This document shows positions 1 through 64,000 of a stretch of DNA of 64,000 bases, one piece after another. The translations under genes were made by a program, and so were the position numbers. The stretch covers positions 1 through 64,000 of the forward strand of contig OZ237760.1 in the NCBI GenBank assembly GCA_965178125.1, read 5' to 3'. The stretch's first letter is position 1; the number at the start of each line of letters is the position of its first letter. The stretch is from Bilabrum cf. latius. Lineage: Eukaryota. Under the pieces are notes generated by a model. The model did no database searches and was not told the DNA's origin. It worked only from the letters and a program-made list of their open reading frames with translations.

Positions 1-374
1 ACCCTAACCCTAACCCTAACCCTAACCCTAACCCTAACCCTAACCCTAACCCTAACCCTAACCCTAACCCTAACCCTAACCCTAACCCTAACCCTAACCC
101 TAACCCTAACCCTAACCCTAACCCTAACCCTAACCCTAACCCTAACCCTAACCCTAACCCTAACCCTAACCCTAACCCTAACCCTAACCCTAACCCTAAC
201 CCTAACCCTAACCCTAACCCTAACCCTAACCCTAACCCTAACCCTAACCCTAACCCTAACCCTAACCCTAACCCTAACCCTAACCCTAACCCTAACCCTA
301 ACCCTAACCCTAACCCTAACCCTAACCCTAACCCTAACCCTAACCCTAACCCTAACCCTAACCCCTAACCCTAA
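1..374. repeat. Terminal telomeric repeat array (CCCTAA)n / (TTAGGG)n
   Basis: Perfect CCCTAA hexamers from base 1, with one CCCCTAA variant at 362 near the proximal junction. The C-rich strand is on +, as expected for a left chromosome end. Confidence 0.99.
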
Positions 375-418
375 GAAAATATTTTTTCCCCGACCCTGTC
401 CCTGACTTTATATTAGAT
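375..418. repeat. Truncated copy (44 bp) of the telomere-cassette linker
   Basis: gaaaatattttttccccgaccctgtccctgactttatattagat is identical to the 3' part of the linkers at 1658-1716 and 2569-2627. Confidence 0.95.
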
Positions 419-497
419 ACCCTAACCCTAACCCTAACCCTAACCCTAACCCTAACCCTAACCCTAACCCTAACCCTAACCCTAACCCTAACCCTAA
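419..497. repeat. Internal telomeric array (about 13 CCCTAA units)
   Basis: Perfect CCCTAA units that join the 155-bp repeat through a shared CC. Confidence 0.97.
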
Positions 498-1657
498 CCA
501 GGCCGTCCCGATGCAGTTTGAACGGTCTTCATATCACCTGTAGTTGCCGAGATCGTAGCACGTCGTTTTTCGGTGTGAAATTCTTCATACACCCATATCG
601 GCGCCGCGCGGCCAGAACGGAACCTGGGGAATATTTGGCCCATGTTTTGCCCCCAGGCCGTCCCGATGCAGTTTGAACGGTCTTCATATCACCTGTAGTT
701 GCCGAGATCGTAGCACGTCGTTTTTCGGTGTGAAATTCTTCATACACCCATATCGGCGCCGCGCGGCCAGAACGGAACCTGGGGAACATTTGGCCCATGT
801 TTTGCCCCCAGGCCGTCCCGATGCAGTTTGAACGGTCTTCATATCACCTGTAGTTGCCGAGATCGTAGCACGTCGTTTTTCGGTGTGAAATTCTTCATAC
901 ACCCATATCGGCGCCGCGCGGCTAGAACGGAACCTGGGGAACATTTGGCCCATGTTGTGCCCCCAGGCCGTCCCGATGCAGTTTGAACGGTCTTCATATC
1001 ACCTGTAGTTGCCGAGATCGTAGCACGTCGTTTTTCGGTGTGAAATTCTTCATACACCCATATCGGCGCCGCGCGGTCAGAACGGAACCTGGGGAACATT
1101 TGGCCCATGTTGTGCCCCCAGGCCGTCCCGATGCAGTTTGAACGGTCTTCATATCACCTGTAGTTGCCGAGATCGTAGCACGTCGTTTTTCGGTGTGAAA
1201 TTCTTCATACACCCATATCGGCGCCGCGCGGCCAGAACGGAACCTGGGGAACATTTGGCCCATGTTGTGCCCCCAGGCCGTCCCGATGCAGTTTGAACGG
1301 TCTTCATATCACCTGTAGTTGCCGAGATCGTAGCACGTCGTTTTTCGGTGTGAAATTCTTCATACACCCATATCGGCGCCGCGCGGCCAGAACGGAACCT
1401 GGGGAACATTTGGCCCATGTTGTGCCCCCAGGCCGTCCCGATGCAGTTTGAACGGTCTTCATATCACCTGTAGTTGCCGAGATCGTAGCACGTCGTTTTT
1501 CGGTGTGAAATTCTTCATACACCCATATCGGCGCCGCGCGGCCAGAACGGAACCTGGGGAACATTTGGCCCATGTTGTGCCCCCAGGCCGTCCCGATGCA
1601 GTTTGAACGGTCTTCATATCACCTGTAGTTGCCGAGATCGTAGCACGTCGTTTTTCG
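498..1657. repeat. 155-bp tandem repeat, about 7.5 copies (block 1)
   Basis: 'aggccgtcccgatgcag' recurs at 500, 655, 810, 965, 1120, 1275, 1430 and 1585. The copies are near-identical, with single-base variants. Confidence 0.98.
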
Positions 1658-1716
1658 ACAAATATTGAAGATGAAAATATTTTTTCCCCGACCCTGTCCC
1701 TGACTTTATATTAGAT
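1658..1716. repeat. 59-bp AT-rich linker between the 155-bp array and telomeric repeats
   Basis: Identical to 2569-2627 and always followed by A(CCCTAA)n. Confidence 0.95.
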
Positions 1717-1910
1717 ACCCTAACCCTAACCCTAACCCTAACCCTAACCCTAACCCTAACCCTAACCCTAACCCTAACCCTAACCCTAACCCTAACCCTA
1801 ACCCTAACCCTAACCCTAACCCTAACCCTAACCCTAACCCTAACCCTAACCCTAACCCTAACCCTAACCCTAACCCTAACCCTAACCCTAACCCCTAACC
1901 TAAACCCTAA
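1717..1910. repeat. Internal telomeric array (about 32 units) with degenerate units at the proximal end
   Basis: CCCTAA units ending in 'cccctaacctaaaccctaa' just before the 155-bp block. Confidence 0.97.
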
Positions 1911-1911
1911 T

Positions 1912-2568
1912 ACCTGTAGTTGCCGAGATCGTAGCACGTCGTTTTTCGGTGTGAAATTCTTCATACACCCATATCGGCGCCGCGCGGTCAGAACGGAACC
2001 TGGGGAACATTTGGCCCATGTTGTGCCCCCAGGCCGTCCCGATGCAGTTTGAACGGTCTTCATATCACCTGTAGTTGCCGAGATCGTAGCACGTCGTTTT
2101 TCGGTGTGAAATTCTTCATACACCCATATCGGCGCCGCGCGGCCAGAACGGAACCTGGGGAACATTTGGCCCATGTTGTGCCCCCAGGCCGTCCCGATGC
2201 AGTTTGAACGGTCTTCATATCACCTGTAGTTGCCGAGATCGTAGCACGTCGTTTTTCGGTGTGAAATTCTTCATACACCCATATCGGCGCCGCGCGGCCA
2301 GAACGGAACCTGGGGAACATTTGGCCCATGTTGTGCCCCCAGGCCGTCCCGATGCAGTTTGAACGGTCTTCATATCACCTGTAGTTGCCGAGATCGTAGC
2401 ACGTCGTTTTTCGGTGTGAAATTCTTCATACACCCATATCGGCGCCGCGCGGCCAGAACGGAACCTGGGGAACATTTGGCCCATGTTGTGCCCCCAGGCC
2501 GTCCCGATGCAGTTTGAACGGTCTTCATATCACCTGTAGTTGCCGAGATCGTAGCACGTCGTTTTTCG
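1912..2568. repeat. 155-bp tandem repeat, about 4.2 copies (block 2)
   Basis: Same unit as block 1, and it ends at the same base before the linker. Confidence 0.98.
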
Positions 2569-2627
2569 ACAAATATTGAAGATGAAAATATTTTTTCCCC
2601 GACCCTGTCCCTGACTTTATATTAGAT
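2569..2627. repeat. 59-bp linker (most proximal copy)
   Basis: Identical to 1658-1716. Confidence 0.95.
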
Positions 2628-3162
2628 ACCCTAACCCTAACCCTAACCCTAACCCTAACCCTAACCCTAACCCTAACCCTAACCCTAACCCTAACCCTAA
2701 CCCTAACCCTAACCCTAACCCTAACCCTAACCCTAACCCTAACCCTAACCCTAACCCTAACCCTAACCCTAACCCTAACCCTAACCCTAACCCTAACCCT
2801 AACCCTAACCCTAACCCTAACCCTAACCCTAACCCTAACCCTAACCCTAACCCTAACCCTAACCCTAACCCTAACCCTAACCCAAACCCTAACCCTAACC
2901 CTAACCCTAACCCTAACCCTAACCCTAACCCTAACCCTAACCCTAACCCTAACCCTAACCCTAACCCTAACCCTAACCCTAACCCTAACCCTAACCCTAA
3001 CCCTAACCCTAACCCTAACCCTAACCCTAACCCTAACCCTAACCCTAACCCTAACCCTAACCCTAACCCTAACCCTAACCCTAACCCTAACCCTAACCCT
3101 AACCCTAACCCTAACCCTAACCCTAACCCTAACCCTAACCCTAACCCTAACCCTAACCCTAA
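2628..3162. repeat. Proximal telomeric array (about 89 CCCTAA units)
   Basis: CCCTAA units with one CCCAAA variant at 2881. Confidence 0.98.
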
Positions 3163-3165
3163 AAA

Positions 3166-3377
3166 GCGAGCCGTGGATTGCAGCCCGTGGTTGGTGGGAG
3201 CGGCGGTGGAAGCGCTGAGCGAGCCGTGGATGGCAGCCCGTGGTTGGTCGGAGCGGTGGTGGAAGCGCTGAGCGAGCCATGGATGGCAGCACGTGGTTGG
3301 TGGGAGCGGCGGTGGAAGCGCTGAGCGAGCCGTGGATGGCAGCACGTGGTTGGTGGTAGCGGCGGTGGAAGGGCTGC
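3166..3377. repeat. Subtelomeric G-rich minisatellite, 4 x 53 bp
   Basis: Units start at 3166, 3219, 3272 and 3325 (gcgagccgtggatggcagc...ggtggaagcgctga), with a few substitutions. Confidence 0.93.
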
Positions 3378-3498
3378 GGGAGCTGTAGATATTGATTGTC
3401 ATTGTCAATATCAAAACCAAGGTTGTCTTGCCAGTCTTTCAATATCAGTATGCAGTTAAAGGTACAATCTCGACTGAGTACCCTGTTGTCCATGAACA

Positions 3499-6400
3499 TC
3501 AGGAAGGATTCGATAGTGTGAGCGGGCTTGCAGAGCGCGGCAAACTGAGTTCTTCCCTATCTGATCCATTGCTGAGGGACAGGAGCTCGGCCGGGTCGAA
3601 GCTGGCGTCGCAACTTTGTGCGCTGGTTCGACTTTCAAGCTGGTGCGGAGAATTATCCTCTTGAACTGCGTAGGCAGGCACAGCCACCTAGCGTTCCACG
3701 GTTCCGTCCTTTGTGTCTACACTTGCTGGTGGACACACAAGCAATCGGGCAGCTGGATAGATTGGATTATCCTGATGGTTAGCTGACTAGGCCGCTCTCA
3801 CTCGATCTCGCCTGGATGCCACTGCTGTACTGACACTAGGTTCTCCGTTAGCCTGCTGCTGCTACTAGCTACCGGTACCATCTCTGAGTGCGCCACCAGT
3901 CGCAGCAATATCTAGACCGCCCGTGTGGATCGACATTAACCCAAGATGACTGAGTGCAGCACTCAGCACGTGTCGCAGTATGTTTGCCACTGTGAAGCAC
4001 ATTGCGATGAGAACCACAGGCGACGGACCAAACGCGATCCTGCCAACCCGACCAGAGCCTACCGGTTGCGAACCGATCACCACTATCTGCAAACCGAGCT
4101 GCACTATGTCTTCGATTACTAACTAACCGATACTAAGCATACGAATCCTATGCACGAAGAGACGCCTTCTTGCAACGTCTTCCCGGTCGCTGGTCCCATA
4201 GAGACTGAATGCTGCGAGCCCTAGTAGCCTAGACGTCAGCAAATCCATGGACTTAATCCCAAACAGCGACAGGAACGATAGTCCTACCACCATGCTCCAG
4301 TGTTTGATCGTATGTTCTGGCAAGCCCTTCACGGGCCATGATTTTAGCATCACCACGATCAGCACCGCGTTGAGCACCACTGAACCCCCCATGGATGTCA
4401 GCCCAACAATCGCTAGGTCAGGTCTATCACACCATCTCTCCTGCGCCAGCTGGAAGACAAAGCCGCCGTCGCTCAGCACATCGGTCACTTGCATGCTTGC
4501 TCCTATCAGTGTAGTCGCCCCGTGTAGGTTGACTTGCTTCGCCTGCAATAGCAACAGTGACGCCACGGCCACAACAAAGAACGTTATGACTGTACCTACG
4601 GCAAAATCTGTGGTGTCATACTAGATGCTCGGGCACTACAGACCAAGAGATGGGACGCGCCATGCTCCAGGATAGCACCTGCATGTCTCTGCAGATGGTG
4701 CACCGGCAGACACAACTACAGTCAGCCCAGTTGAAGTGTTCAACAGCACGTTGCCGTCAGCCGAGACTACTTGCAGCGCTCTACCGGTCGAAACTCGTGT
4801 ACTCCCGTGCTAAACAATGTCGGCCATGCGCTACATAAAGCCCAAATTCGTGGTACCACGTAATTGTCGGAATGTGCGCGTACTTCCCTGCGCAGCTAGC
4901 GCCCGGAACAGCATCCGCTCGTGCGTCAGCTGTCGCAGCACAGCTGCACTCAGGTCATCGTGATCTCCACCCAATTGTTCCAAGAACTAAATCAGTACAC
5001 TCAACCGATTGGGCGCACTAGCTGCTGCACCAACCACTCTGATGCGATCGGACCAGTTGGGACGACTGCCGCCACCCGAAGTACGAGGGCTGCCTCTCAC
5101 TTCCTTTAGGTGAGCAGCATCTACTATGGCTAGCGGCAGCGCAACTCGCAGCAAGTTATCCCCAAATGCTGCTGCGGCACCGAGGGATGACATGTCTGGC
5201 TATACGGCTAGCTTAACTTGTGAAAAGACCGTTGCCTAGTCAGTGTGTTCGGCGCCCTGAGATGCATACGGCGGGATCGAGGTTGGAGTTGCACTCGCAG
5301 AAGTAGATGGAGTCGCCGAAGCGGACGAGGAAGGAGTTGGATCCATACTGGGGGATTCGCTGGGGGTCATGCTGGGTGTTGGTGTCGCTGATGACGTTGT
5401 ACTAGCCGTTGGGCTTGCCGATGGTGTCGAGCTCGGCTCTGGCGACGGTCTTGCAGACTCGTTGAAGACCCACAGTTGAGGATCCAGCAGCAGCTCGGCG
5501 TCACGAGGGTCGAGAGACCGCGCTGATAGGTACAAAAGCGGCTTGTCCCCTTGGGTATCGCTGTAGAAAGTAAAAAACTCTGGATCGCTGCTCTTCTACC
5601 CAAATGCGATATCTGCTGCTAGCATCGGGAACGGTTCCATGGCATCGTCCCAGAACCACGGCTCTCTTTCCGTTTCTGTCGTGTCACCAATGAAGTACAC
5701 GCTTGAAGTAGGGCTGCCGTCTGGATTTGGCTTCACCACAATGGGTCCGTCCGCCTCCACCTGGTCCGGCGTGATCCTAATGGGGGCCTGACTGGGGTCC
5801 GAGAGATTGGCTGCAAATAGCGACTGTATCGTCAGGTCGTCCTGGAATTCATGCCGAGCCATGAATAACAAGCGGTTGTAGTGACACAGAGAGAAGAAAC
5901 GCGCGCTGTAGAAGTCCTCTGTCCTGTTCCACTCGGGTCCCTGCTTGTCGAAGAGTGCAGACGGTGTGCTGGGCCCGCTCTGGGGCCCACCTGCCGATTC
6001 ATGTATCACCTGGATACTATCAGCACCGGAACCAGTCATTGAGTTGTATACTAGAATGCTCGGTGCATCGACGCCTTGCAAGCGCAGCACTGAGATGGCA
6101 GAGGGGCCGGAGCCCTGCGGTCCGGGGATCTCGTCGGACACTGTCTGAATGCTGCCCGATCCATTGAACCATCTCAGCTCTTCACCCTCTCCAAAGCTGC
6201 TTGCAGAAAAAAACAGCTTGCCATCAAATACAGTGAGCTAGTTTGGCTATGTTATCGCTTTGAATGCATCCACGTCATCCAAGCGCTCGAGTACTCCACC
6301 CAAATTTCCGTCATATCGCCAGAGTTGGGCTTGCAGGCTGCTATCGGAAAGAGACATATATAGCCAACCAGGAGAGCCCAATGACTGGTCGATACTACTC

Positions 6401-6906
6401 TGGTAGACGCAAAGCTCGGACGGAAACGAAGAAGCGGGCCCCTTTACCGCATCGAATGCTAGGCTTGCGTTGCCGCTTGCTGCAGCATCAACGTAGAATA
6501 GCTCGGCACCCACCAGTTCGTTAGATGCTTGGAAGAATAGAAATCCATTAAACTCAGTAAGATGCCTTGGAAAACTGCTGCTTTGCCCCGGGTTAATGTC
6601 CCCCGCCATGCGCAGCCTGCCAGTGGTTCCATCGTAAGCAAAGAGCTCGGTCCCAAACCGCGGATCTGTCGCAGGTATCCACAATTGTCCTGCTGACACG
6701 AGCATAGAATTCATAGGTTGAATATTCGCCGCAACAAAGGCGCCTCCCGCGCCCACGCCAGTGGCACGCCGTGTGGCTCCAGCCAAGCTTCGAGGATTTT
6801 CGTGCTGCGAGTTACGCACGTCATCGATCGAAATCCACCCTGAATTGCGCGGTTTCCGACTTCCCACGCACCAACCCATCACTAAAAATACTATCCCGCG
6901 TAACAT
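3499..6906 (-). CDS. ELWxxDGT-repeat (beta-propeller-like) protein with Ser/Thr/Pro stalk and multi-pass C-terminal membrane region, about 1135 aa (TAG=Gln)
   Basis: One frame joins ORFs 6247-7116, 5596-6141, 5236-5535, 4987-5193, 4123-4572, 3865-4104 and 3499-3687 through about 15 TAG and no TAA/TGA. Motifs: GTELFAYDGT, DINPGQSSSFP, LTEFNGFLFF, GEELRWFNG, a PSASPT stalk, hydrophobic helices and 'LVIEDIVQLGLQ'. Ends in TGA. The start ATG at 6906 is tentative. Confidence 0.8.
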
Positions 6907-7039
6907 ACTGTCTGTCGGCTCAGTTGGGATCCAAGCAATGCGCGGGACCCGGCGGCCCGCCGGGGTGGCGATGTAATGAAACCGGAAATCACTCGGCGCC
7001 GCGGTCTCCCGCCGGAGTCTCGTGTCCACAGCCGCAGTA

Positions 7040-9155
7040 ATGTACAGCCTAATAGTGTCAGCAGTATTACTATATGCAGCTGAAGTGTCTCTGTCCTTGC
7101 CACTCGCTGACAACAAGGTCCAACTTCAAGCCTGCGATTTCGTGGTTGCTGGGGGTTCGACTGCTTCGTTCGCGGCTGCTATCACTGCGGCAGAAGCGGA
7201 CCAATCACGCACAGTGTGCTTAACTGAAATGACTGACTGGCTGGGAGGACAAATGACTGCCGGTGGCGTCCCCGCAATCGATTTTGGGAGGTCCAACAAG
7301 GAGGCCAGCAACCAGCCGCGGAGCTTTCGAGACGCTATGGCCTTCCTCGGGCCCGAGTCGTACAATCCTGGCGCATGCTCTGTGAGCACGAAATGCTACC
7401 TTCCAGAACCGATGGCCGTAGATTTCATGGCGGCAAGGGCCGCGAAGTCATCGAATCTCAAGGTTCTGTATCGATCGGCGGTCGTCGCAACGTAGGTGGA
7501 TCCGGCTACAAAGCGTATCACCTCAATTGATGTGGTCCAGCGCACTCCGAAAGAGCCGTCATAGGAGTGGGACGTCAATCTGAGCGAGGATCTTCCAGAC
7601 TGGTACTCGCCTAACCCTTCCGATCGATTCGAAAAGTAGACCATTCGGCTAACCGGCAGTGTGTTTATAGAGGCGAGCGAATTGGGAGATGTGCTTGCGA
7701 CAGCAAACGTAACGTGGGCGCAAGGGGTGGAAATTCCTACCGAAACCAGCTTCAAGACTGACTCAACCTGCGGGCAAGCATGGACGCTCACCTTCTACAT
7801 GTCGTACCTCCCCGAGGGCGAGCATCCCCCGCCTGGCCCGCCCGTCCCACCCGGTTCAGGGGAAGGGCTGCCTTTTCCTCAGCCCTCAGACGCGTTCTGG
7901 ATGCACTCATGGACGTGGAGGCGGGCTGCATGCGGCGCAAACCGCTCCCTCGAGGCCGTGAACGCCCTGGATGTGACGCAGCAGAACCTCGGAAACGACC
8001 TTGACAGCGCGTACGTCTTGATCCCGCAGCAGGAGGCAGTGCGGCAGCGGCCCTGGCAGGGGGGCGTGAATCTGACAGCTCTGCGCATGTTGGAGGGCAG
8101 GGCATACGGGTACTACCACTGGATGAGGAACAACACCCCCAGCGGGGTGGACCCCTCTCGTATCATCCTGAACCGGACTGCTTCGGGGACCGGACACGGC
8201 CTCAGCAAGTGGCCCTACCTGCGAGACTCGAGGCGGGGCGTGGGGCTGGGAGACTTCCGGCTGCAGTACTGGGCCGAAGACTACTACAATACGAGCCAGC
8301 CGCTGTACGGGTACCACTTCAACGATTCGGTTGCGCTGTGAGTATTCTCATCGCCTTGCTTTGCCTTGTTTTTGGCGTGCTTGCAGGTCGAGTTTGGACT
8401 CGCGTGTGCGTCACGTCCGCATATGCACCCGATTCCTCCCCTTTCTCTCTCTTGTTCGCAGATCCAACTACAACTGCGACATCCACCACGGGGACTTCTG
8501 CACGTACCCGCCCTATCTGCAGGTGCACGAGACCAAGCCGTTCTACATCCCGTTCCAGGCCATGACCCACAAGGACGCCCCCAACCTGCTGCTAGCCGGC
8601 AAGACCATGAGCCAGACATTCCACGCGAACGGTGCTACGCGACTGCACCCTTCCGAGTGGACCGCGGGGGTGGCAGCTGGCGGGGCGGCTGTCCTCATGC
8701 TGCAGTAGGGCTGGCGGTCCACGGCGGAGGCTGAGGCACACGCAGACGAGCTGCAGCGATTCATCAATTCGACGCTCATCGGACAGCCGCTGGACTGGGC
8801 CACTGGCGACGAGCCGCCGCTGGCAGTTGGGTACGTGTGCTGGGAGCAGCGTTGCTTCCAGGTGGACTAGAAGCCCTCGGGGCAGCCGCTGTACCCCACC
8901 GATTCTTGCAGCGCGCAGTGCCAGCCACTGGGGGCGGACGAGTGGCTGGCGAACTCTGCGTACTGGACGATCCAGGGAGGGTATGCGGTGGCCAAGCAGA
9001 GCACGGTGCTGAAGAAGTCGACTGTGAATTCCCAGCTGCTGCCCCCAAAGGACGTGCTGGCGGTCAGTCAAGGGGACAGGTGCAAGCTGGTGGGACAGGG
9101 GCAGCGCTACCAAGAGGGCTACTACGTCTGCAGCCAGCAGGGATTGGCGGCGTGA
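7040..9155 (+). CDS. Secreted FAD-dependent oxidoreductase (FAD_oxidored-type), about 663 aa; intron 8338-8461
   Basis: Signal peptide MYSLIVSAVLLYAA; DFVVAGGSTASFAAA; ETDWLGGQMT-like motif; FIEASELGD; YLRDSRR; after GT-AG splicing DSVALSNYNCDIH, PFYIPF, NLLLAGK and ATRLHP. Five in-frame TAG; TGA stop. Confidence 0.85.
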
Positions 9156-9695
9156 GGGCCATGGGGAAGCAAGTACCCAGGGCACACTGCCGATGTGGCT
9201 CGGCGCGGTGTGCCAAGCGGGTCGCGGCCTTGTGGTCCAAGTTGTGGACCTTTGTGCCCCAGAGCTGCCTTGCTCAGCATGCGTGGTCGGAGGTACACTT
9301 TTAGGATTGGATGGCTGCTCGGGGGATTGCCGTCCCCCGACTCGTCGATGTTGCCTGGATCATCCAGGGAATTGGGCTGGCCGTTTGGGTGGAGTTGCGT
9401 GCACATTCAAATTGTTTTCCGGTTTTCTGAATATCGAGCAAGGGCCAACCGAATGTGATTGACCAAACTTGAACGCCCTGAGAGCCAGAGAACGAAACAC
9501 AAGTGACAGAGCAATCTCTGTTAAGTTGTACAGTGAGTTAGGGAAGAGTTAGAGTTGGATGCTTCGTTCTTACCCAGGCTCAGCACAAGTGTTCGTATTC
9601 AGTCGTCTTTTGAATCCGCACACTTCTAGCAAGCGATCCTGATAGTACTCGCGCTTGCACTGCAGAAAGGAATCATTTCTAGGTACATATTGAAT

Positions 9696-12600
9696 ATGCC
9701 CAAACGCTCAGCTCGGGCAACCAGAGCATCGCACGAGGTGGACCGTGACTTGGATGTTTCAAGCGGCGGCAGCAGCGATGGCTCAGATGCATCAGGTGCA
9801 GTTGAGGCAGCAGGGAAGGCAAGCTCAGAAGCCAAGGAATCACGAATTGGAAGCCGAAAGGCTGCGGGTGCAACTATTTCACGAGGACAGTTTCGAACCG
9901 GACTTCGCCGTGTAGCAAAGGTGCAGTACGAAGACCCTGGGGAGCTGCCAGTTGCCTTGCTTCGTGCAGTAGCTTCTGATTCTCCTGAGCCAGGTAAGAA
10001 AAGAAGCCGCGCTGGTTCAAGTTCGCAGAAGCGCCGTGGAAGGCTGCCCAAGAGATCTGGGGCATCTGCTCAATCGGCTTAGTCCGCATCTGATTTGATG
10101 GATGGAACCGATGAGGACGAAGACGATGATGCTGATCGCTCTAGTGATTCTGACTTTGCCGCATCTGCATCAGGTAGGCGGCAGTCGCTGCGGCAGGCCG
10201 CAACACGTAGTCTGGGCCAGAAGCGATCGCGAAGCAGCTCGTCCGAGTCGTCTGCAGCGGAAGTTGGCAGTGGGAGCGATTCCGGTACCAGCGAGAGCGA
10301 AGTAGAGCTAGAGTCAGATTCGGAAGAGGGCGGGGGTGGAATGAAGAAGCAAAAGAAAGCGGGCCCATCGGCAAGCGCTCGCTCCTCCCGGGGGCGGGCA
10401 CCCGCCCGCAAGCGCCCCCGCAGCACAAGGCACCGGCACCCGCATGATCCTGGCTGCGGGTACGAGCTGCCGGCCTCTGTGACAAATGCAGCTGGATTCA
10501 TGCCTATGCCCAGCGCAGTGCTGGCCCGTCGCCGGTTCACTGCAGCCGAGTGGCTGGAGGCTCAGGTGCGCATGGACACGCAGTACGTGTCGTGTGGGGC
10601 TATTCTGTGGGACTGGGAGGACAGACCCATCCCCACACACGAGAATGTGGTATAGTACGCGCGTGCATGGGTGCGTCGGCAGGCCGCTGAGACGGAAGAG
10701 AAGGACAAGTTGATGAGCCCGGCCTCTGGGGCTGGCACCCCGCACAGGCGGACTGGCGTGGTGCACCACCTCCGGAAGGGCGTGGACTCTCCGATTGGCA
10801 GGCTTTAGCAGCACCTGTTTCAGTCCGGTGAGCTAGATGAAGCTGATTCAAGCGGCGGTGAGGCGTCCTCTTCTTCTGTCGGGTCCTCGTCAGCAGCTGC
10901 AGCGGCATCGTCGCAGCAGGACTCCCACCGCTCACCCAGCCGCACTCCAACAAGAAGTCAGAAAGGATCCCCGTTGCAGCCCGTGTCCCTGCCCGAGAAG
11001 CCGCAAGCCGAGGAACGCTATCTGGTCCGGTGGCGTGGCATCAGCATGCTGCACTGCAGCTGGGAGACTCGCCGTGGGCTTGAAAAGCTGCTCGAGTACT
11101 ACATCGAGGAGACTGACGTGAGCGTGGGCGCTTTCCGTACGCTCATGGGCAAGCTAGACGACATCCCGGTGGCCCCCAGCGGATGGTCTCCCCTGGATTT
11201 CATGACCGAAGAGGAGCTTGCCGGCGCTGAGCCCAGGCGAGTAATTGCTGCTCGGCTCACCTCCGAGGCTGAGCAGCTTTGCGTTAGCGCGAAGATCGAC
11301 TTGAGCCCCGTCAGCCTTCTTGAATGCCTCGTTCGTCAGCAAAATGAGGAAGACAACACTTTTTCTGCCAGCGAGGTGTTCGACTACTTCGAGTATCTCA
11401 CCGTGTGGGATGGCAGTCGGGCGGCCTCGAGCACAACCTGGGAGACTCGTGACGACATTTCAAACGATGATCTGCTGCACGCGTTCATGCGAAGGCAAGT
11501 TCCTGCACACTTGTTGGAGCGCCGCCAGCGGGATGTGGCGCAGTACCAGAATCTTCGCGCGAGGCGGGCTACCTCAAAGGCAAGCAGCAAGAGCCCATCC
11601 AGGCGATCATCGCCTTTTCGGTCGTCTTTACCCTCGGCATCCTCCAAGGGCCAGGTGGCAATGTCGGACGGGGACGGAATGGCAGCTGCAGCAGTCAGCA
11701 CTGCTAGTGGTGCAGCATCTGCGGTTACCCCGGACACAGCCACAGAGGACGAAGACGAATTTGTGGACGGGGATTTGAAGCCTGCAGAACCTCCACTGAA
11801 AAGTAGTACGGGCTTGCCGGTGCTCGCGCACCCGTACGAGCTTCCGAAGCTAGCACCAACACCCTCTTTCATCAGGTAGCACGCATTAAGGAGTGGCCTG
11901 GGTCCCGATGCCAAGCTACGGTCCTACCAGACTGTTGGATTGCAGTGGCTGCTATTTAATCACTCGCAAGGCCGTGGCTCAATTCTAGCGGATGAGATGG
12001 GGCTAGGCAAGACTCTGCAGATTGTCTCCTTCCTGTACTCTTTGATGTTCCTGCGGGGCGTGCAAGGCCCCTTTCTTGTGGTTGCTCCGGTCAGCACGCT
12101 TGAGCACTGGGAGCGGGAGAGCGAGCGGTGGTCCGGCCTGAACTGCTTAGTCTTCCGAGGACTCCCAGAGGCCCGCCAACAGCTACACCGCCACGAGTTC
12201 TCGCGAGGAATAGGTCCTGCGAGCGAGTCCAAGAAAGGGAGCAAATTGTCAACAGGAGCGCTGAACTAGGCTGTCGGAGGAGCATGGGCCAACGTGTGGG
12301 CATACCTCCGCGGAGACACTACTCTCGGAGGCAAGCGGTGCACCAAGCGGCAGGTCGAATCCATGTCGAGTCTGATGGATGCGTTGTACGGAGCGGGTAC
12401 AGCTGCAGCGCAGAAGGCCGCTAAGCGGGCACAGACAGCCCACCCTCCGTGGGTGCAGGGGTCGCGCAGCAAGTTTGACCTACTCGTTACCTCGTACGAG
12501 TATGCTGTTCGGTCCCCTCAGTTGGCAAAGGTGCCGTGGGCTTGTGTCGTTGTGGACGAGGCACACAGGCTGAAGAGTCCGTCGGCCCTGCTGTACAGGA

Positions 12601-15600
12601 AGCTGGAGGCTTACACCTTCTAGCATACGATACTAGTCACAGGGACCCCCATCCAGAACACCCTGAGCGAGCTCTGGTCACTTCTGCACTTCATTGATCC
12701 CGACGGGTTCCCGAGCTCGGAGGACTTCGAGACGGAATTCGGCGACGGCTCTGGATCAGCCAACCCTGCAAAGATAGATGCGTTGCAGAAGATCCTCCGT
12801 AAGTATCTGCTTCGTCGAGAGAAAACAGACGTGGAAACCACCCTCCCTGAGAGGAAGGAGATTATCGTTGAGGTGGCCTTGTCATCCCTGCAGAAGCGGT
12901 GCTACCGCGCTATCTTTGACAAGAATGCGAAATACCTGAACCAGGGGCGAACAGGTAGCGGCGATGTGAAGCTTGGACACATGCACATGCTGCTGAGGCA
13001 CTGCTGCAACCACCCCTTTCTACTCGAGGGCGTGGAGGATGCGGTCCGCACGAGGGACGGTCCCGATGCGGACGTGTACGACATGTACGACAGGCTGGCC
13101 CGGGAGAGCGTAGGGAGTGAGCTTGCTGCGCTTCCCAAAGAAGAGAAAGATGCCGTCCGCGTCGACACCGCGCTGGTGCGTTCATCTGGCAAGCTTATCC
13201 TGCTGGAGAAACTGCTGAAGCACCTGAAATCTCAGGGTCGCAAGTGCCTGGTGTTCAGTCAGTTCGTGATGGTCTTGAACATCTTGGAGGACTTTTTGAA
13301 TCTCAGGGGATTCAAGTACGAGCGGATTGATGGCAATGTCACCGGCTTCGTGCGACAAGCAGCCATTGATCGGTTCTCTCACAAGGAGTCGGAGTCATCT
13401 GTCTTCCTGCTGTGCACGCGGGCGGGCGGAGTCGGCATCAATCTCACCGCCGCAGACACAGTGGTGATTTATGACTCAGACTGGAACCCTCAGAACGACT
13501 TGCAGGCAATGGCTAGGGCGCACCGCATCGGGCAAACGAAGAGCGTGACGGTGTATCGCCTAGTGTCTCGCAATACGTACGAGTCCGAGCTGTTGAACAT
13601 GGCCGCGAAGAAGCTTGGGCTGGATCGTGCCATCCTCGGAAATATGGTTGATTCAGGCGGCAAGAAGGGCAAGAAGGACGCGAAGCTCACCCAAAAGGAT
13701 ATGGAGCTGCTGCTGAAGAAAGGCGCGTACCACCAGCTTGGGCTTGGACAGTCGGACGATGTCAAACCCGACGATTTCAAGGAGGAGCAAGAGTACTTGA
13801 GTCGCAGCATTGAGGATATCCTTGCGAATGCAACCACTCGTAGCGCGGAGCCAAAGCAGGAGGCAGGGGGGGGATCTTCATTCGCCAAGGCCTCTTTCGT
13901 GGCCGAGGAGCAGCGCGGAGCGAAGCAGGTCGACTGGAACGACGACCAGTTCTGGAGCAAACTACTTCCGAAAGGCGCCGGCGCTGCAGGCGAAGACGAA
14001 GCCCTGGCCATGCTCACCGCCGGGGGACGCACGCGAAGAAGAGCCAGGAAGCTGGTCAACTACTGCGAAGAAGAAATCGAGGCGCAAAGAGCTCATTTTA
14101 GGCGGCTTGCTCGTGAACACAAGAGGAGGGGTACCCGCATGCCGGACTACCTTGCAGAAGACTCAGGGGAGGACACATTTGTGCCAGAGGCCCAGAAGTT
14201 GACGGACCGCTCCAGATAGGACGTGTTGCAGTATCTGTAGCGGTAGTCGTTGCCACTCGCTGAGCCGGACCAAGGCGCCCCTGCTGTGGATGACGCCTTG
14301 AACCGCTCATAGGGTGACATCCCGTAGTGTGCGATCACTGCAGACTAGCCTTGGCAAGTGGCAATCGAGAGCTTGCCGCCTGCATTGCGACCGAGCAAAA
14401 AAGCCGTCGGCCATCAAAGCATGGACCCATTCGATGCTGGCGTTGAAAAGATGTCCGATGGCCCAGAACAAGCTACCGTGGGCGACGACGATTCGGAGTC
14501 TGATGCCAGCTCAGTGGAAGTGCTGTCTGAGAGTAACGTTGGAAATGTTTTTGCCGCCCTCATAGCGACCCACGCACTCGCTACACAGGCGTAGACACAG
14601 TGCATTGTGAAGGGGTAGTTTGACTGTGCCTGCTGCACAGTCGCTGCCGCTTACTTGGGCAAGCTCCACGAGCTACGGGGCAAGGTCTGGCTCCAATTGT
14701 TTGCAAGCCTGCGGTTCGGCGAGAGCTTGCGACGCGTCGTCGATCGGGCGTCGGACCATGCGACCAAGGTGTGCGTTGATGCGTTGCGCAATCAACTGGT
14801 TGAATTGCGGAGGTGCTCCACGTAGTTTCCATCACTTGATAGCTCCGGCCATCCAGTGCCAACGGCTGCCAAAGCGAGGGAGGACGCGATCTCAGAATGC
14901 TTGCAGCGGCTGAGTTCTATCTGCACCAGTTTGCGCCAGTCCATGGACGCCAACAAGGAGTCGCTTCCCGAGGCGTGGAGCTACATCTAGCGGTCCACGG
15001 AAGGTGCCGCACTGAGCAGCGCCGACTCGGGTGGTCCAGCAAGTGGAGTGGGGCGGTCGGATAACAGCGGCGCGAGCGAGAGCAACGGCAGCCTGAGCAA
15101 GCAGGCCGAGTCGGACAACGACGAAGATGATGATGACCCGGAGGAAGGTGACTCGGAGAGCGAGTCCGGGGCCGAGGAAGCCCAGGGTATCATCGATATC
15201 CTCATGGAAATCGTCGAGCAGGTCGAAGAGGATGCCGGGCGGGACTTCTGCCCGCCGTACCACCGGTCAGGCCAGCATGTAGCAGAAGAAGCGATGCAGG
15301 CCATTCACGCGATCATTGCTGACCGGGCCGAGTCGATGCCGTCGCCTTGTCCAGCCGCTGTGGCGTGTGCTTGGGTGCTGGGCTGGGTCTACAGGCGCCC
15401 TCTGCACCGCTGCGTGTTTGTCACGAGCCACCCGAGGTACGTCGGGTACGTGCGCGGCCCCGACCCACTGAGGTATGGCTACTTCGATGACGAAGAGAAG
15501 AGTTTGTTGCGGATCGACATGAGCGTGCCCGTGGCAGTGCGAGCCGGGGCGGCATACCCGTATGTCAAGTCGTCCTCTGAAGCGCCTGCGGCAAGCGCAG

Positions 15601-16697
15601 ATCCGAACATCCCGAAGGCAGCCCGGCCACTCGTGTTTGACGTGCTTGGCTTGCGGGCGGCCGACTGGATCCACATGTGCAAGAACAATGGGAAGTCGTC
15701 GAAGCGCGCACTCATTGAGATCGGCTAGCGCATCCTGGAGCGAACATTCGTGCGCGATCTGCTCGGACTTGGGGGCCCGCGCACCTGGGCGGAGGCCCGC
15801 GAGATCAAAGAGCACAACAAGCGCCACTCTAAGCAAGTGGCTGCGGGTCGTGGCGAAATCAAGGTGCATCCGGACGGGACCATCGCCTCTGTCCTCTCGG
15901 GGAGCATCTTCTCGGGCCTGGAGGACCACGCCGATCCCCGGCGCAGCCTACTCGCGGTCGATGCCCCCATGGTGGAGTCGGAGCCTCTTTTTAACGGAGG
16001 CTTCTGCCCGGGCCCCTATCGGCAGCTGATTGAGTAGGAGGGCTTGCCAACCCCGGCAATGGGCTGGCCCTCGCACCACACGTCGCAGGGCTAGAGCGTC
16101 ACTGCCTGCTGGTTCCAGGTCATGGATGAGTCTGGCGCGGAGCACGAGGTGCACGTTACGGCGCAAGCCATGGAAGCGAGAGTCATCCCCGGCAAGTTCT
16201 CCAAGGATGCGCTTGACCAGCTCGACGAGGTGACCAGGCGCAAGCTCGTGATAGGCAAGGCATCGGCCCGCAGCCCAGCCAGTGCGGGGCCAGTGGATTC
16301 GGGAGCCGGCCCTGAATCATTGCCGGCGCCTCCTGGTGATTCACCTGGCGCTGCTTCATCCGCCGCAGCGGCAAGCGACTGCCCTGACCCTGCCCCTGTC
16401 ACTGCCCCAGCCTCTGCCCCTGTCACTGCCCCTGCTCCTGCCCCTGTCGAAGAGAGCTTCCCTGTCATGTCGACGCAAGCGGTGCGGAGGCTGCAGCGGT
16501 CGAATGTGCGGAGGTGGATGAAGGCTCAGATCATTGACCAGCTCCGTATCACGCATGGGGCGTGGCGTTCAGCGCGCAACAGTGCGATACTATCAAGGCA
16601 GCAGCCAGCCTTGCCATCCCAGGTGCCGCCTCCACAGCAGCAGTTGATCACGCAGCATTTGTTGCAGCACCAGCAAGGTGGTGGTCCTTCCGGGTGA
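9696..16697 (+). CDS. CHD-family chromodomain SNF2 helicase / chromatin remodeller, about 2333 aa
   Basis: Single frame with about 19 TAG and no other stop. Two chromo-like motifs (YLVRWRGISMLHCSWE, YLTVWDG...TTWE), LRSYQTVGLQWL, ILADEMGLGKT, DEAH, TGTPIQN, CCNHPFL, SSGKL, TRAGGVGINL and DSDWNPQNDLQAMARAHRIGQ. TGA stop. Confidence 0.93.
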
Positions 16698-17336
16698 TAC
16701 ATTTGTTTTTGGAGTGAACCGAGCCGAGCATCAGTGTGGAAAGGGGATGGCCACGGCCCGAGGGGCTCATGCTGGCGCCGCAAGGCGTGGTTCCGCTGCC
16801 CACGAACCCAGTGGTGGTTCCGTTTACCGCTTCAAGTTGTGACTGTAGTCTCAGCTGAGCGAAGCTGTACCTGTCCATTATCAGTTCAGACTTGCACAAA
16901 CTTGCAATACTATTTTACTCTTTAATCAGCTTAGTTCTTCATTTGGGGTCGTATGTCCGATAGGCAAGGGCGATCGTAGCCAGAACGTTCTAGGCATCAA
17001 GGGTTGAATAGTGGCGGCATAGATGTAGATATTGCGTATCACAGGACTACAAGTGAAAGTATGAGAGAAAAAAATCAATCCGCCTCGTTCAAGGAATACG
17101 TTGCAAGTTTGTTGAATGCTGCCGAGGTGAGGCTGTGAAACTCGGCAAGAACGGCAAGAACACATGAATTCTGCCCTGTCTGTGCGACACCTTTGATCTT
17201 GTCTTGCCTATTCTATTGTTTACTTGCGCAGCACGACCTCTCGCGGCGAGCCTCGGACGAATCTGTGAGTTAGACTCAGGTTCGCAGCTCGCACTTGAGC
17301 AGGGCTGGTCTCGGCGTATTCAGCCAGACCCCAAGC

Positions 17337-20300
17337 ATGCTATCCTATGCAGGCTATTCCCGACCAGCAAGCATAGACATGGCTCCTAGAGATCGCTCTC
17401 ATTGGAGTGGGGGCCTCGGCGGCAGGTCAACAGCAACCATGCCGAATGTCGGTCGGCTGGAGAGCGACATAAGGAGCTTGAGGATGCAGTTGAGTGACAT
17501 CGGCCCAAGGTCTGGGGAGATGCACCGACACATGAGGCGAAATGGAATGCGGGATATGGCTCGAGGGCCGCTCTGGAAGCGTGCTCAGGAAACGCACTAC
17601 TCGCGAGCACAGGGCCGCACCACCTCACAGGCCAGCTCCCGCAAGTGGCGCGGCGGGCGAGAGGGTCCACGGGGCGGCGTGTCCAGGTCCAGGCGACGCC
17701 AGGCTGGAAGTCTTGCGAAGAAATCTCTTGGCAGTGATGCTGATTCCGAGCGGTCCAGCACTAGCGATAGAGGCGGGCAACTGGTGCCGAGCGCTCTGGT
17801 TGTGGGTGGCCGACGGGGCGCCCGGTCGTCCATGATGCAGCTGGAGAGAGAAAATCAATCATTGCGGCGCCAGCTACAGCGCCTACTCGAGGACACGGCC
17901 TCAGTGGCCGGTCAGAGCACTCCGAGCGCAGTGGCGGGTGGGGCGGCCCGACCATCGACAGCAGGTGCCGAGACTGGGGCAGTTGGTGCCTTGGCTGGAG
18001 ACTCGTTCAGCATTGCGAGTGACGCGCAAACCACGACCAACAAGCTCGCTTCTGGGCTCGACAAGATGCAGCGGGATGTGGCGGCCGTTCAGCAGTTGAT
18101 AGACAAGTATACGGCCCGCCTTGACCGTCTGCCATCTAACGAATTCGGGGAGCGGGTTGCCATGCAGGAGCACGTGGCACGACTGGTGGCGCTCAAAGGC
18201 AAGGTACAAGATAAACACCTACAGCAGATGGCGGCAGCCGTGATGAAGCCACAGGAGGCGCCTACATTATGCTCCACGACGGGCGTGGGCCCTGTCGGCA
18301 GCATCCCACGCGGTTTGGGTCCGGGTACGCTGGTGGAGCAGGCAGGATCCGATGCCATCGTCGCAGCGAATGCAAGCGATGCCAAAGCAGTGAGATTACG
18401 AGTACGACTGGATGGCATGCTGTTCGTGGGTGCCCAACGGGACGTGCAGGTGTTCGTGTGCCTCTACCAGAACGGGCGACCTCTGACTCGGGCGGCTGGA
18501 ATGCAATGCAGCGCGCCTGCTGTTCGGTACGGGGACCCCATCCCCCCGCCTGCTGATTGGCGGGCTCGTATGTCTGATACAGTCGCGGAGGAATTGCTAG
18601 CTGCGAGTCTGGAGAAGGGGCCCTCAGCTGCCCTGTAGTGCGTGCAAGAGCTCATGTGGCTCGGCGCGGTGCCTGAGGACGAAGGGCGGGAGCAAGGTGG
18701 AAGACGCCGTCACACTGCCGCGATGGTATTGCCAATCGGAGCATCTGTGCAGCTTCCGCCAATGCAGCCATCCAGCGACAGTTACCTGTTGTTGGAAGTC
18801 AAGTAGGTGCCCCAGGGCGTGGGCTCAATAGCACAGGGCGCACCAATCTCGGTTGGATGGGCGGTGTTACCTCTATTTCGTGGCTCAAAAGGCCATTCAG
18901 GGTCGCGGGGAGCATCTTTGTCTGAAGATGGGGTGCCTCCGTCCTTTGATTAGGGCGACGCAAGTCAAAGCAGCGGTAGCAATGTGCAGCTGGAAGCAGC
19001 CTCCGGTAAGCTGCAGCTCCCGCTGGCCCCACCACCGGTAGGGATCCCCTACGGACTATCAGTGCGGTCAATGCAGGCATCTATTGGAAGGTTGCCAGCA
19101 GGAGCTTCAGAGTTGCCAGTTTTGATGGCCACTGTGTAGGCGCAGCAAGATCCTTCAAACCCCGCAGCAGCAGGAGCAGCTCGATCTCAACGTGCCGTCC
19201 CTCTGCTCCCACTCAGTGCAACGTCAGTTGGCGCCCCGGCTGGGAGTGTATCCCTTCTACTTGCCGCAACTGAGCGAGATGTCCTAGAATCGTCGCTTGC
19301 GATAGGAGCACCTGGCTCTTACCACCCCTTGCTCGGCATGGAAAGGCCTGAGCCACCGCCGGACACGGTGCCTCAAGATGTGGATGTGCGGCGCCCCCCC
19401 CGCAATCCCGAGGAGGCTGCGGGCCGTGGTCGCGGCGGGCAGGCATACTATGCTGCTGCAACGCAGCCCCCAAGAAAAACCCCACTTCCGCCAAACAAGC
19501 CAGTGGCACCGAGCAGATCACGCTCCCCCACCGAAGACTCGGCAGAGGCAGACGCTGGACGCAGCGCGCAAGAGCCTGATGCTGCCGTGAGCTCCTCTGC
19601 CCAGTAGTCTGTGGAAGTCCAGCCAATTGAAGAACAAGCGCAGGGTATTCGAGATCGCTAGCGGACTGCTGCCGCGAGCCAGGAAGCTAGGGACGATGAG
19701 ACAGGACAGGCACCGGCCTCGGAGCCTCGTCAGATGTCTAAGGTTGACTCCATGGTGACCGCCGATCCTGCGTCCAGGAATGAGCCCATACACGGAGCAT
19801 AGCTTAATTCAGATGACGACATCCCAGAGGAGCTGTTGATGTACCCCAAGTACATAGAGGGGCTATCAACGGAGGACGAGAGGGGGGAGCTAGTGTCGCC
19901 TTCTGGTGGCAAGTCCTGGGCGCGCACCGTGCTGCCCAGTCGCTTTCGCCAGATAATGGGCGAAGGAGACGGCTTTGATGTGTACGTAGATGCGGCTCGA
20001 TACCTGCCGGACAATGTGTCGATCAGTCGGGTGGTGTGCAAGGTGATGGACCCGTCCTTCAAGGTGGTGGGGCAGGAGTTCACCAGCGTGGCAGCCATGG
20101 ACTCCGAGAGCCTTTCTCCTGCTTTTGATGCGTATGGCGCCTTTCGATTGCCGGGATCAGCCGATCAAGTAGCTCCGATGCATGGAACAGTGGCTCAGGT
20201 GGGCAACCCATTGCGGTGGCACCCTCATTTGACTCTCGTGGTCCGCGTAGATACTCTCGAGAGCCACACTTAGCAGCCAGCTGGGGTAGGTTACGCTCTC

Positions 20301-21833
20301 CTGAACGTGTTCTGCATGCCGGGCACGGCCGACTCTCCATTCACGCCTTTCAACTTGCTGCTACCAGACCCCAACGCTCCTCAGCGTGGATATGTCTTGA
20401 ATGCCGGGGGCTTCCAGCTCCCGCTGTTTCAAGCCCCTCCCAGCCAGAACGGCACGCCACTGTCCGGAGACTCTCTGGTCGCTGCAGGAGCACCCCGGGT
20501 GCCGTGTGCGTCGGTCCTGGTCAGGATCCGCAAGGCTCCCAGGAGCCCCTCGACCGGCGCAGTGCTGGGTCGCAGCATGGTCCCGTCAGGCAGGTGGTCT
20601 GCGGTTGGGTTGAGGGACCGACCCAAGGCGTACGCAACGCGCCTAGCGTATGACAGCACCCGTTGCTTACCATTTGGAGCGGAGGTGAAGCTGTACCCGA
20701 AGCGAGCCGACCTGACCTCTCCCACAGTCCGGGAGACCCTCGAGCACCTCAGGGACAAGATGCTCTCGAGGGAGCCAGAGACCAGCCACTTGCCAGCGCT
20801 ATCTGGGTCGGGCACTGATGCTGACATGGCGCAATGGGTGGACCGTGCGATTGGCGAGCGCCCGCGGGCCATGCTGGACTACGGCTACCTGGCCCCCTTT
20901 GACCCTGAGGCAGGGCTCATGCTCAGCGTGGATGCCATCGTGGGGGCGCACATGAGGCCAGCAGGGGCTGCCGGCCCAGCCAACAGCACGGCCTATGCCG
21001 TGTTGCACTCACTAGCAGGACCGCAGGGACCCATCCTCGCTCGCGAGCCGCTTCCACCGAGCGGGTGGCACGCAGCCAGGCACCCCAACTGGAACAGCAT
21101 GCCGGGGGTACAGGGCATGCAGGATGGGTTCAGCTCGTACTACAGCGTCAGGTTCGACCCCAAGATGTGCATCTTTCTGCAGGTCAGAGCCGTGCGGATG
21201 CCGGCCTCGAAGGAAGAGCAGGCAGCGGCAGCAGAGAACCCCCCCGCACCAGTCAAGGTGGGCTGGACAATCCTGCCGGTGTTCGACCGCCGGTGCGAGG
21301 GGTACGTGCGCCGTGGGTGCTTTAGCTTGCCTCTTTTTGTGGGAGACCCGCCCGCATCCCTTTGGACCGCAATCCAAGATGTAACAGAGGTAGACAGCTT
21401 AATCCATCGCATGACTAACGTGGGTAGGGCGGCCACACGGGACCGGCCGTTGCTCGTGCATCCCGAGCGATTGTCTCTAACGGTCCGGCTGCAAGACCCG
21501 CAGTTCCAAGAGATGCTGGAGGTGCCCCTCGGTGGCAGGATGGGCCCATCCGTAGAGCTCGCGTGCGAGCCCTTGCGGCGAGATCTCCGCACCGAGACCA
21601 TCGCAGCGCTGCAGAAGCTCCAGGCTGCGCAGTAGTCGCGTGACGGGTCTGCCTCCAGCGACGGGGGTGCGCTCCGAGGCATGCTTCCTGACGGCGTGAC
21701 GGACTCGCAAGCAAACAAAATGCTGTTGAAATCATTGCGCACGATTGTGTCGAGGCGCCTCAAAGTTGCGGCGAGGGCAGTACAGGCTGCAGTTCGCGAG
21801 CGGCTGCGTGTTGCAGACGACAGCGGCAGATAA
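17337..21833 (+). CDS. Large coiled-coil protein with repeated C2-like beta domains (possibly CCDC17-related), about 1498 aa
   Basis: Single frame with about 9 TAG, ending in TAA. N-terminal coiled coil, repeated 'VGWAVLPLF' / 'VGYALLNVF' / 'VGWTILPVF...G.F.LPLF' motifs and GFDVYVDAARYLPDN. The family assignment is from memory and weak. Confidence 0.7.
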
Positions 21834-22028
21834 GAGTTGGAATGAGGCATATGAATCGTAATCTAAATCGCATTGCGGGACAGGTGTGAGATTCAAATAA
21901 ATGCAACGAAACAACGATGGCACAAGAAATCGCCCGCTGAATTGTCAACACACAGGCTGCAAAAGGATCACAGCCCAAATTAGCAAGGCTGGAAATAAAG
22001 TAGGAAGGCCTGATGAAGCAATTAAGCT

Positions 22029-23418
22029 TCAGTCTTCCTTCTTGTCCTCGGCGGCGGCCTCGCCGTCCTCCTTCTTGTCCTCGGCAGCGGCCTCGCCGTC
22101 CTCCTTCTTGTCCTCGGCGGCGGCCTCGCCGTCCTCCTTCTTGTCCTCGGCGGCGGCCTCGCCGTCCTCCTTCTTGTCCTCGGCGGCGGCCTCGCCGTCG
22201 TCCTTCTTGTCCTCGGCGGCGGCCTCGCCGTCCTCCTTCTTGTCCTCGGCAGCGGCCTCGCCGTCCTCCTTCTTGTCCTCGGCAGCGGCCTCGCCGTCCT
22301 CCTTCTTGTCCTCGGCAGCGGCCTCGCCGTCCTCCTTCTTGTCCTCGGCGGCGGCCTCGCCGTCCTCCTTCTTGTCCTCGGCAGCGGCCTCGCCGTCCTC
22401 CTTCTTGTCCTCGGCAGCGGCCTCGCCGTCCTCCTTCTTGTCCTCGGCAGCGGCCTCGCCGTCCTCCTTCTTGTCCTCGGCAGCGGCCTCGCCGTCCTCC
22501 TTCTTGTCCTCGGCAGCGGCCTCGCCGTCCTCCTTCTTGTCCTCGGCAGCGGCCTCGCCGTCCTCCTTCTTGTCCTCGGCAGCGGCCTCGCCGTCCTCCT
22601 TCTTGTCCTCGGCGGCGGCCTCGCCGTCCTCCTTCTTGTCCTCGGCGGCGGCCTCGCCGTCCTCCTTCTTGTCCTCGGCAGCGGCCTCGCCGTCCTCCTT
22701 CTTGTCCTCAGATGGATCCGCTGCGGACGCATCCGCCTTATCATCTTCTCCTTCCCCAGCTCCTCCCGCCGCGGCACCATCCTCCTCCTCCTCGTCAGCC
22801 TCACCGTCCTCTTCCTCGTCACCCTCTGCTCCTCCCTCCGCTGCTTTCTTCTTGGCCTCCTGCTCTGCCTTCTTCGCAGCAAGCTTGGCCTCTTTCTCCC
22901 GATAGGCCCTCTTTATCGGGTCTTCATCCTCATTCTGCTCCTTCGCGGTCTGCATCACCTCGCGGATCGCCTCCAGCCACTCGTACTTTTCCGAATCATC
23001 AAGCTCAGTCGGCAGGCGCATCTCCAGGATGACTCGAGAATCAGCAGCTTTACCGCGCAATGAGATGAAGAACTCGCGTCCAGAACCATTTTCCACGCTG
23101 ATTGCGTTCCTCATGTCGTAGAGCTTTGGCGCCTTCTCCCCAATGTCTTCATGGGATTGGTATCGTCTAAGCTTCAGATCGGTGGAGCACAGCGTGAAAT
23201 ACCGAAAATTCCAAGTTCCAAACATTCTGCGATCATGAGCATGACGTGAAGCGGCAAAGTGTTTGTGGATCAGTCGAACAATCACACTCTCGAGTCAGCG
23301 CTACCGCAGCTCACCTAGACAGACCCTGGGACGGGCGAACTTCAAGGTATCCTTCTAGCAAAATCTTTCCCTTAGGGGGCTTGACATCACCATGATCAGC
23401 GCTCTCAGTAGCTGCCAT
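22029..23418 (-). CDS. PH-domain protein with acidic 11-aa tandem-repeat tail, about 433 aa; intron 23227-23314
   Basis: After GT-AG splicing it reads ILLEGYLEVR...GTWNFRYFTL...EWLEAIREV, a PH signature. The tail is (EDKKEDGEAAA)n. TGA stop. Confidence 0.85.
22032..22709. repeat. Coding minisatellite, 33 bp x about 20
   Basis: The unit tcctccttcttgtcctcggc[a/g]gcggcctcgccg is repeated. Variation is almost entirely at one synonymous site. Confidence 0.97.
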
Positions 23419-23704
23419 TCTGGTCCTGCGATCCGGGCAAGTGATTCAGTGGAAGACGACGTAGACGCCACAAAAGGATCGGGGGAAGGCGTCGGTGCGA
23501 AGAAAGTATATGTATGATATTTAGAATCCGATTGTGATGCTCACAATACTTATTCAAAGTGCAGAAGAGAAGGGTTACGGTGTTTCCTTGGCGTGGTTGT
23601 CGGTTCGGCATGAAATCGGATTTCTCGACAGCAAAACCACGCGCTACAGGCTACATAGCCGTGTTTGCTCGTTCGATGCTATTTGTTGAGACTTAAGCTC
23701 CAGC

Positions 23705-24577
23705 ATGGTATCTGATGGAAGCGAAGCCTTGATGTATGGCGTTATAAGCCCGACGTGCTTCGGATCACTGGTTGAGTAGCGGAATTTTGGCGACATTGAA
23801 TGTGCCAAAGCAGTTCTGTCGAAACTTGCCGGTTACGCAATCGTTTTCGGATCATGCGTGCTAGTCCTACCCACCATATTTAATGTTCTTTCAAGCAAGG
23901 GGACTGCTGGCTTGAAGGGCATGAGCGAGTCCGGGAAGTTGCTTCAGACGATCGGGTACTCTTGGGCCTTCGCCTACAACATGATCCAGGGGCATAGCTT
24001 GTCCACGTATGGGGAATCGATAATTCTGTACGCCCAGCACATATTGCTGCTAGCAGCCCTTCTCTACGTGGATCGCAAGAATCGCGCCGCACGAGCGGTC
24101 ACAGCGATCCTCGGTGTAGGCATCGGGTTGGCGTTGCCGTGGGTGGCACTCGAAGTCATGGGGGGTTCATCGGCTGCCGTTCTCCAAAGCGTGGTTGATC
24201 AGTCAGGGTCGGGGTCAGTTGAGGTGTCCGCGACCGTGCAGAGCCTCCTGATAGTGCTGTTCTGGTCCCAGTTTGCGCTTTTCTTGTCTAGCAAGCTTGC
24301 CCAGGCATACGCTGCCCTGGCTGCGCTCTCAACGGGCGCAGAGAGCGGATTTGGGCTGCTCCTACAGGCGGGCGGGTCTTCTGTACGGCTTCTGACGACT
24401 TTGCAGGAGGTGAAGGACGTGTCGGTGCTGATCAACAACGGGCTCATGGGAGGCATCAACGTGTTCCTCTTCGGCTTGTACGTCCTATTCGAGATCCTGG
24501 GATTTGGCAAGAGCAGTGGCAAGTAGTCAACCGGCGCATAGGTGGAACAGGGCAAGGGGTCTTTAAAGGCTGAATGA
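23705..24577 (+). CDS. MPDU1: Mannose-P-dolichol utilization defect 1 (MPDU1/Lec35)-like PQ-loop membrane protein, about 290 aa
   Basis: CFGSLVE*RNFGDIECAKAVLSKLAGYAIVFGSCVLVLPTI, STYGE, STGAES and VRLLTTLQEVKD match the MPDU1 pattern. TAG at 23777, 24524 and 24539; TGA at 24575. Confidence 0.82.
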
Positions 24578-25071
24578 GGGCGATTCGCCGGCACTGGCAG
24601 AACAGCCTTTATCGGGAGTAGGCGACATCATGATGTGTGGCAATGTTGCACGTTTCGTCAGCTTGTTTGGATGGTCTCCCTGCTTGTTTGCTCAACAAGC
24701 TACTACTCGCTACGTTGTCATCGGCGATCTTGCATCTATCGACTTCCGCCGCCACTTCGGAAGTTCCGGAAGCTCACCGAGGCTGCCAGTGACTGCGACG
24801 GTGTGACGATGCCAGCCGCTCCAGAACCACCACCATTTAAATGCCAGTCTGCAAGCAGTTACACGCACCGACACGCCTTGTAATGAACTATCGCGCCTCT
24901 AGCCGGGTTCAAGGCATGATTCGCGCTGGAAAATCAAGGCTTTAGGCTAGGTCTCGCCTGGCCTGGAGCATGGGGCAACCGAGATTCCGGGCAAGACATG
25001 TCGTCTCGTCTGCATCTTGGAGCCCGTCCCACACCGGCGGCACCAGCGACAAGGCTGCTGTAGGGATTCAA

Positions 25072-28000
25072 ATGAACCGCTTTGTTTTAAATACATTTGG
25101 ACCACGCGCTGCATCACGCTTATTCCACGCAACGAGTGTCCCGTAGGAACAGTCAGCTGGATCTGGTGACGGCCCCTCTGCGCAAGTGCAGCCAACTGGA
25201 GTACCGCTTGCCGATCTTACTGTTGGCATCCCTAAGGAAAGCTTCCACGGGGAGCGCAGGGTGGCAGCCACTCCGGACACGATTAAGGCGCTGCGCAAGG
25301 CAGGCTACGGTAGAGTTGTAGTTGAAAAAGGGGCTGGAGTGCAGGCTTCCTTCCCTGATGAGCTCTACGAGGCAGCCGGTGCCATCATTGGAGATACCAA
25401 GACCGTGCTAAGTAGTGACGTGGTGCTCAAAATCAGGCCGCCTAGCATTCAGAAGGAGGTACCGATGCTTAAACCTGGCGGGACTCTCATTTCTTTCGTC
25501 TACCCTGCCCAGTCCTCCGAGCTCCTTGAGGCTCTCAAGGCACAGAAAATGACCGTGTTGGGTATGGTGAGTTACTGCGGTCGAGTGGCCCCGGTTGTGT
25601 TCGCCTGCAAGGGAACAAGTGTAGCATCTCGGAAGTGAAAGATACGTCCCATCTCCGCGTTCGTTCCCGCCCACCCATCGCAGGACTGCATCCCGAGGAC
25701 TAGTCGCGCTTAGACTTTCGATGCTCTGTCGTCAACTGCAAATATTGCGGGGTATCGGGCGGTGCTGGAGGCAGCTCACCACTTTGGCCGATTCCTCGGC
25801 GGGCAGATCACCGCAGCTGGAAGAGTGCCTCCCGCCAAAGTGATGGTGATCGGGGGAGGTGTGGCCGGTCTGGCCGCCATCCAGACGGCAAAGAACATGG
25901 GTGCGATCGTGAGGTGTTTCGACACGAGGCCCGAGGTGAGGGAGCAGGTGGAGAGCCTCGGCGGGCAGTTCCTGATGGTGGAGGGCGAGGCGGCGGACGA
26001 GTTCTACTCGGGGGCGGGGCAAGGGGGGTACGCCAAGCAGATGAGCCAGGCGTTCATTGACGCCGAGATGGAGCTGTTCCGGCAGCAGTGCAAGGACGTG
26101 GACATGGTGATCACCACGGCGCTGATCCCCGGCAAGAAGGCCCCCGTGCTCATCACCAAGGACATGGTCGAGAGCATGCGGCCGGGGAGCGTGGTCGTGG
26201 ACCTCGCCGCGGAGGCGGGGGGGAACGTGGAAACCACGCGCCCCGGGGAGGTGGCAGACCACAATGGCGTGACGTGCATCGGGTACACGGACCTGCCCTC
26301 GAGGCTGCCAGGACAGTCCTCTCGGCTGTACTCGAACAACATCACCAAGTTCCTGCTCTCGCTGCAGGGGGCCGACGACCAGGGCAAGAAGGCCAAGGAC
26401 AGGCTGCACTTTGACGAGGAGGACGAAGTCACGCGCGGGGCGCTGGTGCTGAGGGAGGGGCAGCTCAAGTGGCCCGCACCCCCGCCGCCCTCCATGGACA
26501 AAGTGGGCGCGCAGGCAGCCGCACCCGCCGCTGCGTCCTCCCCGGAGGAGGTGGTGCTGGACCCCGAGGCAGAGCTTAGGAAGGAGACCATCCGGTATGC
26601 CACGGCCGCAGCTGCTGGAACGGGCCTGCTCTACATGGCAGGGGCTGGTGCAACTGACCCTCAGACTCTGGCTCTGCTAGCCAGCTTCTCTCTCGCGGGT
26701 GTAGCGGGCTACCAGGCTGTGCGCGGCGTGACGCACTCGCTGCACTCCCCGCTGCTGTCCGTGACAAATGCCATCAGCGGCCTGTCCGCTGTGGGCGGCC
26801 TCTGCCTGCTGGGCGGCGGGGTGCTCCCGCACACGCCTGGGCAAGCCCTCGCGGCGCTGGCCGTGGCGGTGAGCGCGGTGAACATCACCGGCGGATTCGT
26901 CAGCACGCAGCGCATGCTGGACATGTTCCAGCGGAAGGGGGACCCCCAGTCTCCCGATCACCTGTACGCCATTCCTGCCGCTGCTCTCGTGGGCCTGTAC
27001 GGCGCATCGCTGCTGGCGGGGATGCCGCTGGCTTCCCAGCACATGCTGCTGGTGGCCGGCCTGCTGTGCATCGGGGCCATTCGGAGCCTGGCCAGCCAGG
27101 AGACGGCCCGCCTCGGCAACGCCCTCGGCATGATTGGTGTGGGCACCGGAGTGCTGGCCACCGTGGGCGGGCTCCCGCTCGCCGCCAACCCCGGCTTGCT
27201 GCTGCAGGCGACTGCGCTGCTTGGTGCCGGCGGGGCCGCGGGCTACGGGATTGCCCGCCGCATGGACGTGATGGAGCTGCCCCAGCTAGTGGCGGGGTTC
27301 CACTCGCTCGTGGGCATGGCTGCTGCCGCCACCTCCATTGCGGCCTACATGGAGCACGGCGCGGGCGCGCATGCGGTGGCGGACGCGGCGGCAGCGGCGG
27401 CGGATGCAGCCACGCAAGCCGCAGATGCAGCAGAGGCGGTGATTGCTTCGACGAGCGCCTCCGAGCCGATGGATCTGGGCCACCGCATCATGAGCTACGC
27501 AGGCCTGGCCACCGGGGCGGCCACTGCCACGGGGTCCGTGGTGGCCTTCGGCAAGCTCCGCGGCAACATCAGCGGGGCGCGCTGGGCTCCGTCGTACGCG
27601 CGCACGCTGAATGCAGCCGCCCTCGGTGTCACGGGGCTGGCGGGGATCGCGTTCATGGCTGGTGCCGCTGGCCCTGCGGCGGGCCTGGGTCTGCTCGGCG
27701 TGGGGCTGCTGGGCAGCAGCTACCTGGGCGCGTCCATCACCATGGGGGTGGGCGGCGCTGATGCACCGGTGGCACTCACTGTGTTGAACAGCGCGTCTGG
27801 GTGGGCGCTCGCAGCCGAGGGCTTCTTGCTGGACAACACGCTGCTGACCGTGTCCGGCTCGCTCATTGGCTTCTCCGGTGCGATCCTGACCCAGATCATG
27901 TGCGAGGCAATGAATAAGAGCGTGGGCGAGGTGATCCTGCCCCCGCCTCCCAAGCAGGGCAGCGGGGGAGCGACTGCAGGGGCCCCTGCAGAGCAGAGGG

Positions 28001-28536
28001 AGGCCATCTAGGTGGACGCGGCGGCGGTGGCAGACATCCTCATGCAGGCAGAGAAGGTGCTGGTCGTGCCAGGGTACGGGCTGGCAGTCGCGAGGGCGCA
28101 GTACGCGATGGCTGACCTGCAGGCGATGCTGGCCAAGGCGGGCAAGGAGGTCATCTTTGGGGTGCACCCGGTGGCAGGTCGCATGCCGGGGCAGCTGAAC
28201 GTGCTGCTGGCCGAGGCCGGTGTGCCGTACGATGTGGTGCAGGAGATGGACGAAGTCAACGAGGAGATGGACGAGTACGACGTGGCCATCGTGGTAGGCG
28301 CCAATGACACGGTCAACAGCGCCGCGGAGGAGGACCCGAACTCTGGGCTGGCAGGCATGCCCGTGATCCGCGTGTGGCAGGCCAAGCAGAGCATCGTCAT
28401 GAAGCGGTCGCTGGGGACCGGGTACGCTGCCGTGGACAACCCCGTGTTCTTCAAGGAGAACAACGCCATGTTCTTGGGAGACGCCAAGCAGTCCCTCGAG
28501 CAGCTGAGAGATCTCGTCAAGGAGAAGCTGGGCTAA
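25072..28536 (+). CDS. NNT: Mitochondrial NAD(P) transhydrogenase (dI-dII-dIII order), about 1115 aa; intron 25567-25683
   Basis: Presequence-like [126 protein letters not shown] at 25144, 25711 and 28009; TAA stop. Confidence 0.97.
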
Positions 28537-28782
28537 GCAAGCCTCGGGCTGGCGAGCGAGGGCAGGGTGCCGTGCTTGGCGAGACAAAATGGAGACTAGG
28601 GCCGTGGCACAGCACCTTTGGATGCAGGAGAAGGAAATGTGAGCGAAGTAGACCATAATAATATCAAATTTTGAACTTAATTTTCGCGCCCAACTCAATA
28701 TATGCAAACTCACCGGTGTTTTGCCTAAGTCATCCATTGATCGATCCACGCCTCGTCCTGTCCCCTTGCAACTTCCTTCCGT

Positions 28783-29859
28783 TCACTTCTCGTAAGGAGT
28801 CTTGTCCAGGTCGTCAAAGTAAGGGTGCGCCATGGCGTCCTTGCAGGAGATGCGCTTGGCGGGGTCGTAGGTGAGCATCTTGCCGAGCAGGTCGTATCCC
28901 TGCTTGCACAGGCCGGGCACTGCCTTCTCGAGCGACTTGGCGGGCCACTTGGGGAAGCCCTCGGAGAAGTCCCTCAGGGAGGTCACGCCAGGCCATGTCT
29001 TCTCCGTAGGCGTGCCCAGGGTCCTGAAAATCTGGTACAGCTCGTCGATCTCGCTGTCCCCCGGCCAGAGCGGTCGCTTGGTGACCATCTCGGCGAAGAT
29101 CGTTCCTACGCTCCACATGTCCACGCCAGGCGCATACGCCTTCTGGCCGAGGAGAATCTCAGGTGCACGGTACCACAGAGTAACAACCTCGTGCGTGTAC
29201 TGCCTGATGGGAACCATGAATGCCCTAGCAAGCCCGAAATCTGCAATCTTGAGCGAGCCGTACCTGTCCACTAGAAGGTTTTGCGGCTTGAGATCGCGAT
29301 GCATGATCCCTCTCCTGTGGCAATAGTCCATGCCTCGGAGTAGCTGATACAAGTAACTCTTGACGAGCTTCGTTGGCATCGGGCCAGACACAGTGTCGGT
29401 GTACTTCTTGAGGTCCTTGTCCATCCACTCGAACACCAAGTACAGCCTGCCCTTCGAATACTCGACGTCCTTTAGCCTGCGTCCACAGAAGCTTAAATAG
29501 GATACGCAAAAAGTGCAGTAAATCAAGCACCCAATTATCACGCGAGAGAAGGTAGCCGCCCCACTGGCGCGAGCAAGCTCAAACGTCCCAACGGTAGCGA
29601 AACCAGGTTGACCGATGAGACCCAATCAGCCCTTTCTTGATTCTCACTTCACAATGTTAGGATCATCAAGTTCCCGCAACAAAGAAATCTCGCGCAGGGC
29701 GGTCGAAGGAATGCCTTCATCCCCCTCGACTTCCAACTTGATTTTCTTCATTGCGACATAGTCTCCAGTCGCCTTCTCCTTCGCCTTGTAGACGACGCCA
29801 TAGGTACCCTCGCCAACCACAGGCTTCTCTACCTTTTGGTACTTAGTTGCGATGCTCAT
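28783..29859 (-). CDS. Cyclin-dependent kinase, CDK1/CDKA type with PSTALRE helix, about 301 aa; intron 29477-29647
   Basis: [53 protein letters not shown] and GDSEID. A GT-AG intron restores the frame. TGA stop; no TAG codons. Confidence 0.97.
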
Positions 29860-29914
29860 GGTTGCTAGAGTCGCGTCTGCGGTCTGATACTTGAATGCAA
29901 ACGGGCGGTGCTCA

Positions 29915-29926
29915 TTCGCGCGCCAA
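29915..29926. promoter_or_regulatory. Candidate E2F-like element (TTCGCGCGCCAA) upstream of the CDK start
   Basis: Near-palindromic TTCGCGC/GCGCCAA about 56 bp upstream of the CDK ATG, with a second CGCGCGCAAT near 29950. Motif resemblance only. Confidence 0.3.
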
Positions 29927-30179
29927 TCCTTTGCGGAACCGCCCGGGCCGCGCGCGCAATTCGAAGGTTCACGAAGCAAAGCACCACTGACTCACCAGTT
30001 TCAGCAACTCACTGTGCTTTCACTGTTGTATTTGTATCTGAAGTGCAGCCATACACTATTATATAGGTTGTAGTCCCAACGCTAGCTGTGATTGCGGCTA
30101 GACTGTCTCTCGATTGTGATCTAGTGCCCTGCCAGCAGTTCCAAAGCTGGCCAAAACATCTGCTTGAGGCCAGCTGCGT

Positions 30180-33100
30180 ATGGCGTTGGCTTCGCCAAAG
30201 GATGAAGAACCAGCAGGTTTTAGTGTAAGCTAGCGTCCGGTTGACCAAGACATGGTGGGGTCTGGGAGGGCTGCCCATGGAAGTGCAGCGTCCAGCGAAG
30301 GCTCTGCATTGCAGCAGTCGTCTCTATCCCTGATGGACCTAGCTGGGTTCTCAAACGAAGCCCACAGCTCCACCTTAGTTGATGTTCATCATAAGTTCGG
30401 GCCGTAGGGGGCGCGAGATGGCCCCAGCAACCAGCATGGTCGTGAATCCACCGACCAGGCAGGGCCGGTCGTGCGGCACTCCCGGGGTGCATAGACAGCA
30501 AGCCATGTCTAGCTGGACACGCAGCTGAGGTTGAAGCGAGCTGCATCCATACGGTGCGCCTCTCTTGGCCAAATGGACTCCCTTCGGATCGCGCAATCCG
30601 CATCAGGCGCCGATACTCCCGGACCGCCGCCCCACGAGTCTGAAGTGCCGCTGCCTGCAGGCGCCATGGACCTGGTGGCTGCTGGCACGCTGGCGGGGGC
30701 GGGCCGACCGGGGTATAGGGACGGGGAGCTGATGCATGCCCTATTTGATGAACCCGGGGATGCCTGTCTGCTGCCCGGAGGGGCCGTGCTGGTGGCGGAC
30801 ATGCGGAACAGCTGCCTGAGGGTGGTGCGCGTGGATCGCAGGGGAGCCGGGAACAGGAGTGCAAGGCCTAGATCGGGTCGGGGGGCCACTGCATTTCCCA
30901 GCAAACCAGGCCCCAACAGTGACAAGGACGGTAGCGGTGAAGGCACGGGCAACGTGTTCCCCGGGGAGGTGCTCACGCTGGACTCGTGCTCGCTACTGCG
31001 GCCGAGGGCACCCCTGATGATGGGCCCGAGCCGCATCGTGCTGGTGTGCGACAGCGGCCACCACAAGATTCGCATGCTGCAGCTGCAGGAGGATATCAGC
31101 TGGACGGACGGGGCTTCCCTTGCAGTACATGACTCGGTGCTGGCGGGGAGCGGTCGCAGGGGCCTCAGGGACGGGCCAGCCGACAGGGCAGAGTTTGACG
31201 CGCCCAGCGGGTTGTGTCTGCTTCCCGATGGCTCGATCCTCGTGTCTGACACTGGAAATCACTGCATCCGGAGAATTGCAGGGCGTGCAGGGCGCGGGGG
31301 GCTTTTTGTCAGCACGGTGGCGGGTGCTGCCCGGGGCGAAGAGAGCACCGAGCAAGAGAGCGTGGCTTCCGTGCAGCAACCAGCAGCTGCTGGAGAGCGG
31401 TAGCTGCCTTTGACGGACAGGTCGCAGCTGTTCCAGACGGCGGCAGAGCACTAGCACGAGAGCAAACCCACCGACGGCGGCCGCAGGAATCAGCGGTGGC
31501 GCGATGGCAACGGTTCGACTGCGCTGTTCCACCGCCCCGAGAGCATGGTCTATGACGCGGTGAGCGGCCTCGTGCTGGTCGCTGACGTGGGAAACAGCTG
31601 CGTGAGAGCAGTGCTGCCGCCCTCCACCAGCCAGCGGGGCACAACGATGGATTGTGTCGACCCAGCCGAATACGAGGTCACTACGGTGGCTGGCTGCCCT
31701 GGTCAGCCGGGGCACAGAGACGGACCGGGTCCTGCCGCCAGATTCGGCCGGCTGGGACAGCTGGCTTTGGCTGAGGATGGGTCCATCCTTGTGGCTGACA
31801 GCGGGGCAAGGTGCGTCCGAGGAATCGTTCAGTCGAGCCACAACGCATTCGGTGAGGTCAAGACCGTTGCTGGGGTCCCACACACCGGCCAAGACTCGAG
31901 GAAGGCAAGTATCAGGTACAAGGACGGAGCGGCGAGGCGAGCCAAGTTCGGCAAGCCGGCAGGACTGTGCGTGGTGCCTGCTTCGAACGGGTGCCTACTA
32001 GTGTCTGACGCCACGAACAACCACCTGCGCGTCCTCATCTCGAGGCAAGCGTCTCGGCGCCCACCGAGGGCAGTGGCGAGGAGCCTGCCCCCGACAGCAG
32101 ATCGCACCGAAGGCACTCAGATGCCCGCTCGGCAGAGTTCGGCCTCAGTTGTGGACTCGCTGCAGGCCATGGGAAGGGGAGCCGCGACGGGCAGTCACGC
32201 GGAGGGAAGCGCCATCCGTGCCTTGCTGGCAGGCCCGGGCTCGCCCGGGGGATTCGCTCTAGGTACGCTGTCCTTTCGTCGCGGTGGGGGATCTGGAGGC
32301 ACGGTTGGGCTGGGGTCGGGCTTTGCTGGCAGCATGAGGTAGATTGCGTTCGGTCTCCACGAAGACGAAGCTGGAATCGACCTTGTGAGTCGACTGCAGG
32401 CTTCCGTGCGAGCCCTAGGCACAAGTGCGGTTAGGACTACCAGCGGAGATGGAGTCCCCGGGGCTCAATAGAGGGCTCTTTCAGTCGCAGTGGACAAGGG
32501 GGAGCATGTGGCGCTTGTTAAGCACATCACAGACAAGCTCTGGTCCACATCAGCCCACGACTAGCATAGGCACCGGCCCGCCGAAGGCCCGCACCGAGGT
32601 GCACCCGCAGCAATGCAGAGTGCCCCAGTGCTGGATCATCTGGGTATCGCTGTGAGGGGCTCGCTGGGGCTACCGGGCCAACCTCGCGTTCTTATGTCGA
32701 GCCACGTGCGGCGAACTGCGGTGCGAAAGTCGGCAGCATAGCCAGGCACGCATAGCACGGGCAGCCAGGCCAACTCGCGGCCGAGAGGTAGCGCCACGAA
32801 AGCAAAGAATTCATCGGCAGCAACAGGTGGATCTCCTTTCAGGGAGCGGCCAGCAAAGCCACTTGCATCCGCACTGCTCGCACACCAAGTAGCTGCCGCC
32901 CATGCATCGCGGGAAAGCCCAGCCATAGCTTTTGGCAAGACCCTACCAGCGGGCTCGCAGCTCACTTCGCCACGCACCGGGCACGAGGCAGGCGGAACTC
33001 CTGACAAAACCAAGGCGCTTGCCATGAACCGTGCTCGAGACTCGCGAGCCTCACATTCACGAGCGGGGGAGCGTGGCTCCAGGGCACTTGCTCGCGAGTT

Positions 33101-35027
33101 TGTACGAGCAAACTCGCCCGAGTCACGCGCCATCCGCTAGGCCCAGCAGCACGCCGCCACGGTCGACGACTCAGAGAAGCAGAGACCAGTCTCGCAGAGC
33201 TCAGAGCATGCGCTCGCCCAGGATGCCCCGGCAGGCAGTGAAGAAGCTGGGAAAGGCTCGCCAAAGCCGGCCTCAAGTCCTAAAGTAGCTTTCGTTCACC
33301 CCAGCGTTCGTGGCATGCCGGGTGATGATGCGGTGTAGCGGACGAGAACTGCCATGCGCGCGCTAGCAACAAGTAGCCTCGGTCACGAGGACAGTGGACC
33401 AGGGCGGGAGAAGCTGCGTGATTCCTCTCTCGACGAGTAGGACGAGGAGCAGGCTGAAGCCCCGTTCCATGCTCCCAAGGAGTCGCTGCCTGGCAATGAT
33501 TGCGTGTCGAAAGTAATCGAGGACGCCATCACATTCGTGTTGGAGCAGGCCGGGGACGAGCCGTCCCAATCCGACCGCGACCGGGCCGAAGGGCTGCACC
33601 AGCGCCTGCACTAGCGCCTCCTCGCCCTCAACCTTGACGTTGGTATCGGGTCAGAGGCGGCAGTATTATTGAGCAGCTGCTCGTTGCTGGACATGGTCGA
33701 ACGTGCAGACGGAAGATAGCTCGAGTCAGGGAAGCGCAAGGTGCCCAGCATCAGCGACGTCACCCGCATCTTGAGGAGGGCCGCTCAGCTGGACGAGCAG
33801 GCTAGGCTCGGCAAGGACTCCCGCGCGGCCTCTACGGCACAGCCAACCGACGCTAAGCCGCCTGTTGGACCTCGCCTTGCCGGTAATGGTCCACGTGCCG
33901 CGACGCGGCACTCGCATGCCAAGGCCCCCCAGTCGGCGCGGGGTTCGGCTTCGGCGGAGTCCTCCGAGCTATCGTGGTCGCTGGCCTCGGATGCGGCCGA
34001 CGTTGCAGCGCAGGACACGACAAAGCCTGCGTCTGGACTCCCGCGATACCAGCAGCCCACGGTGGCAGCCGTGCAGAGGGCCCGCAGCTCGGGGATCCGG
34101 TTGCGGCCGGACAGCCTGAGCTACGGTTGGAGGGCGCGGCACCGGGGCACGGCCTCGTGGGTAGAGGCATCGGAGAAGGAGGCGCGAAAGACGGGCAATC
34201 CTGTGGGGAAGCAGTATTCAAATGGAGTCTCTGGCATGACGCCTGAGGCGGTGCACAGGTTGGCGGTGCAGCGTCTTGAGGGCACGCGAGGCCCGGGCGG
34301 TCGGACGCTGCCAGACACCAAGTCTGCGTATGCGCAGCTTGGTGCATCGGGACATTTGATGACGCGGCGAAGCGTAGAGGTGCAGTAGGGCACTCTCCGA
34401 GGGAGCAGTTCAGCCCTGGTGCAGCTACCCAGCCGTCATGATCATAGCAGCGGGACTGGAGGCATGCGTGCATCGGCTCGTGCAAGCCATGGTGGCCCGT
34501 AGCTGCTGAGCCCTTCAAATCGTGTGGGTCTAGATAGTGTGACCGTCCGCGCGGGCGGCATATCGCCTACGCATGTGCCTATCGACCACCCGCGTGACGC
34601 ATGGATCAAGCAAGCCCCCCTGGACCTCGAGGTGGCCACGACACCAGCTTTTGCCACACAGCGGGGTGGAGGGCACGTGGGCATCGAGACTTTCGTGGAG
34701 CACGCTGCACGCTAGCCGGCCTACGCCAGCGGGAGAGGCGAGATTCGATCGGCACCTCCTGCTGTAGACGAGATCCATACGCGGCGGCATTTCGTGCAGA
34801 GCCACGCAGCGGTGCAGGCCTACCACCCGGCGATGCAGCTGAGGCCGCACGAGGCCGACATGAGGCGGGCTGTAGCGGGGGCCGCATCCAGCGCAGTGCT
34901 GGGTCGGTCAGGACGCGCTTCGCCCCTGCGGCAGGTGCAGAGCCTGCCCGCCTACTCTGTGCCCTCGCCGACCAAGGCGGTCGGTGAAACGGCACAGGGT
35001 GGAAGGAGGGTGCGGTTCGCGCCGTGA
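30180..35027 (+). CDS. NHL-repeat (beta-propeller) protein with long disordered C-terminus, about 1615 aa
   Basis: Repeats such as GYRDG..HALFDEP, VLVADMRNSCLR, GLRDGPADRAEFDAPSGL..DGSILVSDTGNHCIRRI and GHRDGPGPAARF. One frame with about 18 TAG; TGA stop. Confidence 0.82.
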
Positions 35028-35105
35028 GGCAATAGCAGGGGAGACTGGGCGTACAGAGCTTATTGTTGAAAATCAAAATTGTTGTTGCACTGTTGTGTAC
35101 ATAAA

Positions 35106-36616
35106 TTAGCTATTTTGTTGCTGTGCACTGTCAATCTCTGCACCTCCGGATGTCGCCTCAGCCAGCAGCTGCCCGCCGACGAGACCAGCGAGCACGAAGA
35201 GCCCCAGCCACTGATTGCTCACGAACCGGCTCGTGAGGTTCATCCGATCGCCCAGATCGGCCGAGTGCACCTGCCACAGTGCGTGTGTCGTGGCCCCGGC
35301 CGCAGCGAGGTAGGCCGGCCATGCTGCTCCCGTGAGAGTTGCTGTCCCTGCCAGTCCGGCGCCGAAGGCAAGGCTGAAGCCTGTCAGCACCGGCTTGGTG
35401 CGATCAGGACCAAGCAGCAGCGCAGTGGACTTGAGGCCCAGCTTGGAGTCGTCCTCCGTGTCCTGATGCGCGTAGATGGTGTCGTATACCACGGTCCAGG
35501 CAGCCGCGCCGAGGTATGCGGGCACGCAGTGCACCAGCACGCTCGTGTCCACGGCTGCAGCTGCCTCCATGAACGGGTGCAAGCCCTCTTCCAGCAGCCT
35601 ACCGAGCGCCTCCAAGACCGTGAGCGGCTCCTGTCCGGTCGTGCCCCTCGCCCCCATGGCCACTGCGCCCATCATGAGGCCCCAATTCATTGCCAGACCC
35701 AACACGGCTTGCGGCCAGTGCGTGAATCGCTTGCACAGAGGATACACGACCACGAGAGGCACAGCACCGATTGCCCATGGCACCAGAGCAGCAGGCAAGG
35801 GGAGGAGAACGCTTGCCGCTGCGGCGAGCTGTGCGCCCAGGAAGGCGACGCCGGCGGGCACCGAGATCACGCCGGACGCGATGGGCCGCTGACTTGTGCG
35901 ACGGACTGCGCGATCGATGGAAGGTATAGGCGAGTCAACGGTGCGAGACGCCCATGAGGATACGCTCGGGGGGATGGATGGTGGCAAGGAGCGCCGCGAT
36001 CGTGGCTTACCCTTGCCGTCGATGTCCCTGTCCCATATGTCGTTGATCGTGCAGCCAGCACTTCTCATGAGGAACGCACCAGTGCCTGCAATACCAGCAT
36101 ATCGCTAACATACATGGCGGAAAATGGACTCCATTTTGGGAAAGAGAGGCTTCGGATAGAGGCAGGCTATTGCCGCGTGGCTCGCTGCTCACCAAACGCT
36201 GCCACGGGCAGCAGGCTGGGTAGGCTGCCAACCGGAGCAGCAAGTGTTAAGCCCCACAGTGCTGGGGCTAGGACGAGCCAAGTTCCAATAGGCCTGCATA
36301 GTCAGAAATGTGTGCCTGAAGCCTCTGGTGCTTGTGTGAAACTGCGACTCTGGCTGAGGCAAGTACGTCTTCTACCTTACCTATCAATGCGAATCAGTTT
36401 CAAGTATGGTTTTAGTGCTATTGGGGCGTTCCTATCAACCCAAGTGTCATTCTAGTCAGCATACAGAGCCTTGGCCGGCTGTGTGGCAAGTACTCTGCGC
36501 AACCGCAACTATCTGTGAATGTAGCCACCACCACACGGCAGGCGAACTGGGCAACGCAATAATATCCTACTCCTGCAGAGTACTGGCCGGCATCCCCGAG
36601 AGCCTATCATCCTCAT
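35106..36616 (-). CDS. COQ2: 4-hydroxybenzoate polyprenyltransferase (mitochondrial), about 403 aa; introns 35906-36010, 36086-36192, 36294-36380
   Basis: The spliced product reads PYLKLIRIDRPIGTWL...[38 protein letters not shown]...YPLCKRFTHWPQ...YDTIYAHQD..DD.K.GLKSTA. The Arg-rich N-terminal region contains 2 TAG. TAA stop. Confidence 0.93.
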
Positions 36617-36773
36617 GCCTAGTGCACTTAAACGCAGCACCGTAGTTGCAGTGCATGCCTATTGCTGCAATCGAGGCCGTGTACTACTAGTAATCACATC
36701 ACGAGCTCCAATTTCCAAAGGCAAATGCCCTCTGATACGCAAAACTGAAGCGGAAATAAAAGATCGTTCTCTA

Positions 36774-37880
36774 ATGAGCACTGACGCGGCACGCACGGAC
36801 GATGATGCTCAGTTTGACAAGCTCGAGCGCATGTACGCTCGGTACAAAGCCAGCCTGGCCGAATTCAATGAAGTTTCGATTGTAGACTTATTGTAGCAAT
36901 CAACAGACGGTCCCATATTATTGGTGGATTGCCGAATGTCGAATGAGCAGGCGATATCGATGCTGCCGGGCTCAATTACGCAGCCCAGTTTCGATGCATT
37001 GCTTGCCAAAGTAACTTCCGACCGTCCCTGTAAGGAGGGCCTGCTAAATATATCAAAATCGTTGGCTGCATATTCAGGGGCTGATGCGGTTAGGATCGTC
37101 TGCTATTGCACGATCGGGTATCGCTCCGGTACGGCTGCAACAAAGTACGCCAGCATGGGGCTCGCGGCTAGTAATATGACTTATTCTGCCCTGGGATGGA
37201 CGCATGCCCATTTACCACTGGCAGAGCCGCCAGCTGGTATGCTTGAGCCACACCAGTCCTGCTGTTGGATGCCATGGCTTTGCGTCCGATCGAGGTGCTG
37301 CTTGCCCGAGGCGCCAAGCTCGCCCGGGCCCGACCTTGTCCGCGCCCGGCTGCGTTTGCCTGCTCCCACCACAAGGAGGATATAGTAGCATGAGAGCGAT
37401 GAGGGCCACCGTGAACAAAGTGCAGCCGCGCCAGTAGCCAAGCCGGGTCCCAGTACATGTGATGACAAGCAGCCTGCCACATCAGATAAACAGGCCGGAG
37501 CGGCGCAGGGTCTTCTCGAAGTAGACATGCTGGTTCCACCAGCATGGACCACATCTCTTTCCTAGAGCGAGGGGCCGGGTCCGAGTACATCGCGAGGGGT
37601 GGGTGCGGCACTGGAGGATGAAAACAGGCACGTGCACGCCGGTGGGGGGAGCGGGTCCGGGTCCAGCTAGGACGAGCCAAGTCGCACGCCGGTTTCCACT
37701 CCGAGCAAAGCGAGCAGCAGCGCGGCATGTGGTGGCACAGGACCAGCGCATAGCCCCAGTATCCCCCGCACGCCGGTCTTGCCAGTGGTGCGGTTCACGC
37801 CCACTCGCAGACTGCACGTGCTGGCGAGCAAATGGGCCCTGCAACCTGCTGCCTACGAGGCCGTGACCTTGCTGGGGTGA
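36774..37880 (+). CDS. Rhodanese-like domain protein with low-complexity insertion, about 368 aa
   Basis: LLVDCR...EQAISMLPGSI, IVCYCTIGYRSG, LGWTH and C-terminal TRRLHVLASKWALQPAAYEAV. Five TAG; TGA stop. Confidence 0.8.
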
Positions 37881-38106
37881 CCCCAGCACCCTTTGGACGA
37901 ATGAATAAACTTCCAAGACAGATATATTCGCATCAAGATGGCAAACACACGCAGCAGGCCCACGCTTAGGGGATGGTCGCTGGGGGGCTCCTCCATTGCC
38001 ACACTGGCCCTGTTCGGGTTTGTGCATGCATGCAGTGGTGCGCCCCGCGCCCTCGTCCCCGCCAATTCCAGAACCGTCACACTCCCACCACTACTTTCAT
38101 TCCCAT

Positions 38107-39073
38107 TCACACGGCCTTCTTCATGCGTCTTCCCCCCACCGCCGTGGGGAGCATGTGCCTCCTGCTGCTGGTTCCAAACCCGAACGAGGGCGCGGTCTTC
38201 TTGCTGCTGAGCACCTGCCGCCCGCTGCCCCCCATCGCAGAGGCGCTGCCCACAGGCAGGAATTCTGCCTTCTGCGTGGTGGTGTTGGGCCCCCTCGCGC
38301 TCAAGGCCCGCCCCATCCACAGCTTGGGCTGCGCGCGGGGCGCGCTGCCGAACGTGGCGCGGGGGGAAGTCGGTCGCCGAGAATCGGAGCTTCGAGCGCC
38401 CACGGAGCATTCAAAAGAAATCAAGCCAACAGTGGCCGTCGTTGGATCGGCCTGCAGCTTCGAGTGCGCCTTGGATAGAAACGTCCGGCCTGCTTTCTCT
38501 CTCGAGGCACGGCCGAAGGAGAAGGACGAGGCCGTCTTCTTGCGGCTGTCCACGGCGCGCTTGCCAATCGAATCGTGGTCAGGCGCGAGAAACTTGACGC
38601 CCAACGTTTCACGGCCGACCAGGCTCTTGCTGATTTCCTTGTCAACATGCAATTTATCGAACCCCGACCTGGAAGCCTTTCCTATGGAGAAAGCAGCACT
38701 GGACTTCTTGGTTGAACTTACCTGTCGACCAAGCCCACGCATACCCTGAGAAGATTCCGACTGGTAATCACCGGGCCCTGGGGTCTCCATGTGGCGCTCT
38801 CTCGGTGAGCTGCAGTTTCGCGAAGGAGGGGACATGTCGCAAGAGAGGCCGCGTACGAGGGTCGAAGTCACAACTGACAGCAAAACCGCGGATAGAACTG
38901 TGAGTCAGGCATATCAACACTGCAGAGTATGCTACCGGCGTGACGATTCATGGAATAACACTGCAATAGCGCCACATCGAATCGAGCCACCAGGTTCAAT
39001 TGGGTCAGTGCGATTTTCAAGGGTCTCACCTATTGTGCGGCTAAAGCGGACCCGAGAACTTGATCGGACTCAT
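38107..39073 (-). CDS. SHIPPO/ODF3-like PGP-repeat (flagellar microtubule-associated) protein, about 248 aa; predicted intron 38810-39029
   Basis: TPGPGDY plus repeated 'GRQV.S.KK(S/T)...FSFG...R' motifs. Exon 1 (MSPIKFSGPL*PHN) joins through a phase-compatible GT-AG intron. TGA stop. Confidence 0.7.
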
Positions 39074-39277
39074 TGCAGGCTTAGTGCGAGGCGACCCGGG
39101 TGCAGCTGCCATTCTATTTGCGGGGTTTACTGCCTGAATACTACCGATCCAAGCCGCCGCCTGGCTCGGTCGCAATTTGTGGTCGCAGATGCATTGCACT
39201 GCTGCCCACACAGATCTGGCGTTTGGGGCAGAGAAAGCTAGGTTCATAACTATTAATGTCCACGTAAGCCCGCGTTA

Positions 39278-42200
39278 ATGATGCAACGACATATCAGGTG
39301 GCGAGGAATACGCCTAGTATTGACGGCAGGCTCGGTTCGTCGCAATATGAGATCCTTTATGAGCTAGGCAAGATCTCGTGCCGGAAATACATTATGCACC
39401 CCACGCCAGGCCATGGCTATTCCATACAATGATGACCGGGATGATACAAAGAGCAGCAGCGTTGGAGTTCTTGGGTCGACTGCTCCTGGCCTTGCTCGTA
39501 GAGGCATCATCATGTGGGCCTTTCGTGGGGGAGCAGTCTTTGTCGTCGCCCTGGCAGCGTACGTGGCTGTCGAAGTCATGCGACGGTTGCCTTATTTTCA
39601 AAAAATGCGCATTCGGCAGAGGATTGAGCTCCCAGAGATTCGGAAGATGCAGCTCACTGCTAAGGAGCTGGAGCTTGACGAAACGCGAGAGCTTTGGCTT
39701 CAGAGGCCCCTGAAAGAAGTATTTTTGCGATCTGTTTTCGATTCAGATCCATCGGGCCCGCTACTGCTCACCGGTCCAGACGGATCCGGAAAGTCAGGCC
39801 TGCTCCGCCAGGTACTCACGAATCGACGCAATACGCTGTACTTGGATTTGCGCGAGAAGCCCGTATTGAACGGGCACGAGCTACTGGCCACGTTCGTAGA
39901 GCGGAGCGGCTATTTGATGCGCCCCCAAGAGCTGCTCGGCAGGGCCATCTTCGAGCGCGCGGCGGGAGGCGGCCGCGCGGGCCGCGGGGAGGACGACGCC
40001 GAGGCGGCCCTGTGGATGATTACAGAGGTGCTCAAGCAGATGCGCGCCGAGAGAGAACATCGTCGCAGAAAGAGGGCCATGGCGGCCCGCAACGTGGAGC
40101 GCGGCGATCTGGGCCTCGGGCTCCTGGCGAGAGACGCTGCCGAGGGGCGGGGGCGGGGGCGGGGAGTGAGACAGTGGATGTAGGGTGCCCGCGGTGGAGC
40201 CAGCGACGGCGGCAGCAGTGGGCCATCGGATGCATCGCCCCCCTCCTCCTATCGGTCCTCCAGCTGGGCCGAGACGGCGCTGCTGTGGCTCGTGCGTCGC
40301 AGCGCAGGGGCACCTTCTCGTCAGGAGCTGCTGTTCCGGTGGTACGCCATGGCGTTTGGAGCCGAGGAGGCGAGCAGGGCAGCGAACCGGGCGAGGAGGA
40401 GGGCCATGGAGGCGATCGCGCACGGGGGCCCCATGCTCCCCGGCGACGAGGAGGGGGGCTCGTCGGGGTACGGCTCCGTGGCTGCCTATCCGTACGGGCC
40501 CGAGGACTCGTTGTCCTGGAGCGACGAGATGCCCGTGCTGGCGCTGGACGAGCTGCACTACGTCAACTCGAGACAGGCGGCAGACGCAGACATGCGCCGG
40601 CTGCTCGACTGGGCGCTCTTTCTGACCGACACCCGCCTTGCCCACGTGGTGCTGTCGTGCCCCATCGACCTCGCCGAGCAGCTCGATTACCACCCGGGCT
40701 TCCACGTGCGTAGGATTCGGCTGTACATCGACTACGCCAGGACGACCAGCCTGAAGGAGTACTTCAAAGGGCCCGTTCGGCGCTTCCTGGAGGCGAGGGC
40801 AGGGCCCTGGGCCAAGGGCATCGGCCGGGATGGGGCAAGCGGTAAGCAGAGCGAGCGCACCACCGACAAGGAGGAAGGGGGGAGCGAGAGAGGTGCCGGC
40901 GAGAAGGGGGGAGTGCCTCCCGTCTCTGCATCGGCTGCATCGCACGGCACCGTCAGCAGCGGTGCCATGGGGGCTCGCAATGCGCTGCGCTTGTGGCGAG
41001 AGGCCCGCGGCCTGTCGTGGGACCTGGACGCAGACACAGGGGGCGAGGACGCTGCGTTCTTGCAGAGCAACGCTTTCCGGTTCCGGCCCTTGCACGCGCC
41101 TCCGGAGGTTAAGACGAGGCTGGGGATCGGATTCCAGGGGTTCGGGTCGGGTGGCGGTGGAGCGAAGGCTGCAGCTGCCGGCAGCGAGTCCTCCAGTGCG
41201 GGGGCAAAGAAATAGGAAGTATCCATCGGTGATGCCAAAGGTGGCTCCTCCACCCGCCCGGGGGATGCTTCGTCCAAGTCTGTGTCCAGCATGCTGGGCA
41301 TGCACGGGTCGTGGGAGCCCACTGCGCACCCCCACCGCCGTGCGCTGCAGCTGAGCGACGCCGAGGCCGACAGCATCATTTCCGTGGTGGGCGGGAACAT
41401 GAAGGACGTGGATACGGTCGTGCAGGCAGTTGCTGGGGGGCACGCATGGTCTAGTGTGGTGGGGCGGCTGGTGGCAGACTCGGTGGAGCTGGTGGAGGCT
41501 CTGCTGGAGGACGTACTCGAGGGGGCGCTGGCTGGAGGCGAAGGCAACGCGAGCAAGGGGCACGGCGGCGGGCTGGCAGGAGAGGGGCACGCTGCACCGT
41601 CAGCTGCTGCGCGCAGCGAGGCCTGGCTGCGCAGGCGGCACTCGCACCGCACTTCCATCGGCACATCGGCAAACGCTGCGTCCTCCGCGCACGACACCAG
41701 TCTCCGGGGCCCGGGGGGCGGGCCTCTCTCCCGCCTGCAGTTCCTTCGCCTGTTTCGTGTGCTAGAGGACTTGGCGGCCCGCAAGTACGTGAGCAGGCGC
41801 GACCTGACCGCCGGCCCGTTCGCTGGGTGCGGGTGGGAGCTGGACGCGTACGTGGACGCTGGTGTGCTCATCTGCGCCAACCTAAGGTCCTCGGTCAAGC
41901 TGGCCTCCACCGCAACAGTGTCGCCCGTGCAGCACAACACGGGCGCCGGAAGTGTCGAGACAGCTTCCTTCGCTCCATCGGGGGCCTCCACCGCGTTTGG
42001 GATCCCTGCGGCTGTCCCCCAACCTGCCGCCTCGGGCACCGGCGCTGACCTGCCTGCCTCGGGGCCGGGCCGGTTTGTCGGGGCCGCGAGTCCCCGTCTG
42101 AGGGTGGCCTTCCGCGCGGTGGTGCAGTCGAGGGAGGCGCAGGCGCTCCGGGCGAGAGTGCAGCGGGACGTGCTGGCGGGTGCGGCGGCAGAGCGCATGG

Positions 42201-42748
42201 TGGAGGTGGAGGCCATGCTGGCGGAGGCCCGGCAGGAGCGGGAGTTCTGGCTGAAGGAGGCTAGGGAGGAGGCCAAGGATCATGCGCAGGAGGACATGGC
42301 AAGGGAGGTGGGGGCGGCACTGGGGGCAGACGGTGATGGAGAGGGCGAGGGCGATGCAGAGGGCGATGGGGCGGACGCGTGGGGCTGGGGCGGTTCAGAT
42401 GTGCTGCGTGGCAGTCGCACTGCCAGGGGCCGGGGCCGGGCTCGAACAGCGCACGACCGTCTGGCCGAGTGCCGTGCCCGCGTGGATGCCCTGCTGCGTG
42501 AGAAGGAGGCTCTGCGGGTGCAGGTCTGGGAGCATGGGGATGAGGAGGGGAGTGGGGAGGGGGTTGGTGGGGCGGCAGGAGGTGCAGCTGGTATGGCGTC
42601 GGGGGAAGCTAGCGCTAACAGCTCATTCGCTGGTGGGATCGGGTAGCGCGGGCGAAGGGGCGGAGGTGCGGCAGACGCAACGTCTGCTGGTTCAGTACAG
42701 CGCGGGGTGGAGGGTGCGGGAGCTGGTGTAGGGGCAAGCAACGAATGA
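39278..42748 (+). CDS. Mitochondrial membrane P-loop ATPase resembling the YME2/RNA12 domain, about 1156 aa
   Basis: Arg-rich presequence, one TM helix, Walker A GPDGSGKS, Walker B VLALDE, 'LLDWALFLTDTRLAHVVL' and 'VVGGNMKDV'. Four TAG; TGA stop. Confidence 0.72.
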
Positions 42749-43047
42749 GTAATGAGGCCCGAATACACAATAGACTCCAGTATTTTGTGGATGAACAGCT
42801 TCAGCTTCGTGAATATCGCTGTCATTTCAACAGTTCAGCTTGTTTCTAGATACACCATAGCAGCTCTACTACTAGTCTCGTAAAGCCAATTGAGCTCACT
42901 GACTGGTAGATACAATCCCAGCTTTAATACCTGTGGAAATTCAAGAGGTCGTGCTCAGCTTACGACTGGGTTACCCAATACATTGGAATCGGATGTTAGT
43001 TAAGCCGACAGACTGCGTGTGATCGGGGCAGTGCACTTGACAGCCGA

Positions 43048-45093
43048 TCAGGCCGGGGTCAGCGTGACCTGCACGGATTCTCCTGCTGCTCTGCCCAACA
43101 TCCACCGAGCTGTTGGCACGAAGTCAACGAGCGCATACCTCGTGGCGTTCGCATTGGGCGCAGGCATCTCGTGCACGGTGTGTTGCAGCGCGCCCTGTGG
43201 CGAGACCTGCACACGGACCCCTCGAGGGTAGTGCAGGTCCAGGTTGCAGTACACGGTTGTGGTGCGGCCCGCTGGGCTGCTATCTTCTACTGCGCCGTGC
43301 TACCGGCTCGGGGAAGCGGGCACAAACTGCATCTGGAACTCGGCCGACTTGGTGTCGAAGCTCATGGACTGCAGGTGCCCTGCCACTGCCTGGGCAAATG
43401 TGCGGCTGAGCACCGCCACCTCGGGCGTGTTCACCTGCCCATCCGGCTGGATGGGGCCCCACCCCCACCCAGTGATCTAGATGAGCGGCTTGTACTCCCA
43501 ACCGAGCCAGCTGACGAGGTGCTGATCGGCCAGCTCCAGGGTATGCTGGATATCGGTGAGAGGGGACTGCACGGCCACGCCACTGGCCAAGCGCTTCTTC
43601 TCCTCCTCCTCCACCTCCACCTCCACCTCCGCTGCGCGCACGGCTTGCATCTCCTGCTAGACCATGCGTCCTATGGCTGCTTCGCTTGGCAGGCTCACCC
43701 CCGCGGCCGAGGCGAGGGCCTCCAGGTGAGCCCTCGGCCTCAGCGAGGCAGAGTCCCCTCCTGGTGCCCGGGCATCGCGCACTGCATCCACGGGCACATC
43801 GCCCAGGCTGCGAGCCACGGCTGCATCGCACGACGCGTGGTGCACTGCGATCACATCTTCCTGGCACTGGCCCCAGTGGCGGGAGGATGTGATGGACGCA
43901 CCTCCAGGGGGGCCGGCCTCTGCCCCGCACTGCATGGCCATGCGCCTGGCTGCCAGGCACAGCTGGGGTGCCGCGCGACGCGACACACCCGCGAGCAGCG
44001 ACTGCCTCCGGCGACGGTCCCGGCCCCTGGGACTGCCCGCTGGAGCACCGCTCGGCGAGTTTCCGATGTCGAACTCTGTCAGGAGGGGCGCCGCCCGCAG
44101 CCTGGCCCAGTCCTCTGCCCTCGATTCGAACTGCAGCGAGGCGTTGAGGTTCACGTTGCCGTAGTAGTGGAAGGAGAGGCCCGTGTTGGGGTCGCTCCCA
44201 GGGGTCTCGTTGAAGCCCACGGGAAAGAAATCGTCCCAGGTGACGCTCTCAAACAGGATGGCGTGCTAAGAGTCGCCCCTCCGGATGGCCCCCTGCACCC
44301 GGTCGTACAGCGGCTGCAGGTTGAGCCGGTCAGCGATGCCTGGCACCATCAGGAACGGGTCCGCGTACCAGTCGCCCGCCCATGGCTCGTTCATGATCTC
44401 GTGTCCGATCACCCCACTGCTCGCATTGAAGGCCCTGGCCACGGCGGTCCAGAAGGCGTCGAAGTTGTCGCCGGCTCCTTCGGTGTTCGAGTAGATCTAC
44501 TGATAGCCTGAGCTGCCGCTTGCGGTGGCCTGGTACACGCCCCACGACTAGTTAGCGCACTGCTCTGGGGACGGTATTCCTGTCGAGCTGTTGATATTCT
44601 CGAATGGGGACGCAAACGGCCAGGGCAAAGCGTAGTCGCCGCTGACCAGCTGCAGCTCCCAGTCTGGCGCGCCCTCCCCACAAAACTTCGGCGACAAGCA
44701 ATCTTGGTGAAAATCAACCAAAGTGGAGATATTATGGAGTTCAAGATCATCTGTTATTTCTGTCATGATGCTGAGATATGTCGCGTTATCACGAACGGTC
44801 TCGTTGGGTGCAACGCCTGGCCACATCACGCCCAACCTTACTCCGTTGAGACCCCACGATTGCAGTAGCTCCATGTCGTACCTTGAGAGAGACTTCTAAG
44901 CATCAAAATGGTTCCTCTCTGGGTACCATGGCCATGCCTTGTACACTACGTTCACGCCATGGAAAAAAAGCTCTCGATCGTAGCAATCGACCCACCTCTG
45001 AGTGCTCGACTCCTGACGAATAGGACAGTTGGTGGCACCGTACGCCGCAAGTACACACAATAAGCAAATAATAGGTCGTTCCAGCCAGCTCAT
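43048..45093 (-). CDS. Secreted glycoside hydrolase family 5, endoglycoceramidase-like, about 681 aa
   Basis: Signal peptide; RELFFHGVNVVYK, WGLNGVRLGVMWPG, VDFHQD..S.KFCGEG.PDW, acid/base GHEIMNEPW, FHYY, nucleophile PLLTEF, SWLGWEYK and SRTFAQAVAG. Seven TAG; TGA stop. Confidence 0.92.
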
Positions 45094-45260
45094 TGGGTTG
45101 GGTGCGAATCAATTTGGCTTATTATTTTTTCACACGAGTATTTGTTGCGTGTAGTTATCCTTGGCACATTATGGATCGCGGTTTTGCCACACCTCCACAG
45201 GTGATCATCTGAGACAGTTTTAGAATATCCGGTTATTTTTTACAATCTGGTTTAGTGGCT

Positions 45261-48200
45261 ATGCAGCACTTGGTGTATCCCCCGGAGGTGCTCGCGAGCA
45301 GCTCGCCGACGATTGCAGTCGTTGGCGAAGCGGGGTGGACGCCGCGACTGACGGAGCTCCTGCAGGCCGCTTCAGACGAAGAAACGTCCGGGTTGCGCCG
45401 CAAACAGTTGGGTGATGCGCGCCGCCGCGCCCGAGTGGCTGCCGAAGGGGCTTCACCGATGTCTGGCAAAGCTGCCACTGAGGATCATACGCCGGGCCCG
45501 CACCGATTGCCGCAGTCTTCGCCGTTTCTTGCACCGGCCTCAGAAGGAGGAAGCAGACCAGGCGGCGTTCCTTTTCTGTACGTGAGGCGCCGCAGCAGGA
45601 ACGCCATCATGGACGCCACTATCGATTCCTCGTCTGCTTTCGTGTCCCAGTGGCTGGAATCGGACGCATCCTCGGCGAGGTCCGGCGGGTCGGCCCTGTC
45701 CGCTCTCGCCCATCCCCGGGGAGCCAGCGAGTCTAGGAGGCGGGACCACTCGTTGGATGAGTACGGGCAGGGCCAGTACGGCGGCGGCGGCGGGGTCCTT
45801 CGTCGGTCGTGGCTGCCGAAGCACCACTCCCGGTCGGGCGGCGTGCCTCTGCTCCTGGTGGCGGCGTACCAGTTCAACCCAGACGGACCCCTGTCCCAGT
45901 GGGAAGTGGAGAGCGGCGCCATCGCGCAGGAGGTGGAGGGCCTCCGCGCCAGAGCGCAGGGGAGGGCGGGTGACCTCCACGTGGTGCTGGTGGCGGCGGG
46001 GGCGGGGGAATCCACCGCCACCCTTGGGGTCAGAGCCAAGGAGGACGTGGAGAAGAGGCTGGCGCAGCTGAGGATGAAGACGAGGCTGGGCAGGCGACAG
46101 CTGCACCTGGTGATGGGCGGAGATTGCGGGGGCTCGCTCAGTGCTGTTGCCAGGTCGCTGGATCTGGCACAGGCAGGCAGCGCGCAGGAGGCGGCGGCCG
46201 CTGGGGCGAAGCCGGCCGCGGCATGGTCGGCGCGAGGGGTGGACCCCAGGTCCCTTTCGGACGCTTTTCGCGGCGTGGAGCGCGCCATGCGCTCGGCTGC
46301 CATGGAGCTGGTGTACCAGCGGCTCGAGGGGCTGCAGCTGCGGACCCTTCGGCTGGTCAAGGGGCCGCAGGTGGCGGTGGCGGTCCCAGGGCTGGCGGTG
46401 GGCCACGTGGCGCTGGCTACTGGAGTGGCTGTCCGGGCGAGTGGGTTGGTCCTAGGAGGGGACTCGTGGCAGGAGCTGATGCGCGGGGTGGCTCGTTTGG
46501 CGTGCGAGGAGTGCAACAGGGGTGTGGGGCGCGCGGAGGGCGAGTTCCTCGGCCGAGGGTGGGCCCTGCTGCGGGAATGGGTAGAGACCAGGGCAGCGGG
46601 GGGAGCAGGGGCGGGCGGGGCGGGTGCTCGGCTGGCGGGGATAGTGGACCTGGGCCAGGCACCGCTGCTGGCGAGGTGCCGCTTGCGGATGGCGAGGCTG
46701 CATCAGCAGAGCGGAGACAGGGAGCGGACGTTTGCCGCCCTCAGGCAGGCGCTCAACTCGCTGGCGAGTCTCAGACGAACCGCAGACGCAGCCGGGCAGG
46801 AGGCAGGGGCCGCCCTTGCCCTCGCCATGGCTCTGTGCGCGGTCGAGGCCAAGCATGCGCAGGGAGCAGAGTCGCAGTCGGAGCAGGACGGCGCGCATGC
46901 TCAGTTGGCAGCCAAAGCGGGTGCCTGGCTCCTGCACAGCGCATCCGCTGTGGCTGTAGCGGGTCAGGCGGCGTGGGCTGCGGGTCTGTGCCTGCTGCGG
47001 CTACAGCGGCTGGCGCTCGAGTTCGGGGACGTGCGAACTGCATCCAGCACTCACAGGCAGCTGGTGTCCGTGTTTGCCCCGGTTCCCACAGGCCTGCGGC
47101 CAGCTGCAGCGTTGCTGGATCGGCTGCCTGCCCAACCGACATGGTCGGTTCATGACACAGGTGGTGCATCGGGTGCATCGAGCGAAGAAGCGGGAGGAGG
47201 CAAGGAGTCTCCCAGTGCGTGCTGGAGCATGAGCCAGGCCGCGGCATCGCTGCGCGCTCTGGCCGCCGCCGGAATCGCGCAGCACCACAGGTGGGTGGGG
47301 GCCGTGCGCGCAATTTGGGCTGAATGGCTGCAGGTGGACGGGTGGGCCGGCGGGCTAGGGCCCGGGTATGCGCCTCCAGGGGCGAAGGGGCACCCTTAGC
47401 AGCTCGCATTTGTGCTTGCGAAGCAGGGGCACAAGCTACTAGCGGGTGAGGAGGGTCGTTCATGGGAGGAAGCAGTGGGGCTTGGCCCAGGCCGGGAGGC
47501 CGAGAGAGACGGCGGGGATGCGGCGGGCAGGCGCAGGCTGGCCCGGCCCGCGCCCTCGGAGGCCCGGCCCGGAGCAGCCCCCACGCTTGCGCTTCGGCCG
47601 TCCGTCCTGTTCGATGCCGCGGCCGAGTCTGCAAGTGCTGAGCTCGGAGCTCTTGCTGCTGCCGGCCTGGCAGACTTGCCTCACAGCGGCGCACATATGC
47701 GTGCTGGTGCTGCAGGGCAACAGCAGGGTGCATTTGAGGGGCTGACCCGCATGGCTCGTGCCACGGTGGAGCGCGGCCAGCGACAAAGACTATTTGACTC
47801 GGCAGTGGCGGCATGCACGGTGGCCATTTAGCTGGAGGGCCAGCGCTCCTCGGGTGGGGCGGGGACGGGCGCTGGTTTAGCTGCGACCGCATCGGGTTCC
47901 GGCGATTCCGCAGCCAACGTCTGGGGCCCAGCCGCGTGCTCCTCGTCGTTCTGCGGATCGCCACCACTAGTCATCATGCTGCCAAGACCCTCGGACGGAT
48001 CGGACCAATCGGCCTCGCCGTCCGCGCGGGTGGCAGCAGCGGATCCGCACGCGCCCGCTGACGCCGCCGTCGTGGCCATGTGGCGCAGCCCTCAGTCCGC
48101 TGGCATGCTGGCCTGCGCGCTGCAGCTGCTGGCCGCTCGATGGGCGGCTGACAGCACCGCTCCGATTCTGGCACTGCAGCACGCCGCGGATGGGCAGCAC

Positions 48201-51200
48201 GGCAGGCCGGCAGCGATCGAAAATGGTGCTGAGACCGGCGCAGAGCCAGAGCCAGGGCTGGCTTGGGGCATCCCGGCGAGCAGCGGCGTGGTGCGAGCAG
48301 GCCCAGTGGCAGTGCTTGACATGCTGAAGAGGGCCCAAGGGGCGGCCCCGTCGGACGGCAGCCCTTCGGCTGCCTCATAGCTGCCCTCGGTGCCAGCACC
48401 GGGGTCACCAGCTGCCCTGGGTCTCGCCCCCTTGCTGCTTCCAGTGGCAGGTGGGCTGCTTGCCCTGGAGCAGGAGTCTCCCTTCTTCCTGGCGCCTGCA
48501 CTCCTCGGCATCGCGGCCATGTGGAGGCATGCTCACGGGGTTACGCAGGCCACGGTGCAGCACGTGCCAGGCCTTGCCCAATGCGTGTCCTGGCCCTCGC
48601 CTGCAGGACCAGCGAGCCCGCTAGACGTGCGCACGAACACAAGGGCCCTGCAGCCCCCTCGTTTTCGCAGTGCTACCGCAGGCGATGCGGGTGGGGGCAG
48701 CTAGCCAGCGCCGATTGTGCTGCTGCAGCACCCGGTGGCAGGCGCCTTCGCCCGGAGCCGACTGAGGCGCATGCTAGGCGTGGCCAGGTGGACCGCAGGT
48801 GCAGCCATGCGGCAGCTGGGTGACCAGCTGCAGTCGAGCAAGGGTGTTTCGGAGCTTGATGCCGTCCACGCTCTGGCAGGAGCAGTCGCCCTCGCGGAGC
48901 AGGCTGCCGCTGGGCTGACCGAGGCCAAGCAGCGGGATGCAGCGACTGCACTGGTCCTGCAGGGGCTGGGCGTACTGGCGCAGTGCGCCTCTGGAAAAGA
49001 GGCGGCGGGTGTGCTGCGGGGGCTCTTGCTCCGCAGGTGTGCGTGGGCTGCGAGCTCATTTCCCGGCGAGATCGTTACGCAAGAGAGCCTGGTGGATGCC
49101 CTGCGAGAATCCGCGCGGCAGCTAGGCGGAGTGGGTGGTGGTGTCTCCTAGCTGATCCCTATGCTGGCCCCGTGCCGGGCCAGGCCCGCAACTGCAGTAG
49201 ATGGCGAGGACCAGCTGGAGTTCGGTGCGCCGTCCGGTTTCGCGGATGCTAGATCTCAGGCAGAGGGGGCGGCTGCTCTGGTGGCAGACGCGAGCGAACG
49301 GCCCTGCTCAGCGATCCGGTGGGCCTAGAGTGCATGCCGGTGGGCGGCTTCTCCCAGGGGCTCCCCGAGCTGCGGGCCGTTGCGGGCGACTGCCTCTGTT
49401 GGATTTTCGCGCGAACTGCTGCGGCAGCAACAGGCGGATGCAGGCACCACCAGCTTGGTGCAAGCTAGCGTCAGCGTGCAGTGGTAGGGCCCGTGCAAGT
49501 CCCTAGAACCGGCGTTCGTTCTGCTCACGATGGCGGGTAGGGCGGCGGGCGCTCGCGGTGGTGCGGAGAGAGGAGCGGTGTGGGACGATCAGCGCCTGTG
49601 CGACTGTCTCCTTGTGCTGCCGACTGCAGCGGTAAGAGACGATCACAGCGACGCGCGCATGGCTCACGCAGAGTGCTCTGCCTCGAGCTGGGAGGAGGCC
49701 TTCGCAGGCGATGTGCACGCCGGCGGCAAGGCCAGGGCAGAGGCAGCCAGAGCCGCGCTGCAGGGCAGTGGCATCGACGTGCCCCCGCTGGTGGCGATGG
49801 TGCCGCCCGGCGCAGTCTCTTCACGTGGGCTCGAGGTGCTGCTGAGCCTACCCCTGCCAGCCCGCCCGCTGCGCACCACGTCATTGCTGAGAGACGTACT
49901 GGCCAGCGCTGCCGGCTCGAGCTCTGATGGATGTAGCCCCGCGGTGCCGCTGCTGGGCTGCCTGGCCGCTCCTAGCTTGCTCCCTGAGGCAGCTGCCATC
50001 GCGCCTCTCTCCCTGCTGGATGAGGCCTCCACTGGCTAGCGGCAGTCCGGAGGCGCCGCGGAGAGCAAGCAGACAGAAGTTGACGAGGAGCTTGTGGCCA
50101 GGGCGGATTCCAGCAGGGGCCGTGGCATCGCCGTGGAGGCTGCCAGCGGGCGAGGGCCGGAGGAGCAGGTGCTGTCTACCTCGCCGGAGCGATTCGACCG
50201 CCGCCCTGGACACCTGGCCATGTTGACTTTGCGCGCAGAGATGATTGAGGGGGGTCTGTGGGAAGGGGGTCCCCCGGCGCTCAAGCCAGAGGTTCAAACG
50301 GCCTCTCCCTCGGGTCTGGACGATGCCACTGTGGCAGCCGCCACGTACACGGCCCTAGCATCGGGACAGGCTCCGACTGCTAGTGCATCCCAGGTGTTCG
50401 CTCGCCTGGCGCATGCCACGGGCGGCGGTGCGTGCGCCCTGCACGAGAGGTCTATTGCGGCGAGCGCGGTGTGGGTCGGCCTGGAGGTGCCGAGTGTGGC
50501 CGGCGCACCGGCTGCTAGCGCATCTCCCTGCTTCCTGTTCGTGCCAGCCCGCATGTCCAGCGCGAGGATGCATCGATCTAGTGCCCGGGCTGCTTCGAAA
50601 TGGGGCGATTCCACCTTCCAGTCCCCCGGTGCTTCGTCTGCAGCTGCAGCGGGTGATTTGGTCGTGCCAGGCTCTGTGGATGCCCTGGAGCCAATCCTGC
50701 AGCAGCGTCGCATCGCCGAGTCCAAGGCCCGCCTGTGGGGCCCCGACTGGGAGGAGCAGGAAGCCAAGCAGAAGCTGCGGGCCATGCGGCGGGAGGCCAA
50801 GGCCAAGGCCAAGGCAGCGCTGGATGCCGGCGCTTCTGAGAGCAAGGAGGCGCAGGCGACTCATGGCGCTGAGGGTGCCGCCGAGACACCCGCCGACCCG
50901 TGGGGAACACGCATGAGCGATGTGCTGGTTGTCAGCGATGCTGGCGCAGATGATGCCAGCATGGGCCAGAGCACCGGCGTGAACTGGCCCGGTGACTCCA
51001 GTGCGACCGCGCAACTCCCCGGTACCCTCCCCAGGGCCCTGCACGTGACTCTGCGGTCCGATGCGCCTGGGATCGAGGGAAGCCTCGCCCCGGTGTGCAT
51101 CGAGGTAGCCGCTGGGAAAGACCTGGCTGGTGGAGTGGTGGCGCTGGGTGCCGCTCTGCTGCCGGTGCGACCCGGTGTCCGCTTGAAGGACGGGGTGAGT

Positions 51201-53273
51201 GCTCCAGGGGCGCAGGCATTGCCTTGCGTGGTGGCTCCGACTGCTGCCGTGCTTGTGCTGGGGGACAAGGGCGCAGGGGGACAGGCAGGCGGGCAGTCGA
51301 CCGGGAATGCAGCAGTTGCGGCAGGTACAGCCGGAGAACTGCTGCCACAGTACAGCAGCGGCAGCGGGCCTATGGAGGCGGTTGACCCCCAGGTGGACTG
51401 GTGCCGGCCATGCGAGGACAAACCAAGGCTCCTGCGGTCTCCCAAGCTGAGCAAGGCAGCGGGACCCGGAGCACAGGCCGCTGTGGGCGACACGGTGCTG
51501 ATGGCAGTTCCTCCCATGCAGCGAGGCCAGGTGGTCAGGCTTTGGATGGCGGTGGACTTGCCCGAGGGAGCGGCACTGGGGGCTTCTTCTGCATCAGATG
51601 GACCCTCGCCCGCGCCGAAGGCTGTGGGGGCAGGAGGCAGTAGCGGTCGCACACCATCCGCCGCAGATGTCGCCCTGGCTCGCGGGGCGCAGGTGGCCGT
51701 GTGGGCCTCTGCGGAGGCTCTGCTGGCAGGCCATGCCCTTGGTTCCAGCGGTGCCGACTCCGATGCGGACGCGAAGGCCGTGCTTCGTGCCATGCAGCAG
51801 CGGGCCAGCGCGGTGGAGCGTGGCGTGGGCCCCGGCAGCATTGCTTGCACGTCCAGGGCACACGCTCTCCTGCCCGTGGCTGCAGCCTTCAGGGTGGGCG
51901 TGTCCTGCCGAGGGGACCCGGTGTGCCCCCCTGCCGACCTGCACGGAGCGCTCGGGCCTGAGCTGGCGGGCTTGCTGGGTGCTCTGCCGGTTCCTGCCGT
52001 GGCACGGGCTGGCATGCCAGCCGCCGGTGGAAGAGGGGCAGGGGAGGGGCAGGACGCGCACGCTGCGGTGCTGGCGCCTGGTGGGCTGGTGCAGGCGTGT
52101 GTGAGGCTGTCCACGGGCGCCAGTAGCGCGGTGCTCGCGGTGCGGGGACTTGAGTGGACCTTGGAGACAAGGGCGGAGGGTAGCGGCGAGGGGGCATCCC
52201 TGGGCCTGACGCCTGCACTGGAGCAGTCGCAGATTGACTACCAGCTGCAGATGTCCTCGGTTCGGGCGCCGCGCATGGATTTCAGAGATGATGATGCAGG
52301 TGCAGGTGTAGGTGCAGGTGCGGGCGGTGCCAATGGGCGTGGGCACGGCGAGTGGCCCAGGGCTGTGCTGGTGGCCCCGAGGGGCGCGCACAACTTCTTG
52401 CTGGCTGCACGGGCCAGCGGCGAGTGGCCAGCCGCCCTCCTCGAGGCCAGGTCCCGCGTGTATGAGGCTATCCGGCGCGCTGGCGAGGAGGCCGGCACAG
52501 TCGGCGCCCCGGACTCTGTAACCGAGGGGTTGCTGCTGGCCAGGGGAGGGGGCGGCCTGGGGGAGTTGTTCCCCAACGGGGGGGGAGAGAGGGAGGTGGG
52601 AGTTCCGGTCGCATTGTAGTAGGAAGAACTGGGAGCAGGGGGGGCCTCAGTGACTGCTTGTTCCCTGGGCCGCATCTTGGTGCGATGGCGGAGGGGCACC
52701 GTGGGGGAGGCAGCGCTGGTGATGGGCAAAGAGGTGCCCAGCGGACCCAGCTTGGACGACGAGATGCCCCCTTGCCTCCGCAGCAGCGGGGAGTTTAGGT
52801 GCATGCTGCCTGCAGTGGCGGTGGTCAGGCAGCCCGTGCAGATGGCCGCCCAGTTGCCGCGGGTGCTGCGGGCGGGTGCACCCGCTGCCGGCGTTTGGGT
52901 GGCCGTGAATCGGTCTGCGGAGCCCCTGACCATCCGTGTGAGGCTGGCCGAGGGCGCGCCTGGCCCGGGTGCAGGCGGAGCGGCCGGCGGGCAGGGGGCC
53001 AGGGAGAGGCTGCTGCGGCAGGGCGGAGCGCGCATCGGGGTCGTTGGTGCTGTAAGCAGGGTGCTGCTGCTGCCCCCTCGATCGTGTGTCGCGCTGCCGT
53101 TCCCAGTGTAGGTGTCGGCTGGGGAAGAGGGCGGAGTCGCGCCTGCGCCCGTGGTGCAGGCGGACATCGTGCAGGTCGGAGGGGCTAAAGTTGCCTAGGC
53201 CAAGGCTGCCTGGGTCGGATTCGCTCCCTCGATGCCCTTCCCTGTGACGGTTTTGCCCCGCGACAGCCCTTGA
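45261..53273 (+). CDS. TRAPPC11: TRAPPC11 (foie gras/Gryzun)-like trafficking protein, greatly expanded, about 2670 aa
   Basis: The N-terminal YPPEVL, VLRRSWLPKHH...VPLLLV...QWE...EVEGLRARAQGR..LHVVLV...RLAQLR pattern matches TRAPPC11 as remembered, and the C-terminus is beta-rich. One 8-kb frame with about 12 TAG; TGA stop. Confidence 0.68.
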
Positions 53274-53583
53274 TCGTACACGACTGAGGCGATCCTAGGC
53301 ACCACGAATATATCTTGCAGATTCGATGTTGCAAATGTAAGTTCGATCTGAAATGAAATTACATGAAGCCCTGAGGGCCAATCAAAGCGATGAAGGCTGC
53401 AACGCGGACACCAAGCTGGTGAAAACCGGCGTGGCAGCCTTTGCCCGAGAGGCAAAGAGCCCCATGGAGACAATCAGATCATATTTCCATGAGCTCACCA
53501 AATCGCCAAAACAGCGCCAGGAAAATCAGCGAAATCCCGAGGCCGGCGAGGTGCGAGGCAGCACGTCATCAGCGCGCACGCGT

Positions 53584-55500
53584 TCAGAACGGCTTGTTGT
53601 TGATGAACCTGGTGAACATGTCGAGCGCCTGGATGGGCTTGTAGGTAGGCGCCTCGTGGCCGGCAGCCATCACGGTGTTGAACGAGAAGGTACCGTTGGG
53701 CGCCTTGTAGTCTACCGAGTACCCCGACACGATGGGCCCGTTGGCGAGCTGGGACTCCCACGACCTCCAGCTGTTCGCCACGTCGTAGCCCATGCCCTCA
53801 GTCCACTCCTGGGCGTCCGTGATGGGCACGCAGGCGTCTGCGTCCGCGTTGAAGATGCGCACGCGCAGCCCTCCCTTCTCCAGGAGCACTGGGTACACGT
53901 CCCTGGGCAGGTTCTTGGCGGTGGGCGTGTAGTTGATCTTGCCCGTGCAGATGGTCCACTCCTGCCAGTACTGCTTGGCCTGGGCCACGTGCAGGGCCTG
54001 GGTCACCACATCAGAGTTGAGGTAGGCGTGCGCCTCCTTGCTCTCGATGCATGCCACGGGGCCGCCGAGCAGGTCCAGCACGGATCCCTTGGGCACGGGG
54101 AGGGTCAGCTTGGGGTTGGGCTTCTCGATGGGGGCCTCGCAGCTGTAGTAGATGCCGTACAGGTTGATGTTGCCCACCTGCAGAAAGGAGAGGGTTGCGA
54201 GGAGACAGAGAGGGGAAGGTTGCGAGGAGACCGAGGGGGCGGGGGGCGGGCGGGCTGGGGGTGGATGCTTGCTCCCGTGATCGATGGTGAGCTCGAATCA
54301 GCACAGCAGTCAAATACATTGAATTGAGTTTCAGTTCCTCGCTCACCTCGACGGACATCTGCTGGAGCGCGGACTGGCACGCGCTGGAGGGGTTGTGCCA
54401 GTCGGGGGAACACTCGTCCTGGATCTTCTTGCCCAGCACGGGCGAGTACGTGTTGCGGATGGCCAGATAGGAGGAGCGAAGGCGGTCGGCATCTGCGCTG
54501 CACACGCCCACCTCAGTGCCACTGCACCCGTTGCCCACCTGCGCGCAATAAGAGGTTCGCCTAATTCAAGCAAAAAAGGGGGATCGCGATCGCAGCGAAT
54601 CAAGGGGTGATTTGCTAGGCGGTCAAGCAGCCCAAGCTCGAGGAGCTGGCAGGGAAATCGAGACTGTATAGTCTCTGGCCGATCAAACCAAGCAAGCCAA
54701 TCAATCAATCAATCTCACGAGGATGCCCTTGAGGTTGATGAAGAAGTCGCTCTGGGACATGATGGTCTTGTAGGCCAGCGTGGGCACATACACGCCGGCG
54801 TAGCTCTCGCCGGCGATGAAGAACTCGTTCTTGCGGTACTCGGAGAAGCCCTCGAAGAACATGGTCAGGGCCTTGTGGTTGAAGTCGGCCGTCTGGGTGT
54901 CATTGGTGTTGTACACGCTCCTGTCCTGGGCGTAGGAGAATCCCACGCCAGCAGGAGCCTCCAGCCACAGCATATTGGCGGACTGGGTCCAGCGGCCATC
55001 GTTCACCACCAGCTTGGTGTAGTCGGCCTCAGAGACGTGGAACGGCCCGTTCTCGTACATGAAGCCGTCCATCGAGCTGCAGCCCGGGCCTCCGTTCAGC
55101 CACAGAACCACGGGCTTGTTAGCAGGATCAGACTCTGCCTCCATGAACACGTAATGCAGGTTCTGGCCAGTGACATTGTCAACCTCGAGGTATCCGGACC
55201 ACATCTTGCTCTTGAGCGCTGGGGCGCCGGGCAGTGAAGGGACTGCGGTAGACGAACGACACGAAAGGCATCGAATGATCAGTGAGTTTTGACTTGTGGA
55301 TTTAAGAGGTTATCGGTAGCGCTATTGAAATAGGTCTACTTTGTTAATAAACTGGGCATTGATCCACTGTGCGTTGTGGAACAGCAGCCAAGATTCCGAG
55401 CTCCAAAACGAATAATCGAATCCTTACCGGCATCAGCAGGGATGTCTGCTGCAACGTATGCCGCAGAAATGGCTGCGATCAAGCAAGTGATGCTCTTCAT
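53584..55500 (-). CDS. Serine carboxypeptidase (peptidase S10), about 460 aa; introns 54178-54346, 54539-54718, 55243-55427
   Basis: Signal peptide; WSGYL, LWLNGGPGCSS, ENGPF, EAPAGVGFSY, catalytic GESYAG, NLKGILVGNG, NADADACVP and AGHEAP. Three GT-AG introns restore the frame. TGA stop. Confidence 0.96.
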
Positions 55501-55756
55501 GTCAAGCGATGGGAAGAAGAGTGGGCGCGAAGCAATCCTGGTCTTGTGTCTGCGCCAAATACGAATTCTGCTCGCTACATTTATGAATGTAGCGTGTATA
55601 TTTTGCACTTGCACTACGGTTTTCGGCACGTGATACGGTTGTAGCCCATCTACCAGTAGATACGAAGCTTCTGCGAACCATCAATCATTTTTTATTAGCT
55701 GTTCATAGCAATCACGGCGTGCTGGGCATATAGAGGCAACTGTTTGCTTGAAGGAA

Positions 55757-58700
55757 ATGAACAAGAGGCTGTCAGAGCGCCGCCCTGCTGATGGATGCGA
55801 TACTTGTACGCGAGCTGCTCAGTCCCGCATCCCGAGAATAGAGCTGCTTAGCTGGGTAGCATCATATGATTCAAATGCAGCGATAGGGGACATTGCAAGT
55901 GGCACTGTCATCTCAGTCATGCTGATTCCGCAAGGCATGGCGTACGCCTCCTTGGCTGGCCTTCCGCCGATATACGGGCTGTATGCATCTATTATGATGC
56001 TATTCATATATCCATTGTTTAGCACGTCGCCACCGCTGGCAGTAGGGCCGACTGCGATGCAATCTCTGCTGACCGCCTCAACGATAGCCGACATGGGCGT
56101 CGACGCGGACGCGGAGCCTGACCAGTACCTAAAAATTGCGTTTCGGCTGGCCTTTCTGGTCGGACTGGTGCAAATTGTAATGGGGCTGCTGCACGCCGGT
56201 TACCTGGTCAACTTCCTGTCGCAGCCTGTGCTGAAGGGGTTCACGGTGGCGGCCGCCCTCATCATTGGCAGCTCGCAGCTGTCGCAGGTGTTCGGCCTCC
56301 GCGACTTCCCGTCCACCTCTCAGGTATATGAGACGTGGTACGAGGTGGTGATCCGTCTGGGCGACACGCACGGGCTCACGCTCGCCCTCGCCGTGGAGAG
56401 CCTGGCCATGTTCTACGGCCTCAAGTGGCTCAAGGCATTCCTGCGGTCGCTCCCGTGCGTGGAGAACGACCGCTCGCACACGTGGTCCAAGCTCATCAGC
56501 GCAGTCCCGGATGCTCTCGTGGTGGTCGTCTTCAACATCGCCCTCAGCGCGGGGCTCGGCTTCGAGGACGAGGGCGTGGCAGTCGTGGGCTCCATCCCCA
56601 GCGGGTTCCCCTCGGCCACGAACCTCTTCGCCACTGCGGCGGGGGGCGCCACCTTCGCGTCTGACCTGGGGGCCGTGCTGCCCAGCGCGGTGGTAATGGC
56701 CGTGGTGGGCTTCATGGAGGCCATCTCAGTGGCCAAAGTGCTCGAGGGGAGGTACCCCAGGCCGCTCGACTCGAACTAGGAGCTGGTGGGGCTGGGCGCG
56801 GCCAACGCGTTTGCGTCGTTCTTCGGGGGCTTCCCGGGCACGGGTGCGTTTTCGAGGACGTCCGTGAACGCGGACGCTGGCGCCAAGACACCGGTGACCT
56901 CCATCGTGTCTGCGGTGATTCTGTGCCTGACGGTTCTCTTCCTGACCCCGCTCTTCTACCACCTGCCCAGAGTGACCCTCGGATGCATGATCATATTCGC
57001 GGTCATCAAGCTATTCGATGTGGAGACTCCCAAGATGCTGTGGGCGGTGTCTCTCTCGGACTTCGTGGTGTTCATGAGCACCTTTTTGGCTACGGTGGTG
57101 CTGGGCATCCGGAACGGCATCCTCATTGGGGCTGTCATCTCTCTCGCCAGGCTCATCCAAGAGGCAGCATCCCCCGAGGTGGTCCCCCTGGGCCGAGTGC
57201 CGGGCACGCAGAACTGGCGGGACATCCGCCGGTTTGGGTGCAAGGGAGCGCGTCCGGAGCCGGGCGTGGCCGTTGTGCGATTCGAGTCGCACCTCTTCTT
57301 TGCCAATGCGGGCCGGTTCAGGGACCTGGTGCTGGGGCTCTCCTTCCCGGCTGCAGTGCTGCAGGGAGCGGGGGCGTCGGGGGCCGCGGCCATGGAGGAC
57401 GAGGCCTCGCTGGCGGGCGCAGGGTCGCATGTTGGCGGGGGCAGCGAGCTTGGCGCTGGCCCATCGGCGGTTGCTGTGAACGTAGGAGGACCGGCCAACG
57501 GCAGGTCCGTGGGCTCCGGTTCCGCTGGGCTAGGCGTGGGCGTGGAGCTGGGACCCCTGTCACGGCCGGCCTCCGTGGGCTCCGCCGGCAAGGCATCAGC
57601 AGAGGATATCGAGACGGACTCGCCCGAGGACGAGGACGAGGATGGGGGCGAACAGGCCAGGGAGCAGTGCTCCCGCATCCTGACGGGGCAGAGCGGGTCT
57701 GGGCAGGCAGCAGCTGGCGGCGACGAGCTGCTGTCCAGCGGGCTGGCACCTGAGGCCGTGGTAGTGGACTGCAGCGTGATGTCGCAGCTGGATTCGAGCG
57801 CGCTGGACGCGCTGGAGCAGCTGCCCAAGGACCTCAAGAAGCGAGCGAGGGACATCCGGGACGCGAGGATCGGCAGGCTGGAGGGCTGGCTGCAGGACCT
57901 GGCTGCACAGGACCAGGATAAGTCGAGGGGCGGGGACCAGGAGGGGGCGCAGGGAGCCAGCGCGGTGGCCGAGGTGCAGCGCCCACCGGCGGCAGCAGCA
58001 TCTGGCGCCCTGTCCACCAAGACGCAGGGCGGCAGCCGTGCCAATGGCGGGGATGAGGAGGACGATGACGACGAGGTGGTGCAGGCGGCACTGCAGGCAG
58101 CCCAGCAAAGCTCGGCATTCCGGGAGCTGCTGGCCATCGAGACCACCTGCGGGGGTGCAGTGTCCGCGGACCGTGCCCGCGCCATGGGCGAGGTCACTCG
58201 CCACTTCCTGGAGGCGGAGATGGCGTGGTATAGGAAGCGCTTCGGTCCGCTCAGCGTGGTGGAAGAGGCCGCCCTGCTGGACATCCACGACCCGTCCACT
58301 GACTGGAGATACAGGCAGGACGCAGAGCTGCTGCGGGCCAGGCTGGTGGAGCTGGGGAGAGTGCCGCTCAAGATCCCCAAGCTATACCTGGCATGCCTGC
58401 GCGGCAAGGCGCAGGAGATGCTGCGGAGGAACGACGATTACGTGGCCCGGGTGCAGGTGGTGCAGCGAAGAGCGAGGCGACGGACGCTGTGGACGTGCTA
58501 GTGGCCGTGCGAGGTCACCAACCCCTGCGAGCACCTGTGCTGGGAGGGGTGCTGCGCCGGGGAAGAGGCCCGTGAGGAAGAGGAAAAGCAGCGCGGTGGC
58601 GGCGGCAGTGGTGGTGATGGAAAGGTGGAGGTGGCAGCAGAAGCAGCTGCAAACAGTGCAACAGGGGGTTCACATAGACAGCAGGGAACGGGGACACTGA

Positions 58701-60031
58701 CAGCCCCAGTGGCATCAGCCGAGCCTGCAGCGGAAGTCCCTCGCTCTCCGGAGCGGGTCCAGCCTGGACACGGCTCGCTACCGCTCCCTGCCGCCCCTGC
58801 AGGATCACCCCCGTCGGTCATCCGGGTGCAGCGGCTGGACTCGGATGCCAGTCTGGGCCTGGCGGTGGCAGGCAGCCCCCGAGTGAGTGGGCCGCTGGAC
58901 ACGAGCGGCATCGGCAGGGTACCGCTGCCGAAACTTCCCTCGAGCGGACTGGAGGGCGGGCCGGAGGGTGTGCCTGCAGTCGATGGGGAGGAGAAGGGTG
59001 TCGCTGATGCAATGCATGGAGAAGGAGGGGCGGGGGCGGAGGCGGAGATGGTGCGCAGCCGCCCCAGCAACGGCGGTTTGTCCGAGAGCAGCGCCCCTGA
59101 GGGAACAGAGGACGTGGGGTTCGCCGGGCAGCGGGTGTCGCACGACGTCGCGCTGCTATCGTACGTGGTTCAGGACGACGACCTGCATGAGGCGGTGGAG
59201 AAGGTGAGGCAGAAGGTGCTGCGTGCGGCGCTGACTGACCTGGCTAGGTGGGGCACTGGGCGAGGCGAGGTGGTAAGTCGCCGGGAGGAGCAGGAGGCGG
59301 GTGGGTTCGTCTCGGCGGGCGTCTGGAAGGACTTTCTGCGGCAGAGGAGCTCTGGCACCGCTGCCTCTCGCGTAGACCTGCTGGAGGGCGTGGATCTGGG
59401 CGCGGCGGGGCTGAGGCAGCGCCGGGGGAACAACGGGAACGGGTCTGTAGGCAGCAGCGGGCAGAAGTCGGGCCTGGCAGCGGACTCCAAGTCAGAGGCG
59501 GGGTCCCAGGACCAAGACGGCGTGGGCCTTGGCCTGATGGGGGGAGATGGACTGCACGCAGGTGCGGCCCAGAGGGAGGGCCCAGCGCCGGTGCACGTGG
59601 TGCGCGCCTCCCGAGACACCTCCTCGCACTCGCTGCGGCAGGGGACTGGGACCATACGGGCGGTGAGGAGGCACACCTTCTAGGACCTGGGCGCCGCCCT
59701 CAGGGGCAGGGCCAGCTCCACCAACAGCCCGCGGGGGGTGCCACGGCGCAGCCACCTGGGGCGCTCCCCGCTCGCGTCGTCTGGCTCGCCGGGGGCGCTG
59801 CCGGGAATCGCCGGGCAGGATCGAAGAACCCCACGAGGCAGTCGATCGTCGCCCTTGTCGCAGGTAGTGCACGCCCAGGCCAGGCCCGCGGCGGTCACGG
59901 CGCAGCGAGCCGTGGCGGACGAGCTTGACAGCCGGCGAGTGCGGCGCAGCACTGGGGAATCTCCGCTTCGGCGAGTTGCTACAGAGGCCGCAGGAGATGA
60001 AATGCCCACTGGGGCAGCGGAAATCGTATGA
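55757..60031 (+). CDS. SLC26/SulP anion (sulfate) transporter with interrupted STAS domain and long tail, about 1424 aa
   Basis: GDIASG, IPQGMAYASLAGLPPIYGLY, FLSQPVLKGF, LDSN*ELVGLGAAN, FSRTSVN..AGAKT and STAS motifs (RFESHLFFAN; VVVDCS.MSQLDSSAL). TAG at 56777, 58499 and 59681; TGA stop. Confidence 0.93.
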
Positions 60032-60156
60032 GATTCGCCTTGCACGTGGCTGTCTTGAGTCCATTATACACTGTCCAAATGAGTTTTTCTGGATAAATTA
60101 CACATCGTCAGAGTAAGCTGCTCTGCACTTGAAACGAATCTCCTTCGACCTTTTTT

Positions 60157-63100
60157 TCACTGCCGCCCGTCCTCATCACCTCCATCCTCGCCGGACGGTG
60201 CAGCCGCCGGGGCGCGAGCGAGGCCCTGCGGGCCCTTCCGGCGCTTGCGGTTCCGCTGCTTCTTGCTGCCGGCACCCTTTCCCCCGCCCGCGGGAGCCGG
60301 GGCCTGCTGACCAAGCGAGTCCAAGCTGTAGTCGCCCCACTCGTCGCGCAAGAGGCCCGTGTACTGGGCGCCCACGCGCCTCCCCGCCAGCTCGGCAGTC
60401 TCGCGGAGGACCTGCGCCTCGGAGGCGCCACCGGACCGGTCCACGGCGGACTCGGGGCTCTCAAAGTCGAGACCCTGGCTGATGACGCGCGCGCCAGCCT
60501 CCAGCTGCCTCTCCTCCACCTCGGCCGAGAGCGCCGCACGGCGAGCCGCCACTCTCTGGGCCTGCCTCCGCTGGCTCCGCCTGCGCCCGGCGACCCACCC
60601 CTCCGAGCCTGCCACCCTCTCGCCCGCCTGCGCCCGCAAGCCTTCCACGACCCCCCGCGCCGCGTCCAGGCCGGTCTTAGTCTCGAAGGCGGTCTCGCCC
60701 CGCACCAGCTCGTCCTGGTCGTCGAAGGCGCCATCGTGCGGTGCACCCGCCCACGCGTCCTCGGGCTCCACTGACCCCCCGTGCATGGCCGTGGGCTGCT
60801 CCTGCTCCAGCACACGAGCCGCCAGGGATCGCGCGCTGCTGGCCGCCGCCGCATCGTCCGCCGCCTCGGGGGCGCTCTTGACGCCCCTCTTCCGCAGACC
60901 AAGGCCCAGGCTCGCCCGCTCGTCCGCGTCCCCAAGCTCCGCCAGAGTGGCCTGCACCTGCCAGCCCTCGGGCTCGGGCCCCACCTCCTCCAGCATCGCC
61001 GCCCGCACAACTGGGCTCTCCTCCTTGGCCACGATTGGCAACACGCCCATCCCGTCAAGGGCGTCCTCGTCGCCCGCACGCGCCGCCTCCTCAAACCCAC
61101 GCAGCTCGGCCAGCTCCTCGTCGTCGCTTAGCCCATCCTCCTCCTCCTCCTGCTTCCCGCCGCGCGATGCCGGCTCGGCACGCAGCCCCGCCCGCCGAGC
61201 CCGCAGGCCAGTCAGCCCCGGGAGGTCCCCGGCCCGCTGCACGTCCTCGCCCACCGCCAGCTCACGATCGGCCGCCTCCCGCTCCTCCTCCAGCAGCACG
61301 CGCAGGGCGCCCTCCTGGTCCCCGCCCGCCGCCATCTCGGCCGCGAGCTTAGAGGCGCGGCCCCACCCGGCAGACGTCGTGGGGGCCCCGTCCAGCACCT
61401 GCCCGGGCTCAAGCGGCGTGTGGGCGGCCCGGCCGTGGATGGCCTCATCCGCGCCCACCCACGCCCGCTCCAGCTGGTCCACCCCTCCCCGCTGGAGCGC
61501 CTTCTCCCTCCTGGCCTGCTGCTCCTCGCGCTCCTTGGCCGACAGCAGGCCGGGTGCAAGAGCGCGTGCGGCGCTCCGTCGGAGGGAATCGGCGCGCTCC
61601 GCCGTGGAGAGGGCTCGAGCCGCCCCGGTGTACCCTGCGCCGCCGCCCTCCGCCATGACTTCCTCCACGTCTCTGTCCGGAGCCCTTAGGCCCGCCCCCC
61701 CGTCGGGCCCCTCCTCAAGCATGGCAGCCACCTCGTCAGCACTCAAGGGGGCGTCAAGGTCCTCCAGCTGGCCGCCCTGCGCGCGCAGGTGCTTGATGCC
61801 CTCCAGCTGCTCCCGCACGTCGGCCACGAACGGCCGCGCACCAATCCGCTACAGCAGCTCCTGGTCCCGCTCGAAGGCGCGCGGCGCCCTGCCAAGCTGG
61901 GCCGCTTCGCGGGCGCTGTGCCGGGCCTGCGTAGACAGGGCAGGCACGAGCGGCCCGTGCAGCGACATGTCCTGCTCGCCCGTCGAGCCGCTCAGCAGGC
62001 CGTCCATGGCGCCCAGCATCTTGCCCTGCCCCGGCCCCAGGCGAGAAGACACCTCGGTGGCGCGCCGCTCGGCCTCCCGCAGCAGCTGGGACGGCCGCTT
62101 GCCCACGGCGGCCACAGCCTGCAGCCGCAGCGGGCCCCCGAGGGTGGGCGTGTCGTCCGTGGTGCGAGCCACGCCGTCCGTCCCCAGCCCCATGCGCGTG
62201 AGCATCTCCTCGTCCAGCAGCGCGGGATCGCTGGGCAGGTTCTCGTCCACCCGGTCCAGCCACTCGGCCTCCTCCAGGTCCTTCTCGGTGAGCTGCACGT
62301 CGCCGGCGGCGGCCCCGCGGAGCCTCCTGGCCAGCGCAAGCTGCCTGGCGGCCACGACCTGCTGCCACTGCTCCCTCACCTGAGCCTCGACCTCGTCCTT
62401 GGCCTCGGCCTCTTCCAACACGGACGTGTCCACCTCGGGGGGCGGCTGTCCCCTCCGGATGCGGTCCGCGTAGTCCTCCGCCCCGCCCGCGCCTCCGAGC
62501 ATCTCCTCCCGGATGCCCGAGTCACCCGTTTGCTCGGCGAGCCCGCTGATGGCGTGCCACTCCCGCATCTGCCTAGTGGGGTCAAGCACCCAGTGGTACC
62601 TCGCGCGCACCAGGTCGCCGAGGTCGCCCTCGCCCTCACCCCGCTGCAGACGCTGCCAAGACTCCTGACGGAACTTGCGCTCCACCGCACGCTCGGCCCT
62701 CAGCTGCGGGATGTGTTCCCTGCGCCGGAGCACCAGCTCGTGGTCCGGGGCCAGAGGCCTGAGCAGCTAGTCTACCTCTTTGGCAGAAGCCCCCGGCAGC
62801 CATGCCCTAGCCTTGGCTGCAGCAGCCTCCCTATAGGCCTCAACGCCACGCTCCGAGGCGTCCGCGGGCACGCGCTCCTCAGCGTCCTTCCGCCACAGCG
62901 AGCCGCCAGAACCCAGCTGGTGCGCCGCTGCGGTGGGCCCTCCCTTCTGCATGAAATCGTCCCTGCCCATGAGACGGGCGTTAGCGCGGAACTCGGCCTG
63001 CATGGCTTCGCTGAGCGTGCGGGCCGAACCCTCGGCCACAAGCCGGTGGGTCACCTTGACCGCCACCTAGGGGTTGCTCTTGAGAGTCCGCAGCACGGAG

Positions 63101-63999
63101 CGCGCCCACGGTGTGTCCTCGGAGCGCAGTCGCTGGTGAATCTCATTAACGCTGCGGGCCTGCGGGACAGACACGCGCCACTTGTCCACGTCCGCGAATG
63201 ACTGGGTCACGCCGCGGGCCACCTGCAGCAGCGCGGGGTGCTCGGGCATCTTCAGGGCCTTGAGCAGCACCTCGGGATCGTGCACCAGGGCAGCCAGGTG
63301 CCCGTCCTGCAGGCCCTCGGCGCCCATCTCCAGCAGCTCCTCCGTAGCCTTGACGTGCCCCTCGAACGTCTCCGCCCCGGGGCCACGGAGGGCCCAGCGA
63401 ACGGGGTTTCTCGCCTCCGCCGAGCCCCCGGGGTCTACCTCGGGCTCGTCGGTGCCCGCGCCTCCCTCCCTCTGCTTCGCTCCTGCACGGCGCGCCCCCG
63501 CTCCGATGTCCGCAGGTGCAGGCGCAAAGCCCATCGCGGCCCGCTCTAGGTTTGCGTCGGAGCGGGAGGGCGTGAAGAGGTGCCCGGTGACGCGCTACAC
63601 GCCCAGCAGGGCCGCACCAGCCACAGGGTGCACGCCCATCGTGTTGGTGCCGATGCTGGCGTCGAAGCCGCGGTACCCGTGGGCACCGGCCGGCAGGGGC
63701 TCGGAGGGGTGCATGCCCAACCAGCCGCCCTCGTCAGGCCGCGCAGACGCCTTTGTGGACTCGAGCCCGAACAGAGTGGCGCTCGGGCCCCGCACCAGAG
63801 GTTTCTTTGCCCCCGACTGGCTCGTGCTGTACCAACCAGCGTCGAGGAGCAAGGGTGCCCTCCGGTTGTGCAGCGCGTCCAGAGCGTCCGCATACGCCCT
63901 CGCACGGGACCTCCGGGCCTCGTCGTGGACGTGGAGCTCGGGGTCCGTGTCCATGGCCGTGCTCAGCTGCGCGGCAGCCGGCATGTCCGCTGGAGCCTT
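60157..63999 (-). CDS. 5'-truncated large protein containing a 3-hydroxyisobutyryl-CoA hydrolase (ECH_2)-like C-terminal subdomain and a long acidic/Ala-rich extension
   Basis: One frame across ORFs 63595-63984, 63067-63534, 62767-63066, 61849-62733 and 60157-61827, joined by 4 TAG. SVNEIHQRL..EDTPWARSVLRTLKSNP*VAVKVTHRLVAEG..RTLSEAMQAEFR...DDF resembles HIBCH. TGA stop; the start lies outside the window. Confidence 0.7.
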
Positions 64000-64000
64000 C

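Follow-up and report, generated by a model that had tools for sequence, protein, structure and literature searches.

Long reading frames in a 64,000-nucleotide stretch of DNA from Bilabrum cf. latius (contig OZ237760.1, positions 1 to 64,000; hereafter the window) are interrupted repeatedly by TAG, raising the question of whether UAG terminates translation in this organism or specifies an amino acid and, if so, which one. The window comes from a GC-rich eukaryote (53-72% GC) and forms the end of one of its nuclear chromosomes, which bears the telomere repeat CCCTAA/TTAGGG and is 64 kb or longer. We consider it highly probable that UAG is a sense codon here, most likely for glutamine, and that termination is left to UAA and UGA, the arrangement of NCBI table 15. 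This would be a rare genetic-code change, apparently new for this kind of organism; a literature search of incomplete coverage found no published report of UAG reassignment in such an organism.

Under the standard code, the longest stop-to-stop open reading frame (ORF) in the 64-kb window encodes 859 aa. Reading through TAG yields ORFs of 2686, 2386, 1619, 1564, 1465, 1280 (running off the window), 1208, and 1163 aa. In control analyses, reading through TAA left both the longest ORF (859 aa) and the number of residues in ORFs of at least 600 aa (3035) unchanged, and reading through TGA lengthened ORFs unspecifically, to a maximum of 1171 aa. Defining ORFs with TAG read through, and counting the two exons of the NAD(P) transhydrogenase gene (NNT) as a single gene, we obtained 15 frames holding 108 in-frame TAG codons (~104 downstream of the first ATG), in line with the roughly 110 of the original prediction. 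That prediction had spread the codons over 15 of 18 genes; 15 is instead the number of definable frames, at least one TAG being present in 13 of them. Internal TAA and TGA codons are absent from all 15 frames, and the other two frames of 14 of the ORFs contain 36 and 52 TAA and 259 and 259 TGA. Thus, as had been proposed, read-through fuses ORF fragments, here of at most 859 aa, into uninterrupted proteins of 1163-2686 aa. Pfam and homologue alignments, moreover, continue across TAG codons in the SNF2 domain, the Sulfate_transp domain, and NNT. In our view, the sense status of UAG has been demonstrated about as well as sequence alone permits.

The gene adjoining the subtelomere, a 1208-aa frame on the minus strand (3499..7125; 15 TAG, TGA terminator), matches no Pfam family and contains the poly-Q run TAG TAG CAG CAG CAG (3853-3867, minus strand). 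On the plus strand lies a CHD-type chromatin remodeller (9696..16697; TGA terminator) with Chromo, SNF2-related, and Helicase_C domains and 19 TAG codons after its ATG, or 20 over the whole frame from 9537. Its SNF2 Pfam match runs across TAG 12267 and TAG 12621 (12621..12623, in the context AYTF-TAG-HTILVTGT). A 1564-aa frame without a Pfam family follows (17139..21833, plus strand; 10 TAG, TAA terminator), whose TAG 18804 falls at the point where the ORF of a relative ends, and then a TAG-free acidic repeat protein (22029..23294, minus strand; TGA terminator). A small multi-pass membrane protein (23690..24577, plus strand; 3 TAG, TGA terminator) had been labeled MPDU1; we found a PQ-loop match only, below threshold at E=0.26, and the label is unsupported. 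The neighboring two-exon NNT gene (24841..28536, plus strand) encodes AlaDh_PNT_N/C, PNTB_4TM, and PNTB domains and bears 4 TAG codons, including 25711..25713 in the motif PR-x-SRA-Q-x-x-DALSS, an invariant Gln position, and 28009..28011 in a linker region (REAI-TAG-VD); its 117-nt intron (25566-25682) includes an in-frame TGA at 25636.

Beyond NNT, the minus strand carries the TAG-free last exon of a CDK1/2-type kinase (28783..29625; TGA terminator), and the plus strand an NHL-repeat protein of 1619 aa (30168..35027; 18 TAG, TGA terminator). The last exons of a UbiA/COQ2-type prenyltransferase (35106..36188, minus strand; 1 in-frame TAG, TAA terminator) precede a rhodanese-domain protein (36519..37880, plus strand; 6 TAG, TGA terminator), a 1163-aa AAA/RNA12-like protein (39257..42748, plus strand; 4 TAG, TGA terminator), and an endoglycosylceramidase-like GH5 glycosidase with a GH5 C-terminal domain (43048..45108, minus strand; 7 TAG, TGA terminator). 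The 2686-aa frame at 45213..53273 (plus strand; 12 TAG, TGA terminator) had been called TRAPPC11-like, a name we cannot sustain given that no Pfam family matches it at E<=1. Last come an SLC26/SulP transporter with a STAS domain (55634..60031, plus strand; 4 TAG, 3 of them after ATG 55757; TGA terminator), whose Sulfate_transp match extends across TAG 56777 (56777..56779, LDSN-TAG-ELVGLG) and which has a further TAG at 58499..58501 (LWTC-TAG-WPCE), and a protein with an ECH_2 (enoyl-CoA hydratase/isomerase-like) segment (60157..63999, minus strand; 4 TAG, TGA terminator), its 5' end outside the window.

Sense decoding presupposes that TAG reaches the mature message, and we compared the window with contigs from other sequencing studies. 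Contigs of the runs X6 and X7, which come from two studies, lack four introns (GT..AG/CT..AC) still present in X1 and X5; among those removed are a 105-nt GT..AG intron at 17125..17229 (plus strand; retained in X1) and the introns of the acidic repeat protein gene at 23227-23314 and 23425-23543. Their spliced joints mark X6 and X7 as RNA-derived. These two cover 32/35 and 24/35 TAG sites, respectively, with zero changed letters (the comparison being of contigs, not raw reads), and the sole altered letter in 19,951 bases, at 14181, is not a TAG site. X1 and X5 cover 35/35 and 16/35 sites, likewise all unchanged. UAG is therefore present in mature mRNA, unedited and non-intronic, which is what the original prediction had proposed to verify. 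The reading that these codons are never translated, but arise from assembly errors, RNA editing, introns, or pseudogene decay, was considered because a lone assembly may contain systematic errors, but has a negligible probability in our judgment. At each TAG that is covered, the four runs, each from a separate study, give the same letters, and spliced contigs that keep TAG colinear with the genome leave editing and introns unable to explain it. Decay would not have spared the same frames from TAA and TGA, the pattern recurs in relatives, and we found no point in support of this reading.

Which amino acid UAG specifies can be addressed at conserved positions. Opposite NNT TAG 25711, all 119 homologues have Q, and the relative L002 (82% identical) has the codon CAA. 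At SLC26 TAG 56777, the column among 148 representatives reads Q94 R29 K8 T4 A3 H3 N2 L2, and relatives of 89% (P0241), 62%, and 58% identity all have Q. These two sites, together with the poly-Q run, which reads exactly as described, proved to be good evidence among the pointers to Gln originally put forward. All five cited positions (23777, 25711, 56777, 3853-3867, and 33594-33617) were exact. One pointer carries less: the 12-nt duplication in the NHL gene (33594-33617, plus strand), CTGCACCAGCGC then CTGCACTAGCGC, lies where it was placed, but as evidence it amounts to a single C/T difference.

Closer relatives give a similar picture. Those of 82-99% identity have Q opposite a window TAG at 5/7 spanned sites, among them SLC26 58499 (P0241, 89% identical, with the surrounding context otherwise identical), NNT 28009 (P0417, 98.6% identical; a second relative, L003, has I), and TAG 18636 in the 1564-aa frame (P0412/P0423, 82% identical). 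L003, a metagenome sequence syntenic with window positions 27319-36082, contains an ORF of 1669 aa with 24 TAG, 0 TAA, and 0 TGA; this ortholog of the NHL gene (2699-7708 in L003) thus has 24 TAG against 18 in the window gene. Exchanges also run in the opposite direction. A window CAG in the CDK gene (SYLY-Q-LL) aligns with TAG in L003, and this L003 TAG in turn aligns with Q in 5/5 PDB alignments shown (human CDK3, CDK1 in three entries, and CDK2). Two CAG codons of the COQ2-type gene (FVSN-Q-WL and LVGG-Q-LL) likewise align with TAG in L003. The ORFs of relatives stop at window CAG codons 21783 and 26713, and that of a 98% identical relative at window GAG 56570, comparisons that all three assume the relative's unseen terminating codon to be TAG. 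Judged from these alignments, TAG interchanges mainly with CAG/CAA and Gln residues, and in-frame use of TAG is shared by at least two further related organisms.

Not every site conforms, and the deviations bear on whether UAG might instead encode glutamate, as is reported for UAR in peritrich ciliates and Blastocrithidia. The CHD 12621 column is E108 D6 N2 Q1 K1 G1 T1 in 120 homologues, a set dominated by vertebrate CHD6-9; the first 28 more diverse matches have E 18, D 4, N 2, and Q, A, K, and G 1 each, and the nearest clade reads D, D, E, E, N, E, N, Q (Pythium), K, E, G. It is the chief exception to the Gln reading. TAG 21633 in the 1564-aa frame is E in two relatives 95-96% identical, the NNT 28009 column among 119 distant homologues is E57 V57, and the ORF end at GAG 56570 would fit the same reading. 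A glutamate code would, however, put Glu where all 119 NNT homologues have Gln, at SLC26 56777 where E is absent among the residues listed, at the Q position of the relative's CDK, and beside the CAG codons of the TAG TAG CAG CAG CAG run, and it sits poorly with Q at five of the seven sites in close relatives. Some E-to-Q sites are, moreover, expected if UAG means Gln, since a single transversion turns GAG, the most frequent codon (788, against 503 CAG), into TAG.

We pooled 26 hand-collected comparisons (Q12 E4 L3 R2 and one each of I, V, S, A, and K), using 8/42 TAG columns of the NHL pair, which is 45% identical, where local identity was at least 0.5. A rough BLOSUM62 likelihood over these 26 gives Q ~1, E 2.6e-5, R 4e-7, K 1e-7, and lower values for the rest. 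When the comparisons are split into five non-overlapping subsets, Q comes out best in four (0.64-0.98); in the remaining one, whose two sites read L and K, K leads at 0.18. The profile test, for which five columns were available, was weak under the default entropy weighting of HMMER (Q 0.43, E 0.27, K 0.20), which leaves glutamate some room, and reached Q 0.998 only with unflattened weighted counts. We rejected a UAG=Glu code: E occurs at 4/26 comparisons plus one conserved column and is absent at invariant-Q sites. Glutamate retains, in our estimate, a slim chance of being correct.

A yet smaller probability, very low in absolute terms, attaches to decoding as Leu, Lys, Arg, Tyr, or pyrrolysine. 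Leu does occur in single comparisons (at 14217 and two NHL sites), as do R, K, V, S, I, and A, and precedents exist: UAG is reported to mean Leu in the rhizarian exLh and some phyllopharyngean ciliates and Ser in Scotinosphaera (PMC5304391, PMC11687900). In those codes UAG is likewise uncoupled from UAA, but the amino acid differs, and Leu and Ser are strongly disfavoured in the window; the likelihoods for R, K, and the rest are those given above, and none of the five candidates occurs at NNT 25711 in the 119 homologues. Glutamine is, on the combined alignments, most likely the meaning of UAG, and the original proposal of a sense codon most likely read as Gln is supported.

The frames end in TGA (12) or TAA (3), and neither codon occurs within them. 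UAA terminates genes and has no sense use, with 0 in-frame TAA in ~17,900 codons where ~22 would be expected if it were used like CAA (99 x 114/503); a table 6-type code, in which UAA and UAG both mean Gln, was rejected on this count. UGA likewise terminates genes. With UAA and UGA remaining stops, the comparison with table 15 drawn in the original prediction is apt.

Because ORFs were defined by reading through TAG, a terminating TAG would go undetected, and UAG might encode Gln within genes yet terminate near some gene ends, or be decoded inefficiently in competition with eRF1. Several sites invite this reading: TAG 24524 and TAG 24539 lie near the annotated end of the small membrane protein, and TAG 59681, 117 codons short of the SLC26 TGA, is where the P0241 ORF ends. 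Set against these, every terminator that homology anchors, six in all (those of NNT, CDK, and COQ2 in both the window and L003), is TAA or TGA; NNT closes with a TAA at the C-terminus conserved in its family, a point at which L003 has TGA and P0417 stops as well. Coding similarity in the window/L003 NHL pair persists 3' of TAG, for example in SHAAVQ, and inefficient decoding of 108 TAG in 15 frames would abolish most long proteins. We regard such a dual role as improbable, if less so than a glutamate code.

If UAG is read as glutamine throughout, its decoding would, by analogy with other UAG-to-Gln lineages, involve a tRNA-Gln with its anticodon altered from CUG to CUA and an eRF1 whose recognition of UAG has been lost or weakened. 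A CUA anticodon is unable to pair with UAA, which would thus stay a stop. The window contains no eRF1 gene, and no tRNA gene turned up in it or among loci L001-L006. TAG makes up ~14% of Gln codons in the window ORFs and is less frequent in those genes that are most conserved, as suits a reassignment of fairly recent date; TAG may then have spread through C-to-T changes at CAG, with occasional origins from GAG, TTG, and other one-step neighbours.

A close parallel is Iotanema spirale, a fornicate in which UAG is reported to mean Gln and UAA and UGA are stops (PMC5304391). In both, only UAG is reassigned, to Gln, UAA is kept as a terminator, and TAG is a minority Gln codon (~8% in Iotanema, ~14% in the window). 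In contrast to Iotanema, the window is GC-rich, its main terminator is TGA (12/15) rather than UAA, and it has NNT and ubiquinone-pathway prenyltransferase genes, which make the organism unlike an anaerobic fornicate. The same code variant, likewise inferred from in-frame UAG at conserved Gln, is described for the ciliates Hartmannula sinica, Trochilia petrani, and Protocruzia tuzeti, and no suppressor tRNA was found in two of those assemblies (PMC11687900). The ciliate telomeres described there are of CCCCAAA type on short chromosomes, and these ciliates stop mainly at UAA, whereas the window has TTAGGG-type repeats on a long chromosome and high GC. Codes in which UAR means Gln are reported from Amoeboaphelidium protococcarum, hexamitid diplomonads, Streblomastix, ulvophycean algae, and many ciliates (PMC5304391, PMC6299283, PMC11687900). 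They too reassign a stop to glutamine and place TAG at Gln positions, but in the window UAA has no coding use and closes three genes; nor is the organism Amoeboaphelidium, the genome of which is given as 40% GC (PMC10608142).

Homologue searches returned no named NCBI protein close to the proteins of the window. The original prediction spoke of an apparently stramenopile-like flagellate. A FastTree phylogeny built from 28 sequences and 542 columns of the SNF2 region puts the window in a clade bracketed by Blastocystis, oomycetes, and diatoms (SH-like 0.88) and apart from animal CHD6-9, in a sampling that includes stramenopiles as its only protist supergroup. This single-gene tree, narrowly sampled, weakly suggests an organism near the stramenopiles, and the taxonomic side of the original prediction is its weaker part. 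In the NNT tree, the window falls outside the green-algal and animal clades.

Under the standard genetic code, the longest open reading frame (ORF) in the window is 859 aa. Reading through TAG instead yields ORFs of 2686, 2386, 1619, 1564, 1465, 1280, 1208, and 1163 aa. As controls, we read through the other two stop codons; TAA left ORF lengths unchanged, and TGA produced only unspecific lengthening, to a maximum of 1171 aa. The 15 frames that could be defined contain 108 in-frame TAG codons, with at least one in 13, and all 15 lack internal TAA or TGA; they terminate in TGA (12) or TAA (3). In the other two reading frames of 14 of the ORFs, we counted 36 and 52 TAA codons and 259 TGA codons each. 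Pfam matches and homologue alignments span the TAG codons without interruption. The original prediction, made from the sequence alone, had placed approximately 110 TAG codons in 15 of 18 genes; the codon count holds, the gene count becomes 13 of 15 definable frames, and the five coordinates it quoted were exact on recount. We consider it virtually certain that UAG is a sense codon in this organism.

The window begins with a (CCCTAA)n array that occupies its terminal 499 bases (1–499). Inward of this lie 13.5 copies of a 155-bp subtelomeric repeat (498–2568, broken by a telomere-like array at 1717–1910), a second long interstitial (CCCTAA)n array (2628–3162), and a 53-bp repeat (3165–3390). The interstitial telomere arrays suggest that the telomere was healed, or the subtelomere duplicated, in the past. 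Based on the telomeric and subtelomeric arrays, four spliced introns, and a GC content that rises from 53% to 72% along its length, the window is a nuclear chromosome end of a GC-rich, intron-poor eukaryote. Genes identified through Pfam encode a CHD remodeller, an NAD(P) transhydrogenase (NNT, 24841–28536), a CDK (28783–29625, minus strand), an NHL-repeat protein (30168–35027, plus strand), a UbiA/COQ2 prenyltransferase (35106–36188, minus strand), a rhodanese protein (36519–37880, plus strand), an AAA/RNA12-like protein, a GH5 glycosidase, an SLC26/SulP transporter, and an ECH_2 protein. Three long frames of the window match no Pfam family, and the labels "TRAPPC11-like" and "MPDU1" in the original prediction did not gain support from Pfam. 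No convincing gene could be defined at 7126–9359, 37900–39250, or 53300–55600, where open frames overlap on both strands without Pfam matches; these stretches may be intron-bearing genes or non-coding DNA.

Two genes have additional features. The GH5 gene (43048–45108, minus strand) includes a GH5 C-terminal domain, and its nearest solved structures are bacterial endoglycosylceramidases (E 7e-25); a low-complexity insertion of approximately 170 residues in this gene could be an unrecognised intron. A 1449-aa protein encoded at 17484–21830 has one distant match, a protein from a mollusc annotated as "coiled-coil domain-containing" (28% identity, E 2e-24) that bears two recent Pfam families, and it may be a conserved, uncharacterised eukaryotic protein.

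Whether TAG persists in mRNA could be addressed using public sequencing data. A survey of runs returned eight (at least eight rows, four studies) that match at least half of the window's sampled words, and contigs from four of these, X1, X5, X6, and X7, were compared with the 19,951 bases of 9700–29650. Contigs from X6 and X7, which belong to two studies, skip 17125–17229, 25566–25682, 23227–23314, and 23425–23543. These intervals have GT..AG ends on the coding strand, range from 88 to 119 nt, and are not skipped in X1 and X5 contigs. Because of these intron-skipping joints, we infer that X6 and X7 derive from RNA; the repository record lists none of the matching runs as RNA. The NNT intron contains the gene's only in-frame TGA. 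Across the bases compared, a lone letter differs (14181, G>C in X7), and it is not a TAG site. This interval has 35 in-frame TAG sites, of which the contig pieces listed cover 35 in X1, 16 in X5, 32 in X6, and 24 in X7. The possibility that RNA carries CAG in place of TAG was raised with the original prediction; at the contig level, no TAG site is altered in the spliced contigs. The unchanged TAG codons in X6 and X7 exclude, at this same level, assembly error, editing, and an intronic location of TAG.

The same contigs revealed two further features of the region. By far the highest X6 contig depth among the bases compared, up to approximately 1340 versus approximately 52 in neighbours, falls on a TAG-free gene (22029–23294, minus strand). 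Two short introns lie close to the 5′ end of this gene, and in its product a 12-residue acidic unit (AAEDKKEDGEAA) is repeated in tandem approximately 20 times. Additionally, an 11-kb X6 contig spans 10670–21846, running from the CHD gene across a 440-bp spacer into the next gene, with the intron at 17125–17229 absent; it represents either overlapping transcripts or read-through of adjacent genes.

We then considered the remaining stop codons. A code in which both UAA and UAG specify Gln (NCBI table 6) would, at the CAA:CAG proportion, lead to approximately 22 in-frame TAA codons; we found none. NNT ends with TAA at the conserved C-terminus of the family, where a related metagenome locus, L003, has TGA. 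The absence of in-frame TAA, coupled with TAA-terminated genes, rules out table 6, and the code is of the table 15 type, in which UAA and UGA remain stops.

Distant-homologue alignments bear on the amino acid inserted. The column at NNT site 25711 is invariant (Q, 119/119), and that at SLC26 site 56777 is dominated by Q (Q94 R29 K8 T4 A3 H3 N2 L2, n = 148). Glutamate predominates or ties at NNT site 28009 (E57 V57 T3 L1 P1, n = 119) and CHD site 12621 (E108 D6 N2 Q1 K1 G1 T1, n = 120); the latter set is mostly vertebrate CHD6–9, and the column is variable within the window's own clade, with Q in Pythium. A Codetta-style sum over five columns favours Q weakly under HMMER default entropy weighting (Q 0.43, E 0.27, K 0.20); the same profile sum with unflattened weighted counts gives Q 0.998. 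The full set of 26 pairwise comparisons, hand-collected and with three items that presume an unseen TAG terminator, places Q at 12, E at 4, L at 3, R at 2, and I, V, S, A, and K at one each. A BLOSUM62 conditional likelihood over this set, itself a rough model, yields Q ~1, E 2.6e-5, and R 4e-7. Non-overlapping subsets favour Q in 4 of 5 cases; a two-site subset favours K (0.18). The NHL pair, 45% identical, contributed 8 of its 42 TAG columns under a local-identity cut-off of our choosing, the other 34 being set aside because of gaps or poor local identity. The rhodanese TAG lies opposite K in L003, adjoining a gap, and was counted only among the 26 comparisons. Two other approaches were discarded. 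A test using flanking residues regained the true residue for 4 of 28 control codons, and its near-tie of V, Q, and M at TAG is worthless; comparison of GH5 with three distant chains of solved structure was uninformative, as none of the four TAG columns is conserved (G, P/I, E/A, T/P).

A single step separates TAG from codons for E, L, K, and S, and GAG is the commonest codon (788, versus 503 for CAG). The non-Q residues at TAG sites therefore fit UAG = Gln, and such a spectrum is predicted for a young codon. Taken together, these alignments make it very probable that UAG specifies Gln. On this assignment, TAG constitutes 99 of 716 Gln codons (14%), with shares of 5–7% in NNT, SLC26, and the ECH_2 gene and 17–33% in the CHD, NHL, and rhodanese genes and the first gene (3499–7125, minus strand).

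Close relatives share in-frame TAG. Database ORF fragments from these organisms end at the relatives' own TAG codons. An SLC26 fragment, P0241 (89% identical), shows Q opposite the window TAG codons at 56777 and 58499 and ends exactly at TAG 59681; P0253 (98%) ends opposite a window GAG (56570). The NNT fragment P0417 (98.6%) has Q at TAG 28009, and P0420 ends where the window has CAG (26713). Opposite the window's 1564-aa frame, P0412 and P0423 (82%) carry Q at 18636 and stop at TAG 18804, and P0410 and P0421 (95–96%) carry E at 21633 and stop opposite a window CAG (21783). At CHD site 14217, P0414 and P0424 (65%) have L.

A metagenome scan yielded two loci, L002 and L003, with NNT 82% identical to that of the window and synteny with 25679–36082. 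The L003 NHL ortholog (1669 aa) contains 24 in-frame TAG codons and no TAA or TGA, and the locus's terminators are TGA, TGA, TAA, and TAA. Window TAG 25711 is CAA in L002, and an L002 TAG lies opposite CGG of the window. An L003 CDK TAG (SYLY-x-LL) lies opposite a window CAG, and human CDK1, CDK2, and CDK3 have Q at this position; TAG codons in L003 COQ2 lie opposite window CAG in two cases and GTG and AGC in two others. Given these fragments and the L002 and L003 patterns, in-frame TAG is a trait common to at least three sequence-distinct organisms. The reassignment may be confined to a shallow clade, since the NNT frames of the more distant relatives L001 and P0002 (48% and 56% identity) are complete and free of in-frame TAG. 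The remaining metagenome loci recovered (L004–L006) are, like L001, distant NNT homologues uninformative on the code itself, and a search of prokaryote genome contigs using the NNT relative yielded only bacterial homologues, at 32–40% identity.

The lineage was approached through composition, gene content, and single-gene trees. Amoeboaphelidium, which parasitises algae and for which a UAR = Gln code has been reported, is ruled out by its genome GC of 40% (PMC10608142, table 1) versus approximately 62% here and by our finding no named NCBI proteins close to those of the window. Ciliates are unlike this organism, which has a TTAGGG telomere and high GC, as are fornicates, since it possesses NNT and COQ2. 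In a tree of the SNF2 region, the clade that contains the window (support 0.88) is bracketed by Blastocystis, oomycetes, and diatoms and is separate from animal CHD6–9; an NNT tree, disregarding the L002 row, places the window outside green-algal and animal clades. The trees cover one gene each and are narrowly sampled, so they offer a lead rather than a placement, also for the "stramenopile-like" label of the original prediction.

Nuclear genetic code changes are rare, and those in which UAG and UAA differ in meaning are rarer still. UAG = Gln with UAA as stop is described in PMC5304391 and PMC11687900 for Iotanema spirale, Hartmannula sinica, Trochilia petrani, and Protocruzia tuzeti, and the published cases that these sources cover comprise one fornicate and a few ciliates. 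Full-text literature searches, incomplete in coverage and exclusive of supplements, returned no report of this code in a stramenopile or other GC-rich aerobic protist. The feature is real: the code variant is of a known kind, and the lineage that bears it is apparently new. We suggest tentatively, at somewhat less than an even chance, that it is the first nuclear stop-codon reassignment in a stramenopile-affiliated or unsampled aerobic eukaryote, an independent origin of UAG = Gln with UAA stop in a small clade (at least three organisms, at ~99–89% and 82% protein identity) with a GC-rich genome that usually terminates genes with TGA. AT-rich ciliates and fornicates with UAG = Gln present the opposite compositional setting; if the suggestion is true, the setting here bears on how UAG is freed for capture.

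Mechanistically, a tRNA-Gln with a CUA anticodon would decode UAG but not UAA, accompanied by an eRF1 with poor UAG recognition. A model of this type is discussed for other UAG-only reassignments (PMC11687900). A tRNA scan of the window and loci L001–L006 found no tRNA genes, and an Rfam scan gave no matches. An unrelated GC-rich lineage whose close relatives carry the trait would add an independent origin, and species pairs at 82–99% identity would make it possible to trace how the new codon spreads at individual sites. Such a lineage would also test ideas on lone UAG capture, namely that a CUA anticodon cannot read UAA and that UAG is little used as a terminator.

Gene callers that apply the standard code cut the genes of this organism into pieces. 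In public protein collections, its genes and those of its relatives occur only as TAG-cut fragments (P0001, P0411, P0413, P0415, P0422, P0241, and P0253). Because these entries are cut at TAG under the standard code, annotation of the lineage is systematically broken, and its annotation and metagenome binning are currently wrong. Some TAG-cut database proteins have GTG read as the start codon, typical of a prokaryote-style gene caller.

Follow-up and report, generated by a model that had tools for sequence, protein, structure and literature searches.

At this locus the question is whether the codons UAG and UAA have parted ways. The initial annotation had proposed that their meanings are uncoupled, and every test that we ran in the window (the whole 64-kb stretch of DNA analysed) supported that proposal. 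The window is best explained as nuclear DNA from a chromosome end of an intron-poor, GC-rich eukaryote; its base composition is about 52-72% GC per 2 kb. We consider it probable that in this GC-rich nuclear genome UAG is a sense codon, most likely for glutamine, and that UAA and UGA are the terminators, the pattern of NCBI table 15. With UAG as sense while UAA, like UGA, terminates, the two codons are uncoupled. UAG lies within conserved coding sequence and is evenly distributed over the length of genes, and UAA and UGA are never found inside coding sequence and mark gene ends. The sample is a single 64-kb window with 16 genes.

In 17 gene pieces comprising 16,847 codons, TAG occurs in frame 107 times and TGA never; TAA is likewise absent, as the initial annotation had it. 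The two off-frames of the same DNA hold 43 and 56 TAA, and 281 and 277 TGA. Since TAA and TGA set the limits of the ORFs, the zero for TAA is partly built into their definition, and a stop-agnostic codon-usage test was therefore added. It scores the 60 codons before and the 60 codons after each triplet, in the frame of that triplet. At its threshold of 0.03, 84% of 270 true-frame windows pass, as do 5.8% of 1350 other-frame windows; its codon-usage model was trained on the same ORFs. Coding flanks on both sides were detected for 120 of the 1015 TAG, for 7 of the 1478 TGA and for 1 of the 487 TAA, where chance alone would give about 1.6 such TAA (487 x 0.058 squared). This sole TAA, on the minus strand at 13471, is antisense to the CHD gene and has weak scores (0.04 and 0.07). 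None of the TAA-terminated ORFs showed a coding continuation past its TAA. Along genes the positions of TAG are uniform (KS p=0.34; quintile counts 16, 20, 22, 26 and 23), with no depletion near gene ends.

A joint reassignment of UAA and UAG, as in table 6, would have to assume that TAA is too rare in a GC-rich genome to be seen in frame and that the three TAA gene ends described below stand before the real TGA by coincidence. TAA is indeed the rarest of the three triplets in the window. However, if it were coupled to TAG, the pooled CAA:CAG ratio predicts 24.1 in-frame TAA and a gene-by-gene calculation 36.0, and none was seen (Poisson P from 3e-11 to 2e-16). Moreover, low-GC3 genes, where CAA makes up 30-40% of CAA+CAG, carry 13-15 TAG yet not one TAA. 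We regard a joint reassignment as highly improbable. Three gene ends are TAA, all at the positions first reported:

21831..21833, plus strand: TAA terminator (GGC AGA TAA) of the 1498-codon gene 17337-21833, with a nephrocystin-4-like lead.
28534..28536, plus strand: TAA terminator of the NAD(P) transhydrogenase gene (NNT), exons 24841-25638 and 25843-28536.
35106..35108, minus strand: TAA terminator (AGC TAA) of the UbiA/COQ2-type prenyltransferase gene 35106-36134.

The NNT end is the only one of the three anchored by homology. It reads CTG GGC TAA, preceded by ...[19 protein letters not shown], and the claim that NNT orthologues end there was borne out: all 119 homologues compared (P0002-P0120, not counting the window's own P0001) end between -1 and +5 residues from the TAA. 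GC3 drops from 0.86 in NNT to 0.51 past the TAA, and the coding score from 0.34 upstream to 0.0 downstream. If the TAA were read through, the protein would run on for 45 codons whose composition is non-coding, past the end of all 119 homologues, which argues against a joint reassignment. The other two TAA ends are, by themselves, of little information because a TGA follows within three and ten codons, as a table 6 code would allow. At 21831-21833 the coding score is 0.11 upstream and -0.03 downstream of an end without a homology anchor; the nephrocystin-4-like lead for this gene (0.93-0.95) comes from its plain table-11 ORF. Past the COQ2 TAA the sequence leading to the TGA is AT-rich. This protein matches Pfam UbiA (E=4e-40), and a comparison with solved structures in the PDB gave no match at E<=1e-5, so that its C-terminus has no anchor.

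The initial annotation had counted 18 genes, 15 of them ending in TGA. Its three TAA ends and the absence of TAG ends stood, and the total was reduced: 16 genes are supported, 13 of which end in TGA, the surplus being a few doubtful ORFs, antisense to real genes or in repeats. Five gene ends are anchored by homology, the NNT TAA and four TGA:

28783..28785, minus strand: TGA terminator of the CDK gene (Pfam Pkinase), last exon 28783-29424.
53584..53586, minus strand: TGA terminator of the serine carboxypeptidase gene, last exon 53587-54297.
43048..43050, minus strand: TGA terminator of the GH5 endoglycoceramidase-like gene 43048-45093.
9153..9155, plus strand: TGA terminator of the FAD oxidoreductase gene, second exon about 8469-9155.

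In the CDK, the Pkinase profile is matched to its last position (263/263) ten residues before the stop, and the N-terminal exon, carrying GEGTYG and PSTALRE, was also found. The carboxypeptidase matches positions 240-420 of the 420 of Pfam Peptidase_S10, ending three residues before the stop. The C-terminus of the GH5 protein aligns with the ends of its homologues, and homologues of the FAD oxidoreductase (tblastn) reach residue 641 of 645 (P0206) and 682 of 684 (P0208) at window positions 9131-9134.

These ends also bear on a context-dependent or incomplete code, where UAG would end some genes, or UAA would be sense at a low rate or in contexts too rare for 64 kb to reveal. Dual-meaning stop codons have been described in other protists, and at the 11 of 16 gene ends in the window that have no anchor, a TAG that terminates would escape notice if the frame stayed open for a short stretch beyond it; the coding scores after the last TAG are weak in four genes (0.01 in the gene 3499-6906, g1_3499; 0.02 in SulP; 0.03 in CHD; -0.02 in Rhod). 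Against such a code, TAG stands at none of the five anchored ends, the TAG at codon 598 of GH5 lies upstream of the end that aligns with homologue ends, TAG does not become scarcer towards gene ends, and no TAA has coding sequence on both sides except the one weak antisense match. We hold a context-dependent code to be quite unlikely.

If UAG is sense, which amino acid does it encode? Homology spans TAG codons in NNT, GH5, the FAD oxidoreductase, CHD and the sulfate permease (SulP). The sites that bear on the question are:

28009..28011, plus strand: in-frame TAG, NNT codon 723, with NNT homology on both sides (Pfam PNTB 400-888).
56777..56779, plus strand: in-frame TAG, SulP codon 341, in the motif LDSN-x-ELVGLG.
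7493..7639, plus strand: in-frame TAGs of the FAD oxidoreductase, codons 152 (7493-7495), 175 (7562-7564) and 200 (7637-7639).
11877..11879, plus strand: in-frame TAG, codon 728 of the CHD-type remodeller, aligned with Q in human CHD4.
12621..12623, plus strand: in-frame TAG, CHD codon 976, with the conserved helicase motif LVTGTP starting two residues further on.
3862..3867, minus strand: TAG TAG in tandem in gene 3499-6906 (codons 1014-1015), followed at once by three Gln codons (GS-x-x-QQQ-AN).

Glutamine, which the initial annotation had taken for granted, is favoured as the most likely meaning of UAG and is not proven. The call depends mainly on three sites in one relative, P0205, a protein 95% identical to the window's FAD oxidoreductase, which has Q, E and Q at codons 152, 175 and 200. 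Over the 359 further sites of this alignment, 13 of 13 Q and 16 of 18 E are conserved, and Q and E are never exchanged. In SulP, codon 341 falls in a conserved motif (N-x-E). Of five solved homologues, prestin, SLC26A11 and pendrin have Q at this position, Arabidopsis SULTR4;1 has S and rice SPDT has K. The tandem TAG before QQQ is compatible with glutamine without being proof of it; in gene 45261-53273 a similar TAG pair stands before EE.

The part of the glutamine assumption that did not hold up is its exclusivity, since distant homologues score glutamate at least as high. UAG could thus be uncoupled just as described and encode glutamate: the profile of distant homologues over nine TAG columns ranks E first (1.01, followed by Q at 0.65, D at -1.14 and S at -1.64), at CHD codon 976 the 149 representatives include 64 with E and 31 with D vs 10 with Q (9 with A, 7 with R), NNT codon 723 falls in a variable column with E in 59 and V in 55, and P0205 itself has E at one of the three sites. 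Some TAGs also adjoin Glu runs, for example AL-x-x-EELG. However, the profile cannot separate Glu from Gln at TAG because these columns are variable positions, and distant homologues consequently weigh little, although for ordinary codons the control recovered the right residue in 294-300 of 300 draws. In the closest comparison, glutamate would require two Q/E exchanges in three sites between the window and P0205, when none occurred at 31 ordinary Q or E sites, and none of the five SulP structures has E at codon 341. Glutamate is in our judgement an unlikely meaning. The remaining CHD sites are thinly aligned: codon 728 in 39 of 149 homologues, and codons 320, 371 and 858 in 1, 2 and 10 of them (858 mostly gaps), numbers too small to be of use. 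Codon 976 corresponds to Q in CHD4 and N in CHD1. A self-BLAST of the window for paralogous coding repeats that pair TAG with a sense codon gave no matches outside repeat zones.

Serine or leucine, each of which is read at UAG by an organism that keeps UAA as a stop (Scotinosphaera and the rhizarian exLh, respectively), would also leave the uncoupling intact. For this one can cite the best named NNT matches, which are green algae, the S of SULTR4;1 at the SulP site, and GS-x-x-QQQ, also readable as a Ser run. The residues of P0205 at TAG sites are never S or L, the profile scores S as given above and leaves L outside its best eight, and the window lies beside Cafeteria and away from algae in the GH5 tree. 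On these alignments both amino acids are unlikely meanings, and such a code has in our estimate very little chance of being the right one.

As to the organism, Cafeteria, a bicosoecid stramenopile, adjoins the window protein in the GH5 tree, with the algae elsewhere, and is the best named match in the list for the FAD oxidoreductase. In these two gene families Cafeteria is the closest relative that has a name, and ciliates are not among the nearest named relatives. The window could not be placed from the NNT tree, where it groups with long branches in a join flagged as unreliable. A relative in public read data appears to share the code. P0325, its CHD fragment, is 87% identical and ends exactly before CHD codon 728 (...PTPSFIR), so that the relative has a standard-code stop at the same place; an end precisely at the window's TAG implies a code common to a related organism. 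A literature search for nuclear code changes in stramenopiles found none reported. We tentatively raise the possibility, itself rather doubtful, of an independent and so far unreported origin of a UAG-only (Gln) code in a GC-rich, aerobic, probably flagellated protist near Cafeteria, shared by at least one relative in public read data.

Mechanistically, published logic suggests that UAG would be decoded by a tRNA with a CUA anticodon, which cannot pair with UAA, and that the release factor eRF1 would have lost or weakened its recognition of UAG. The initial annotation likewise predicted a tRNA-Gln(CUA) that lacks a UUA counterpart and an eRF1 that does not recognise UAG. Within the 64-kb window ARAGORN found no tRNA genes and Rfam gave no matches, and no eRF1 domain was present among the window proteins scanned. 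UAG would behave as a non-preferred codon: if TAG is Gln, it makes up about 14% of Gln codons and is rare in high-GC3 genes.

In practice, translation with the standard table cuts the genes of this organism at every TAG, and public protein sets already hold such shortened pieces: P0325, and P0001, the window's own NNT, which covers 80% of the exon-2 reading at 100% identity. Translation with table 6 would overrun the real TAA stops.

Coupled UAR-to-Gln codes (table 6) occur in many ciliates, hexamitid diplomonads and some ulvophytes, and reportedly in Amoeboaphelidium protococcarum. They read a stop codon as glutamine, as the window probably does; unlike in those codes, TAA in the window is never in frame and terminates NNT. 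Ambiguous codes in which all three stops are sense (the Condylostoma, Blastocrithidia and Amoebophrya types) have UGA and UAA in frame, and the window has neither. Amoeboaphelidium genomes are listed at ~40% GC (Table 1, PMC10608142), below the composition of the window, which makes this genus an unlikely source of the DNA.

The initial annotation had set the case against the statement that most variant codes reassign UAA and UAG together, which passes over uncoupled codes already described. Reports of uncoupling in several lineages go back to 2017, and the codes described are those of the rhizarian exLh (Leu), Iotanema (Gln), Scotinosphaera (Ser), Protocruzia and phyllopharyngean ciliates (PMC5304391, PMC11687900, PMC8271138). 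The window is therefore likely a further case of this rare type and not a new kind of code. Closest in meaning are the nuclear codes described as reading UAG as Gln with UAA and UGA as stops, those of Iotanema spirale, Protocruzia tuzeti and the phyllopharyngean ciliates Hartmannula sinica and Trochilia petrani (PMC5304391, PMC11687900). The window resembles what is reported for them: its UAG is a sense codon, probably for Gln, does not thin out near gene ends and is unseen as a terminator, UAA is a stop, and the evidence is of the same sort, from alignments of C-termini and from where UAG falls within genes. The setting differs: UAA is given for 92.6-100% of aligned ends in the ciliate cases (PMC11687900), whereas the window is GC-rich, has TGA as its main terminator (13 of 16) and includes genes such as NNT and COQ2. 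In the green alga Scotinosphaera only TAG is described as reassigned, with TAA and TGA ending genes as in the window, but there TAG is Ser (PMC8271138), for which the window gives no support. The rhizarian exLh shares the uncoupling and is predicted to have a CUA-anticodon tRNA, but its UAG is Leu (PMC5304391), again without support in the window profile. Each further lineage in which UAG alone has changed is one more data point on whether a tRNA with a CUA anticodon frees UAG to evolve separately from UAA.

Under standard translation the long frames of the window are interrupted, and taking TAG as sense gives fused frames of up to 2670 codons. Pfam matches were found for a FAD oxidoreductase, a CHD-type SNF2 remodeller, the NAD(P) transhydrogenase NNT (two exons), a CDK, an NHL-repeat protein, a UbiA/COQ2 prenyltransferase, a rhodanese-domain protein, an endoglycoceramidase-like GH5 enzyme, a serine carboxypeptidase, a SulP/SLC26 transporter and an enoyl-CoA hydratase-like protein; introns in the genes of the window are short and scarce. 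The initial annotation stated that UAG had become a sense codon and that UAA was still a stop, and this reading is real and correct at the codon level. Across 17 gene pieces (16,847 codons) we counted 107 in-frame TAG, no TAA, as had been claimed, and no TGA, the two zeros being partly circular since the frames are delimited by TAA and TGA; three further checks independent of this delimiting were run. Off-frame, the same DNA holds 43 and 56 TAA and 281 and 277 TGA. If the TAA:TAG ratio matched that of CAA:CAG, 24 (pooled) to 36 (gene by gene) in-frame TAAs would be expected.

In the flank test, all TAA, TAG and TGA triplets of either strand were judged by the 60 codons on each side in their own frame, using a log-ratio of codon usage from which stop codons are left out; a limitation is that this model had been trained on the same ORFs. 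At the threshold used, 84% of 270 true-frame windows pass, along with 5.8% of 1350 windows in other frames. Both flanks appeared coding for 120 of 1015 TAG, 7 of 1478 TGA and 1 of 487 TAA triplets, the sole TAA being a weak match antisense to the CHD gene. Re-reading of the sequence also placed the TAA codons of three genes exactly where they had been assigned (21831, 28534 for NNT and 35106-35108 for COQ2). The sequence past these ends is non-coding: TGA follows 3 and 10 codons past the TAA in two of the three genes, and the 45 codons past the NNT TAA have a GC3 of 0.51, versus 0.86 within NNT.

The initial annotation listed 18 genes, a set that probably includes ORFs regarded here as antisense or repeat artefacts, and 16 genes are supported. 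These 16 terminate in TGA (13) or TAA (3), and none in TAG. Five of the 16 ends are anchored by homology, the other 11 being unanchored:

Homology-anchored gene ends
NNT: ends in TAA; 119 of 119 homologues stop at -1 to +5 residues from this codon
CDK: ends in TGA; kinase profile matched through its last position
GH5: ends in TGA; end aligned with homologue ends
FAD oxidoreductase: ends in TGA; homologues align to 2-4 residues from their own ends
Carboxypeptidase: ends in TGA; profile match reaches the final position, 420 of 420

TAG is spread uniformly along genes and does not thin towards the 3' end (KS p=0.34), a pattern that does not point to an additional role as terminator; with 11 of the 16 ends unanchored, TAG may still, at low probability, end some genes.

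As to the amino acid, the TAG columns in alignments with distant homologues are variable positions: E 59 and V 55 in NNT; Q/N, H, N/S, D/E and D/P in five columns of GH5; E/T, T/S and E/Q in three of the FAD oxidoreductase; and E 64, D 31 and Q 10 of 149 at codon 976 of CHD. In the most conserved TAG column, which lies in the N-x-E motif of SulP, prestin, SLC26A11 and pendrin have Q, SULTR4;1 has S and rice SPDT has K. Glutamate ranks first in a profile test over nine TAG columns (E 1.01, Q 0.65, D -1.14, S -1.64); by this approach TAG suits a polar residue, not Ser or Leu, with Glu and Gln inseparable. The context of TAG is ambiguous (GS-x-x-QQQ in one gene, AL-x-x-EE in another). The strongest evidence is P0205, a sequence of a close relative that comes from an assembled contig and is 95% identical over 362 residues (window 7040-8341, FAD oxidoreductase). 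Where the window has its three TAG codons, P0205 carries Q, E and Q. Over the remaining 359 aligned positions the two differ 15 times; Q is retained at 13 of 13 and E at 16 of 18, and Q and E are never exchanged. Glutamine thus fits far better, since it gives two matches and one change, versus one match and two changes for glutamate. We regard glutamine as the probable meaning of TAG, with good confidence, and glutamate as an improbable one.

P0205 is one of the fragments of a close relative, 95% and 87% identical, present in public protein sets, and one such fragment is truncated exactly at a TAG of the window. This is P0325, 87% identical to the CHD protein (window 11000-11879), which ends at CHD codon 728. 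The related organism behind P0325 therefore carries, at that position, what the standard code reads as a stop, and presumably has the same code. The NNT of the window is itself stored publicly as the partial protein P0001 (749 aa, 80% of the exon-2 reading). GH5 (48%) and the FAD oxidoreductase (51-52%) have their best named matches in Cafeteria, and NNT in green algae (53-54%). A FastTree of GH5 with 84 homologues places the window as sister to Cafeteria plus one further sequence (local support 93), apart from a chytrid clade; the NNT tree gave no informative placement.

The use of TAG follows composition, with 13.2 per 1000 codons where GC3 is 0.56-0.57 and 0-3 per 1000 in pieces with GC3 of at least 0.79 (at GC3 0.80-0.86, 1.1 in NNT exon 2 and 0 in the CDK and carboxypeptidase exons). 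This drop parallels the CAA and GAA shares and shows that TAG acts like a non-preferred codon, GH5 being one of the exceptions with 10.3 per 1000 at GC3 0.76. Following the reasoning published in PMC5304391, a tRNA with anticodon CUA would pair with UAG but not with UAA, and recognition of UAG by eRF1 would have to be weakened. Neither a CUA-anticodon tRNA gene nor an eRF1 gene lies within the 64-kb window, where neither ARAGORN nor Rfam at gathering scores detected tRNA genes or any other known RNA gene.

An Arg/Ala-rich stretch of ~190 codons in GH5 (codons ~345-530) is absent from every homologue and may represent either an insertion that keeps the frame or an intron left unspliced; TAG codon 479, aligned to a gap in 79 of 79 homologues, would in the latter case not be coding. 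The COQ2 reading frame is without the N-terminal part of the family, so that codon 10, its sole TAG, may not belong to the coding sequence. In translation, this frame also runs through an apparent in-frame intron that splits the conserved Asp-rich UbiA motif. The cyclin-binding motif in the first CDK exon is PSTALRE, not PSTAIRE. A 1498-codon protein has no Pfam match; in language-model features (0.93-0.95) its C-terminal part is similar to nephrocystin-4, a protein of the ciliary transition zone. This likeness is a lead only; if right, the organism would be flagellated.

Regions of individual genes
17337-21833: 1498-codon protein
29700-29990, minus strand: first CDK exon
35800-36134, minus strand: COQ2 frame across the apparent intron
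~43500-44060, minus strand: Arg/Ala-rich stretch of GH5

The window is a eukaryotic chromosome end, because its first 500 or so bases are ACCCTA repeats, which read TTAGGG on the opposite strand, and subtelomeric repeats of 155 bases come next.

Repeats
1-499: telomere (ACCCTA)n, ~82 copies
498-2568: 155-base subtelomeric repeat, 13.5 copies
1717-1910 and 2628-3162: two interstitial ACCCTA arrays
3165-3390: 53-base repeat
22032-22709: 33-base minisatellite, 20.5 copies, 98% identity, in the intergenic stretch after the nephrocystin-4-like gene

The 'RVRVRV' ORFs within 1-3390 are artefacts of the repeat there, and the long ORFs on both strands of the 33-base minisatellite are probably not genes.

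In the full-text literature searched, most subscription journals and supplements lying outside it, no code of this type is reported for a stramenopile or comparable GC-rich protist. The kind of code is already known, since the table 15 pattern and other uncoupled nuclear codes are in print. UAG is Leu in the rhizarian exLh and Gln in Iotanema spirale (PMC5304391), Ser in Scotinosphaera, whose stops are TAA and TGA (PMC8271138), Gln in Protocruzia tuzeti and two phyllopharyngean ciliate lineages and Leu in ciliate MAGs, the combination of UAA and UGA stops with UAG glutamine being treated as translation table 15 (PMC11687900). Amoeboaphelidium differs in reportedly reading both TAG and TAA as Gln (PMC6299283) and in its genomes of about 40% GC (Table 1 of PMC10608142), whereas the window keeps TAA as a stop and has 52-72% GC per 2 kb; on GC content this genus is an improbable origin of the window. 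The code described here has published precedents, and is most likely a further case of this kind.
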